A stretch of DNA of 64,000 bases from the human T2T-CHM13v2.0 reference genome, Homo sapiens, in the NCBI RefSeq assembly GCF_009914755.1, contig NC_060947.1; one strand, given 5' to 3'. Made by a program: the position numbers and the translations under genes. This document shows, piece after piece, positions 1-64,000 of the stretch. Numbering within the stretch: the first letter of the stretch is position 1; every line of letters begins with the position of its first letter. The notes beneath the pieces are model-generated. The model did no database searches, was not told the origin of the DNA, and saw nothing but the letters and a program-made list of their open reading frames with translations.

Positions 1-210
1 GCCAGGGGAGGGGGTTGGGGAGACAGAACCAATGAATGAGCTCTGTTCTCTTCCTCTTCTAATAAGGGCATTAATTCTGTCATGAAGATTCTGTCCTTAT
101 AATCTCATCTAACCTAATTACCTCCAAAGGTCCCATCTCGAAATGTCACTATATTGGAGGGTAGGGCTTCAATATGTAAATTTTGGAGTGACAGAAGCTA
201 GTCCACAACA
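1..210 (-). mobile_element. MLT1-type MaLR LTR fragment
   Basis: Matches the reverse complement of the MLT1 LTR start (ctcttct..taagggca..taattacctccaaagg..gggcttcaatatgtaaattttgg..aaca). Recognised from memory of the consensus. Confidence 0.7.
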
Positions 211-705
211 GGGGTAAATTAGTCTCATCTGACATGTCTGAGTCTCTGCCACAGGGCTCAGACCATTCAGCATAATCCAGTTTCTAAGCATGTCCTGAAA
301 GCCTATGGTAGGGCTGGAAACTGCAGAGATAAGTAGAGGGACCCATGAGCTGGATTATGTGTTAGAATACCTGGGTTACAGCCTTGACTGCTTCAATCTT
401 GCTGGGTAAATTGAGGGAAGTCATGTTGCTGAGCCTCACTTTCTTTGTAAAGGGAATAAGCCATACTTTCCTCAAAGTTGTGAGAATTAAATAAGCAAAG
501 GCTGACTGGCTGAAATCAGTAAGACAAAGTTTGTCATATATAGGTGTAAACTATCACATTTAGATTAAACAATAAATTCTGAAGATGGCTGACTATAAAC
601 AGCTAGTATGCACTGTTCTCATATAGAGAAATAGAAGGAGTGAGTAAATACAGCACTTTTAACTGTACTTCCAGGTACATGCATTGGGATTCATCAAGGA
701 AACAA

Positions 706-3452
706 AGCTGGACCAAAGATGGCTGACTAGAAGCAGTGAGGACTCTTGGCTCTCATGGAGAGAAATGAAAGGGGCAAGTAAATACAGCAACTTCAACTGA
801 AACATTCATGTTCTCACATTGAGACTGATCAGGGAAAGAGCTCAACCCATGCAGAAAGGAGAAAAGCAAAGCAGGGCGACAGCCCACTAGGAAAGGACAT
901 GGAGCCAAGGGAACCTCTCCCTGCCCAGGCAAACAGTGAATGAATATGTGACCCCTAGCAACCGCACTTCTTCCATGGACCTTTGCAACTCTTGGGTCAG
1001 GAGATCCCCTCATGAATCCACTCCACCAAGACTTGGTCTGACACACAAAGCTGCATGAAGTCTCTGCTAAGCAACTGCCCAGGGGTGCACAGAGTCCCAG
1101 GAGCTTTACATACTCTGGCCCCAGGATCCCTGGTCAGGGTGATTGCAACTCAGGCCAAGTGGGAGGTTGAACCTCCATATACACCCCTAGGAGGGGAGCT
1201 GAAGCCCAGAGGCCAAGTAGCATTGCCCTGTGATTCCCACTTCCTTGGCACCTCACAGGATAAGACCCACTGGTTTGGATTTCCAGCAAGCCCCCTGTTA
1301 ATGGTGTTGTGCCTACCTGGGATAGGATAGAGTTCCCAGGGGAAGGAGCAAGCCGCTATCTTTTCTGTTTGGACAACTCAGCCATTCCAGCATGTGGGTG
1401 TAGGAGAGTCCAAACCACACCAACTGAGAACTGATGGGACCTCCCAGCACAGCACAGCTGCTCTACCAAAACATGGCCAGACTGCTTCTTTAAGTGGGAC
1501 CTGATCCATTCCTCATCTTAGGGCAGGGCCTCCCAACCAAGGCCTCCAGCCAACCCCACCCATATTCTCTGGCAGACAGAGTTTTGATTTCTCCTTGGGA
1601 TGGAGTGCCGAGGGGTAGGGACGAGCCACCATCTTTGCTGTTTGGACAACTCAGTCATTCCAGCCTCTTGGCTTAGGAGAGTTCAAACCATCTGAGGGCA
1701 GAAGTGGTACCCCAGCATGACACAACTGCTCTACAAAAGCGTGGCAAGACCGCTTCTTTAAGCAGGTCCCTGATCTGTTCCTCCTCACTTGGGAGAACTT
1801 CCCAACCAGGGTCTTCAGCCTCTCCCACTGATGTTCTCTGGTTGACAAGGGTTTGAAAGCATCCTGGGACAGAGTTACTAGAGAGAGGGGCAGGCTGCCA
1901 TCTTTGCTGTTTCTGCAATTTAGCCGTTCCAGCTTTCAGGTTTTGGAGAACCCAACACCATGAGGGGCAGAAATGGTATCCCAGCACAGCTCAGCTGTTC
2001 TACAAAAGTGGGGCTAGACTGCTTCTTCAAGCAGGTCCCTGATCCTGTTTCTACTGGCTGGGTGAGACCTCTCAACCAGGGTCTCCATCCACCTCCTACA
2101 GGTGTGTTCAGGCTGGCAACAGATTTGTACACCCCTGGGACAGAGCTCCAAGAAGAAGGGGCAGGCTGCCATCTTTGCTGTTTCACAGCCTTAACTGATG
2201 ATACCTGTAGGTACTAGAAATTCTGAGGTGACTATGTTCTGGAATGGATGCCCAGCAAACCATAGTATCACTACGGTAAAGTGGTGAGACTGTTAAAAAG
2301 GAACCCTCCCTTCAAAAACTCCATCCAGAGGCCAGCAACCCCAAAGATTGAAGGTAGATAAGCCCACAAAGATGAAAAAGAATCAGTGCAAGAATGTGGA
2401 AAACTCAAAAAGCCAGAGTGCCCTCTCTCCTCCAAATGACCACATCACCTCTCCAGAAAGGGTTCAGAATGGGGTTAAGGCTGACATGGCTGAAATGACA
2501 GAAGTAGACCTCAGAATATGGATAAAAATGAACTTCGCTGAGCTAAAGGAGCAAGTTCTAACTCAATGCAAGGGAGCTAAAAATCACAATAAAACATTGC
2601 AGGAGCTGACAAAATAGCCAGGATAGAGAAAAGCATAACCAATCTGATGGAGCTGAAAAACACAATACAAGAAATTCATAATGCATTTATATGTATTAAT
2701 AGCAGAATAAACCAAGTGGAGGAAAGAATCTCAGAGCTTAAAGACTGTCTTTCTGAAATAAGACAGGCAGACAAGGATAGAGAAAAAAAGAATGAAAAGG
2801 AATAAACAAAACCTCTGACAAATATGGTATTATGTAAAGAGACCGATTCTATGACTGTTTGGTCATAGATGTTTTCCAAAATATGTTTTCCAAATTGGTT
2901 CTGCTCTCCCCTGAAAGAGCTGGGGAGAATGGAACCAATTTGGAAAACATATTTCAGGATATCATCCATAAGAACTTCCCCAACCATGCTAGACAGGCCA
3001 ACATTCAAATTCAGGAAATGCAGAGAACCCCAGTAAAATATTTCATGAGAAGATTATCCCCAAGACACATAATTATCAGATTGTCCAAAATTGAAATGAA
3101 ATAAAAAAATGTTAAGGGCAGCCAGAGAGAAAGGCCAGGTCACTTACAAAGGGAAGCCCATCAGACTAATGCATTGAGAAGCAGACTTCTCAGTGGAAAC
3201 CCTACAAGCCAGAAGACATTGGGGGTCAATATTTAACATTCTTAAAGAAAATCAATTCCAGCCCACAATTTCATATCTGGCCAAACCAAGCTTCATAAGT
3301 GAAGGAGAAATAAAATCCTTTTCAGACAAGCAAATGCTGAGGAAATTCACTGCCATCAGACCTGCATTACAAGAGCTCCTTAAGGAATAATAGAAGTGGC
3401 ATCAGAATGATCAGAATGTGGATAAATATGGAAAGGAAAAACCACTACCAGC
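706..3452 (+). mobile_element. Second L1 (5'UTR + ORF1 only) nested in the host L1 5'UTR
   Basis: New L1 start (aagatggctgactagaagcag) at ~716; repeated 5'UTR units (gccatctttgctgttt); ORF1 remnants 2348-3390. Flanked by catcaaggaaacaa (692-705) and catcaagaaaataa (3453-3466). Confidence 0.8.
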
Positions 3453-5273
3453 CATCAAGAAAATAACTCAACCCATGGAGGATGGAGAAAAACAAGGCAG
3501 GATGACTGCCCACCCAGGATCAACACAGAGCCAGAGAAGCCACCCCCACCCAGGAAAGCAATGAGTGAGTGAGTGACCTCGAGGACCCATGCTTCTCCCA
3601 TGGGTCTTTGCAACTCTTGGGTCAGGAGATTTCCTCATGAACCCACTCCACCAGGGTCTGCAGTCTGATATGCAGAGCTATGTGGAGTCTTGGCACAGCA
3701 GATGCTCAGACACACACAAAGCCCTAGGGAGCCTTAGATATCTGGGCTTCCCAGCAAAAGTGGCTACAACTTCAGCAAAGTGGGAGGTTAGACTGCCATA
3801 CATATCCCTAGGAAAAGGGCTGAATCCAGAAGGCTGAGCAGTGATGGTTTACAGGCCCTGTTTCCATGTCACCTCGCAGAATAAGACCCACTGACTTGGA
3901 ACTCTAGCCAGCTGCTGGTAGTGGCATTACATCTCTCTGAGACGGAGCTTCCAGAGAGGGGTGGGGCAGGCCACCATCTTTTCTGTTTTGCAGCCTTTGC
4001 TGTTGTTGGAGTCACCCTACAGAAAAAGTGGACAGGCTGCTTTTTAATTCGGGTCCCTGATCCTGCTTCTTCTCACTGGGTGAGACCCCCTGACCGAGGT
4101 CATCAGCCACTTTTCCTGGTGGCAGTTCTGGGCCTCCTTGGGATGGAGTTCCCAGGGGGAGGGATGGGCAGCCATCTTTGTTGTTTCACTGCCTTAGCTG
4201 TTGTTGCCTTCAGGCTCTATGGAGTCTAAGGTGACTAGGGACTGGAGCAGTCCCCCAGCACAGTGCAGCAGCTCTACAGTGAAGTGGCCAGATTGCTTTT
4301 TCACGTGGTCCCAGATCCCTTTTTACTTCATTTGGAGGAATCTCCCAGTCAAAGTCTACAACCACCCCCACCAATGTGTTTGGGCCAGGAACAGACCTAT
4401 ACCTCCTTGAGACAGAGCTCCCAGAGGGAGGAGCAGGCTGCCATCTCTGCTGTTTTGCAGCCTTCACTGTTGATATCTCAGGTGCTATAAAATCTGAGGT
4501 GACTAGGGACCGGCGTGGACCCCCAGAATACTGTAGCAGCTTTACAGAAAAGTGGACGGACTGTTACATGGGTACCCATTCCCATATCTCCTCACTGGGT
4601 GGGTCCTCCCAGCCTGGGTCTCCAGTCACAGCCCACTGGGAATATCAAGCCAGTAGCAGCTTTGCACCTCCTTGAGAGAGAGAGCCCCAGTGGGAGGAGT
4701 GGGTTGCTATATTTGCTGTCTTGCAGTGCTCATCCTTGCTGTCTCCAGGCTTTGGAGAGTCCAGGAGAACCAGGGGCCTGTCCAGACTTCCACCTCATGG
4801 AAAAGTGGCCAGACTGTTCTCCATGTAGGTCCTGGTCCTCACTTCTCCTTATTGGGCAGGGTCACCCTACCTGGGACCCCAGTACATCCACCCTGCACTT
4901 GCCTGACCATTTCAATCAGAGACAGCCCAGTAGTTAAAGAAACACCACAAGCAGAGATGAGAAAGAACCAATGAAATAACTCTGGCAACTCAGATGGCCA
5001 GAGTGTCTTATGTCCTCCAAATGATTACACTAGGTCTCCAACAAGGGTTCTTAACCACAATTAGTTTGCTGAAATAATAGAAATAGGATTCAGAGTATGG
5101 ATAGGAACAAAGATCATCAAGATTTAGGATAGCAAAACCCAATCCAAGGAAACTAAGAATCACAATAAAATGATGCAGGAGTTGACAGACAAAATAGCTA
5201 GTATAAAAAAGAACATAACTGATAAGAGAGAGCTGAAAAACACACTACAAGAATTTCAGAATGCAATCAGAAG

Positions 5274-5580
<307 letters not shown>

Positions 5581-6259
5581 ATATTAAAAGCAGAATAGAC
5601 CAAGCTGAGGAAAGAATATTGCAACTTGTCGACTGGCTCTCTGAAATAAGACAGTCAGACAAAATTAAAGTGAAATGAATGAATAGGAATGAATAAAATA
5701 TCTGAGAAATATGGGATTATGTAAAAAGGCCAAATCTATGAATCACTGGCATCCCTGAAAGTGATGAGAGAAAACAAACAACTTGGAAAACTTGGTATAT
5801 TTAAGGATACTATCCATGAAAACTTTCCCAACCTCATTAGAGAGGCCGACAGTCAGATTCAGGAAACACAGAGAACCTCTGCAAGATTCTACACAAAAAA
5901 ATTACCCCCAAGACACATCACCATCAGATTTTCTAAGGTCGAAATGAAAGAAAAAAATTAAAGACAGCTAGAGAGAAAGGGTAGGTCACCTACAAAAGCA
6001 ACTCCACCAGGCTAACAGTGAACCACTCAGCAGAAACCCTATAAGCCAGATGAGATTGAGGGCCTATATTCAACATTCTTAGAGAAAAAAAATCTACAAC
6101 TGAGTATTTCATATTCTGCCCAACTAAGCTTCCTCAGTGAAGAAGAAACAGGATCCTTTTCAGATAAGCAAATGCTGAGAGAGTTTGTTATCACCAGACC
6201 CACCTTACAAGAGAGCTTGAAAGGAGCACTAAATATGGAAAGGAATGATTATTACCAGC

Positions 6260-8700
6260 TGATATGGTTTGGATCTGTGTCCCCACTCAAATCATAAGTT
6301 CAATTATAAACCTCAATGCTGGAGGTGGGGCCTGGTGGGAGGTGATTGGATCACTGGAGTGGATCCTTCAGAAATGGTTTAAAACCATCCCTTTGGTGCT
6401 GTTTTCATGATGGTGAGCTCTCATAAGATCTGGTTGTTTAAAAGTGTGTGGCACCTCCCATTCTCTCTCTTCCTCCTTATCTGGCCATGTGAAGTGCTGG
6501 TTCTCCTTTGCCTCCCACCATGGTTGTAAATTTCCTGAGTCCTCCCCAGAAGCAAAGCAGATGCTGCCATGCTTCCTGTACAGCCTGAAGAACTGTAAGT
6601 CAATTAAACTTTTTTCTTTATAAATTTCCCATCTCAGTTGTTTTTTTATAGCAGTTCAAGAACAAGTTAATACAGAACATTGGTATCAGGAGTTAGATAT
6701 TGCCATAAAGGTACTTGAAAATGTGGAAGCAGCTTTGGAACTGGGTAATGGGCAGAGGTTGGAGGAGTTTGGAGGGCTCAGAAGAAAACAGGAAGATGAG
6801 GGAAAGTTTGGAACTTCATAGAGAGTTGTTAAATTTTTGTGGCCAAAATGCTGATAGTGATATGGACAGTGAAGTCCAGGCTCAGGAGGTTTCAGATGGA
6901 GATGAGGAACTTATTGAGAACTAGAGTAATGGTCACTCTTGCTATGATTTAGCAAAGAGACTGGCAGCATTGTTCCCCTGCTCTACGGATCTGTGGAACT
7001 TTGAACTTGAAAGTGATGATTTAGGGTATCTAGTGGAAGAAATTTCTAAGAAACAAAGTGTTCAAGATGTTTCTTGGCTGCTTCTAACAGCATATGCTCA
7101 TATGTGGGAGAGCAAAGAGATGATCTGAAATTGGAACTTATATTTGAAAGGGAAGCAGAGCATAAAAGTTTAGAAAATCTGCAGCCTGACCATGTGGTAG
7201 AAAAGAAAAACCCATTTTCTGGGGGTAGGAATTCAAGCTAGCTGTAGAAATTTGCATAACTAAAGAAAAGCTGAATGTTAATAGCCAAGACAATTGGGAA
7301 ATGCCTTGAATGCATTTAAGAGACCTTTGTGGAAGCACCTCCCATCACAGGCCCACAGGCCTAGGAGGGAAGAATGGTTCTGTGAGCTAAGCCCAGAGTC
7401 CTAGTGCCCTGCACAACCTTAGGACACTGATCCCTGTGTTCCTGTCACTCCAGGTCCAGCCATGGCTAAAAGATCCCCAGATACGTCTCAGGGTGCTGCT
7501 CCAGAGGGCTCAAGCCACAATCCTTGGTGGCTTCCATGTGGTGCTAAGCCTGTGGGTGTACAGAAGGCAAGAGTTGAGGCTTGGGAGGCTCCAACTAGAT
7601 TTCAGAGGCTGTATGGCAATGTCTAGATGTCCATGCAGAAGTCTGCTGCAGGACAGCCCTCATAGAGAACCTCTTTCAGGGCAGTGAGGAAGGGAAATGT
7701 GGGGTTGGATTCCCCACACTGAGTCCCCACTGGGGCACTGCCTAGTGGAGCTGTGAGAAGAAGGCCACTATTTTCCAGACCCCAGAATTGTAGATCCACT
7801 GGAAGCTTGCACTCTGTGCCTGGAAAACCTGCAGGCATTCAATGCCAGACCTTGAGAGCAGTGGTGGTGACAACCCTGCAAGGCCACAGGGGCGGGACTG
7901 TCCAAGGCCTTGGGAGTCCACCACTTGCACCAGTATGCCCTGAATGTATGACCTGGAGTCAAAGGAGACTATTTTGGGGTTTTAGAATTTAATGGCTCTC
8001 TGCTGGGTTTTGGACTTGCATGGGGCTTGTAGCCTTTTTTTTGTCTGATTTTTCCCTCTTGAAATGTGAGTATTTAACCAATGCTTATTCCTCCATTGTA
8101 TCTTGGAAGTAGGTAGCTTTTTAAAATTTTATGGGCCCATAAGCAGAATGGACTAGCATTGTCTCAGATGAGAGTTTGGACTTTTGAGTTAATGAAGAAT
8201 GAGTTGAGACTTTGGGAGACTGTTAGAAAGGCATGATAGCATTTTGCAATGTGAGAAGGACATGAGATTTGGAAGAGGTCAGGGGAAGAATGATATGGTT
8301 TGGATCTGTGTCTCCACCCAAATCTCATGTTCAATTATAATCCTCAATGTTGGAGGTAGGGCCTGGTGGGAGGTGATTGGATCATGGGGGTGGATCCTGC
8401 ATGAATGGTTTAACACCATCTCTTTGGTGCTGTTATCATCATGGTGAAATCTGGTTGTTTAAAAAGTGTGTGGCACCTCCCCCCTCTCTTGATTCCTCCT
8501 ACTCTAACCATGTGAAGTGCTGGCTTCCCCTTTGTCCTCCACCACAACTGTAAGTTTCCTGAGGCCTCCACAGAAGCTGAGCAGATGCTGCCATGCTTCC
8601 TGTACAGCCTGAAGAATGGTGAGCAAATTAAACCTTTTTTCTTTATAAATTACCAAGACTCAGGTATTTCTTTATAGTGGTGTGAGAACAGACTAATTCA
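6260..8700 (+). mobile_element. Complete MSTA-type MaLR element (LTR 6260-6674, internal region, LTR 8291-8700)
   Basis: Two LTRs, each starting tgatatggtttggatctgtgt and ending in ca; MST-internal sequence between them; 5-bp TSD ccagc at 6255-6259 and 8701-8705. Confidence 0.92.
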
Positions 8701-10158
8701 CCAGCCATTATAAAAACACACTTAAGTACACAGACCAGTGACACTATAAAGCAACCACACAAATAAGCTGGCATAGTAACCAGCTGACAACAAAATGACA
8801 AGATCCAATCTACCCATATCCATACTAACGTTGAATGTAATGAGCTAAATGCCACATTTAAAAGACATAGAGTGACAAGCTGGACAAAAAAGCAATACCC
8901 AATGGTATGCTGTCTTCAAGAGACCCATCTCATGTACAATGGCACACATAGTCTCAAAAGAAAGGGATAGAGGAATATTTATTAAGCAAATGGAAATCAG
9001 AGAAAAAGCAGTGCTTGCAATCCTAAATTCAGATAAAATGGACTTTAAATCAACAAAGATTAAAAAGAAAAACAAAAAATGACATTCCATAATGGTAAAA
9101 GATTCAATTCAACAAGAAGACTAACTATCCTAAATATATATGTACCCAACACAGGAGTGCCCAGATTTATAAAGAAACTTCTTAGAGACCTAAAAAGAGA
9201 TGTAGACTGCTGCACAGTAATAATGGGAGACTTCAACACTACACTGACAGTATTAGACAGATCATCAAGGCAGAAAATTAGCAAAGATATTCAGGACCTG
9301 AGCTCAAAATTAGACCAAATGGATCTGATAGACCTCTACAGAACATTCCATGCCCAAACAACAGAATATACATTCTTTTCATTGCCCCATGGCACATACT
9401 CTAAAATAGACCACACAATTGGACATAAAACAATCCTTAGCAAATGCAGAAGTATCAAAATCATACCAAACACATTTTCAGACCACAGTGCAATAAAACA
9501 GAAATAAAGAATAAAAAATGTTCAAAATCATGCAATAACGTGGAAATTAAACAACCTGCTCCTGTATGACTTTTGGGTAAATAATAACATTAAGACAAAT
9601 CAAGAAGTTCTTTGAAGCTAATGAGAACAAAGATACAACATACCAGAATCTCTGGGACACAGATAAGAAAGAGTTATGAAGAAAATATATAGCAGTAAAT
9701 GCCCATATCATAAAGTTAGAAAGACCTCAAAATGCTTGCAAACCAAATCCAGCAGCACATCAAAAAGTTAATCCATCATAATCAAGTAGGCTTTATCCCT
9801 GGGATGTAAGGTTGGTTCAACATATGCAAGTCAATAAATGTGATTCATTAGTTAAAAAGTACTAAAGACAAAAACCACATTATTATTTCAATAGATGCAA
9901 AAATCCTTTTGATAAAATTCAACATCCCTTCATGTTGAAAACTCTCAATAAGCTATTTATTGAAGGAACATATTTCAAAAGAATAAGAGCCATCTATTAC
10001 AAACTCACATCCAACATCATACTGAATGGGCAAAAGCTAGAAGCATTCCACTTAAAAACCGGCATAAGACAAGGTTGCCCTCTTTCACCACTCCTATGCA
10101 GCATACTATTGGAAGTCCTAGACAGAGAAACCAGGTGAGAGAAAGAAATAAAGGGCAT

Positions 10159-10705
10159 TGTATTTGTCAGGGTTCTCTAGAGGCACAGTACTAATAGGAT
10201 AGATGTATATATGAGAGAGAGTTTGTTAAAGAGTGTTGACTCACACAATCACAAGGTGAAGTCCCATAGTAGGCTGTCTGCAAGCTGAGGAGCAAGGAAG
10301 CCAGTCTGAGTCCCAAAACCTCAAAAGTGGGGAAGCCAACAGTGCAGCCTTCAGTCTGTGATCAAAGGCCTGAGAGTCCCTGGCAAACCACTGCTGTAGG
10401 TCCAAGAGTCCAAAAGCAGAAGAACTTGGAGTCTGATGTTCTAAGGCAGGAAACATCCAGCATGGGAGAAAGATGGAGGCCAGAAGATTTAGCCATTCAA
10501 GTCCTTCCATGTCTTCTCCCTGCTTTTATCCTAGCCATGCTGGCAGCTGATAGATGGTGCCCACCTAGATTGAGGGTGGGTCTGCCTCTCCTAGTCCACT
10601 GACTTAAATGTTAATCTCCTTTGCAACACCCTCACAAACCCACCCAAGAACAATACTTTGCATCCTTCAATCCAATCAAGTTGACACTCAATATTAACCA
10701 TCACA
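10159..10705 (-). mobile_element. MLT2A-type (HERV-L) solo LTR in L1 ORF2
   Basis: Ends in aagttgacactcaatattaaccatcaca, the reverse complement of the MLT2A start. TSD ggcat/agcat. L1 ORF2 reads on across the insertion. Confidence 0.88.
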
Positions 10706-11169
10706 AGCATCCAAATAGGAAGAGAGAAATTCAAACTATTCCTGTTTGCAGACAACATGATTCTATATCTAGAAAACCCCCATAGTCTCAGCCCAAAAGC
10801 TCTTTAAGCTAATAAACAACTTCATAAAGTTTCAGAATACTAAATCAATGTACGAAAATCAGTAGCATTCCTATGCAACAACAGTCAAGCTGAGAGCCAA
10901 ATCAGGAATGCTATCCCATTCACATTTGCCACAATTATAAAATACCTAGGAATACAACTAACCAGTTAGGAGAAAGTTCTCTGTAATGATAATTACAAAA
11001 CACTGCTCAAAGAAATCAAAAATGACACAAAGGGAAAAACATTCCATGCTTATGGACAGGAGAAATCAGTATCATTAAAATGGCCATACTGCCCAAAGCA
11101 ATGTACAGAGTCAATACTATATCAAACTACCAATGACATTTTTCACCAAACTAGAAAAAAATATTTTAA

Positions 11170-11585
<416 letters not shown>

Positions 11586-12402
11586 CTACAGGGCTACAAC
11601 AACCAAAATAGCATGGTACTCATAGAAAAACAGACACATAGACCAATTAAACAGATTAGAGAGCCCAGAAATAAGGACACACACCTACAACCATCTGAAC
11701 TTTGACAAAGCTGACAAAAGCAACAGGAAAAGGACTCCCTATTCAATAAATGGTGCTGAGATAACTGGCTAGCACTATGCAGAAGATTGAAACTGGACCT
11801 CATCCTTATACAATATATAAAAATCAACTCTAGATGGATTGAAGACTTAAATGTAAATCCCAGAACTATAAAAACCCTGGAAGACAACGTAGGCAATACC
11901 ATTCTGGACATAAGAACTAGCAAAGAGTTCATGATGAATCCACCAAAAGCAACTGCAACAAAAGCAAAAATTGACAGATGGGAAATAATTAAACTAAAGA
12001 GCTTTTGCACAGCAACAGAAACTATCAACAGAGTAAACAGACAACCTACAGAACAGGAGAAAATATTTGCAAACTATGCAACATACAAAGGTCTAACATC
12101 CAGCATCTATAAGAAACTTTAACAAATTTCCAAGAAAAAAACAAACAAACAACCCTATTAAAAAGTGGGCAGAGAACATTAATAGACATTTATCAAAAGA
12201 AGACATACATGTGGCCAACATGCATATGAAATAAAGCTCAATATTCCTGATGACTAGAGAAATGCAAATCAAAACTACAATGAGAGACCATCTCACAGCA
12301 GTCAGAATGGCTATTATTAAAATATCAAAAAAATAAAAGATACTGGCAAGCTTGTGGAGAAAAGAGAACACTTTTTTGTAAAATTAAAATAGAGTTTATT
12401 AG

Positions 12403-12738
<336 letters not shown>

Positions 12739-13152
12739 TAGTTTAGAACACTAATCTCTTTTTAATATTTCAAATTTAGGTGACTTTGTTATCAGTCTCC
12801 TAAAATTATTTGCTCCTTGCCTTTTAAAGCCTGAAGTAAGACTTCCTAAGGGTTATGTAAGTAGTTTCTTAAATAGCAGGACTTAATGGGACACCTACAG
12901 CTTGGTAACGTAGGATGATAAAAGAACTGTTCATATCACCTTCTATCATTAGGGTCCATTTCCTTTTATTACATGCTAATTAACACTGCTCTTCAAAATC
13001 TTCCTTTACATTAAAGAAACTTTGGTGATCAAAGCATATAGAGCACAACCCTGCAAGTAGCTACTTTTAAAAAGAGGAGGGCATTTTATGGAGATACAAG
13101 GTATTCCAAAAGTTTAGTGTAATTTTAAGCTTTGATATATGTAGAAGTATAA

Positions 13153-13963
<811 letters not shown>

Positions 13964-14221
13964 ATTTTTTCAAACGATGTTTTTTAAAAGGTTCATAGCA
14001 TTTATACTCACGCTGCAGTGCCTTCGAGGGCCTGAGCTATATTAAAGCTTAAAACCGCTTTACTTTTTTTTTTCATTGTCACTAAGCCACCATGTTGGTT
14101 GGCATTATGAAAATATGTATTAATACACTTATTTAACAAGGGAAAAATTATCAGAAAATGAGAAGCATCATTCTTAGTTCACAAGAAATGCAACATGGAC
14201 CCCAATAGAAGAAGGAGAAGT

Positions 14222-15000
14222 CATGCAGCCAACAAAGATATGAAAAAATGCTCATCATCACTGGTCATTAGAGAAATGCAAATCCATGTCATGCCAGTTA
14301 GAATGGTGATCTTTAAAAAGTCAGGAAACAGCAGATGCTGGAGAGGATGTGGAGAAATAGGAATGCTTTTACACTGTTGGTAGGAGTGTAATATTAGTTC
14401 AACCATTGTGGAAGACAGTGTGGTGATTCCTCAAGGATATAGAGCTAGAAATACCATTTGACCCAGTGATTCCATTACTGGGTATATACCCAAAGGATTA
14501 TAAATCATGCTACTATAAAGACACATGCACATGTATGTTTATTGCAGCACTATTCACAATAGCAAGACTTGGAACCAACCCAAATGTACATCAGTGATAG
14601 ACTGGATTATGAAAATGTGGCACATACACACCATGGAATACTATGCAGCCATAAAAAAGGATGAGTTCATGTCCTTTGCTGGGACATGGATGAAGCTGGA
14701 AGCCATCATTCTCAGAAAACTATCACAAGAACAGAAAACTAAACACTGCATGTTCTCATTCATAAGTGGGAGTTGAACAATGAGAACACATGGACACAGG
14801 GAGGGAAATATCACACACCGAGGCCTGTTGGGGGGTGGGGGGATAGGGGAGGGATAGCATTAGGAGAAATACCTAATATAGGTGACGGGTTGATGGGTGC
14901 AGCAAACCACCATGGCACATGTATACCTGTGTAACAAAACTGCACGTTCTGCACATTACCCCAGAACTTAAAGTATAATAAAAAATAAATAAATAAAAGA
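14222..15000 (+). mobile_element. 5'-truncated L1PA (L1PA7/8-like) inside the retrocopy 3'UTR
   Basis: ORF2 C-terminus (..[11 protein letters not shown]..), L1 3'UTR and A-tail. Confidence 0.9.
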
Positions 15001-16519
15001 AGTAGATATCAATAACGATACTTCCTCTGTTTATGACCCCAAACATGCTAAAATGCTAAAGTAATGTTTGCAAAGAATATGAATGACAAATGTTATCCAG
15101 CAGGTTTTTGGCTTAAAATGATTGCCTATGACTAGCAGCTTCAATGGTAGGGAGGAAGAATCCTTCATTACCTAACAATGGTGCAGTCTGCTCCTAAGTG
15201 TCTTTAGAGTACCATGTTTTAATGATAATACTGCATTGATTCTAAAGGCATATGCAGCAAAATGTGGGGAGGGAGAAAAATTGGAAAAAGCATAAAAGTT
15301 ATATGGTTAGTGTCTTTAAAGTTTAAAAATTTAAACTATTGTTTAAAAAAACCTTACATAGTTCACAGCTATCAGCCCATATAGTAAGCAAATATCTGTG
15401 TGGGAAAGGAACCTTCACTTTGGAGTGTTTTTTGTAACTCTGTTTACATTAAAAAGGACAGAAGAATGTTTTGTTGCATTGACAAGGTCCCATTCTTTTC
15501 TATGGAGTACAATCCTTGTTGTCCATGAATCTCTTGAATTCGAGATCTATCCTTTTAATGAAAACACTAATTTTGCTGGGTTTTGAGCAGGAAAGGTGAT
15601 ATTTCTCCAGTCTTTGTAGATAAAGGTCCTGTGACGTTATAACCCCTCATTTCTCCCTTTAAGAGAGGATGGCTTTAGAGTGCTGAATACCAATGAAGTC
15701 ATCAGTGCTGAAAGACCTTCTCATAGGGCTCTCCACAAGTCTTTGTCTTCACACAATCTAGAAATAGCCTCTAGGTTCTGTGCTCTTTTTTTGCTAAGAG
15801 GAGCAAATAGAAAATTCAGGTTATTGTCATCTGCTAAGGAGCGAAGATCAAAGTAGTATTTGGCATAAACACTGGCAGGAACATTAAGATTAAACTGAAG
15901 AAGCATCAAAAAATGCCTTTCCATTTCATTCATGTCCTCACCTGTAATGTCCTTGAAGATCTGGCAGTAGTCCATATTCCATACAGCCTGATGGTTCCAA
16001 ACCTTGGAGGCAAGAATGGCTCGCAGACCAATCCTTTTCCAGTTAGTGGGACAAATGTTGGTTTCAGCATAAGTTAAAAGCTTTTCTAAGTAAACCAAAG
16101 TTACTATTGCACATTCAGCTGTTAGCTGTGCAGCACTAAAAGGAGTATGAACAAATCTGTAAATAAATTTGTGCTCAGGATCATGCTTAAACTATTCTTC
16201 TGGAACTTTTTCTCGTGTAAGTGGATGTGATCTCTCATCAAAAATATCCAGGGATCTATTTGCATCTCTGTTCTTTATGTGGTGATATATTGCTAAGGTC
16301 ACACATTTTACTGTGGTTCTAAGGTTAGGCTGGTTGACTGTGCTGTCATATAGAAATATTGTTGAGCATGAGCTATACTTTTTAGTAAGCTGCCCTGGAG
16401 ATACATGGTTTAAATGGTTGCTCTTCCTCTTTTCTCTCACATCCGTTTGAGATTTGCGCAGGAAAATTGTGCTTGCCCTTGGATGGTCAGAAGGGTTTGA
16501 CTCCAATGCTAAATCTTTG

Positions 16520-16940
16520 GGCATCTCGCGGTCGCTGATGTGCTGCAGGTGGTGGCCCTCGCCTTCTCCGAAATCAAACTCGGGAGGCTCCGCAGCAGCA
16601 GGCGCTACCGCCACCTCGTCCCCGGACGCCGCCTCGTAGATGTCGGACGCGGGGATCCGGCGCGCCGGCCCAGCTTGGGGCTGGCATTGAGGGACACGCA
16701 ACAAGTCAGCGTGTTCCCCATGGGGCGCCTCCGCCCCTCTCCGCCGCCTCTGGCGCCTTCGCTTGCGCCCTACTCTGCCTCGCTCAGCAGCAGCCCCCTC
16801 CCCCAACAATGGCGCGGGGACACTGAGCAAGCAGAGGCCACCTCGCCCAGGGCTCACCCGCCCGCCCCGCGGCCCTGCTCCGCCAGGGCTCGGTCCTGCG
16901 CCACACCCCAGCCGCCACGCTGCCTCCGCCTCCGGTGAGC
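16520..16940. promoter_or_regulatory. CpG-rich segment derived from the CCNYL1 5'UTR and first coding region
   Basis: High GC and many intact CpGs (e.g. ccggcgcgccggcc, ccgccgcc) in an otherwise CpG-poor window. Function not shown. Confidence 0.55.
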
Positions 16941-17858
16941 TGACTTGTCTGCCAAGAGAACACTTATATACTGTTGGTGGGAGTTCAGCCATTGTGGAAA
17001 GCAGTGTGGTGATTCCTCAAAGAGCTAAAAACAGAACTACTATTAAACCCAGTAATCCCATTACTGGGTATATACTCAAAACAATATAAATACTTCTACC
17101 ATAAAGACACATGCATGTGTATATTCACCCCAGCACTATTCACAATACCAAAGACATGGAATCAACCTAAATGCCCATCAATGACAGACTGCATAAAGAA
17201 AATGTACATATAAACCATGGAATAATATGCAGCTATAAACAAGAATGAGATCATGTCCTTTGCAGGAACATAGATGGTGCTGGAGGCCATTATCCTTGGC
17301 AAACTAATGCATGAACAGCAAACAAAACACCACATGCCCTCACTTATAAGTGGGAGCTAAAAGATTCAAACACATGGACATAGAGAGGGGAACAACGGAC
17401 ACTGGGGCCTACTTGAGGGTGGAGGGTGGGAGAAGAGAGATGATCAGGAAAAATAATTATTGGGTACTAAGCTTAGTACGTATGTGATGGAATAATCTTT
17501 ACAAAAAAAGTGACACAAGTTTACCTACATAACAAACTTGCACATGTACCCCTGAACCTAAAATAAAAGTTTTTTTTTTTTTTTAATGAATTTCATGAGA
17601 AGTAAAGGAGGAGGCCTAGCCTGGCAACTATTTGGTGTCATGATATCTGGGGACTTTAACTAATCACGGTTCAAAGTAAGACAACAAAATATTGTTGCTA
17701 TGTTGCTGCTAAAAAGAAATTGGAATGTCAGAAAGACCATTTTAGATTTGATGTTAGGATGCAAGGCAAGTTGCAAAATCAGGGAATGAGAAATAGTGTA
17801 GGTGAGGGTGTGTGTGCGTGCAGGTATCTTAAGACCAAGGTAGGATGGTGTAGGTTGG

Positions 17859-18399
17859 TGTATTAGTCCGTTTTCACGCTGCTGATAAAGACAAACCTGA
17901 GACTGGGCAATTTACAAAAGAAAAAGGTTTAATTGGACTTACAGTTCCACGTGGCAGGGGAAACCTCACAATCATGGCAGAAGGCAAGGAGGATCAAGTC
18001 AGATCTTACATGGACAGCAGTAAGCAGAGAGAATGAGGAAGACGCAAAAGCAGAAATCCCTGATAGAATCATCAGATTTGTGAGACTTATTCACTACCAT
18101 GGGAACAGTATGGGGGAAACCACCCCCGTGATTCAATTGTCTCCCACTGGGTCCCTCCCATAACATATGGCAATTATGGGAGTACAACTCAGGATGAGAT
18201 TTGGGTGGGGACACAGAGCCAAACCATATTATTCCACCCCAGCCCCTGCCAAATCTCATGTCCTCACATTTCAAAACCAATCATGCCTTCCCAACAGTCC
18301 CCCAAACTCTTAACTCATTTCAGCATTAACCCAAAATTCCACAATTCAAAGTCTCATCTGAGACAAGGCAAGCTCCTTCCACCTATGAGCCTGTAAAAT
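17859..18399 (-). mobile_element. THE1 MaLR LTR (17859-18231) plus internal fragment
   Basis: tgtattagtccgttttcacgctgctgataaagac...gagccaaaccatatta, followed by THE1-internal sequence. Confidence 0.88.
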
Positions 18400-18690
18400 C
18401 TGCAGAGAGGTGAACTAACATTTGTACAGCTACTTTTTCTTTGTGGGTATTTTCTGCTTTCTGGTTTGCAGTAGGCTGAAAACACAGACATGGCCCCAGT
18501 CAGAAGGCTGCTGCTGAGAGTTAGAGAAACCAACAGAGCTTTTGGTAGTGCCTTGGTGCTGGAGAAACAAAACAGGAGAATATGGCAGAGCACAGTTACA
18601 TGAGAAAGGCAGAGAGCTGAGCCTATGAATAGCTGGTTTTTGCCTTAAGATGGTTGCCAAATTCTGGAGCTCAGAAGGCTAAAAAGCTAA

Positions 18691-20300
<1,610 letters not shown>

Positions 20301-20934
20301 ACTTTTGAAAGTAAAGTGCCATTAAACTGTGTCGAGTCAAGTATTAAAATTCTGGACCCATCAAGGGTAAACATGCCAAATTCTCCATTGGAAACCCTGG
20401 AGAGCTAACATTCCAAAAACCAGAGGTATTCTGGTTTACCGTGAAAGAGAAAGAGAAAAAATAGCCAATAGAAACAAAACAGACCCATAGATGTTTCAGA
20501 TATTATTGTTATCAGACAAGGACTTTTAAATAATTATGATTAATATGTTCACAAAAATAGAAAAGAAAAAGAAAAAAGATAGCTAAAATAAGGAGAACTC
20601 CAGAGAGCTAAAATCTATTTAAAAGAACCAGATGGGAATTCTAGAAGGAAAAGAGCACACAAATTGAAATAAAGATCTCAACAGATAGATTTAAGAGCAG
20701 CTTAGACCATGTAAAAGAAATGATTAGTAAACCAAAAGACATAAATATACCTCTCTCAATAGCTAGCAAAATAAGTAGACAAAAAGCTGGTAGTTGAGAT
20801 GAGAAAGTTTGATAGGTGATAGTCTGAGCAGATGATCATTGGAAGTGTAATAAGGTATAGTATATGTGGGGTTGCTGGAGATGGGAGGTTGGGTAGGAGA
20901 GCTGGCAAAGAGATAGGCAGGACTTCAGTCTTAG

Positions 20935-21180
20935 AGGGAGCATAGCAGAGTGGAAGTCATATGTGGGTTCAAATCCCAGCCTTATCACTTCAAGGTTATG
21001 AGACCTTGGGCACCTTTCTTAACCTTGATTTCTTCATTTGTAAAATGAGGCTTAGAGTATTACCTACTTTAGAGGGTTGTTGTAAAAATCAAATTTAAAT
21101 GAGACAATGCTTGTAAAGTGTGTAGATGGTGACAAGGCCCATAGAAGTTGCTTGACAAATAGTAGCTGCTAACATTAGAT
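20935..21180 (+). mobile_element. MIR
   Basis: gggttcaaatcccagc...gaccttgggc...tttcttcatttgtaaaatgagg core. Confidence 0.75.
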
Positions 21181-22240
21181 GGCCTGGTATACTATGTAAG
21201 TTAGTAGTGTAAGGATTTAGATATCAAGAGACAGGCAAAACTGTTTTCTGCCTAACTTTCCTATTTAACTCCCCATCTAACCTTCTATTTCAGGAGATAT
21301 AGGGAAAACTGGGACATAGAGGGAAACCTCATCCTTTTCTTCCATAAATCTGGCTTCTCATCTTTGTGGGCACAGAGTGTAAGAAGCAGTTTATGACCCA
21401 ATATCATTTTTTGCTGGCTTTCAAAGGAACCAGGATAGAGGATAGGACCATGTGCCAGACCTTCTTTTCCAGGGACCCTTCTCTGCAAGCTGCAGGCTTT
21501 CTGGTTGACTCACTTGGTTTCTATGGGGATAGGGGTCTTGCTAAGGAGAAAGCCAGAGCACCCTGTGGCTAGAATCAGCTCCTGTTTCTGATTCTGCAGT
21601 ACCAGGTGGGGGACTCCACTAAATGCTGCAGTGTGAGGTTGGGTTACAGTAGTTTGTTTCTGCTCTAACTCAATGGATTCCATGTTTTCTGAAGAGAGGT
21701 TCTGAGGTTTCATATTTTTGTAGGATTTTTTGACAAAGGCAAAGATAGCAGACGTGAAGTAGGGGCCTCTTTTCTCAGGCCAGGTTAAACATCCTCTCAG
21801 CTTCAGGACATGACACCAGACTTGATTTTGTCAATCACTTTGACAAAGAGCCTGGTTTCTACAAGGACAGACTTTCTGAGAAGAGTGTGAATATGTTTAC
21901 AGGTATTCTGTGATTATGTTTATCATTCACAATTAGCTTAAAAGGCATACTAAATACCTAGAATTATTGGGAGTAAACTTGCAAAATCAAAATATTACTA
22001 TGCCTTTATGATCCAAACAAAAAAAAATAATAATTCCATTAGTAGTTGCAAATTTTAATAACATTGATTGAGTATACATTTTGCTTCTAAGGATATGAAA
22101 ACACATGGATGATAAATAAAAATTACACATGTTCTTGGGAAGACTTTGTATTGCTGTGACTAATGCACAAACATTAATTCCATGACTGGTTAAAAATCAC
22201 ATCTATTCTCTCAAAAATAATTTCCTTTGTAGACTTTTAG

Positions 22241-25200
22241 GAAAATGGTGGATAGGAGGCAAGATGCAGGTTTCATTTGGATGGACAGAAGAGCATGTAG
22301 ACTTTTGCTCCAAGAACTACTGCAGGAGCATACCTGGAAAACCAAAGAATTCGTAGACCCTTTAAAAGAAGCAGTGTGCTGTTGAAAACTCCGAGAAAGA
22401 GCTGAAAAACTGAGTGCCCAAAGTGTGAAAGAGGGAAAGTCTGCCTCTGAACACACATCCTCAATGGGGAGCCTGAAAATCCAGATCACAGGAGAAGGAT
22501 TTAACCTTACCTAGAACTGAAACAAATTTAGAGAGCCAAGCAAAATATAAAAGTAGAAGAAGCAGTGGAAAGGGCCCTGTAGGCACTCCTGGCCCCCAAG
22601 GAAGCCCAGGGAACCCATTTCTGATGTTATCTCACAGGGGTTTTTGGGGAGGGTGCCAGTGAAATTGGGGAAAGATCACAGGGAGAAGGAAACTTCCAGC
22701 TGAACTTTGTAATAATTTTGACCAAGCACAAATTTTCCAGGGCAGAATCCGGGAGTGGGGGTGAACAAGAAATGCAGATATGAGCACAGAAGCCACAGTG
22801 GGGAGGGGCAAAGCTGAAAGCCCTGTTTGCTTTCTCAGCAAGAAAATCCCTGTTTGCTTTCTCAACAAGGATGCTTGTAGCCTGGCTCAAGTTCCAAGCC
22901 CTGCTCACCGGCTGCCTGGATATAAACTTGTGCTGTTGGGGGAGTGTGGCAGAAGTAAGATTGGCCTTTCTGTCTGAGTAGGAGCTGGGTGAGGCCTGTC
23001 ACTGCTGGCTTTCCCCTACTTCCCTGGTGACCTGTATAACACAACAGAGGCAGCCATAATCCCCTGGGAACATAACATCATCTGCCTGGGAAACACACCC
23101 CCATCCCCCATAGTGGCTGCAGCAAGCCCCACTCAAGAAGAGTCTAAGGTTAGATATGCCTAACCCTTTCCCCACCTGATGGTCTTTCTCTACCCACGCT
23201 GGTAGCCAAAGACAAGAAACATAATCTCTTGGGAGCCGTATGGCCCCATGCAACACCTAAGAAACCCAAGTACTTATCCAGGCAACCCTAGGGTAAGCTT
23301 GTATCCTCTCTATACTACCACAGCTGATGCTCTCTTTTGAAAGTGCCACTTCCTAGCTTGGGAACAACCAACTTAAACCACTACAGCAACTCATAACAGA
23401 ACAAACCTGCCCCATGAGAAGAGAAATCAACAGCTAATCCCACCGCCTGTAACATCCTGGCTAGCCAGAGGTCCTGAGGCTATCCACATGACAATTTTAC
23501 AGCCAGCACAACCAGCAGTTGAGAAAAACAGCACACTAAACAAAACTACAGTCAAGGTCCCACACAGAGTCCACTTCACTCCTCTGTTACCTCCGCTGGA
23601 GTAGGTGCCTGTCTCCACAACTGAGAAACCTGAAGATGGATCACATCACAGAACTTTTTGCAGACACTCCTCAGTACCAGCCCAGTGCCTGATAGCTCCA
23701 TTGGTGGATAAACCCAGAAGAGAAATAACAATCATGGCAGTCAGGCTCTCAGGAAGCCCCATCCCTAGAGAAAGGGAGAGAGCATCACAACAAGGGAGCA
23801 CTCTGTGGGACAAAAAAATATGAACAGTAGCCCTTGAACCCCAAATCCTTCCTCTGATATAGTCTACTTAAATGAGAAGGAACCAGAAAAACAATTCGGG
23901 TAATATGTCAAAGCAATGTTCCTTAACACCCCTAAAAGATCACACTAGCTCACCATCAATGGGTCCAAACAAATAATGAAACTTTGAATTGCCAGATGAA
24001 TAATTCAGAAGGTGAATTATTAAGCTACTCAAGGAGGCACAAGAGAAAGGTGAATACCAACTTAAAATTTTTTTTTAGTGTTAGAGGATATGAATAAAAA
24101 ATCTCCAGAGAAATAGATAGCACAAATAAAAAACAATCACAACTTCTGGAAATGAAGGACACACTTAGAGAAATGCAAAATGCAAATTAAAGTCTCAATA
24201 ATAAAATTTAAAAAATAGAAGTAAAAACTTTAGAGCTGGAAGACAAGGTTTTGAATTAACCAAATCTGACAAAGATAAAGAAAAAAGAATTTAAAAAAGT
24301 AAACAAATCTTCCAAGAATTTTGAGATTATGTTAAATGACCAAACCTAGGAATAACTGGTGTTCCTGAGGAAGAAGAGAAATCTAAAAGTTTGAAAAAAC
24401 ATATTTGAGGGAATAATTGAGGAAAACTTCCTTGGCCTTGCTAGAGATCTAGACATCCAAATACAAGAAGTTCAAAAACACCAAGAAAATATATTGCAAA
24501 AAGATTATTGCCTAGGCACATAGTTATCAGAGTATCTAAAGTCAAGATGAAGGAAAGAATCTTAAGAGCTGTGAGGCAAAAGTATCAGGTAACCTATAAA
24601 GTAAAACTAATCAGATTAACAGCTGATTTCTCAGCAGAAATCCTACAGGCTAGAAGGGATTGGGGTCCTATCTTTAGCCTTAAACAAAACAATTGTCAGT
24701 CAAGAATTTTGTATTCAGTGAAACTAAGCTTCAAAAATGAAGGAAAGACACAGTCTTTTTCAGACAATGCTGAGAGAATCTGCCGCTACCAAGCCAGAAC
24801 TACAAGAACTGCTAAAAGGACCTCTAAATCTTGAAACAAAAACTCAAAATACACGAAAATAGAACATTCTTAGTCAAAATACACAAAAATAGAACCTTCT
24901 TAGAGCATAAATCTCACAAGACCTATAAAACAATAACACAATAAAAAAAACTGAAAGGTATTCAGGCAACAACTAGCATGATGAATAGAATAGTGCCTCA
25001 CATCTCAGTACTAATGCTGAATGTAAATGGCCTAAATGCTCCACTTAAAAGATACAGAATAGCATAATGGATAAGAATTCACCAACCAAATATCTGCTTT
25101 CTTCAAGAGCCTTACTTAATATATAAGGATTTATATAAACTTAAGGTAAAGGGGTGGAAAAAGATATTCCATGCAAATGGACGCCAAAAGCAGTAGCTAT

Positions 25201-25465
25201 TCTTATATCAGACAAAACAAACTTTAAGGAACAACAGTTAAAAAAGACAAAGAGGGATATTATATAATGATAAAAGGTCTATCACAATCTAAATATATAT
25301 GCATCTAACACTGCAGCTACCAGATTTATTAAACAATTACTGCAAGACCTAAGAACTGAGATAGATGGCAACACAATAATAGTGGGGGACTTCAATACTC
25401 CACTGACAGCAGTAGACAGGTAATCAACACAGAAAGTCAACAAAGAAACAATGAACTTAAACTGA
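22241..25465 (+). mobile_element. L1PB-type 5' half (5'UTR, ORF1, start of ORF2)
   Basis: aaaatggtggataggaggcaag start; ORF1 from atgagaaggaaccag (~23872); ORF1 fragment 24508-24834; ORF2 endonuclease start ~24978, ending abruptly at ~25465. Confidence 0.85.
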
Positions 25466-26599
25466 ATCCTGGCCTACTTTTGAGAGTTGTGGTTTCAACG
25501 TTACAAATTTCAGATCCCTTGTATTTCTATTTGGGTCTGTGTAGTTTGTGTGTCACTCAGAGGCCACTCTGAAAGTCTGGATGGCATTCCATACTTTGGT
25601 TCAGTTCTCATACATTTTAGATCTTGATTCTGATCAGTTTCATGTTGGGATCTGTCAGGTGTCTGCCCAGTACTTCCTATGCAGGTTTAAAGAGTGTCCA
25701 TTTCTTTTCCTAGATTCTCCTCTTACTCTCTAGTTGTAAAAGTGAGGGGCATTGCTATCACCACTGAACAGGGGTGAGAGTCCAAACTCTTCACTATGTT
25801 TCCTCTGACAATGAGTTATTACAGCTGGGGGGCACCACCCTGGGTCATCTACTGCTTCCAGTTGGGGGAAAGGAGATGGACGTTCTGTTCCTTCTCTATT
25901 GACACTGCTGGCATGGGAGGAAAGCACCTGAGCCTGCCTGCTGCTATTGGGTGGAGTATAGGAGTTAGAACTCCCTGTTTGTGTGTGCTGGCACCCTCCT
26001 AGCAGAGGGAGAAAGAGCTCACCTGGGCTTGCCTGCTGACTAGGTGAAGAGTGGGAAATAATACTTTCTATCTGATCTCTGCTGGCACTGAAAAAAAGAG
26101 GATTGTCCACTGTGTTACGCTGTTGTAAGGCTGGTATTGTTAAAAAAAAAAAAAAAAGGGGTTTCTATCCTGCTTTGCTGTTCCCTTCCCTTTCCTTTGG
26201 CTAGAGAGAACAATCCTTTCTTTAGTCTTAACAAAATCTATTCTTACAAAAAATAGACCACAACATATATCTTACAACAACAACAACAACAACAAAATCT
26301 ATTACTGTTGGAAGTTCTTGGTTGCAGTGCCCAGCCTGGGATACATAGAAGATACAAAAAAAAAAAAAAAAAATTCAGGGAATTCACTGCATTGTCATTC
26401 ATCAAGACTGAAATATCTAGTCAGTCTGCCTTCCTCTTTTCAACTTTCTGAGTTCTTTTATAATTGTCTGTTGTGTTACTTCCAGGTTTTTAAGTGTAGT
26501 AATAGGGAAAGATCAGAGAAATGTGAGTTTATGTTATTTTGATGAGAACCAAAAGCATAAAATTATTTCATTTAAAATCTTTTCAAATGTTGCTTCAAT

Positions 26600-26825
26600 A
26601 CAGGCTATATGGTATAGTGGTTAAGAGCATGGATTCTAGAACCAGACTGCCTGGATTTAAGGAAGTCCTGGCTCTGCCACTTACTAGATGTGTAACCTTG
26701 TGAAAGTTATTTAACCTTTCTCTTTCTCAGTTTTTACATCTATAAAATGAATAATAATAGTACCTACTCCATAGACTTTCTAGGGGATTGAGTTAATATA
26801 TGTAAAGTGCTTAGAACAGTGTCAT
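26600..26825 (+). mobile_element. MIR
   Basis: atagtggttaagagcatggattctagaaccagactgcctgg...ctctgccacttactag...aaagtgcttagaacagtg. Confidence 0.85.
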
Positions 26826-28006
26826 AGAAGCTACAATTCTTGCATCCCATATTCCTGTTGAGAAGTTTGAGTTTAATCTGATTCTTGTTCCTTTGGAGAT
26901 GAGCTTTTTTTTTCTTTAGCTAGCTTTTACATTTTTTCTCTTTCTTTTTAATGTACTTAAATTTTACTACAATGTGTTCAGATGTTTTTCTTTATGTCCC
27001 TATTGAGCACTTTGATCGCTATTCATCTGTGGTCTCTTTTCTAGATTCCAGGAAAATGTTTCCTCGTTATTTATTATAATAATTTCTCCTTTTTGCCTCT
27101 TATTTTAATACTCCTATTATCTGAGAAAATCAGTCTGTCTAATACGGAGGATAGAAGTGTGAGAAGCTATATTAGGAAACATTAGTCTAGGTGAGAGTTG
27201 ATGAGGGCCTGACCTATGCATAATGGTGGGGCATGGATGAGAGTGACAGTGGATGTAAGGGAATTATGAGGAGAGAGAAGGAGAATAAGGAGAGGATCAG
27301 TCTATGTGCTGTATGCTTGGACCACTGGGAGTTTGAGAGGACCATTAAAGAACACAAAAGTCTGAAAGCAGTGCCAATGATGGGGATAGAAGAGGACTTG
27401 TGAAGCCTTTGAATATACTTTTATTTCCATCCCAGCTTGACAGAACTGTCCGGAGCCAGTTTCAATGACATTATGTGGCTGAGAACTGGGAATCCTGGAT
27501 TTACTCCTCTGTGCCCAACACTCTTCTATTCTGTGGAAAAGGCAAACATAGTTTGATCACTGCAAGTCTGAATTCTCCTATGCTAAATGTGTTTCCCACT
27601 TCCAACCAACCACTCTACCAATTATATAACCATTCTTTACCTCACCCCTGTGCACTTCTTTTTATTCCCCAAAGTACTGTTATACACAACCCCTCATTAT
27701 CACTTCTTATCAGTAATTATCCTCATTACACAGATGAAGAGCAGAGGCATGAAGAAATAAAGTTTCCTATCCAAGATCACACAACACATTAGTTATTATG
27801 TTGAATCTTCAGCCACATCCTAGCTGAGTATGTTTATCTCACATGTCCCTATTTAAAATAAAATATACATCACCAAGTTGGCCAGCAAATACTGGCTAAT
27901 ATGTCATTGAGCCCATACTCTGTGCCAGGGGTCCTGTAGTAGCTCTTAAATGTATTACATCATTTAATCCTTGCAATAGTCCTAGATAGTAGTATTAATA
28001 TCCTCA

Positions 28007-31380
<3,374 letters not shown>

Positions 31381-32155
31381 TATCCATAATAAAATTATAG
31401 AGTCTGGACTACTGGTTTTCAGACCTGGCTCTGCCACTAGAATTAAAATGTGCTATGTGACCCTGGGCCTTCTTCCTCTTCTGTAAGATGCAGATTTTGA
31501 ACCAACTGGACACTATGGTCTCTTCTAGCAACTAGCCTGTAGTCAAACTGAACAATGGCCATTTCCTACCTGAAACCAAAGTGCCATTCTTGAAGCTGTG
31601 GAAACCATTCTGGAAATACCTGTGGTCTACACACTTTATGGGGTAGGGTGGGTGGGGGACACTGGATGCAGAGCAGCTACTCCAAACTTAGCCCCTTTCT
31701 CTCTCTTACCTACTTTCTAGTCATGCATGCTTCCAGTTCCAGTCCGTAGAAGGATGAAATGGGCCGGCCTCACCCCTATAGAAGAAGCCAGGTTCTACTA
31801 GGGAGCCAGTAGGCATCTGGCACAACAGAAAGGCAGAAAAAGAAGCAAGCCAGCTCCACCAGTATGCCGTTCCATGGTACCCTAAGCCAGGTTCAGGCCC
31901 TGCAGCCCTGTGTGGTCCACTTGCCTACCCAACCACAACTGGTGAGATTCTTTGCTAGCTAGCACCCAACAGTTCCAAAAGGATGCCCAGGATTCAGAGT
32001 GAGTTGGATACTCCCTTTGCCCATTTAAAATGGACCCTTAAAGACCCTTACATACTCTAGCAAGAGAATGGGTTTTTAACCTCTCTAAGGGTCCTTATGG
32101 TCTGAGGTTTTAAATTGCTGAGAAGGCCACCATCAGATAGCAGAGCGGAGCATGT

Positions 32156-33824
32156 CAAACCTTGCATTGCAGGCATTGACTTGTGCTCTTTCTTGCTCCA
32201 TTGCCTGAGCAGATGCCTGTGAGGGTTCCCTGGCTGGTTCCATCTATCAACTCAACTTGGAGGAGAAGGCTTTTTGGTGCCTCAGACCCATCTCTGTGGA
32301 TGAGCTGGACATGATTGACTTGACCTGCAGAATGACAGAAACGTGAGTGTTTGTGGTTCAGTGCTGGCTGGCTTGATTCCTTGGGGCATGCAATAGGTTC
32401 TGATGGTGACAGTGCTGTGGTGACTGGCATAGCCTGTACATTTGTTGGCTCAGGCTGCTTTTCAGGTGGCTTGGGCTGTGGCTTGGTTGGCTCACCCAGT
32501 TTATGCTGTTCCTGCTCTACTCCTCAGTTGGTTTGGCCTGAGCGTCAGTCACCTCAGCTGGTATCTTAGATACTTCGGTCTGCAGCTCAGCATGCTCTCT
32601 GGTCTGCTCTTCAGCTGACTTAGCCTGTGCCTGGCCCAGCTCAGTCTATACCTCACTGAGTTCACCCTGAATCTTATGGGGGTTCAGCCTGCTTCTTTGC
32701 CTGGACTTCAGTCAGCTCCACCTGTGCCTCTGCCTGATTCTTACATGGCTCAACTTCCTTCCTGAGTGGTTGAGCCTGCTTGTTGGCTGGTATGGCCTGT
32801 TCCTCATATGGCTCAGCTTGTTCCTTGGCTGGTTCAGCCTGTGCCTCAGCCTGCTTTTTATCAGGCTTGGCCTGCTTTTTGGCTTGTTGAGTCTGTACTT
32901 TAGCTGGCTTGACGTGTGTCTCAGCCTGTTCCTTGGATGCCTTGGCCAGTGCCTCAGTTTGCACCTGGGATGGTACAGACCGTACTTACACCCTGGATAA
33001 CTTGGCTTGTGCCTCAGCCTGTTTATTGGCATTTTGGGATTGCTTCTTGGCTAATTTGACCTGTTCTGCTACCTGGTCTTTAGCTGGTTCCTGGGCTGGT
33101 TTGATCTGTTATCCAGCAGATTCTGTTTGCTTCTTTGGCAGTTTCCACCTGTGCCTCAGGCTACCCCTGGGCCTGCTGCTCAGCTGCTTTGGCCTGTGAC
33201 TTAGGCTGCTTATCAGCTAGCTGGGCTTGTTTCTCAGCTACGTTGGCCTGCTCCTTGGCTACTTCAGTCTGTTCCTCAACCTGCACCTCCCATAGTTTGA
33301 CCCATAACTCAGTGGGTTCAGCCTGCACCTTGACTGGCTTGGCCTGTGACTCAGCTGGTTCAACAAGTGCCGGGGCTAGTTTGACCTTTGCCTTGGGTGA
33401 GTTCACCTGTACCTCAGTCAGTTCAGACAGCACCAGAGCCAGCTTGACTTTTGCCTTAGGTGACTTAGCCTGTACCTCAACTGGTTCGGTTAGTGCCAGG
33501 GCCATATTGGCTTTTGCATTGGCCTTTGTCTTAGCTTTGTGGTTAGCTTGGTTAGCTTGAACTGCATCTGGGCCAGCGTGGCTTTTGCCTCAACTGGTTC
33601 AACCTGTGCTTCCATAGGCTCAGCTTGTGCATTGGCCATCTCCTGGGCAAGTTCAGTCTGCATCTCTGCTGGCTGAGCCTGCTTCTTGATCTCCTGGGCT
33701 GGCTTGACCTGTGCCTCTGTCTGGGTGGGCGGGGCCTCCACTTTAGTGTCCTTCTGGGCCTCTGCTTCTTTGTCTTCCTCCTCCCGAAGCTGAAACTCAT
33801 GAAATCCTTTGATGGTCTTCAGCA
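32156..33824 (-). pseudogene. Candidate exon with Gln/Ala/Lys/Glu/Pro heptad repeats (degraded)
   Basis: Acceptor cttcatttgcag| at 33825-33826; ORF pieces 33490-33825, 33161-33505, 32674-32964 with 7-aa periodicity (KQAEAQA EPAKEQA EPYEEQA IPANKQA), separated by frameshifts. Confidence 0.72.
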
Positions 33825-35529
33825 CTGCAAATGAAGATTTGGGCAGAATGAGTCAGTGGGAAGGCGGAAGCAGCATATGGGAAGCAACAGAGGAGCCACA
33901 TTGGCTTGGCTGTTCCCTACCAAACAAGCTGGAGACAGACCCTGCCTAAGCCCCCATAGTCTTTGTTACCATTTGTCTCCATGCAGGCAGCAATAAACCC
34001 TTCCCTTCAGACTCCTGTTCCTTATTCTGTTAACACCCCCAGGCGTTAACACCCCCAAGCTGGAAAGGGGTCGTAGAAACCAAATCTTCCTCCTTGGGGG
34101 ATTCCAACCTAGACCCTCTAAGAAAGCAGTGGAGGGTGTGAAATGATTTCTGATATTGTAAGAGGAATAGCAGAAATTGCACATTTGCTCACAATAAAGC
34201 TGCATCACAAGCTTCACTCAAATATCAATTCTTTTTTGGCTCAGAAGCACAGCTTGTCTCATGGTGATCAAAGGCTCTGACTGGTCTTTATGTGTCTTTG
34301 AATAATGAAAAAGTGGGAAATTGGATTATTAAAAAATGCAACCTATTCAACAGAAAAAAATTTCCCAAATATGAGTCCCAGCGCAGGAAAAATGATGAGA
34401 CGGTCCTGGTGGTGGAGAGGTTGGGGGCCACAGATGTGAGCCAAGCTCTCCTCTCTGTGAGGAAGAAATGATAGCCACCAAGGCCTGGAATGGTTATAGA
34501 ACTTGCTTAAATTTTCACAGAGTTAGGCCCACAGCCCAGCAAAGTCAAAAACAAGCATAATCAGAAGACATTCATAGCATGGTGATTTTCAACTTGTGTA
34601 GACTCAGCTTTTCTTCCAATGATAACACACATGGATGCCTATGAAAGAAATTCAAGTAGAATTATTAAGAATAAAGACTCCAGTCCAAGAAGCTCCCTGA
34701 TTAATTCTTTATGATCCCTCGCTCTACCTAACGTGCCCCTGAGGAACTCCAGGGTGCTGAGAGCACAGTTTAAAAATTATGAAACCCTGCACTTCCTGCT
34801 GATGACACAGATGGGGACTCCTGAAGCCCACTTTAGGGCCAGAGCTAGGTCTAGTACCTAGGTGTACAGCTCCTCAGTTTCGTGGTATCTCCCTGACACC
34901 TCACTGCTTTTTCTCTACAGATCATGCCTCACTGGTCAGTGAGATATAACCAAGGTATGGACAACCTGAACTTCCAGATCCTCAAAGGACTGGCTGAATC
35001 TTGGACACCTAAATAGTGGATCTCAAATTCTTACTTGTGTTTAATTGTACCCCTCCCAACTCCCCAGCAGTGGGAGGGCTTTCAGCCAAGGTAACCTGCT
35101 ATGAAGTTGCCTGGGAGGCAGGAAGTGGATTAAAAAATCTTCCTAGTGTCAACTTCTACTCCTTTCTGTATCTCATCACTGCCTAGAAACTTCTAAAGCT
35201 TTCAAAAACCTCACCCACCCAACCTCCACAGTGTCCTGCCTTTTTGACTCTCTTTCACTTAATTATCCAGCTAAGTTATAAGCTTCCTGAGAGCAGGGAA
35301 AATGTTTGTTTCATTTCTACTTCCCTGATACCTGACACATCATAGACAGGTTTTAATAAACATTTGTTGGCTTGAACTCAACTCTCCCTACTCACATGTA
35401 GTACACAAAATGGAGATTATTAATCTCAGGCTCCAAGTAAGTAAATTTAAATTCAGAGAAGGGGAAGTAACTCCCAAGAGCACACAGAAGGTTAAGGATA
35501 TTGCTAATACTCTGCTTTCCAGCTAACAC

Positions 35530-38283
35530 TGGCCTTCCCATGGGGTACTGGTGAAGGCTGAGGGATTTCTAGGAACCATGGGGAAGGGCCAAATGCAGTG
35601 GGAAGAGGAAATTATAAAAGTAGAGAAGTGAGGGAGCTTCTGGGAGAGAGGGCTAGAACTCACTTTGAGTATAGACATGGGTATGAGGGAAGAGGATGGG
35701 TCCAGTGGGAGAGGCCCTGGTATTGCAGCTTGAACCTGTGTTTGTACTGTCTCTTTGTGCTCTTTTGCCAGTCTTCCCATCACAGGGTAGGCATCTTGCT
35801 AGTAGTTCCCAGGCATTTTCAGTGGATGCCTGTCCCAGAAAAGATAAATGGTAAGAGCACATTGACAGCAAATGCAGAGCCACCTAGAGCCCAGATGGGT
35901 CCTTTTAAATTATTAACTCTTGCGGTAACCCACAGAACAGGGGTGGAGAGTCTTTTGGGCCAGGTTGAGTACTCACTTTGGGGTTGACCAATGCAGGGAG
36001 GGAGGTGCAGAAGGCCTTAGGATTTGAGCCTACGCTGCCAGTGATCCTTGGCTGTTCTTCAGGAATATATACAGTGGAATGTATGGCCTTCACTGGCTGG
36101 GAGAAACAGGAGGAAGGGCTAACAGTGGTTAGTTTGCTTTTTGTTGGGCCCACAGAGGACCAGGATTCTTTGTGTTTGATAGACCCAGTAAATCTAGTGA
36201 CTGGAATTCTAGCCTCATCTCTCTACCCATCCACTGTTTTGATGGCTGTAGGAACAATGTATGTCCCCAATTTATTTAGCCCTCTCTTCTCTCTGGCTTT
36301 TCTTGCCACTGCTGGCTTCTTACCTCGTATCCCATATCCCAATAACTTGGCCTCCCATGCTCTCAGGAAAGAGCTAGATACCCCAATACCTTTTCTGTGG
36401 GCTCTCACACTTGGTTACACCCGGGGCATCCCTTATGGGAGGATTTTAGGTGAAGGAGATTCAAGAAGCTCTATGTCCTTTCTTATACTATTATTTCCCA
36501 CACTATGAGGATATCTTTTGCCTCATCCCTGTCACCTCCTTTACTTACCGAAATCCCCCAACACTCTGGATTCTGCAAACGCGCTTCTGACCTCTCCCTC
36601 TATGGGTAAAACAGAAATTAAGAATCTTTTTCCTACCCTATGCCCCAAGTTCAAATACCCCCGGAGAGATCAACATCCCTTCTGTGAGAAACTTCCAGTT
36701 ATGGAGGAGGCTGTTTTGCTGGTGCTGTCTGGCTCTAAAACCAGAAGCTATAAGGAGGAAGCAGTGAGATCTCAGTAGATTCTGGAATACCTCAAAGGAG
36801 GTCTAGTTCTGGGATGAAGATCCCAACTGAGGTGGCATCCCAACTGAACCATACACCAATGTCATTGCTACTTCTGACTTATTCTCTGTACCACCTCAAT
36901 CCCTCCTTCCATAGCCCTCCTTCCTCCTTCCTATCAGATGATAATTTCCTTGATAAGAGCCTTGAGCTTCACTGAAGGTTTTGGCCACCTGACATCTTAG
37001 GGTTTCACTTGTACTGGACTGGGTTAAGTATCACGTGACTCTCCAAAACAGTGATGGGAGCAGGTAATTACTTAAATAAGAAAAGGCCCACCTGCTGAAG
37101 GCACTTTTGACCCCATTTCTGTGGACATCAGCATGATAAATACTGTTGAGGATGGCTTGATCTGCCACTTTTAGCTCAGAAGCTTATGACCATGTTGTAT
37201 AAGTGGTATCCATAGGCTCCAGAGGTCTATGCTGCCCATAGAACATCACGTCATCTAGGCGTGAGTAGTTCTTCAGGGAGTCTGAGGATTAGTTCTAACC
37301 TTCCCTTTCTTGGGGATCAGATAGCATGTGATGTGAATGTGGTTAGGCCCTTCCTTGTTCCGACTCCTATTTCAAACATCTTGCTTTGATTAATTTTTTA
37401 GCCATTTCCAGGTAGATTTTTCTGCTGCTTTCTGGGGAGTCCTTCTTGGCTTTGAAGGGTGGCTAGTCAGCTACAGTCAGGTGACTTGATTACAGAAGCC
37501 CTTGAAGGGCATTATTTTGCTTCCCCTCTGCTTCTATTTAGTGGATGCTTGGGTGCTCAGCATCCTCTAGAATGCTGTAGGCTCCTCCCTGTCACCATTC
37601 CTGCCCTCTTCAATTTCCTCAGGACATAGTTGTAGCTTCATATGTGGGTAGGTACTGGGGGCAGTAGTGATCCCTGACTCCTCTAAGATGGATGACATGC
37701 TTGGCAGTGTTGAAGGGATCGGAAATGAGGTAGACATGCTCAACTTGAAGAGCAGGGTTAGCACAGTCAGAGGGATGAAGTAAGATGGCTTAGACCACTA
37801 GGAAAAGGCATGCTCCAGAGGGTTAACATAGAAGGCAAAAAGGGGGCTGAAGCAGTGGAGATGCTGGTGGGTAATGCTGCCACCTCTGTGTATGTCCCCA
37901 GAGACCTAACATGGGCCACCTTCTGAAGACAGTGGGGCTCCAAGCCCTTGCCTAGGAACTTGGGGTGCTAGAGTGGTAGCCATAGGAGCAACCATATGGA
38001 AGGTGTCTGGAGTGCAGGTGAGGGTGGCATCAGAGATAGAGGGGTAGACAATGGGATTTTGCCAGGATTAGGGGTACTGGGCTCAGTGGCATAGTGGGTA
38101 ATCATCTGCTACTCAAGCATCAGGTCCTGCTCAGATTGCTAAGGAAGCCTCCAAGCACCACAATCTCTGTCTCTGCTGGGATCCTGCATGTCCATTCCTA
38201 CCATGGCCTCTGCTTTGTGGCCTAGATCTACCTCTCAGAGCTAAGTAAAGCCCATAAGTCTTGACATAGGATATGGCCCATGT
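35530..38283 (-). pseudogene. Candidate large Ser/Pro/Thr-rich exon (degraded)
   Basis: Strong acceptor cttccccagtccctcctccccctag| at 38284-38285; ~2.7 kb with no recognisable repeats; serial minus-strand S/P/T-rich ORF pieces (37567-37764; 36223-36408 and 35905-36153 in the same frame; 35523-35783). 3' boundary uncertain. Confidence 0.6.
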
Positions 38284-38782
38284 CTAGGGGAGGAGGGACT
38301 GGGGAAGAGTTCTGGATACCATGAAGAACAGGGTCATGAACTCTCAGAAGGCAATGGAGCACGTATTGGGGGCTTATGAGACAGCATTTTCTGGGCTCTG
38401 AAATCTATTCTGCCATCAATTTGCTGTGTAACTTCAGGCATAAAGCTGCCTCTCTTAAGGCCCATCTGTAACTTAGGGAGGGAAAATCAGGAATTATAAG
38501 GAACCTCCCAGATTTGAAGTTTTATAGAACAGTAGGTAGATGAGACACAGGGTTTAATTCCTTTCAGGGCTTGCTTTGTTCCAGAGTTATGGATGTCTCT
38601 TTTTCAACAAGCCCAAACCTTTATTCAGCATTCCAAGAAGGTCAAAGACATAAAGAAGATAGAAATGGAACAGGGGATGGGGGCTCAAAGTCCCACATGC
38701 TGAGGACCCTTTTTCTTCTTCACTCAGAGCAGCCTTTTATAGAGAGGTAGAGTGAAAGCAGGGAAGAAGAGAGAACTGTCAT

Positions 38783-39127
<345 letters not shown>

Positions 39128-40149
39128 TGTCATTTTACTAAGCCCCTGCTAGCAGCCAGCACTGCAGTAGGCACTTTACACTCATCCAATTTAAAAGGCT
39201 CACCCACACTTCAGCAAAGTTCTCATTCTCCCCATTTCTCAGACAAGGACACTGAGACTCACTGAGATGATGCCACTTGCCCAAGGTAACGTAGCTAGGA
39301 CATTTCAGAGCTGGGATTAAAACCCAGGCCATGTTCTGAATAGTGTACCAGGAAAGAAAGTAGAGAGTAATGACTATCTGTTGGGGAAAAGTATCAAGAG
39401 TGGGCATCACATTGTAAGAATGAGACCATTAAGAAGGGAGGTGGTAAGCTGAGAAAGAAAATTTACAAATCCTACTATTAGCCATGGGTCAAATAGGCAT
39501 AGGACTTAGTGGCTCAGGACATACATATATACCCCGTACTGTAATATCTGTGCTGCCTTCGTGTGTGCCTGCGTGGGCATACATATGCATGAGGATATGA
39601 GCTCCCTAACTTTCTCTACTCCGAGGACCAACTTCCCCAGCTGTGGGCCATGTGTGAGGCATTGGGGCTGACCACCAGCTGCTGACACTACTCCTGCTAC
39701 TCCTTCAACTGCTGCCTATGGTTCCCAGTGGAAACACATAAAACTTCTTCTATTTATGCCTCTCTGTCTGTAGGATCAGGGCGCTTTGCAAAGCTGTGCC
39801 TCTGTTTACCTGGGTCACAGTGCTTCTCATCACGTCTTTTGGGAGTGAAGAAGCAAAACTAGTAGCGATGGGACTAGAACATGTTTTCTAGGTCAGGCAT
39901 TCCCTCCACATATCCAGTCACAATTCGTTCCCATTTTGGGCAGCAATTGTGATTTTCCCAATGGCCCACTTGTGAGAAGCAAAGACTCAGAGAAGGAAAG
40001 GATCTTTCCCAAGATCCAGTCCCAGTGACACAGATGGGACTGGAACTCAGTTCTGCCCTCCTGGCTTCTAGTCTAATGCTTTTTCCAGCACACTACACAT
40101 TGAAAACAAAGTTCCCTGGCCCCTGAGGGCTTGAGGGCTACCCTCTTAC

Positions 40150-40267
40150 ATGGCATATCTTCAGCACAGCTGGCATTTACAGCCTGTGTTTTCAGTAACA
40201 GCAGAAGGGTATATTCTCCAAAGATTTCAGGAGTATTTTCAATCAGGAACTGAACCAGTTGGGTAAC
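40150..40267 (-). pseudogene. RhoGAP exon 4 (118 nt, open)
   Basis: ctctcag| VTQLVQFLIENTPEIFGEYTLLLLLKTQAVNASCAEDMP |GTAAGA vs VSLLIQFLIENCLRIFGEEITSL. Confidence 0.92.
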
Positions 40268-40976
40268 CTGAGAGCAAGGCCTGTGGTCAGTGGATGGGCC
40301 TGGAGTGAAGCCCCACTATAAGGGGCTGCTCAAGAATTGATGACTCTCTGCTTCCTATCAGATCAAATTCAACTCCCTTAGCCTGGAGAGCCTTGTATAC
40401 TAGGCAAAAGAACAAGTATTTTTCAGCATATGCATGGCATTTCAAACACTGATTATTTTCATTTGACTAATGTAGACAGAAAAGTAAAGTGACTTATTCA
40501 AGATGATACAGTCAGTCACTGATTGGCCCATTTTGCTATACAACATGTATTTTTTCACTTGTCAAATATCCATTAAGAAGTGCTTGCTCTGTGCTTTGTG
40601 CTGGGTGAGGGTTTGGAGATCTAAAGGAATAAAACAAGGTCCCTGGTGTCAGGAAATTCATATTCTGGTAGAAGAGGCAAATAAAATCATTTTCCCTTTT
40701 ATTTGGCTAGTGCTTTAGGGCTTCAAATCCCTTTTATATATGCCATCTATTCTTCCCTCCATAAGGCCCTAATACAAACCTCATTTTAGTGATGAAGAAA
40801 TGAAGGCTCAGTGAGGTCACATGACTTGTCAGAATTTACATCGCTAGTGAGGAAGGCATTTCTGGTATTGACCCTTGCCCTTGTGATCTTTTCATAACAT
40901 GGGGCGAGGAAGCATCTATAGGTAAAAGAGAGGTGGCTTGTAGGGCCCGATGGGGAAGGGGCAGTGAACTCTTTAC

Positions 40977-41166
40977 CTTGCCTATATTCTGGCTCTCATC
41001 TTCTGGTCTTTTGCAGTTGGATAACCATAGCAAGTTGGGTGCAACACACAGGGCTAGGTTGAAAGCTATTATCTGGTTTGCCTCAGAGTTGGCCACAATG
41101 TGGCTCAGGATACCAAAGAGGTACTTTAGCAGCAGGCATTTGCCTTCTGGAAGCTGCACTACTGGT
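40977..41166 (-). pseudogene. RhoGAP exon 3 (190 nt, open)
   Basis: caag| PVVQLPEGKCLLLKYLFGILSHIVANSEANQIIAFNLALCVAPNLLWLSNCKRPEDESQNIGK |GTAAAG vs LLDQLPRANVVLLRYLFGVLHNIEQHSSSNQMTAFNLAVCVAPSILW. Confidence 0.95.
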
Positions 41167-41588
41167 CTTGCCAGTGGGTGACAGATGAAGTCCAGAGGAT
41201 GGGGGACAATTCAGGAAAGAGGAAGGTCAGTTTAATGTGTCTTTGTATATCTCTGTGGGGGTTGGGGGATAATAGCCATGTAAGGTCTGGCTAATTTTGT
41301 CAGAGCACTAGTGCTGATTAGAACTTTGGAGAATCTCCTCACCCTAGTATATAGCAGTGGGGAAATATTGAAGTGTAGAGAAGAGAAGTTACTTGTTTAA
41401 GGGCACACAACTGGTTTAAGGTAGAGCTTGAAATAGAAGTATATATGATGCATGAAGAATCCTGGTTGGAAATGTTTGAAGTATTGAGAAGTGACATTCC
41501 CTCCCCTTTTCTTCCTTTCTTCATCTGCATAACCGTTTTCACTTTTCTCTCCAAGTCTCAGGTATGAGTCTGGAATTAGGAATCTTAC

Positions 41589-41696
41589 CTCTGGAGAGAC
41601 TGGACTCTGCTGGCTGGTATGCCCCTCCATGGCTGTCATCCGTTGTCTGTACATGCCTGAGGACAGAATACTGTCAGGAATGCTGCACAGGAATTT
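41589..41696 (-). pseudogene. RhoGAP exon 2
   Basis: tcag| KFLCSIPDSILSSGMYRQRMTAME/fs/RVQSLQR |GTAAGA vs DFLRNIPGSIFSSDLYDHWVSVMD..KINTVQR; 108 nt where phase implies 110. Confidence 0.92.
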
Positions 41697-42010
41697 CTGA
41701 GTGAAATTCACTCTTATAAAATGCACATGTCCTGGACCTAGACCTACACTCACTAAAGGGATAGCTGATGGATAAATAAATGCCCTTCTGGCCCATGCTG
41801 TTCTCCTGCCCTATGACCATTAAGCATCTCCACCTGCCACCTGAAGATGTGAAGGTTGGTTCAGGTAATAATAATATGGCTCTCTGTTCACATGAACAGT
41901 TCTGAGAAGTTCAGGGCTGTGTGCCTGAGGTAGGGGAGGGAAGTGTCTTGGTTTCTTCCTGGCATTCCCTCGAACCTTGGAGTGGACCACATGTACACAG
42001 GCAGACTTAC

Positions 42011-42172
42011 AGTCAAGACAGATGCAGCCACAAACAATGACTCTCTAACCATGGACACCTGGGCCCCAGAATTCGGTTTCTCCTTTATCTCCTTGCAAGT
42101 CTTGGCACTGGCTGAGTGGCGGAAGATGCCAGCAGTGGTTGGGCCCTCCTTGTATGACAGCATCAGCATGTT
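42011..42172 (-). pseudogene. RhoGAP exon 1 (162 nt, open, arginine finger GIFR)
   Basis: ccaag| NMLMLSYKEGPTTAGIFRHSASAKTCKEIKEKPNSGAQVSMVRESLFVAASVLT |GTAAGT vs DMLFFLNQKGPLTKGIFRQSANVKSCRELKEKLNSGVEVHLDCESIFVIASVLK; 54 codons in both. Confidence 0.95.
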
Positions 42173-42760
42173 CTTGGAAGATCCCCAGATGTTGGGCAGG
42201 TGCCCTCTAATCCAATTTCCAAGGTTTCCTGGGACATGACAATACACTTGCCACAAATTCCCTAGACCCCCATATATCCCCTCTATCCACAGGGTCCTGT
42301 AGACTATTCTTTTACCTGCTGCAGAACTCAACTCCACTCTAACATTCCAGATGGGTTTCTCAGTCTTTGCCTGACCACATGATCTTAATGGTGGCAAGTC
42401 AGTCACTGTGACTGTATAAGAGATTATGTGGTAAGCAAGGAGCATTGACAATCGCCATCAAAACACATTCTGAAAGCAGTTACCTTTCACATCTAAGCAT
42501 TAATTGGAGGCTAGGTCTAGCTGGAGAGCTCTTGCCTGAGAAGATGGGTGTGTTCTACTGGGTTGAGGCCACTGGCTTAGCCTGTAGATTGAGACGTATG
42601 GGGATTATGCATACGCTGTTAGGATGAGGTACCCTCACTAGTAAGGCAGAGCATAAATGCATGAGGGGGCTGAGCCCTGATCTACAATGGCTTTGGAATC
42701 TTAAGCCTAGGCCCAGCCCTTAGGACACAGCTCTTTTGCCTTCAGCCAGAAGTGATTTAT

Positions 42761-42939
42761 CATGATAAGCCTGGGCAGGTGGCTTGTTTGGTACAGTGTA
42801 GACAGATCCAGGCCAAAGAGCTTATGATAATTCTCTTCCTGTGGTGAATATACCATGGAACTTTCTAAGGGTAAGGTAGGGTTTCTCTGCAGGGTCCAGT
42901 ACAGCAGGGACTTTCTTTTTCTTTAGTCTTTTCTTCACT
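42761..42939 (-). pseudogene. Pre-GAP exon
   Basis: E*RKD*RKRKSLLYWTLQR...KLFGLDLSTLYQTSHLPRLIM vs KRRRSIINWAFWR...QLFGISLPNICENDNLPKPVL; two stops; donor reads ATAAAT instead of GTAAAT. Confidence 0.85.
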
Positions 42940-43112
42940 CTAAGTTTTGTGAGTAGAAGTTGGGCGAGATGAAGTTAGGACACAGAGAGTTGGCAGTCCC
43001 CCAAAATACACCGGAAGAGTTAGATGGCAGTGAGAGGGATACTAGGAGTAGGGGAGCACTGTGGGGACAGAGGCAGAGGCTGGGAACACCAAGGTAAGAA
43101 GAGCAGGGAGGG

Positions 43113-43910
43113 TGTGGTATAGTATGAAATATATTTGGTCTTTCTCCCTAGTTACTGTCATAGAGCTCCTAAAACCTCTGGATTTTCTGAATGATAGGAG
43201 CATTTTTTATTATGCATAATAAGCCCATTTGATACATCCTGAGTTTATGCTAATGAGGTTACTTAGGGTGGGGCCTCTAGGTAGCCTCAGGATGGCACCA
43301 GTCACTGGAAAAACCAAGCAATTAGAGGATTAGAGGGTTGAAACTTTCAGCCCCACCTACAGTTCTCTGGGAATGGGGGTGGTTAGAGACCAAGCTCTAT
43401 GAAAACTGTTGAACAGTAAGATTTGATGAGTTTCTGGGTAGCTGAACACGTGTGGAGTTGCTGGAAGGGTGGTGTGTCCAGGTAAGGCATGGAAGATCCA
43501 CCCCCATCCCCACTTGCCTTGTCCATTTCTTCTTCTATATCCTTTATAATAAGCTGGAAATTGTAAGAGTTTTCCTGAATTCTGTGAGCCATCCTAGCAA
43601 ACTGATCAAACCAAAGGAAGAGGTTGTGGGAACCTCAGTTTGTAGCCAGTCTGTCAGAAGTACAGGTCACAACCTGAGACTTGTAATTGATGTCTGAAGT
43701 AGGGGGCAGTCTTGTGGGACTGAGCTCTTAAACTGTGGGATCTGACACTATCTACGTGGAGATAGTAATTGACTTACAGGACACCTAGCTGGTGTCTGCT
43801 GGAGAACTGTTTGGTGTAAGAAACCCCCACCCCCCAACATCTGATCACAGAAATGTGCTGTGAGTGTGTTGAGCAGAGTAGAGAGAAAAAAATTGTTTTT
43901 CCCTTTCAGA
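43113..43910 (+). mobile_element. MER21-type solo LTR (intronic)
   Basis: tgtggtat..aaatatatttggtcttt..agagctcctaaaacc start; gaggg on both flanks. Family and strand assigned from memory. Confidence 0.7.
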
Positions 43911-43994
43911 GAGGGGCTGGATCAAAGGGCCCGTATACTGTTTCTGTGTCTCTAGGATCCACACAGAGCCTGGCATCAAGGACTCAGCCCTTAC

Positions 43995-44171
43995 CTCTCT
44001 CCAATACACTGGGTAGTTTGCTCTTGTGCTTCAAAATAAATTTAAATTGCTTGTCCTCAGGCACCTGACTCAGAGATGTGGGGTCAAGGTAGCCCTGAGT
44101 GGTCCTGGAGGTGATTGGCTGGGGCACATGGCACAGGTTTGTTTGGGCAATGTTGTATGAGCTCTCATGGC
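43995..44171 (-). pseudogene. RA-domain exon 3 (177 nt, open)
   Basis: ttttcctttctag| HESSYNIAQTNL...SQVPEDKQFKFILKHKSKLPSVLER |GTAAGG vs HEYPYGIKMSHL...EQLPREMQCQFILKP; phase 1-1. Confidence 0.85.
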
Positions 44172-45169
44172 CTAGAAAGGAAAAAAAAAAACCACTTACA
44201 CCTTTGCCCCAGCAGAAGGGTACCCATTCCTTGGCTACCCACTGTCACCTGATGTCTTCCTTACCCCATTCAAACATTAGTGACAGGTTCTCTTTAGGGA
44301 AGAAGTGGCTGAGAGATTTTCCTTCATTTTCCAGCCCTGATCAATGAGTAGCATGTACTAGGAGAGCTGTATGGAGAAGGATTCTGAGGATGTGTACAGA
44401 CTCAGAGATAAACAGTATTATGACTAATTTCAGATGTTTGTCATGGGTATAAGACATGGGAACTCATGCTATATGTCTGTCATTTTGCATCTAAGGGCCT
44501 AAAAATGATCTTTACAAAACATAGATGGTAAGGCTATGCTGGCACTGAATTCCTTGTGTATCTGGAGGCATACGAATTAACCTTTCTTGGCCCAAGGTTC
44601 CCTTTCAGAACCTTGGAGATATCATCAGTCAGGTAATGTCAATCTCTAAGAAATACCTCAGTGGACTCTAGCTATGGAGATGCAAAACAGAGAGCACTGA
44701 GACAAATATTTTCATGGGGTCCCAGAACAAAGGCTAAAGTAGCTGGGATTAGTTAGCTTAGTTTAGAGAACTTTAAGGAAAGAGAGTTTGTTTTGCTGTT
44801 CTCTTGCCCTGCCTCAATTTTCCTTCCATGGACACTGAAAAATATAGCTACCCAGTTGTCCAGCATGTAGCTGATTCAAGGGATTTGTTGAATTTTATTA
44901 GTAAATTTTATAATTTTGCCTTCTGGATGAGGAGAGAAAAGTCTAATTTCTCTTCATGTCACTGTTTTTTCAGCAATTTAAATGATTATTCCCCAAACTG
45001 TGTTCTGATTATTTTTGTTGCATGAGGTGGCAATAGCAGTAGCCCTCAGGATTCTCAGAGTTAAACAAATTGGGAAATACTGCATTCTGGACTGGTCCCT
45101 TTGTTACACATATTAATACATTCATAGATTAGAGAAATCCTACAGTAAAGAAACACATTTCACTTTCTT

Positions 45170-51274
<6,105 letters not shown>

Positions 51275-51712
51275 CACATTTCACTTTCTTAAACCAACAC
51301 TTCCCAATTCACTCGGCCACTGAACAACCCCCTTTTCCCTACAAAATGACAATGAACAGAAACCCATTCTTTGAAAGTTGGCTTAGGAAACACTGCTTTT
51401 AAGTAACAATACTATTCAATAAGTCCTTTGGATATGTCTTTCCAATCCCTGCTGCTAAGATATAAATCCAGTTCTCTTTGTCTTGAATTTGCCTTCTTAG
51501 TCTATCAAATACCCACTGAGTAAATCACAGATCTCTCTGTATTTCCAGAGTCCTCTGTAACTCCTGTGGCCTCCCCTTCCTGATCTCCTCTCCCATGTTT
51601 AAACCAGTGATCCTTGCAGCTAGGGGCACACTGAACATAGATCCCAAGATGCTGAGATCCTCAGGCCAAAATGGAGCCTATTTCAAGCCCTCATAGAACT
51701 CAGGAACCTTAC

Positions 51713-51778
51713 TAATGAGTGGGTAAGACAGGCCTCTTTTGATGAATTCACCCGTAGCAAAAAATCACAGGATTGGCC
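51713..51778 (-). pseudogene. RA-domain exon 2
   Basis: ctttccttag| GQSCDFLLRVNSSKEA/fs/SYPLI |GTAAGG vs GSERDYQLWVNSGKEEAPYPLI; 66 nt, 1-nt deletion. Confidence 0.87.
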
Positions 51779-52205
51779 CTAAGGAAAGTCAAGGACAAGG
51801 TAATGATATGAAGAGGAGGCAGGTGTAAGCACATCAGGGTGGAGCCTGGCAAGACTGCCTTCTCCTCACCTTTCACAACCAGGAGACGCCATGGTGTTTC
51901 CTGAAAAAAGCAGCCATGTTTTCCCCACATCCTTCCCCACGAGGCTCTGTAGACTGTGGGGGTCTTCATGGAGTACATCAAGCCATGGTCACCAAAGAGA
52001 ATCAGAGTTGAGGCCAGGAACCACTAAGGAAACCAAGGCAGGGTAGGGCAGGACTACTAGAGGGGGGGCTGGGGTAGGAGCAGGGCAATGCTGAAGGGAA
52101 ACGTCAAGAATAATATGGAGAGGGAGGAGGACTGGTCAATGCAAAGTGTGGGCAGGGTTTGGGAAAACTCTGAATAGGGAGAGCCCAGGCAATATTGAAG
52201 AAGGT

Positions 52206-52720
52206 TGTATTAGTTTCCTAATGCTTCTCTAAAATATCACCACCAACTTAGTGGCTTGAAACAATGCAAATGCATTCTTTTACAGTTCTGGAAAACAGAA
52301 GTCTAAAATGGTTCAGCAGAGCTGCATTCCTTCTTGAAGCTCTAGGGGAAAATAAATTTCCTTGCCTTTTCCAGCGTCTATCGAATGTCTACATTCCTTG
52401 ACTGCTGCCCCCTTCCTTCATCTTCAGAGGCAAAAGTGTAGCATCTTCCAATCTCTCTGCTCCCTTCCTCCCTCTCTGTCTTCCTCTCTCTGCTTACATC
52501 TTCACATTACTTTTTTTCTAACTTTGACTCTCTCGTCTCCCTCTTATAAGGACCCTTGTGATTGCACTGGGCCCACCCAGATAATCCAGGATATCCCCTC
52601 ATCTCAAGATTCTTAACTTAATCACATCTACAAATTCTCTTTTGCCATGTAAAGTAACATTTTCTTGGGCTCTGGAGATTAGGATAAAGATATATTAGGG
52701 AGGCAATTATTCTGTCTACT
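52206..52720 (-). mobile_element. MLT1-type MaLR LTR
   Basis: tgtattagtttcct...cttagtggcttgaaacaa...cttataaggacccttgtgattgcactgggcccacccagataatccagg. Confidence 0.8.
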
Positions 52721-53354
52721 TTAGTAGTGTTGTGTTAGTGCTGAGAGGAAGAGAACTGGGCCAGTGCTGATAGTCAGGGATGTGACAATGTTAAGGAGAA
52801 GGACAAATCTAAAGAAAGAGAGGGCAAGGGGTAAGGGCCTAGGGCCTGTATACTGGCAGGTTACGGTCACTGGTGAGTGGAAGCCAGCTGCCATTGTCCA
52901 AGGGAAAACATGTCAAATGCTGACTGAAGCATTCTGACCAGAGATCAACTCCATATTGGGTTTTCCCTACCTCTACCAGTATTTCCCAGCCTGTTCCCCA
53001 TTTACACATGGTTAATACAATCAGCAATCAGCAGGCTTTCTCCACTGACTAACTGTACCCAGCCATAGTCTGTTTTTTTCTGCAAACCTAATTTACAGAA
53101 AGCCTTAGTTCCCCCTATGGGCTTGGAGGTCCCAGAGCAAACTCTCTCAGACCTCAAGTGGACCCGAGAATGTTTTACTTTTCCTATTCTGTTTTGTGAA
53201 AGCAAATATTAAAGAAGATGTACATTCCCTCAGCAGCTTGCAGTGGATATAAGTGGGTCAGGAGGGTGGTGGAGGGTATGGAAAAGACCAGTCTGGGAAT
53301 GAAAATCCATCCTTTGCAATCCAAAAGGGGATGCTCTGCAATTAAAACTTAATT

Positions 53355-53720
53355 GTGTGTCAAGATACATACTCACATACATGAGAGTAGATGCACACAA
53401 ATGCAGACAGCAACATGTACATGCAGACAGATAGTTTTTAGACATATTCATAGAACTACGCACATATATCTTCCTACAGGGACCCTCTCATGTACTTCCA
53501 TATGGGTACATATATTCACATACACACAAACAAGCAAGTACTTGTACACATACACACCTAGGCATTCTATTTATACATGCCTCCACACTGATACACCAGC
53601 ATATAGGCCATGCAAGTGCATTCTTATGTACACATACTTAGATATATATTAGCAAGGATTCACACATATCCATACAGAAGTGTGCACATGCAAACTAACA
53701 TACCCCTCAAACATATACAC
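53355..53720. repeat. Degenerate (CA/TA)n low-complexity tract
   Basis: Alternating purine-pyrimidine sequence (cacatacacac, acatatacac). Confidence 0.75.
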
Positions 53721-54426
53721 ACCAGGGCCTCCTACCAGGGTCTATAAACTGCTTTGAGGTCATAAGATAGAGGAAATTGCTGTCTCAGAGACAGGGTTTG
53801 GACTTAATCTAGTTGCTTCTTACTGTCTTTGGATGCCACCTCCACATATTACAGGCCTTTCCCAAGGTGCAACTCCAATCATGTCACTCTCCTGCTCAAA
53901 AAGCAGTGGCTTTTTATTGTCTGGCAGATCAAGTTCAATCTTCAACCTCATATTCAGATGCCTATCTTGGTTGAGTCATAAAACTCTCTGATCTTGTTCC
54001 TCACAACTCTGGAGTATGTAGTAACATTTCAAATCTACTTGCTTTTCCTCACTTTTACTTCTCATACTTCTTCAACTCTATCTCACTACATAAGTTTCTC
54101 TCTCCAGTCAGAATGTCCTTCCCTCCCTTTCTCCTGAAGAAATTCTCCCTGTCCTTTGAGGTTCTGCTCAAATGTCACCTCCTCAAGTAAGCTCTCCCTG
54201 ACCTGCCCTCCCTCTTACTGCTCCTGAGTCAAAGCTCGTTCTGTGTGGACTTGATTTATTTACCTCCCGCCCTTTCCAGAAAGGACCTAAGGAGCACACT
54301 TTAGGGTCAGAACTGACCCATGATTTCTCTATCCATCATCCGCCCCAGCCTCTGGCATAGTGCCTAGTGCATCAGAGGCACTTGCTGAACATTGGGCCTA
54401 ATTTACTGAAACCAGTATCTACTTAC

Positions 54427-54504
54427 AGAAAGTCCCAGCTGATGCACTGCCCTCCCAATGATCTTCTCAGAAGTCCCAGTATTGGTCACAGTTATTAGAA
54501 TAGT
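54427..54504 (-). pseudogene. RA-domain exon 1 (78 nt, open)
   Basis: tttacccag| TILITVTNTGTSEKIIGRAVHQLGLS |GTAAGT vs SKTITVMNSDTANEVINMSLPMLGIT; same 26 codons. Confidence 0.85.
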
Positions 54505-55056
54505 CTGGGTAAAGATAACACACTGGGCATGGTAGGATTAAGACATAAATTAGTGAAAGGGAGCAAATGGAGTGCCAGGTCAGCCAGCATTGCTGCCATG
54601 ATCTCCTCGGGGCTGGATGGTAGCATGAATTGAGATGCCACAGACCAGACGCTAGCCTTCCTCATGTACAGAGGCCAATGGGAAGGACCAAGGAAGGACA
54701 TAAGTCCAGGAGAATTTCTTAGGTGGAGAAATCACAAGCTGATAAATTACTTACAACAGCAAATGTTCTCCAGGGTAAGGTTTTCTTCTGATGAGACCGG
54801 GTTAAGGCAAGAAGCAGAAGTTACCATCTCAGAAAACATACCAATGTCACCTTTATGAAGGTGAGAATTGGGGCCCTATGGGGTCTCATGGGGCTGACAG
54901 TGTACATGTAGGACCATTCAGGGCACTTGGGAAGGATGTGGAGTTGTTAGCCAGGCATGCATTCCCTGAAGGCATCCCCAAGGCCTCTAATCCCCTGCCC
55001 ACTAACCTGCTCTTTCAGGGGCACTCACAGGTAGAGAGTCAGTCAGTGGGACTCAC

Positions 55057-55139
55057 TGAGGTAAGTTCATTGACCTCCATCAGCAGAATCCTGAGTCATG
55101 TTCTTTGGACAATGATTCTGCTTCTGCTCTTGGATATTA
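55057..55139 (-). pseudogene. PH-RA linker exon
   Basis: acag| NIQEQKQNHCPKNMT/fs/LRILLMEVNELTS |GTGAGT vs YINLEKEKDYPKSIPLKIFAKDIGNCAY; 83 nt, 2-nt deletion. Confidence 0.78.
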
Positions 55140-56062
55140 CTGTCTGGAGAAGTAGACAAAGGATGGGTGGGGAGAGGTAGGTAGGAATGCAGAAAGCAGG
55201 GACTTAGCCAGCAATGCTGACCAAGGGCCTCATAGGGCTGGTCAAGGAGGAGGGCTTTGTGGGGGGCAAAAAATATTTGTTGCCTCCCTAATCCTACCCA
55301 CCTCACACCTGAACATCAGTTCTTGGGTTATGCCTTGACCTCTGTGGACTCCTCTTGGAAAACACAAATCCTTGGGGCAAATATTTTGAAGGGGGATATA
55401 TTGCTCATATTTCAGAGTGAAGGTTTCAAAATCTCTATCACCAAACAGAAGGGATGAATATTGGGTTTGAGAGCTAAAGGAAACTAAGATGTGGGATCAA
55501 GGCTGTTCTCTGGCTAAAATGTCTCTTTTCATCTGATCCCATAAATCACCACAAATTTCTCACAAATACTGAAAAATTGTTGTTTCCAATGTTTAACTCA
55601 GTGAAGACCAGGCCTAAAGATTAACAGTGTTTTAGTCTATTGTGTTTATATAAAGGAGGGAGGTGGCTAGTTTCTCTCTCCAGACACTGTTAGAAAAGAA
55701 ATGGACTTTGGCTACAGTATGAGGATTTGAGTCAGACTTCAGAATAAACCTATTGAGAGCGAGGGCTGCTAAACTCTTTAGGGGGTTGTGGAATTATCTT
55801 TTCTATTAATAAAAACCCTAAAGAGCCAGCATTTATTTATTTTCTCTTACATAGTATATCAAGGGCTAACTGGAGCAGAGTGAGGGATTGCAAAGACCTT
55901 TCTGGCTTTGTAGTGAAGGGTCCTGTGAGAGTGCCTAGATCAGAAAAGTAATGCACCACTCGGAGTATGGCACCTGAAGAAAACTGGCCTGGCCGATCCC
56001 ACTTTGAGGTGAACTTGAGGTAGAGACTGAGAAGGGGAGAGGGAAAGGAGGAAACAACTTAC

Positions 56063-56104
56063 CAGCACAGAGCAGGAAACCAGCAATTCTTGTTTTTTCA
56101 GGAA
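56063..56104 (-). pseudogene. PH-domain exon 3 (42 nt)
   Basis: S*KNKNCWFPALC |GTAAGT vs SPEQKDKWLSLLQ; same length and phase 2-2; acceptor reads AT instead of AG; internal TGA. Confidence 0.7.
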
Positions 56105-56239
56105 ATAATGACAATATACACACACAAAACTAGAATGGTTATCTAAGAAAGAGCACGGAGAGGAGTGATGAGTAACTTTCCTCTTTTGAGATAATTTCTT
56201 CTTAAGGAGCAAGAAAACAAAAGAGAAACCTTGGGCATG

Positions 56240-56860
56240 AGTCTGTATGTAGAACTAATTATGTGAATGTGCTTGTCCATGGAAATGTGTATGTGTGTGT
56301 AATAAATAGAAAAAACTCAGGTGTGAGTGTGTAGATGACCATAGGTATGTGTAGGTGTAGGGAATGTGATCACAGGTGTATGTAAGTACATGAGCACGGG
56401 TATGTCTAGGAGTGTGGCCGCGCCTATAAATACAGGTGTATATGTGTAAGTGTGTGTGTGGAAATGTACACATGCATGAAATGTGAGTGTGTGTAAAATG
56501 TGAGTTAGTATGTGTTGGATATGGTGTGTATATAAGCAGAAGAATATGTATATGTGATTGCATGTACATGTGGGTGAATGTGCGTGGGCATTGATGGAGA
56601 GGCATGTGTGTGGGTCAGCGTAGCAGCATGGTATATGTAGGAATATGAGTTATTGTGGGAATAATGTATGAGAAAAATATAAATGGGCATGTATGGGTAT
56701 GTAGAAACAGAGATGTGTGCATCTACAAGTGTGTATGTGTAAGCATAAGTATGGATATATGTACAATGCAAGTGTGCGTGAGAAGGCACTGAGGTGGTTG
56801 GGCTCACATGGGTTTGTTAAGCAGCAGCGTATAGAGTAGGTCTGTGTATTCACATGTGAG
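56240..56860. repeat. Degenerate (TG/TA)n low-complexity tract
   Basis: Alternating purine-pyrimidine sequence (gtgtatatgtgtaagtgtgtgtg). Confidence 0.8.
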
Positions 56861-57262
56861 ACTGCATTTCTGGGTCTCAGTGTATGGCTGTTTCAGTTTT
56901 TAATTTCCTAAAAGTATTTATTAAACATCCACTAAGTAAACAGCCTTGGTGGCCACTCAATAAATTAGGTGTGGGTACATGAAGAAAGTCTGTGTAGCCT
57001 TTCAAAACCAGCTATCAGTGCAATTTTTTTCATTTTTTTTTTCCTTTTATCTCTGTGTCTTTTCTGGTGCCTGTAATTCCTAAAATCCAGACATGGCAGG
57101 ACAGAATGTTCAATAAGTGTTCATACCTTGCAGACATTGAGGGATGACGGTTTATATTTCACAATTTGGTAAAAAATAATTTCACAAGAATTTTAAAAGA
57201 AGAGATAAGGTAAGAAGGAATGGATAATACAGAAGAAAAGGTAACTCTCATGACTGCCTTAC

Positions 57263-57408
57263 CAGAAGACGACCACAATGTTGGTTGTATGCCAACTGAT
57301 CATGAAACAGGTGTCTGCACAGATCTCCTTCACTGTCTCTTCTCCTAGGCAGGAGGCAAACCACACCTCACTCAGACGCACCGCTTCTTAAGTTTCAGGT
57401 TGGTGGAC
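57263..57408 (-). pseudogene. PH-domain exon 2
   Basis: cctag| STNLKLKK/fs/VRLSEVWFASCLGEETVKEICADTCFMISWHTTNIVVVF |GTAAGG vs YNNNFKIKNKIKLTDMWTASCVDEVGEGNTNAMKSFVLGWPTVNFVATF; 146 nt, 1-nt deletion. Confidence 0.88.
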
Positions 57409-57796
57409 CTAGGATTTATGCCCATGGCAGGTCAGTCTGAGTCGGCAGAAAGGAGTCTGCTCCCTACTTCCCATGGACCCTGGGATGGGCCTTGGGGTCT
57501 TGGGCTAAAAGGTGGCTTTCTGCTTGTTAACTTCCCTCTCCCATCCTGATGAGTGCCTGGAATTGTGCCTCTTCTTCTGTCTTAGGTGTTAGGTTTCCCT
57601 CTGTAACTTCCCTGGCTAAAATGGAGTGGTATCTGTATTCTAGACACAAAAGAGATGGAAAATTTGACCTACTGGACTATCGAAGGGCTCCCATAAGCAG
57701 CTTTGCCTTACTGCAAAGGCCTCCTATAGAAGGAACCATTCCATCCTCCCCCATCCCTGCCCAATTCCACCATCCTGGGGACCAGAAGTATCCTAC

Positions 57797-58014
57797 TTAG
57801 GCTTGGCAATAATGGTACGATTCTCAACAATGACAAGAGTATCATTATTCTCAACAATGATACTCTTATCATTGTTGAGAATAAGGCGTCTTCACTGGAT
57901 CTGTGTACCATTGTTCAGTTCAGTCTCATCATCCGTGACGAAGGTGGACTGGGCCCATGGAGAGTTCCCATCAGAGCCGCATTGTCTGGCTAACTGGCCT
58001 CCCAGAGTTGGTCC
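57797..58014 (-). pseudogene. PH-domain exon 1
   Basis: ctctcccag| ...TFVTDDETELNNGTQIQ*RRLILNND[insertion]IIAKPK |GTAGGA vs ARHGAP20 TLLIDGRAELKRGLQRQERHLFLFNDLFVVAKIK; internal TGA. Confidence 0.75.
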
Positions 58015-58667
58015 CTGGGAGAGGTGAGATGGGAAATGAAAAATCCATATGTCATGAACTGGTGAGATAAACACTGCAGACAACCTCACCTAGAGACCAC
58101 GTTGTTGATTGTTTCAGATGCATTTCCATCCTCTTTCTAAACCTCAATTCTGATCATGCCTCTCTCCAGTTCAAAATCCCTCAATAGCTCCTCTTTGTTT
58201 ACAGGATAAAGCCCAAGCTCCTTTGCTGGGCCCTATTCTGCTTTTCCTGATTTATCTCCTGCCCTTTGCCCCCTTGTATCTTGTATTCCAGCTCCTCACT
58301 TTTCTTTGAACATGATGTGCTTGGTTCATGCCTCTTGGCCATTGCTCATAGTAGTTCATCAGCCTGGTATGCCTATCTGCTCCCACCTAGTAAATGCCTA
58401 ATCATTTGCCACCCAGTTCAATTGTCATGTTAAAGCCCTCCCTGGTACTCCTACATACAAATAGTTTATTCTTCCTCTCCCAACACGGGGTCTTTTTCTT
58501 GCTGGGCTTTCTCTTCTTTAGACTCTTGGGGCCCTGATTTTTAAAAATTCATTAAACCTCATAAGCTAGATACTATTATCACCCCCATAACTTGCCCCAA
58601 GTCTCACATTGTGTTTAGTGATGGAACCAGGATGCAAACCCCGGCAATCTGTCTCTAGCACTTGTAA

Positions 58668-58830
58668 CTTTCTTTTTTCTTTAGAGAAAGGGTCTTGTTT
58701 TGTCACTCGGGCTGGAGTGCAGTGATGTGATCATAGCTCACTGCAACCTGAAACTCCTGGGGTTGAATGATCCTCCTGCCTCAGCATCCTGAGCAGTGGG
58801 GATTACAGGTGTGAGCAACTGCACTCAGCT
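58668..58830 (-). mobile_element. Old Alu monomer (FLAM/AluJ-like)
   Basis: T-tail then gggtcttg...gctggagtgcagtg...gattacaggtgtgagc. Confidence 0.8.
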
Positions 58831-59391
58831 TGCATCCCTGATTTTAAGGTTCCCAAAGCATGGAAAGGGTTGGAACCACTGGTGCCCAGCCCAGGGCTCA
58901 GTAAGTTGAGATTATCAGAAAAAGAACCCATGTAGGCATGGATCTGAAATTAGGTAGGTAAGGGTACTGTAATAGATGGAGAATAAAAAGGAGAAAGAGC
59001 TAGAGCTCTACTCATGGGCATTGAAAGAGTCCTGAAATATGGAGTGGGGAGAGGCATGGTTTCCACATTCCTATTCATGAACAATGGCTGGCAGCTGGTG
59101 CTGATGGAAAGGGGTCCTAAAAACAATTATCTTTCTTCCCAAGTTGGCCTTTCCTTCTACCTAGGTTAGATGGTCCTAGTATGAGTCAAAACAAAGCAAA
59201 AATCTCCAGTATCTTCCTCATGTGGGAAGCTGCCAGGGTGCTTAGGGGCAAGCAAAGAAGGAGGATTCTTTCTGCCCTAACTTCTCTGAGGATTTTGGTA
59301 AATTTCACTGCATATTATCTGTGAAAATGCTTAATCCCCTGCTTCTTCAAACCCTCCCAAGCTGCCTTTCCTATGATGTTTTTCTACTCAC

Positions 59392-59426
59392 CTGGGCTTT
59401 CATTTCTTGGGCTCCTTTGGACAGAC
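59392..59426 (-). pseudogene. Candidate 35-nt exon (LSKGAQEMKAQ)
   Basis: ttccctgcttacag| ... CAG|GTGAGT, phase 1 to 0, fitting the next exon. The upstream intron is only 52 nt, which is suspiciously short. Confidence 0.5.
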
Positions 59427-59478
59427 CTGTAAGCAGGGAAGTCAGGGTGCAGGAGGTAGGGACAAGCATGGTACTCAC

Positions 59479-60051
59479 CTGGAGATACAGTATGACTGGT
59501 TGAGGACCAAAATAGTGGACTGCTGTTTGCCACTCTCACTCCCACTGGAACTCAGACACCCACTGGAACTCAGACTCCCAAATGTGCTCAGGCTCAAGCT
59601 CCTGAAGGTGTTCAAGCCTTCATTGACACTCAGCTATGATTGACACTGATGTCTTCATTGAAGATCATAGTATTGGCTGCACTTGCAGTTTTGCTGCCAG
59701 TCTCAATTCTGCAGGTGCCCACCCCTTCACTGACGCTCATGTCTGCATTGGTGCTTGCTTCTATGCTGGCATTGTTGATGTTGCTGCTGCTTGTGTTCTC
59801 AATGGCTACTATGATTTCACTAGCAATGGAGTTTCCACTAGTATTTATGATCTTAGAGCTGCTTGGGCCACTGACACTCCTGGTATCACTGCAGTTGCTG
59901 GTGCTACTGTCACTCTTAGTATGATAACTTCTTATGGCACTACTGCCACTTTGAAAGTGTTTTATGGTCAGCTTAATTTTCTGTGGGAGAATGAGGCCTT
60001 TAGGCAGGAACCTGGTAGCTCTCCTGCCACCCCTTTGATGCCTTCCATGTC
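59479..60051 (-). pseudogene. Candidate first coding exon: Ser/Thr/Asn-rich 6-aa repeats
   Basis: GACATGG in strong Kozak context at 60048 after tag|; ORF 59630-60145 (..NTSSSN INNASI EASTNA DMSVSE..); 18-nt tandem unit at ~59540-59578; donor CAG|GTGAGT at 59479. Frameshifted. Confidence 0.55.
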
Positions 60052-61509
60052 CTAGCACCCTCCTCTGAGAAGAACATACTTTCCTTTCCACTTTGTTGGA
60101 ATAACAGTAATAGCTAAGTATTAACGAGCACAAGCTATGTACCAAGTAATTTTCTAATTTATTTCAATCCGTTCGTCAGAGCCTCATTAGAATTGTACAA
60201 TTGTAATTGTACAATATACAATTATTAGCCTGTTAGGTATGAAATCTAACATACAAAGAAAAGTAACTTTCCCAAGGCCACACAGCTAATAGATAGCAAA
60301 AACAGACTTTCAGACCATCTTTTTCAAGGCTTGGGCTTTTAACTACTATAGGCCAAAGGGAGAGAAGAATAAGGAAACACATTGCCTATTTATGGTGTAA
60401 AATTATAAAGAATAGCAAAGAAATGATTACTGTAAAAACTAGGATAGTAGTTACCTCTAGTGGGGAAAGATGGAGAGGGAAATAGGGAGGAGCACATGAG
60501 GTAATGTTGAGGTGTTGGTATTGTTTTATTTCTTGACCTGGTCGTGGTTATGCAAGTGTTTTGCTTCATAGTTATTTATCAAATGCTACTTGTATGGTTC
60601 ATGTTCTTTTTCTGTATGTATTCTTTAAATCATATTTTCAAGTTAAGGAAAACCTCAGAATAGTACTGCTCATGTCTGTTTTCTTGCTTTGCTTTTTGTT
60701 TCCTGTACTGAAGGTCAATCCAGGGCCTGTTTAGGGCTGTGGTTAACTTCTGAGGTACACCTTAGGCAAGATGATGCCTAAGATGAGAGACACCCAGTCC
60801 AAGTCATAAAGCCAGTGAAAGACAAGTTTAGTGGTAGCTTGCCTTACAGTGATCTATGTCTTCAGCCAAGCAGCAGCAGTAGTCATGGTGAGAGAGGGTG
60901 CTACAGGGGTGGGGCTTTCCAGAAAAGAATGTTGTTGTGGGTATTTCTGAAGGCTAAAGTCATGCTTTCTGAGCCCATAGAATGGTTCTTAAGGGCCTGA
61001 AAACTCTGAGTGTTCAGGGAGGGGGCGGGAAGCAAGTATATTCACTTGATTTTTCTTCACTTGCTTTTCCCCTTTCTTTCCTCCCCAAAAGTATTTGCCC
61101 TTTATCCAGTTTATACCCTCTTCATCACACATCTCCTCCTCACACATACTGGCTTAGGAATACAGAACTGCAGACTTAGAAGGAGTCTTAAATTTCAGCT
61201 ATTCCTCCTATTTTTGAAGAAAAAATTATTTCTTTTAGCAAAATTATATGCACAATATATTAAACAGATAATATATCGATAATATATTGATCATCCCACT
61301 CTGGCCTTCATATTCTCAGAAACACATCTTAGGAATAGCAAAACATGTTTAAAAAAAATCACTGTTCTAAGCCACCCTTCACCTCCTAATGGTACATAGG
61401 GAAATTTATGCCTAGAGAGTAGAAGGGGGCCTGGCTGAGACCACACAGGATATTAGTGTCAGAACTGAAACTGGAGCCAAAAGTAACTTGAGAACCCCCT
61501 TACCAGAAG

Positions 61510-63710
61510 AGGAACACAGCAGAATTGTCAAAAATATATTTTAAAAACTTATGTACCCTGTGAAAAATGACAAATGATTCCATTGCATACAGCAAAAGTG
61601 TAAGAACTACAAAAATTTCAAAATAGTGAAAATGATTAGTATTAAACTTAACCAAAGAGGCTAAAGAGTTATACACTGGCTGGGTGCGGTGGCTCATGCC
61701 TGTAATCCCAGCACTTTGGGAGGTCAAGGCAGGTGGATAACTTGAGGTCAGGAGTTTGAGACCAGACTGGCCAACATGGAGAAACCCTGTCTCTTCTAAA
61801 AATACAACAACAACAAAATTAACTGGGCATGGTGGTGTGTACCTGTAATTCCAGCGACTCGGGAGGCTGAGCTAGGAGAATTGCTTGAACCCAGGAGGTG
61901 GAGGTTGCTGTTGCGGTGAGCCAAGATCTTGCTACTGCACTCCAGCCTGGGTGACAGAGTAAGACTCTGTTTCAAAAAAAAAAAAAAAAAAAAAGAAGAC
62001 TTATATGCTAAAAACTACAAAACATAGCCTAAAGAAATTAAAGACACACATAAATGGAAAGACATTTTAAGCTCATGGATTGGAAGACTTTAATATTATC
62101 GAGACGTCAATACTATAAAATGATCTATAGTATCGATGCAATCATGGTCAATATCTCAATGATGTTTTTTGCAGAAATAGGAAAGTCTATGTGAAAATTT
62201 ATATGAAATCTCAAGGAATTGCAAATAACCAAAACAATCTTTAAAAAGAACAGCAAAATTGGAGGACTCACACTTCCTGGTTTCAAAACTTACTGCAAAG
62301 ATACAATAATCAAACAATGTGGTTCTGGTATACGGATAGGCATATATATCAGTGGACTACAACTAAGAATCCAGAAATAAACCCATATATCTTCAATACT
62401 GATTTTTGATAAGACTGTCAAAACATGTTAATGGGCAAGCATAGTCTTTTAAACAAATGGTGCCGAGGCAACAACATAGCCACATACAAAAGAATAAATT
62501 TGGGGCCCTACCTCAAACCACATACAAAAATTAACTCAAAATAGATCAAAGAACTAAATGTAAAAGCTAAAACTATGAAACTCTTAAAAGAAAATACACG
62601 GGTAAATCTTAATGAATTGGGTTTGGCAATAGATTCTTAGATATGACGCAAAAAGCACAAGATTAAAAAGGAAAAAAAGATAAGTTGAATTCAATTAAAA
62701 TTAAAAACCTTTGTGCCTCAAAGGATACTATCAAGAAAGTGAAAAGACAACCTAAGAGTGGGAGATAATATTTGCAAATAATAAATCTGATAAGGGTCAC
62801 GTATTTAGAATATATAAAGAACTCTTATAATTCAACACACAACCCAATTAAAAATGGGCAAGTAACTTGAATAGAAATTTCTCCAATGATGACATACAAG
62901 TGGTCAATGAACACATGAAAAGATGCTAAACATCACTAATCATTAGGAAATACAAATCAAAACCACAATGACATAACACTTCACACTTACTCTTATTAGG
63001 ATGGCTATTATAAGAAAATCAGAAAACAACAAGTGTTGTCAGTTATGAGGAGAAATTGGAACTCATGCATTGCTTGTGAGGATTTAAAATTCTACAGCTG
63101 CCATGGAAAACAGTATGGTGGTTCCTCAAAAAGCTAAACAGAATTAGTGTATGATCCAGCAATTCCACTTCTAGGTGTAATTCCTAAAGGAATTGAAAGC
63201 AGCGACTCAAACTGATATTTGTATACCCATGTTCATAGCAGCATTAATCACAAGAACCAAAAAGTGGAAGCACCCAAATGTCCATCAATAGATAAACAAA
63301 ATGGGGTATATACTTTCAATTGAATATAATTTAATCTTAAAAACAAAGGAAATTCCAACACATGCTACAACATGGATGAGCCTTCAAGACATTATGCTCA
63401 GTGAAATAAGCCAGTCAGGAAAGGACAAATATTATACAATTCCACTTATACGAGATACCTATGGTAGTCAAATTCATAGAGACAGAAAGTAGAATAGTGG
63501 TTGCCAGAGGCTGGGGTCAGGAGACAATGGAGAGTTATTGTTTAATGAGTGTGGGTTTTCAGTTTTGGATGATGATAAGTTCTGGAGGTGGATGGTGGTG
63601 ATGTTTGTACAACAATGTGAATGTACTTAATGCCACTGAACTGTACAATTAAAAATGGTTAAAAGGGCAAATTTTATGTTATTCATATTTTACCAAAGTA
63701 ACAAAATAAA
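61510..63710 (+). mobile_element. Old L1M (L1MB-like) ORF2 3' part and 3'UTR
   Basis: Degenerate ORF2 C-terminus and L1M 3'UTR (gtggatggtggtgatg..acaacaatgtgaatgtacttaatgccactgaactgtac). Confidence 0.85.
61678..61995 (+). mobile_element. Alu (AluS-like) in L1M
   Basis: Canonical dimer with long A-tail. Confidence 0.95.
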
Positions 63711-64000
63711 TGACAAACATATTAGAGATAGACAGAAGACACTGGAATCCAGGGTTTGAAGAAAGAACCCTGTTCTGGAATGCAGCAAGGAATCAGAAAA
63801 TGGAGAAAAGTAGTAAAAGTGGCCTGTCTTAATACTTTAGTTTTGTGAAGCATTGGAACCTACAGTTCTTTCTTGCTCACTGCAGTGATTTTCATGCTGT
63901 GCTGCTCAGAAGCTGAGGCTTCTGGTGGCAGGGCAGGGGGGTTGTCTCACAACTGACCTAGCAGCAAAAATGTAAATGGCTGGAGGAATCCATGTAACTC

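What the first reader, a model, noticed from the sequence alone, without database searches (positions are those of the whole stretch)
32430..33824. Heptad (21-nt) repeat exon with a 63-nt higher-order unit downstream of the RhoGAP domain
Seen: about 1.4 kb of degenerate 21-nt periodicity, reading on minus as Q/A/K/E/P heptads, with a 21-aa super-repeat (LALTEPVEVQAKSPKAKVK / LVLSELTEVQVNSPKAKVK, ~33330-33500) and a good phase-1 acceptor. Frameshifts break it into pieces. Known: I recall no such tail in ARHGAP20 or TAGAP. Inference: the lost protein had a lineage-specific rod or spacer module, a style often seen in fast-evolving germ-cell proteins. Frequent prolines argue against a perfect coiled coil. 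It could also belong to a separate neighbouring gene.
Basis: partly seen in the sequence, partly recalled or inferred. Interest (0 to 1): 0.7.

Follow-up and report, generated by a model that had tools for sequence, protein, structure and literature searches.

The report
Dead RhoGAP gene with swapped tail
This repeat is the last exon of a broken, unannotated human X-chromosome gene for a cell-signalling enzyme (likely ARHGAP20B) whose predicted protein is still open in rabbit and pocket gopher, and it likely replaced the older tail used by birds, reptiles and platypus, whose decayed remains lie just upstream.

Summary
Lag-21 identity is 0.435 against 0.273 in shuffles, the best in the window; the 63-nt unit is real but local (33338-33517). 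The repeat is exon 14 (33824-32085, minus) of a 14-exon PH-RA-RhoGAP pseudogene spanning 59980-32085, with no row in the RefSeq table supplied. Predicted rabbit and pocket gopher proteins read from the GAP domain straight into this exon with an open frame (56% and 46% identical to the relic). The tree and chicken gene order (MSN-FDX1B-ARHGAP20B) point to ARHGAP20B, an ancient ARHGAP20 paralogue. Non-eutherian relatives end instead in a Ser-rich tail with a PDZ-type terminus. A decayed copy of that tail lies at about 38.2-36.8 kb (score 162; shuffles at most 63, though two cruder tests were not significant). So the gene likely gained a new last exon, dropped the old one, and later died in the human lineage (12 frameshifts, 8 stops, 3 splice sites). 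The tail looks like a mostly disordered ~575-aa spacer kept for length and open frame, not a coiled coil. Expression, including any germ-cell role, is untested.

The parts
32085..33824 (-). Exon 14, terminal coding exon: about 580 codons of heptad repeat (consensus Q-[AVT]-[EK]-P/A-A-[KEQ]-[EA]) with unique ends; 5 frameshifts (near 33543, 33136, 32676, 32520, 32166) and 5 stops (33163, 33111, 32988, 32648, 32135)
33338..33517 (-). Local 63-nt (21-aa) Lys-rich/aliphatic block; 3 units in human, 4 in rabbit and gopher
36842..38256 (-). Fossil of the ancestral Ser-rich terminal exon (collinear remnants of the PVARQSSCDA, LDSAFS.CSES, KITFY, FYGQ..PL and LPAS.R..VR.YF motifs); ends approximate, true acceptor not identified
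   Evidence: (161.8 against shuffle max 62.6), controls; searches agree; not significant
40150..40267 (-). Exon 13, end of the GAP domain; phase-1 donor
40977..41166 (-). Exon 12, RhoGAP
   Evidence: (PF00620, E 2.9e-9)
41589..41696 (-). Exon 11, RhoGAP; frameshift near 41606
42011..42172 (-). Exon 10, RhoGAP with the GIFR arginine-finger motif retained
42761..42946 (-). Exon 9; acceptor reads AA, donor reads AT, one frameshift
43995..44171 (-). Exon 8, end of the RA domain and linker
51713..51778 (-). Exon 7, RA domain; frameshift
54427..54504 (-). Exon 6, RA domain
55057..55139 (-). Exon 5; frameshift
56063..56104 (-). Exon 4, end of the PH domain; acceptor reads AT, one stop (boundary inferred from the protein)
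57263..57408 (-). Exon 3, PH domain; frameshift
57797..58014 (-). Exon 2, PH start; two stops, one frameshift, 16-codon in-frame insertion
59479..59980 (-). Exon 1, Ser/Thr/Asn-rich N-terminus; codon aligned to the gopher start Met reads ATT; frameshift
31301..31337 (-). Three AATAAA hexamers about 750 nt past the stop; candidate poly(A) site (inference)

Best explanation
The heptad repeat is the last coding exon of a broken 14-exon PH-RA-RhoGAP gene on human Xq, likely the orthologue of chicken ARHGAP20B, and it likely replaced the gene's ancestral Ser-rich last exon, whose fossil lies about 3 kb upstream. Shown: the exon model, the lesions, the phase match between exon 13 and exon 14, the open joined frame in the rabbit and gopher predicted proteins, the tree position and the fossil tail. 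Inferred history: after the split from monotremes and before primates and Glires parted, a new exon with a phase-1 acceptor arose downstream and grew by 21-nt duplications. It would first have been an alternative last exon; the old exon then decayed, and the whole gene died later, probably early in primate evolution. Inferred mechanism in species that keep it: as for ARHGAP20, a Rap-type GTPase would engage the RA domain and the GAP would switch off RhoA. The new ~575-aa tail would act as a mostly disordered spacer or tether, selected for open frame, length and composition more than for sequence. Its Lys-rich 21-aa block is the likeliest binding patch for an acidic surface such as microtubules or membrane, in place of the lost PDZ-type C-terminus. 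In humans the locus almost certainly makes no protein.
For: The exon start hits a rabbit 'rho GTPase-activating protein 20-like' protein, 62% identical, E 2e-17, which maps collinearly over 57.5-32.1 kb. The gopher protein has the same tail, E 5e-90, and maps from 59977. All 13 introns fit with consistent phases, and 23 of 26 splice sites are canonical. Tree: human, rabbit and gopher form a clade at 100/100 inside a shark-to-platypus ARHGAP20-like clade at 100/100; grouping them with ARHGAP20 proper is rejected, p-AU 0.0009. Chicken chr4 order is LAS1L-MSN-FDX1B-ARHGAP20B-HSF3-EDA2R-AR (PMC12681815, two passages), and MSN is the nearest coding gene before this window (annotation given). Fossil tail: 161.8 against 49.5 +/- 6.8 in 60 shuffles (max 62.6) and 67.7 for the best unrelated tile of 100; ARHGAP20-type tail profile 50.8, reversed profile 58.0, reversed DNA 42.1. 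111 of 114 non-eutherian relatives end in [ST]-x-[VIL] and 114 of 114 carry FYGQ; rabbit and gopher have neither. Tail lengths are 572, 577 and 580 codons, while rabbit-gopher p-distance is 0.51 in the tail against 0.12 in the core. FoldIndex is below 0 in 82-86% of tail windows against 14-19% in the core.
Against: The rabbit and gopher entries are predicted models; I saw no transcript support, and their position next to MSN was not checked. The rabbit model starts in what is intron 2 here and lacks a third of the PH domain, so it may be mis-modelled or damaged. Only 2 eutherian orthologues appeared, which used length limits and capped candidate lists. Two of five fossil tests were not significant (54.8, shuffle max 54.8; chain 16.7 against 13.5 +/- 2.9), nor was the platypus query; the decisive test was designed after I had seen the candidate. 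The fossil's higher lesion load (18 stops, 5 frameshifts in about 470 codons, counted from the alignment) may be inflated by unseen frameshifts, so the order 'old exon died first' is not proven. Nothing tests the tail's binding role; the Ser-Pro sites of the 21-aa block are not kept in gopher.
Confidence: 0.75

Rival explanations
1. Added, not swapped: species with a live gene keep both last exons as alternatives, and both died together in the primate line.
For: The two exons lie in tandem behind the same phase-1 donor. The rabbit cluster has 4 member sequences that I could not see. The core shows a long stem branch (0.7), so fast pre-loss change could explain the fossil's divergence.
Against: No eutherian protein with this core and the Ser-rich tail appeared among the best 120 of 477 hits. 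Stops in the fossil alignment are about 3.8% of codons, against about 0.9% in exon 14 and 0.4% in the core.
Confidence: 0.12
2. The tail is a Pro-kinked alanine-rich helical rod (Ala at heptad positions 2 and 5, spaced 3 and 4 like a/d) that dimerises the GAP.
For: Protein lags 4, 7, 11, 14 and 18 are enriched (rabbit lag 7 z 9.1; gopher 4.7); Ala and Val dominate position 2; Pro-free stretches reach 41-45 aa.
Against: 7-8% Pro. The best Pro-free 28-mers have only 4 of 8 a/d positions L/I/V/M. FoldIndex is negative. The lags follow from the DNA repeat itself.
Confidence: 0.15
3. The exon belongs to a separate neighbouring gene that gene predictors fused to the RhoGAP in two species.
For: Both joined proteins are predictions, and no transcript was seen.
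Against: Two separate genome annotations join at the same point. The phases match. The exon begins at an acceptor, not at a start codon. Exon 14 and the core show decay of similar order on the human branch.
Confidence: 0.05
4. It is a non-coding minisatellite whose reading as protein is accidental, and the rabbit and gopher models are of dying pseudogenes.
For: The tail diverges fast (p-distance 0.51), and the rabbit model is 5'-short.
Against: Frames of 572 and 577 codons are open in both species, while the human copy took 10 lesions (crude chance of none at that rate 5e-5). The core is 88% identical between rabbit and gopher.
Confidence: 0.03

Closest known systems
ARHGAP20B (chicken chr4, next to MSN and FDX1B) and the 'ARHGAP20-like' proteins of birds, reptiles, amphibians, fish and monotremes
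   Same: PH-RA-RhoGAP core, 51-56% identical to rabbit; same tree clade; position next to MSN; fossil of its tail in the window.
   Different: Their Ser-rich tail with an E-[ST]-F-V end is absent from the rabbit and gopher proteins and is replaced by the heptad tail. The gopher N-terminus is also about 140 aa longer. That these database proteins are the gene named ARHGAP20B is inferred from tree and position; none carried that label.
ARHGAP20 (RA-RhoGAP, human 11q), described as a RhoA-specific GAP downstream of Rap1 that associates with microtubules, ER, Golgi and vesicles (PMC13419509: start of abstract and passages seen)
   Same: Same three domains and GIFR motif; its exons are hit on chr11 at 45-51%.
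   Different: Separate clade (p-AU 0.0009); its type of tail matches neither the heptad exon nor the fossil. The mammalian ARHGAP20-type protein P0013 is unnamed and was identified from my recall of its ends.
TAGAP (6q25, next to EZR; synteny recalled)
   Same: Related RhoGAP domain. Recalled pairs RDX-FDX1-ARHGAP20, EZR-TAGAP and MSN-FDX1B-ARHGAP20B suggest an origin in the vertebrate genome duplications.
   Different: More distant; no match to the heptad tail among the fetched proteins.
Ala/Lys/Glu/Pro repeat tails such as neurofilament-H KSP repeats, the histone H1 tail and cylicins (recalled resemblance)
   Same: Low-complexity, charged, Pro-containing repeats; KSPKAK occurs in human and rabbit.
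   Different: No Pfam match over its cut-off; no second copy of the exon found in the human genome; KSP not conserved in gopher.

Membership tests
ARHGAP20B orthologue | PH (PF22286)-RA-RhoGAP architecture | tested here: met
   Rabbit and gopher; human exons
ARHGAP20B orthologue | Groups with the non-mammalian ARHGAP20-like clade, not with ARHGAP20 | tested here: met
   100/100; p-AU 0.0009 against ARHGAP20 proper (LG+G4, long stem branch)
ARHGAP20B orthologue | Lies next to MSN in the X / chicken-4 block | tested here: met
   Supplied annotation and PMC12681815 table; rabbit and gopher positions not seen
ARHGAP20B orthologue | Ser-rich tail with FYGQ motif and PDZ-type end | tested here: inconclusive
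   Absent from the rabbit and gopher proteins, present as a fossil in the human DNA: this is the variant feature
Active RhoGAP | Arginine-finger motif GIFR | tested here: met
   114 of 114 relatives, rabbit and gopher; human relic
Active RhoGAP | GAP activity on RhoA and Rap1 binding | not testable with these tools
   Inferred from ARHGAP20 only
Unitary (unprocessed) pseudogene | Intron-exon structure with disabling lesions | tested here: met
   14 exons; 12 frameshifts, 8 stops, 3 splice sites, start codon
Unitary (unprocessed) pseudogene | No intact copy elsewhere in the human genome | tested here: met
   Searches found the tail only at this locus (both searches can miss weak matches)
Canonical coiled coil | Hydrophobic a/d positions over 4 or more Pro-free heptads | tested here: not met
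   Best window 4 of 8 L/I/V/M; 7-8% Pro
Canonical coiled coil | Confident helical model | tested here: inconclusive
   AlphaFold2 with 2 sequences: mean pLDDT 32, core also unresolved
Higher-order tandem repeat (63 = 3 x 21 across the array) | Lag-63 excess throughout | tested here: not met
   Only in 33520-33140
Germ-cell-specific fast-evolving protein | Testis or germ-cell expression | not testable with these tools
   No expression data; the listing showed no title on this gene

The most novel reading that the evidence does not exclude
An undescribed, roughly 450-million-year-old ARHGAP20 ohnologue on the mammalian X underwent a complete last-exon swap: it traded a PDZ-ended tail conserved from shark to platypus for a newly built heptad spacer of fixed length (~575 aa) that retargeted the enzyme, perhaps to a germ-cell cytoskeletal structure. 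It was then lost in primates and possibly most placental lineages, surviving in a few Glires. The human locus preserves both the old and the new tail as fossils in order.
Probability: 0.35. Interest if true: 0.72.

Novelty: new variant of a known kind. Interest (0 to 1): 0.55.

Why it matters
It adds a likely unannotated unitary pseudogene to the human X and fills the gap beside MSN in the recalled ERM-RhoGAP paralogon. It is a readable case of terminal-exon replacement, with the old and the new exon side by side. It gives a testable question in a laboratory animal, the rabbit: what does a RhoGAP gain by trading a PDZ-type end for a length-conserved repeat tail? There is no evidence of any function in humans.

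Tried and rejected
AlphaFold2 on the rabbit protein with a 2-sequence alignment gave pLDDT 32 throughout, so it is uninformative and no fold search was run. Pfam on the tail ORFs gave nothing over cut-off. The high-scoring reindeer, fox, seal and dog hits are tandem-GAP proteins without the tail; the dog one groups with ARHGAP20, so they were rejected as orthologues. P0109 has a strong heptad signal from an unrelated repeat, with no tail match. Fossil-tail tests that did not beat controls: profile DP, block chain, platypus pairwise. A search for an FDX1B relic was too insensitive to interpret, as it reported no chr11 or X hit at all. Stops first seen in exon 9 were an artefact of my boundary and vanished after correction. 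The ESM Atlas and earlier findings gave no results. Ten literature searches (listings only, except passages of PMC12681815 and PMC13419509) turned up no description of this human locus or of the tail. The library omits most subscription papers, I opened no supplements, and GENCODE and TOGA tables, which may list it, were not available.

Full report
1. Observation. In 32430-33824 the lag-21 identity is 0.435 against 0.273 +/- 0.011 in base shuffles, and this is the strongest such window in the 64 kb. The signal survives codon shuffling in all five pieces tested (z 2.3-5.7). The 63-nt unit is found by TRF at 33338-33517 (2.9 copies, 70%) and by lag 63 only in that segment. The minus strand reads Q/A/K/E/P heptads in changing frames. 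A pyrimidine tract and CAG precede 33824.

2. What it belongs to. A search with the first 98 codons of the exon returned 1 protein of 177 candidates: a rabbit 'rho GTPase-activating protein 20-like' of 1050 aa, 62% identical, E 2e-17. It maps collinearly on the minus strand from 57.5 kb to 32091, its residues 479-1049 falling on this exon. A search with that tail found one more protein among 7993 scored candidates, from the pocket gopher Thomomys bottae (1258 aa, 45%, E 5e-90), which extends the map to 59977. From these I built a 14-exon model with consistent intron phases; 23 of 26 splice sites are canonical. The last GAP exon ends in phase 1 at 40150 and the repeat exon starts in phase 1 at 33824, and both proteins read through this point. 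The exon ends at a stop at 32087-32085. The frameshift-aware alignment gives 303 of 538 identities to rabbit and 254 of 546 to gopher. The RefSeq table supplied has no row here.

3. State in human. Exons 1-13 carry 7 frameshifts, 3 stops, 3 lost splice sites and ATT at the aligned start. Exon 14 carries 5 frameshifts and 5 stops (6 and 6 under other settings). In the core, the human branch is 0.247 changes per site against 0.069 and 0.062, and 81 of 397 columns shared by rabbit and gopher have changed, about 0.10 nucleotide substitutions per site. With recalled primate neutral rates this suggests death early in primate evolution; this is a rough inference.

4. Which gene. After rabbit (86%), the nearest single-domain relatives of the gopher core are 'ARHGAP20-like' proteins of turtles, birds, lizards, amphibians, coelacanth, gar, shark and monotremes at about 48-57%. 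The tree puts human, rabbit and gopher together (100/100, stem 0.7) within that clade (100/100). Holding them with ARHGAP20 proper is rejected (p-AU 0.0009); holding them with monotremes is not (0.445) (25 rows chosen from 266; a 36-row quick tree agrees). A chicken GWAS table lists ZC4H2, ZC3H12B, LAS1L, MSN, FDX1B, ARHGAP20B, HSF3, EDA2R and AR in order on chr4 (PMC12681815, two passages), and MSN is the nearest coding gene before this window. I therefore read the locus as ARHGAP20B. The parallels RDX-FDX1-ARHGAP20 and EZR-TAGAP are recalled, not tested.

5. The tail swap. Only 2 of 266 fetched proteins match the heptad tail. Of 114 non-eutherian relatives, 114 carry FYGQ, 110 LDSAFS and 111 end in [ST]-x-[VIL], a class I PDZ-type end by established pattern; rabbit and gopher have none of these. 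An HMM of 58 such tails had its two best hits in the window at 37818-37276 (E 5e-4) and 37423-37220. Follow-up was mixed. A plain profile DP (54.8, shuffle max 54.8) and a block chain (16.7 against 13.5 +/- 2.9) did not beat controls, although the FYGQ block ranked 1 of 127,930 positions. Pairwise, turtle scored 76 (shuffles 41 +/- 4, max 49), echidna 74 (42 +/- 4, max 50; a GC-rich tile reached 72), platypus 54 (not significant) and the ARHGAP20-type control 44. A model that allows for codon decay, built from 6 amniote tails, scored 161.8 over 38256-36842, spanning profile position 56 to near the end; 60 shuffles gave 49.5 +/- 6.8 and the best unrelated tile of 100 gave 67.7. Controls gave 50.8 (ARHGAP20-type profile), 58.0 (reversed profile) and 42.1 (reversed DNA). 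The last test was designed after I saw the candidate, but the margin is large. The fossil alignment holds 18 stops and 5 frameshifts in about 470 codons, more than the rest of the gene. This suggests that it died first, but unseen frameshifts would inflate the count.

6. What the tail is. In rabbit and gopher it is 572 and 577 aa (580 codons in human), 45-53% A+E+K+Q, 7-8% Pro, with lag-7 z of 9.1 and 4.7. The 21-aa block has 4 units in both and 3 in human; it is Lys-rich and net positive, and lies after an acidic start. Rabbit-gopher p-distance is 0.51 in the tail against 0.12 in the core. No 28-residue window fits a canonical coiled coil. FoldIndex predicts disorder in 82-86% of windows. AlphaFold was uninformative. 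No other copy of the exon was found in the human genome, so its source is unknown; growth in place from a 21-nt seed is the simplest inference.

7. Likely working. By analogy with ARHGAP20, described as a RhoA-specific GAP downstream of Rap1 that associates with microtubules and endomembranes (PMC13419509; start of abstract and passages), the live protein would turn off RhoA under Rap control. The arginine-finger motif is kept. I infer that the new tail is a flexible spacer under selection for frame and length, with the basic block as its binding patch, replacing PDZ-type anchoring. My confidence is about 0.9 for 'last exon of this pseudogene', about 0.8 for ARHGAP20B and for the swap, and about 0.5 for the spacer and tether role. 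Germ-cell expression is untested.

8. Novelty. Unitary pseudogenes, last-exon replacement and repeat spacers are known kinds, and the gene has a name in chicken. The ten searches listed under Tried and rejected found no description of the human relic, the heptad tail or the swap, within the limits of the library; GENCODE and TOGA tables and paper supplements were not seen. Verdict: a real feature, a new variant of a known kind, interest 0.55.

Noticed in passing
P0001 residues 1-22 against window 57474-57409: The rabbit model's N-terminus aligns to sequence that is intron 2 in my model and covers only PH profile positions 32-93; it may be mis-modelled or 5'-damaged.
   Followed up: partly
window 59980-59479 (exon 1): The gopher protein and the human relic share a Ser/Thr/Asn-rich N-terminal stretch about 140 aa longer than in quail or echidna, so the N-terminus also seems to have expanded in eutherians (seen by eye).
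   Followed up: no
P0152-P0155, P0003: Reindeer, fox, seal and dog carry ARHGAP20-derived proteins with several tandem RhoGAP domains; the dog one groups with mammalian ARHGAP20.
   Followed up: partly
P0109: An unnamed, more distant RhoGAP protein has about 11 perfect copies of an unrelated 7-aa repeat near its C-terminus: an independent heptad expansion in the same family.
   Followed up: partly
L002 (G000:C7:16979623-16980090, minus): An uninterrupted match to rabbit residues 27-182 (37%, two stops) spanning several exons' worth of protein; it looks like a processed ARHGAP20-family pseudogene.
   Followed up: no
window 57870-57820: A short internal duplication adds 16 codons in frame to exon 2 of the relic.
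   Followed up: partly
window 45300-51300 and 28000-31190: LINE-1-like ORFs (recognised from recall) lie in intron 7 and just beyond the candidate poly(A) signals; at about 29.95 kb two pieces meet in opposite orientation.
   Followed up: no
window 1629-2184: A 269-bp tandem duplication, 2.1 copies, 76% matches.
   Followed up: no
between MSN and window 32000: Chicken has FDX1B between MSN and ARHGAP20B; a human relic might lie here, but my family search was too insensitive to tell.
   Followed up: partly

What the first reader, a model, noticed from the sequence alone, without database searches (positions are those of the whole stretch)
32156..60051. Hidden 28-kb fossil of an ARHGAP20/TAGAP-family PH-RA-RhoGAP gene: candidate unitary pseudogene
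Seen: twelve minus-strand exons in the right order (58014-57797, 57408-57263, 56104-56063, 55139-55057, 54504-54427, 51778-51713, 44171-43995, 42939-42761, 42172-42011, 41696-41589, 41166-40977, 40267-40150), ten with both AG and GT intact. Phases chain correctly once 1-2 nt deletions are allowed. Known: the translations follow the PH, RA and RhoGAP domains of ARHGAP20 (recalled), with matching codon counts in several exons (14, 26, 54). Inference: retained introns exclude retrotransposition. Extensive but conservative divergence from ARHGAP20, with core motifs kept (GIFR, YLFG, AFNLA.CVAP, QFLIEN, YPLI), points to an old paralog that worked for a long time before being lost. Most exons are invisible to the ORF track, so annotation may be absent or partial.
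Basis: partly seen in the sequence, partly recalled or inferred. Interest (0 to 1): 0.92.

Follow-up and report, generated by a model that had tools for sequence, protein, structure and literature searches.

The report
Dead human copy of ARHGAP20B
Next to the moesin gene on the human X chromosome lies the decayed but still intron-bearing remnant of ARHGAP20B, an ancient vertebrate Rho-GTPase regulator that birds, reptiles, fish, rabbits and gophers still carry intact, so it is a genuine but fairly ordinary case of an old gene lost in our lineage.

Summary
All 12 listed minus-strand exons are real, and two terminal exons complete a 14-exon, 27.9-kb gene body (window 59977-32085). It is colinear with a 1258-aa pocket-gopher protein and a 1050-aa rabbit protein, at 62-82% identity in 11 of 12 internal exons.

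The human copy carries a lost start codon, 11 frameshifts, 10 premature stops, two dead splice sites and a 27-nt duplication in the PH domain.

It is not a recent ARHGAP20 duplicate.
- Trees place it with gopher and rabbit inside the vertebrate ARHGAP20-like/arhgap20b clade (100/99 support).
- The AU test rejects grouping with ARHGAP20 (p 1.7e-5).
- The locus lies 96 kb from MSN, as chicken ARHGAP20B does. This parallels RDX-ARHGAP20 and EZR-TAGAP.

Human-specific amino-acid changes (85, against 25 in gopher and 20 in rabbit) hit deeply invariant sites at random. Changes in the two Glires avoid those sites. So this is a unitary pseudogene that has drifted for about 0.06-0.08 substitutions per site, a rough estimate that probably reaches back to early primates.

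RefSeq has nothing here, and seven literature searches found no description. It is a new member of a known kind and of moderate interest.

The parts
59479..59977 (-). Exon 1 (499 nt). This is the Ser/Thr/Asn-rich N-terminus. ATT stands at 59977-59975 where gopher (MKPTV) and a cormorant orthologue isoform, P0091 (MKPIV), start with Met. A frameshift lies near 59635. The donor GT is at 59478-59477.
   Evidence: 77/164 identical to gopher
57797..58014 (-). Exon 2, first half of the PH domain. Lesions: TAG at 57992, a frameshift near 57950, TGA at 57894, and a 27-nt tandem duplication (57820-57846 and 57847-57873, 81% alike) that adds 9 codons.
57263..57408 (-). Exon 3, second half of the PH domain. 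It has a frameshift near 57383.
   Evidence: Pfam RHG20_PH E 8.5e-8; 38/48 identical to gopher
56063..56104 (-). Exon 4 (42 nt). The acceptor is AT instead of AG, and there is a TGA at 56100.
   Evidence: same length as the ARHGAP20 exon
55057..55139 (-). Exon 5, with a frameshift near 55093.
54427..54504 (-). Exon 6 (26 codons, open). It falls in the RA-domain region.
   Evidence: 78 nt as in ARHGAP20
51713..51778 (-). Exon 7, with a frameshift near 51733. It contains the YPLI motif.
43995..44171 (-). Exon 8 (open).
   Evidence: 42/59 identical to gopher
42761..42939 (-). Exon 9. It has a TGA at 42937 and a TAA at 42925, and the donor is AT instead of GT.
   Evidence: 179 nt as in ARHGAP20
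42011..42172 (-). Exon 10 (54 codons, open). This is the start of RhoGAP, and the GIFR arginine finger is retained.
41589..41696 (-). Exon 11, RhoGAP, with a frameshift near 41606.
40977..41166 (-). Exon 12, RhoGAP core (YLFG, AFNLALCVAP). It is open.
   Evidence: Pfam RhoGAP E 2.9e-9; 3msx_B E 2.9e-13
40150..40267 (-). Exon 13, the end of RhoGAP (QFLIEN). It is open.
32085..33824 (-). Exon 14 (1740 nt), an Ala/Glu/Gln/Lys-rich tail. It has 5 frameshifts (about 33546, 33136, 32676, 32519, 32169) and 5 premature stops (33163, 33111, 32988, 32648, 32135). The terminator TAG at 32087-32085 is at the same place as in gopher and rabbit. A 63-nt repeat of 2.9 copies lies at 33338-33517.
   Evidence: 314/535 identical to rabbit

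Best explanation
Window 32085-59977 (T2T chrX:64,264,085-64,291,977, minus strand) is the human orthologue of vertebrate ARHGAP20B. That gene is the third ancient member of the ARHGAP20/TAGAP family of PH-RA-RhoGAP proteins. Here it survives only as an unprocessed, unitary pseudogene.

The intact gene is inferred, by homology with ARHGAP20, to encode a RhoGAP that switches off a Rho GTPase through an arginine finger, under control of its PH and RA domains. This function was not tested.

The family's three members each sit beside one ERM-family gene: TAGAP by EZR, ARHGAP20 by RDX, and this locus by MSN. That is the pattern expected from the early vertebrate genome duplications.

In the mammalian stem the gene evolved fast, and its C-terminal half lost detectable similarity to the non-mammalian tail. 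It then stayed under purifying selection in at least rabbit and pocket gopher. In the human lineage it was inactivated and has since drifted neutrally. My rough estimate is about 0.06-0.08 substitutions per site, which suggests tens of millions of years and probably early primate evolution or before. It cannot now make the protein.
For: Shown:
- A colinear 14-exon match to gopher P0001 and rabbit P0002.
- Lesions: ATG to ATT at the start, 11 frameshifts, 10 premature stops, and 2 lost splice sites. The rabbit-guided alignment of exons 3-14 gave the same 9 frameshifts and 8 stops.
- Exon lengths against human ARHGAP20: 5 of 12 identical, 5 within 1-4 nt, one 12 nt shorter and one 53 nt longer.
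- Trees: the human fossil, gopher and rabbit group at 100/100 inside the ARHGAP20-like/arhgap20b clade at 100/99. ARHGAP20 (99/99) and TAGAP (100/100) are separate clades.
- AU test against grouping with ARHGAP20: lnL difference 46.4, p 1.7e-5.
- Synteny: the ERM_C exons of three genes lie 272 kb (chr6), 348-352 kb (chr11) and about 96 kb (chrX) from the three GAP loci.
- Chicken chr4 gene order is MSN-FDX1B-ARHGAP20B-HSF3-EDA2R-AR (PMC12681815, passages read).
- Relaxed constraint: over 455 comparable columns there are 85 human-only, 25 gopher-only and 20 rabbit-only changes. In columns invariant across 14 non-mammalian orthologues there are 27 of 85 human changes against 4 of 45 Glires changes (Fisher p 0.0044). 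The human changes are spread like the columns themselves (p 0.70). The Glires changes avoid invariant columns (p 9e-5).
- Gopher domain architecture is RHG20_PH, RA and RhoGAP.

Inferred: the age of the loss, the link to whole-genome duplication, and the biochemical function.
Against: - Only two named mammalian orthologues were found among 5.8 billion proteins. The rabbit model lacks the first PH exon.
- The gopher model comes from a non-curated annotation.
- Synteny in gopher and rabbit was not checked.
- No nucleotide data from other mammals were available, so dN/dS and shared lesions are untested.
- The tree joins human with gopher rather than gopher with rabbit (98/93). This conflicts with the species tree and probably reflects the long human branch.
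- The AU test's group was named after the tree had been seen.
- The RA domain is not detectable by Pfam in any single human exon.
- The names EZR, RDX and TAGAP for the chr6 and chr11 loci are recalled, not given by a tool. ARHGAP20 on chr11 is confirmed, because its translation is identical to chain 3msx_B as shown.
- The age estimate rests on recalled mutation-spectrum and lineage-rate figures.
Confidence: 0.9

Rival explanations
1. It is a duplicated pseudogene: a segmental copy of ARHGAP20 from chr11 that landed on the X and never functioned.
For: ARHGAP20 is the best solved-structure match. The exon structures are nearly the same. Humans do carry other dead ARHGAP20-derived copies, on chr4 and chr7.
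Against: - The GAP exon is 77% identical to the gopher protein but only 48% to human ARHGAP20.
- The trees place it in a separate clade that includes skates, coelacanth, amphibians and sauropsids.
- The AU test rejects grouping with ARHGAP20 (p 1.7e-5).
- Chicken ARHGAP20B has the same MSN-side position.
- Glires orthologues are open and constrained.
Confidence: 0.02
2. The gene was already dead or dying in the ancestor of placental mammals. On this view the gopher and rabbit 'proteins' are annotation artefacts read through decaying exons.
For: - The mammalian stem branch is very long (0.70-0.74 against about 0.16 on the sauropsid side).
- The tail is not alignable to non-mammalian tails (best E 3.3).
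- No named orthologue was found in any other mammal.
- The rabbit model has an odd N-terminus.
Against: - Gopher keeps 1258 codons open across 14 exons. Rabbit keeps 1050.
- Gopher and rabbit differ from each other at few sites. None of 25 gopher-only and 4 of 20 rabbit-only changes fall in deeply invariant columns (p 9e-5).
- Their tip branches are 0.02-0.05 against 0.27 for human.
- Several unnamed exon fragments at 83-97% identity to gopher are also open.
Confidence: 0.05
3. The locus is still used in humans, either as a non-coding RNA or through a short residual ORF, rather than being inert.
For: Ten of twelve internal exons keep both splice sites. Six of the 14 exons are still open.
Against: - RefSeq gives no transcript model in 32-60 kb (hub annotation).
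- There is no GC-rich promoter-like rise upstream of exon 1 (GC 0.38-0.46).
- Human changes hit conserved sites at random.
- The first stop comes after about 175 codons, in a frame that lacks its start codon.
Confidence: 0.05

Closest known systems
[quoted passage not shown] Examples: chicken ARHGAP20B, turtle P0006, coelacanth P0070, skate P0066.
   Same: It is the same orthologous group by tree (100/99). Its position beside MSN matches chicken. The PH-RA-RhoGAP core is 50-55% identical between the gopher orthologue and these proteins.
   Different: The human copy is broken by about 24 lesions. The mammalian branch is 4-6 times longer. The mammalian C-terminal half, rich in Ala, Glu, Gln and Lys, shows no similarity to the conserved non-mammalian tail.
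Human ARHGAP20 (11q22-23; structure 3MSX chain B)
   Same: The domain order and intron positions are the same. The best PDB hit has 48-57% identity in the GAP exons. It too lies beside an ERM-family gene.
   Different: It is a separate ancient clade. ARHGAP20 is intact, and this locus is not.
TAGAP (6q25, name recalled)
   Same: It belongs to the RhoGAP family, and its neighbour carries an ERM_C exon. It forms the third vertebrate clade.
   Different: It aligns only over the GAP region, filling 45-47% of the kept columns, and is 41% identical in the GAP exon.
Unitary pseudogenes in general. GULO and the human HSF3 remnant are recalled examples, not tested here.
   Same: An orthologous locus is kept in place with its introns. 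It is disabled in one lineage and functional in others.
   Different: Nothing differs in kind. This is simply a further member, absent from the RefSeq annotation supplied.

Membership tests
ARHGAP20/TAGAP family (PH-RA-RhoGAP) | RhoGAP domain (PF00620) with an arginine finger | tested here: met
   Pfam gives E 2.9e-9 (37.4 bits, above the 24.5 cut-off) for ORF 40836-41210. It gives 1.3e-3 (19 bits, below the cut-off) for ORF 41888-42457. GIFR is present in exon 10.
ARHGAP20/TAGAP family (PH-RA-RhoGAP) | ARHGAP20-type PH domain (PF22286) | tested here: met
   The exon 3 ORF 57259-57387 gives E 8.5e-8 at 32.7 bits, above the 27.7 cut-off. The exon 2 ORFs gave no hit.
ARHGAP20/TAGAP family (PH-RA-RhoGAP) | RA domain (PF00788) between PH and GAP | tested here: inconclusive
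   No Pfam hit for human ORFs covering exons 6 and 8. The gopher orthologue has RA at 316-382 (E 3e-5). Human exons 6-8 align to that stretch at 71-82% identity.
ARHGAP20/TAGAP family (PH-RA-RhoGAP) | Shared intron positions with ARHGAP20 | tested here: met
   All 12 internal exons correspond one to one. Lengths (ARHGAP20/fossil): 42/42, 78/78, 179/179, 162/162 and 190/190 are identical. Five differ by 1-4 nt. The other two are 189/177 and 165/218.
ARHGAP20B orthologous group | Falls within the ARHGAP20-like/arhgap20b clade and not within ARHGAP20 or TAGAP | tested here: met
   Quick tree of 55 rows: SH-aLRT 100. Careful tree of 30 rows: 100/99. AU p 1.7e-5 against grouping with ARHGAP20.
ARHGAP20B orthologous group | Conserved position next to MSN | tested here: met
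   Human: the MSN 3' end is 95.7 kb from the fossil's stop codon (hub annotation). Chicken: the order is MSN-FDX1B-ARHGAP20B-HSF3-EDA2R-AR. Not checked in gopher or rabbit.
Unitary (unprocessed) pseudogene | Disabling lesions in a locus that keeps its introns | tested here: met
   Start codon lost, 11 frameshifts, 10 premature stops and 2 splice sites lost, with 13 introns retained.
Unitary (unprocessed) pseudogene | Functional orthologue in another species | tested here: met
   Open 1258-aa (gopher) and 1050-aa (rabbit) models exist. Glires changes avoid invariant columns (p 9e-5). Expression and function in those species were not tested.
Unitary (unprocessed) pseudogene | No intact copy elsewhere in the same genome | tested here: met
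   The own-genome search with P0001 finds only this locus at high identity. Other hits are ARHGAP20, the chr6 locus, stop-bearing chr4 and chr7 copies, and distant RhoGAPs. That search used a stricter first look, so its counts are a floor.
Unitary (unprocessed) pseudogene | Fixed in the species rather than polymorphic | not testable with these tools
   Only one human genome was available. About 24 independent lesions make a segregating intact allele very unlikely (inference).

The most novel reading that the evidence does not exclude
ARHGAP20B was rebuilt in stem mammals, with 4-6-fold faster change in the domains and a new Ala/Glu/Gln/Lys-rich, partly repetitive C-terminal half. It then became dispensable in most placental lineages. 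On this reading it survives under strong constraint only in some Glires, and was lost in the primate lineage tens of millions of years ago and, independently, in many other orders. That would make it a case of repeated parallel loss of an X-linked RhoGAP after a change of function.
Probability: 0.3. Interest if true: 0.6.

Novelty: new member of a known kind. Interest (0 to 1): 0.45.

Why it matters
- It adds a well-preserved, unannotated unitary pseudogene to the human X. RefSeq shows nothing there.
- It shows that the human ARHGAP20/TAGAP family once had a third member.
- It completes a three-way paralogy block: EZR-TAGAP, RDX-ARHGAP20 and MSN-ARHGAP20B. That block is useful for reconstructing the vertebrate genome duplications.
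- It flags that 'ARHGAP20-like' labels in databases cover two unrelated things: the ancient ARHGAP20B and a younger chr4-type duplicate.
- Work on ARHGAP20B in chicken, fish or rabbit has no direct human counterpart.

Tried and rejected
- Pfam on single human exons failed for the exon 2 ORFs, the ORFs covering exons 6, 8 and 9, the exon 1 ORF and the tail ORFs.
- A whole-genome Pfam Fer2 search, meant to locate FDX1 and a possible FDX1B remnant, found nothing at E<=0.01. I think this is because the domain is split over small exons. I dropped the lead.
- TRF did not detect the exon 2 duplication. The repeat finder did.
- At first I read bird hits of 42-44% identity as a second paralog. One such sequence, P0091, proved to be the same gene with a damaged GAP region. 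The true ARHGAP20 clade was then identified by matching unnamed representatives to the human chr11 exon.
- My first exon 1 boundary (59478) was one base off and created a spurious frameshift. I corrected it to 59479.
- Literature searches that returned nothing relevant: ARHGAP20+TAGAP+pseudogene (1 unrelated review, listing only); unitary pseudogene+ARHGAP20 (0); ARHGAP20P (0); ARHGAP20+ohnolog (0); ARHGAP20+RDX+TAGAP+EZR+MSN (0); fdx1b+arhgap20 (only the chicken paper).
- 'GTPase-activating protein 20-like' returned 3 papers. I read passages from two. The rat LOC could not be assigned. The cattle LOC is on chr6, so it is the chr4-type family.
- No structure prediction or complex prediction was run. 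They would not change the verdict.
Full report
**The observation**

The window is human T2T chrX:64,232,001-64,296,000 (hub note). Ten of the 12 intervals have both an AG acceptor and a GT donor. The exceptions are the acceptor of 56104-56063 (AT) and the donor of 42939-42761 (AT).

- Pfam finds RhoGAP in two exon ORFs (E 2.9e-9 and 1.3e-3).
- Pfam finds the ARHGAP20-type PH domain in exon 3 (E 8.5e-8, above the curated cut-off).
- No single human exon gives an RA hit.
- The best solved structure for both GAP exons is ARHGAP20, chain 3msx_B.

**A much closer relative than ARHGAP20**

A protein search with one GAP exon returned a 1258-aa uncharacterized protein of the pocket gopher *Thomomys bottae*, P0001, at 77% identity. 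[quoted passage not shown] It also returned more than 100 non-mammalian 'ARHGAP20(-like)/arhgap20b' proteins at 38-55% identity.

tblastn of P0001 on the window gives colinear matches from 59977 down to 32088. Twelve of 14 exons score E<1e-3, E7 is marginal (0.095), and the 14-codon E4 was not found.

The gene therefore has 14 exons.

Gopher has the RHG20_PH, RA and RhoGAP domains in that order.

**The damage**

A frameshift-aware protein-to-DNA alignment of the spliced exons gives the same picture with either guide protein (gopher; rabbit for exons 3-14).

- ATT stands where gopher and a cormorant orthologue isoform (P0091) have the start Met.
- There are 11 frameshifts, near 59635, 57950, 57383, 55093, 51733, 41606, 33546, 33136, 32676, 32519 and 32169.
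- There are 10 premature stops, at 57992, 57894, 56100, 42937, 42925, 33163, 33111, 32988, 32648 and 32135.
- Two splice sites are lost.
- A 27-nt tandem duplication lies inside the PH domain.
- The terminator is at the same place as in gopher and rabbit.

Identity to gopher is 62-82% in 11 of the 12 internal exons, 50% in the 14-codon exon 4, and 47% in the first and last exons.

**Not a retrocopy and not a young copy of ARHGAP20**

I located the human ARHGAP20 exons on chr11. Their translation is identical to chain 3msx_B where the two overlap. I then compared exon lengths.

- All 12 internal exons correspond one to one.
- Five lengths are identical (42, 78, 179, 162 and 190 nt).
- Five differ by 1-4 nt.
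- One is 12 nt shorter.
- Exon 2 is 53 nt longer.

A 55-row tree and a careful 30-row tree show three vertebrate clades.

| Clade | Support | Members |
|---|---|---|
| TAGAP-like | 100/100 | includes a protein 85% identical to the human chr6 exon |
| ARHGAP20 proper | 99/99 | elasmobranchs, teleosts, a tortoise, mammals |
| ARHGAP20-like/arhgap20b | 100/99 | skates, coelacanth, gar, sturgeon, amphibians, sauropsids, and human fossil + gopher + rabbit (100/100) |

Holding the three mammalian sequences together with ARHGAP20 proper costs 46.4 lnL units (p-AU 1.7e-5). That group was named after the tree had been seen.

**Synteny**

A Pfam ERM_C search of the human genome finds one exon at C6:160.01 Mb, one at C11:110.24 Mb and one at C23:64.166 Mb. 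The hub annotation identifies the last as MSN. The family's GAP exons lie 272 kb, 352 kb and about 96 kb from these. The names EZR, RDX and TAGAP for the chr6 and chr11 loci are from memory.

In a chicken GWAS paper (PMC12681815, passages read) the SNP table gives this gene order on chromosome 4:

- MSN at 105-128 kb
- FDX1B at 153 kb
- ARHGAP20B at 157-198 kb
- HSF3 at 241 kb
- then EDA2R and AR

This is the human Xq12 neighbourhood. The fossil is therefore the human orthologue of ARHGAP20B. The three ERM-plus-GAP pairs look like products of the early vertebrate genome duplications (inference).

**Was it functional, and for how long has it been dead?**

No DNA from other mammals was available, so I used proteins. 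Over 455 comparable columns of the PH-RA-GAP region:

| Change found in | Columns |
|---|---|
| human only | 85 |
| gopher only | 25 |
| rabbit only | 20 |
| all three differ | 14 |

In the columns that are invariant across 14 non-mammalian orthologues, human has 27 changes, gopher 0 and rabbit 4.

- Human changes are distributed like the columns themselves (Fisher p 0.70).
- Glires changes avoid invariant columns (p 9e-5).
- Human differs from Glires in this respect (p 0.0044).

Tip branches are 0.27 for human, 0.05 for gopher and 0.02 for rabbit. So the gene is constrained in the two Glires and is drifting in the human lineage.

Three rough estimates of the neutral phase follow. All use recalled mutation-spectrum figures.

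- 21 of 128 invariant, Glires-retained columns are changed in human, which gives about 0.08 substitutions per site.
- 10 nonsense codons in 3.8 kb give about 0.06.
- 11 frameshifts give about 0.03-0.1, depending on the indel-to-substitution ratio assumed.

Set against recalled human-lineage distances, this points to a loss before the catarrhine-platyrrhine split and possibly near the base of primates. This is inference only.

**Mammalian remodelling**

The stem leading to the three mammalian sequences is 0.70-0.74. The path from the amniote node to turtle is about 0.16.

The C-terminal half of the gopher and rabbit proteins is 46-53% Ala, Glu, Gln and Lys. It has no detectable similarity to the tails of non-mammalian orthologues (best E 3.3). 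The turtle tail, by contrast, matches alligator, ostrich, axolotl, coelacanth and skate at E from 0 to 6e-67, and even matches mammalian ARHGAP20 at 4e-12.

**Distribution in mammals**

Two searches of 5.8 billion proteins were run, one at near lengths and one at shorter lengths. Gopher and rabbit are the only named mammalian orthologues found. A few unnamed single-exon fragments at 83-97% identity to gopher also exist, and their intron flanks align to the human introns.

Badger, snow leopard and horse '20-like' proteins (38% identity) belong to a different, ARHGAP20-derived family.

**Prior knowledge**

RefSeq lists nothing between 32 and 60 kb (hub note). Seven full-text searches found no description of a human ARHGAP20B remnant. 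GENCODE could not be consulted.

**Verdict**

In kind this is an ordinary unitary pseudogene. It is notable for its age, its preservation, its clean paralogy context and its absence from the annotation supplied.

Noticed in passing
own genome G000:C4:123266467-123266682 (+) and C4:123311757-123311918 (-), with further exons in L008, L013 and L014: There are two inverted, multi-exon, stop-bearing copies of an ARHGAP20-derived gene on chr4. They are closest to short 'ARHGAP20-like' proteins of carnivores and horse (574-610 aa), and that group nests with mammalian ARHGAP20 in the tree. A cattle '20-like' LOC is on BTA6. This looks like a second, unrelated dead family member in humans.
   Followed up: partly
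own genome G000:C7:~16979554-16980236 (-), locus L006: An intronless stretch is 62-69% identical to ARHGAP20 residues 72-299 and carries 2 stops. It is probably a processed pseudogene fragment of ARHGAP20.
   Followed up: partly
window 33338-33517: A 63-nt unit is repeated 2.9 times (70% matches) inside the last exon. It corresponds to 21-residue 'AKVKLALxLxEPxEVQxKSPK'-like repeats that are also seen in rabbit and gopher.
   Followed up: partly
window 57820-57873: A 27-nt tandem duplication (81% alike) adds 9 codons inside the PH domain of exon 2. It is absent from gopher.
   Followed up: yes
window 43777-44490 (-): Database protein P0306 (238 aa, 138 contigs, no source name) is this window's exon 8 plus flanking intron, read with W at five in-frame stop positions (whether these are TGA was not checked). 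It appears to be a gene-caller artefact and not a real protein.
   Followed up: yes
between MSN (window -63656) and 32085, and beyond 60000: Chicken has FDX1B between MSN and ARHGAP20B, and HSF3 just beyond. From memory, human FDX1 lies between RDX and ARHGAP20. Remnants of FDX1B and HSF3 may therefore lie near this window. A genome-wide Pfam Fer2 search found nothing.
   Followed up: partly
window 38757-39131 and 45345-50054: The repeat-masked blocks in the hub's list fall in introns 13 and 7 of the fossil. ORFs in the 45-50 kb block resemble LINE-1 ORF2 by eye only. No exon is interrupted by them.
   Followed up: no
proteins P0001 and P0002 against P0006 and others: The mammalian ARHGAP20B tail has no detectable similarity to the conserved non-mammalian tail (best E 3.3). 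The non-mammalian tail is conserved from skate to birds.
   Followed up: partly
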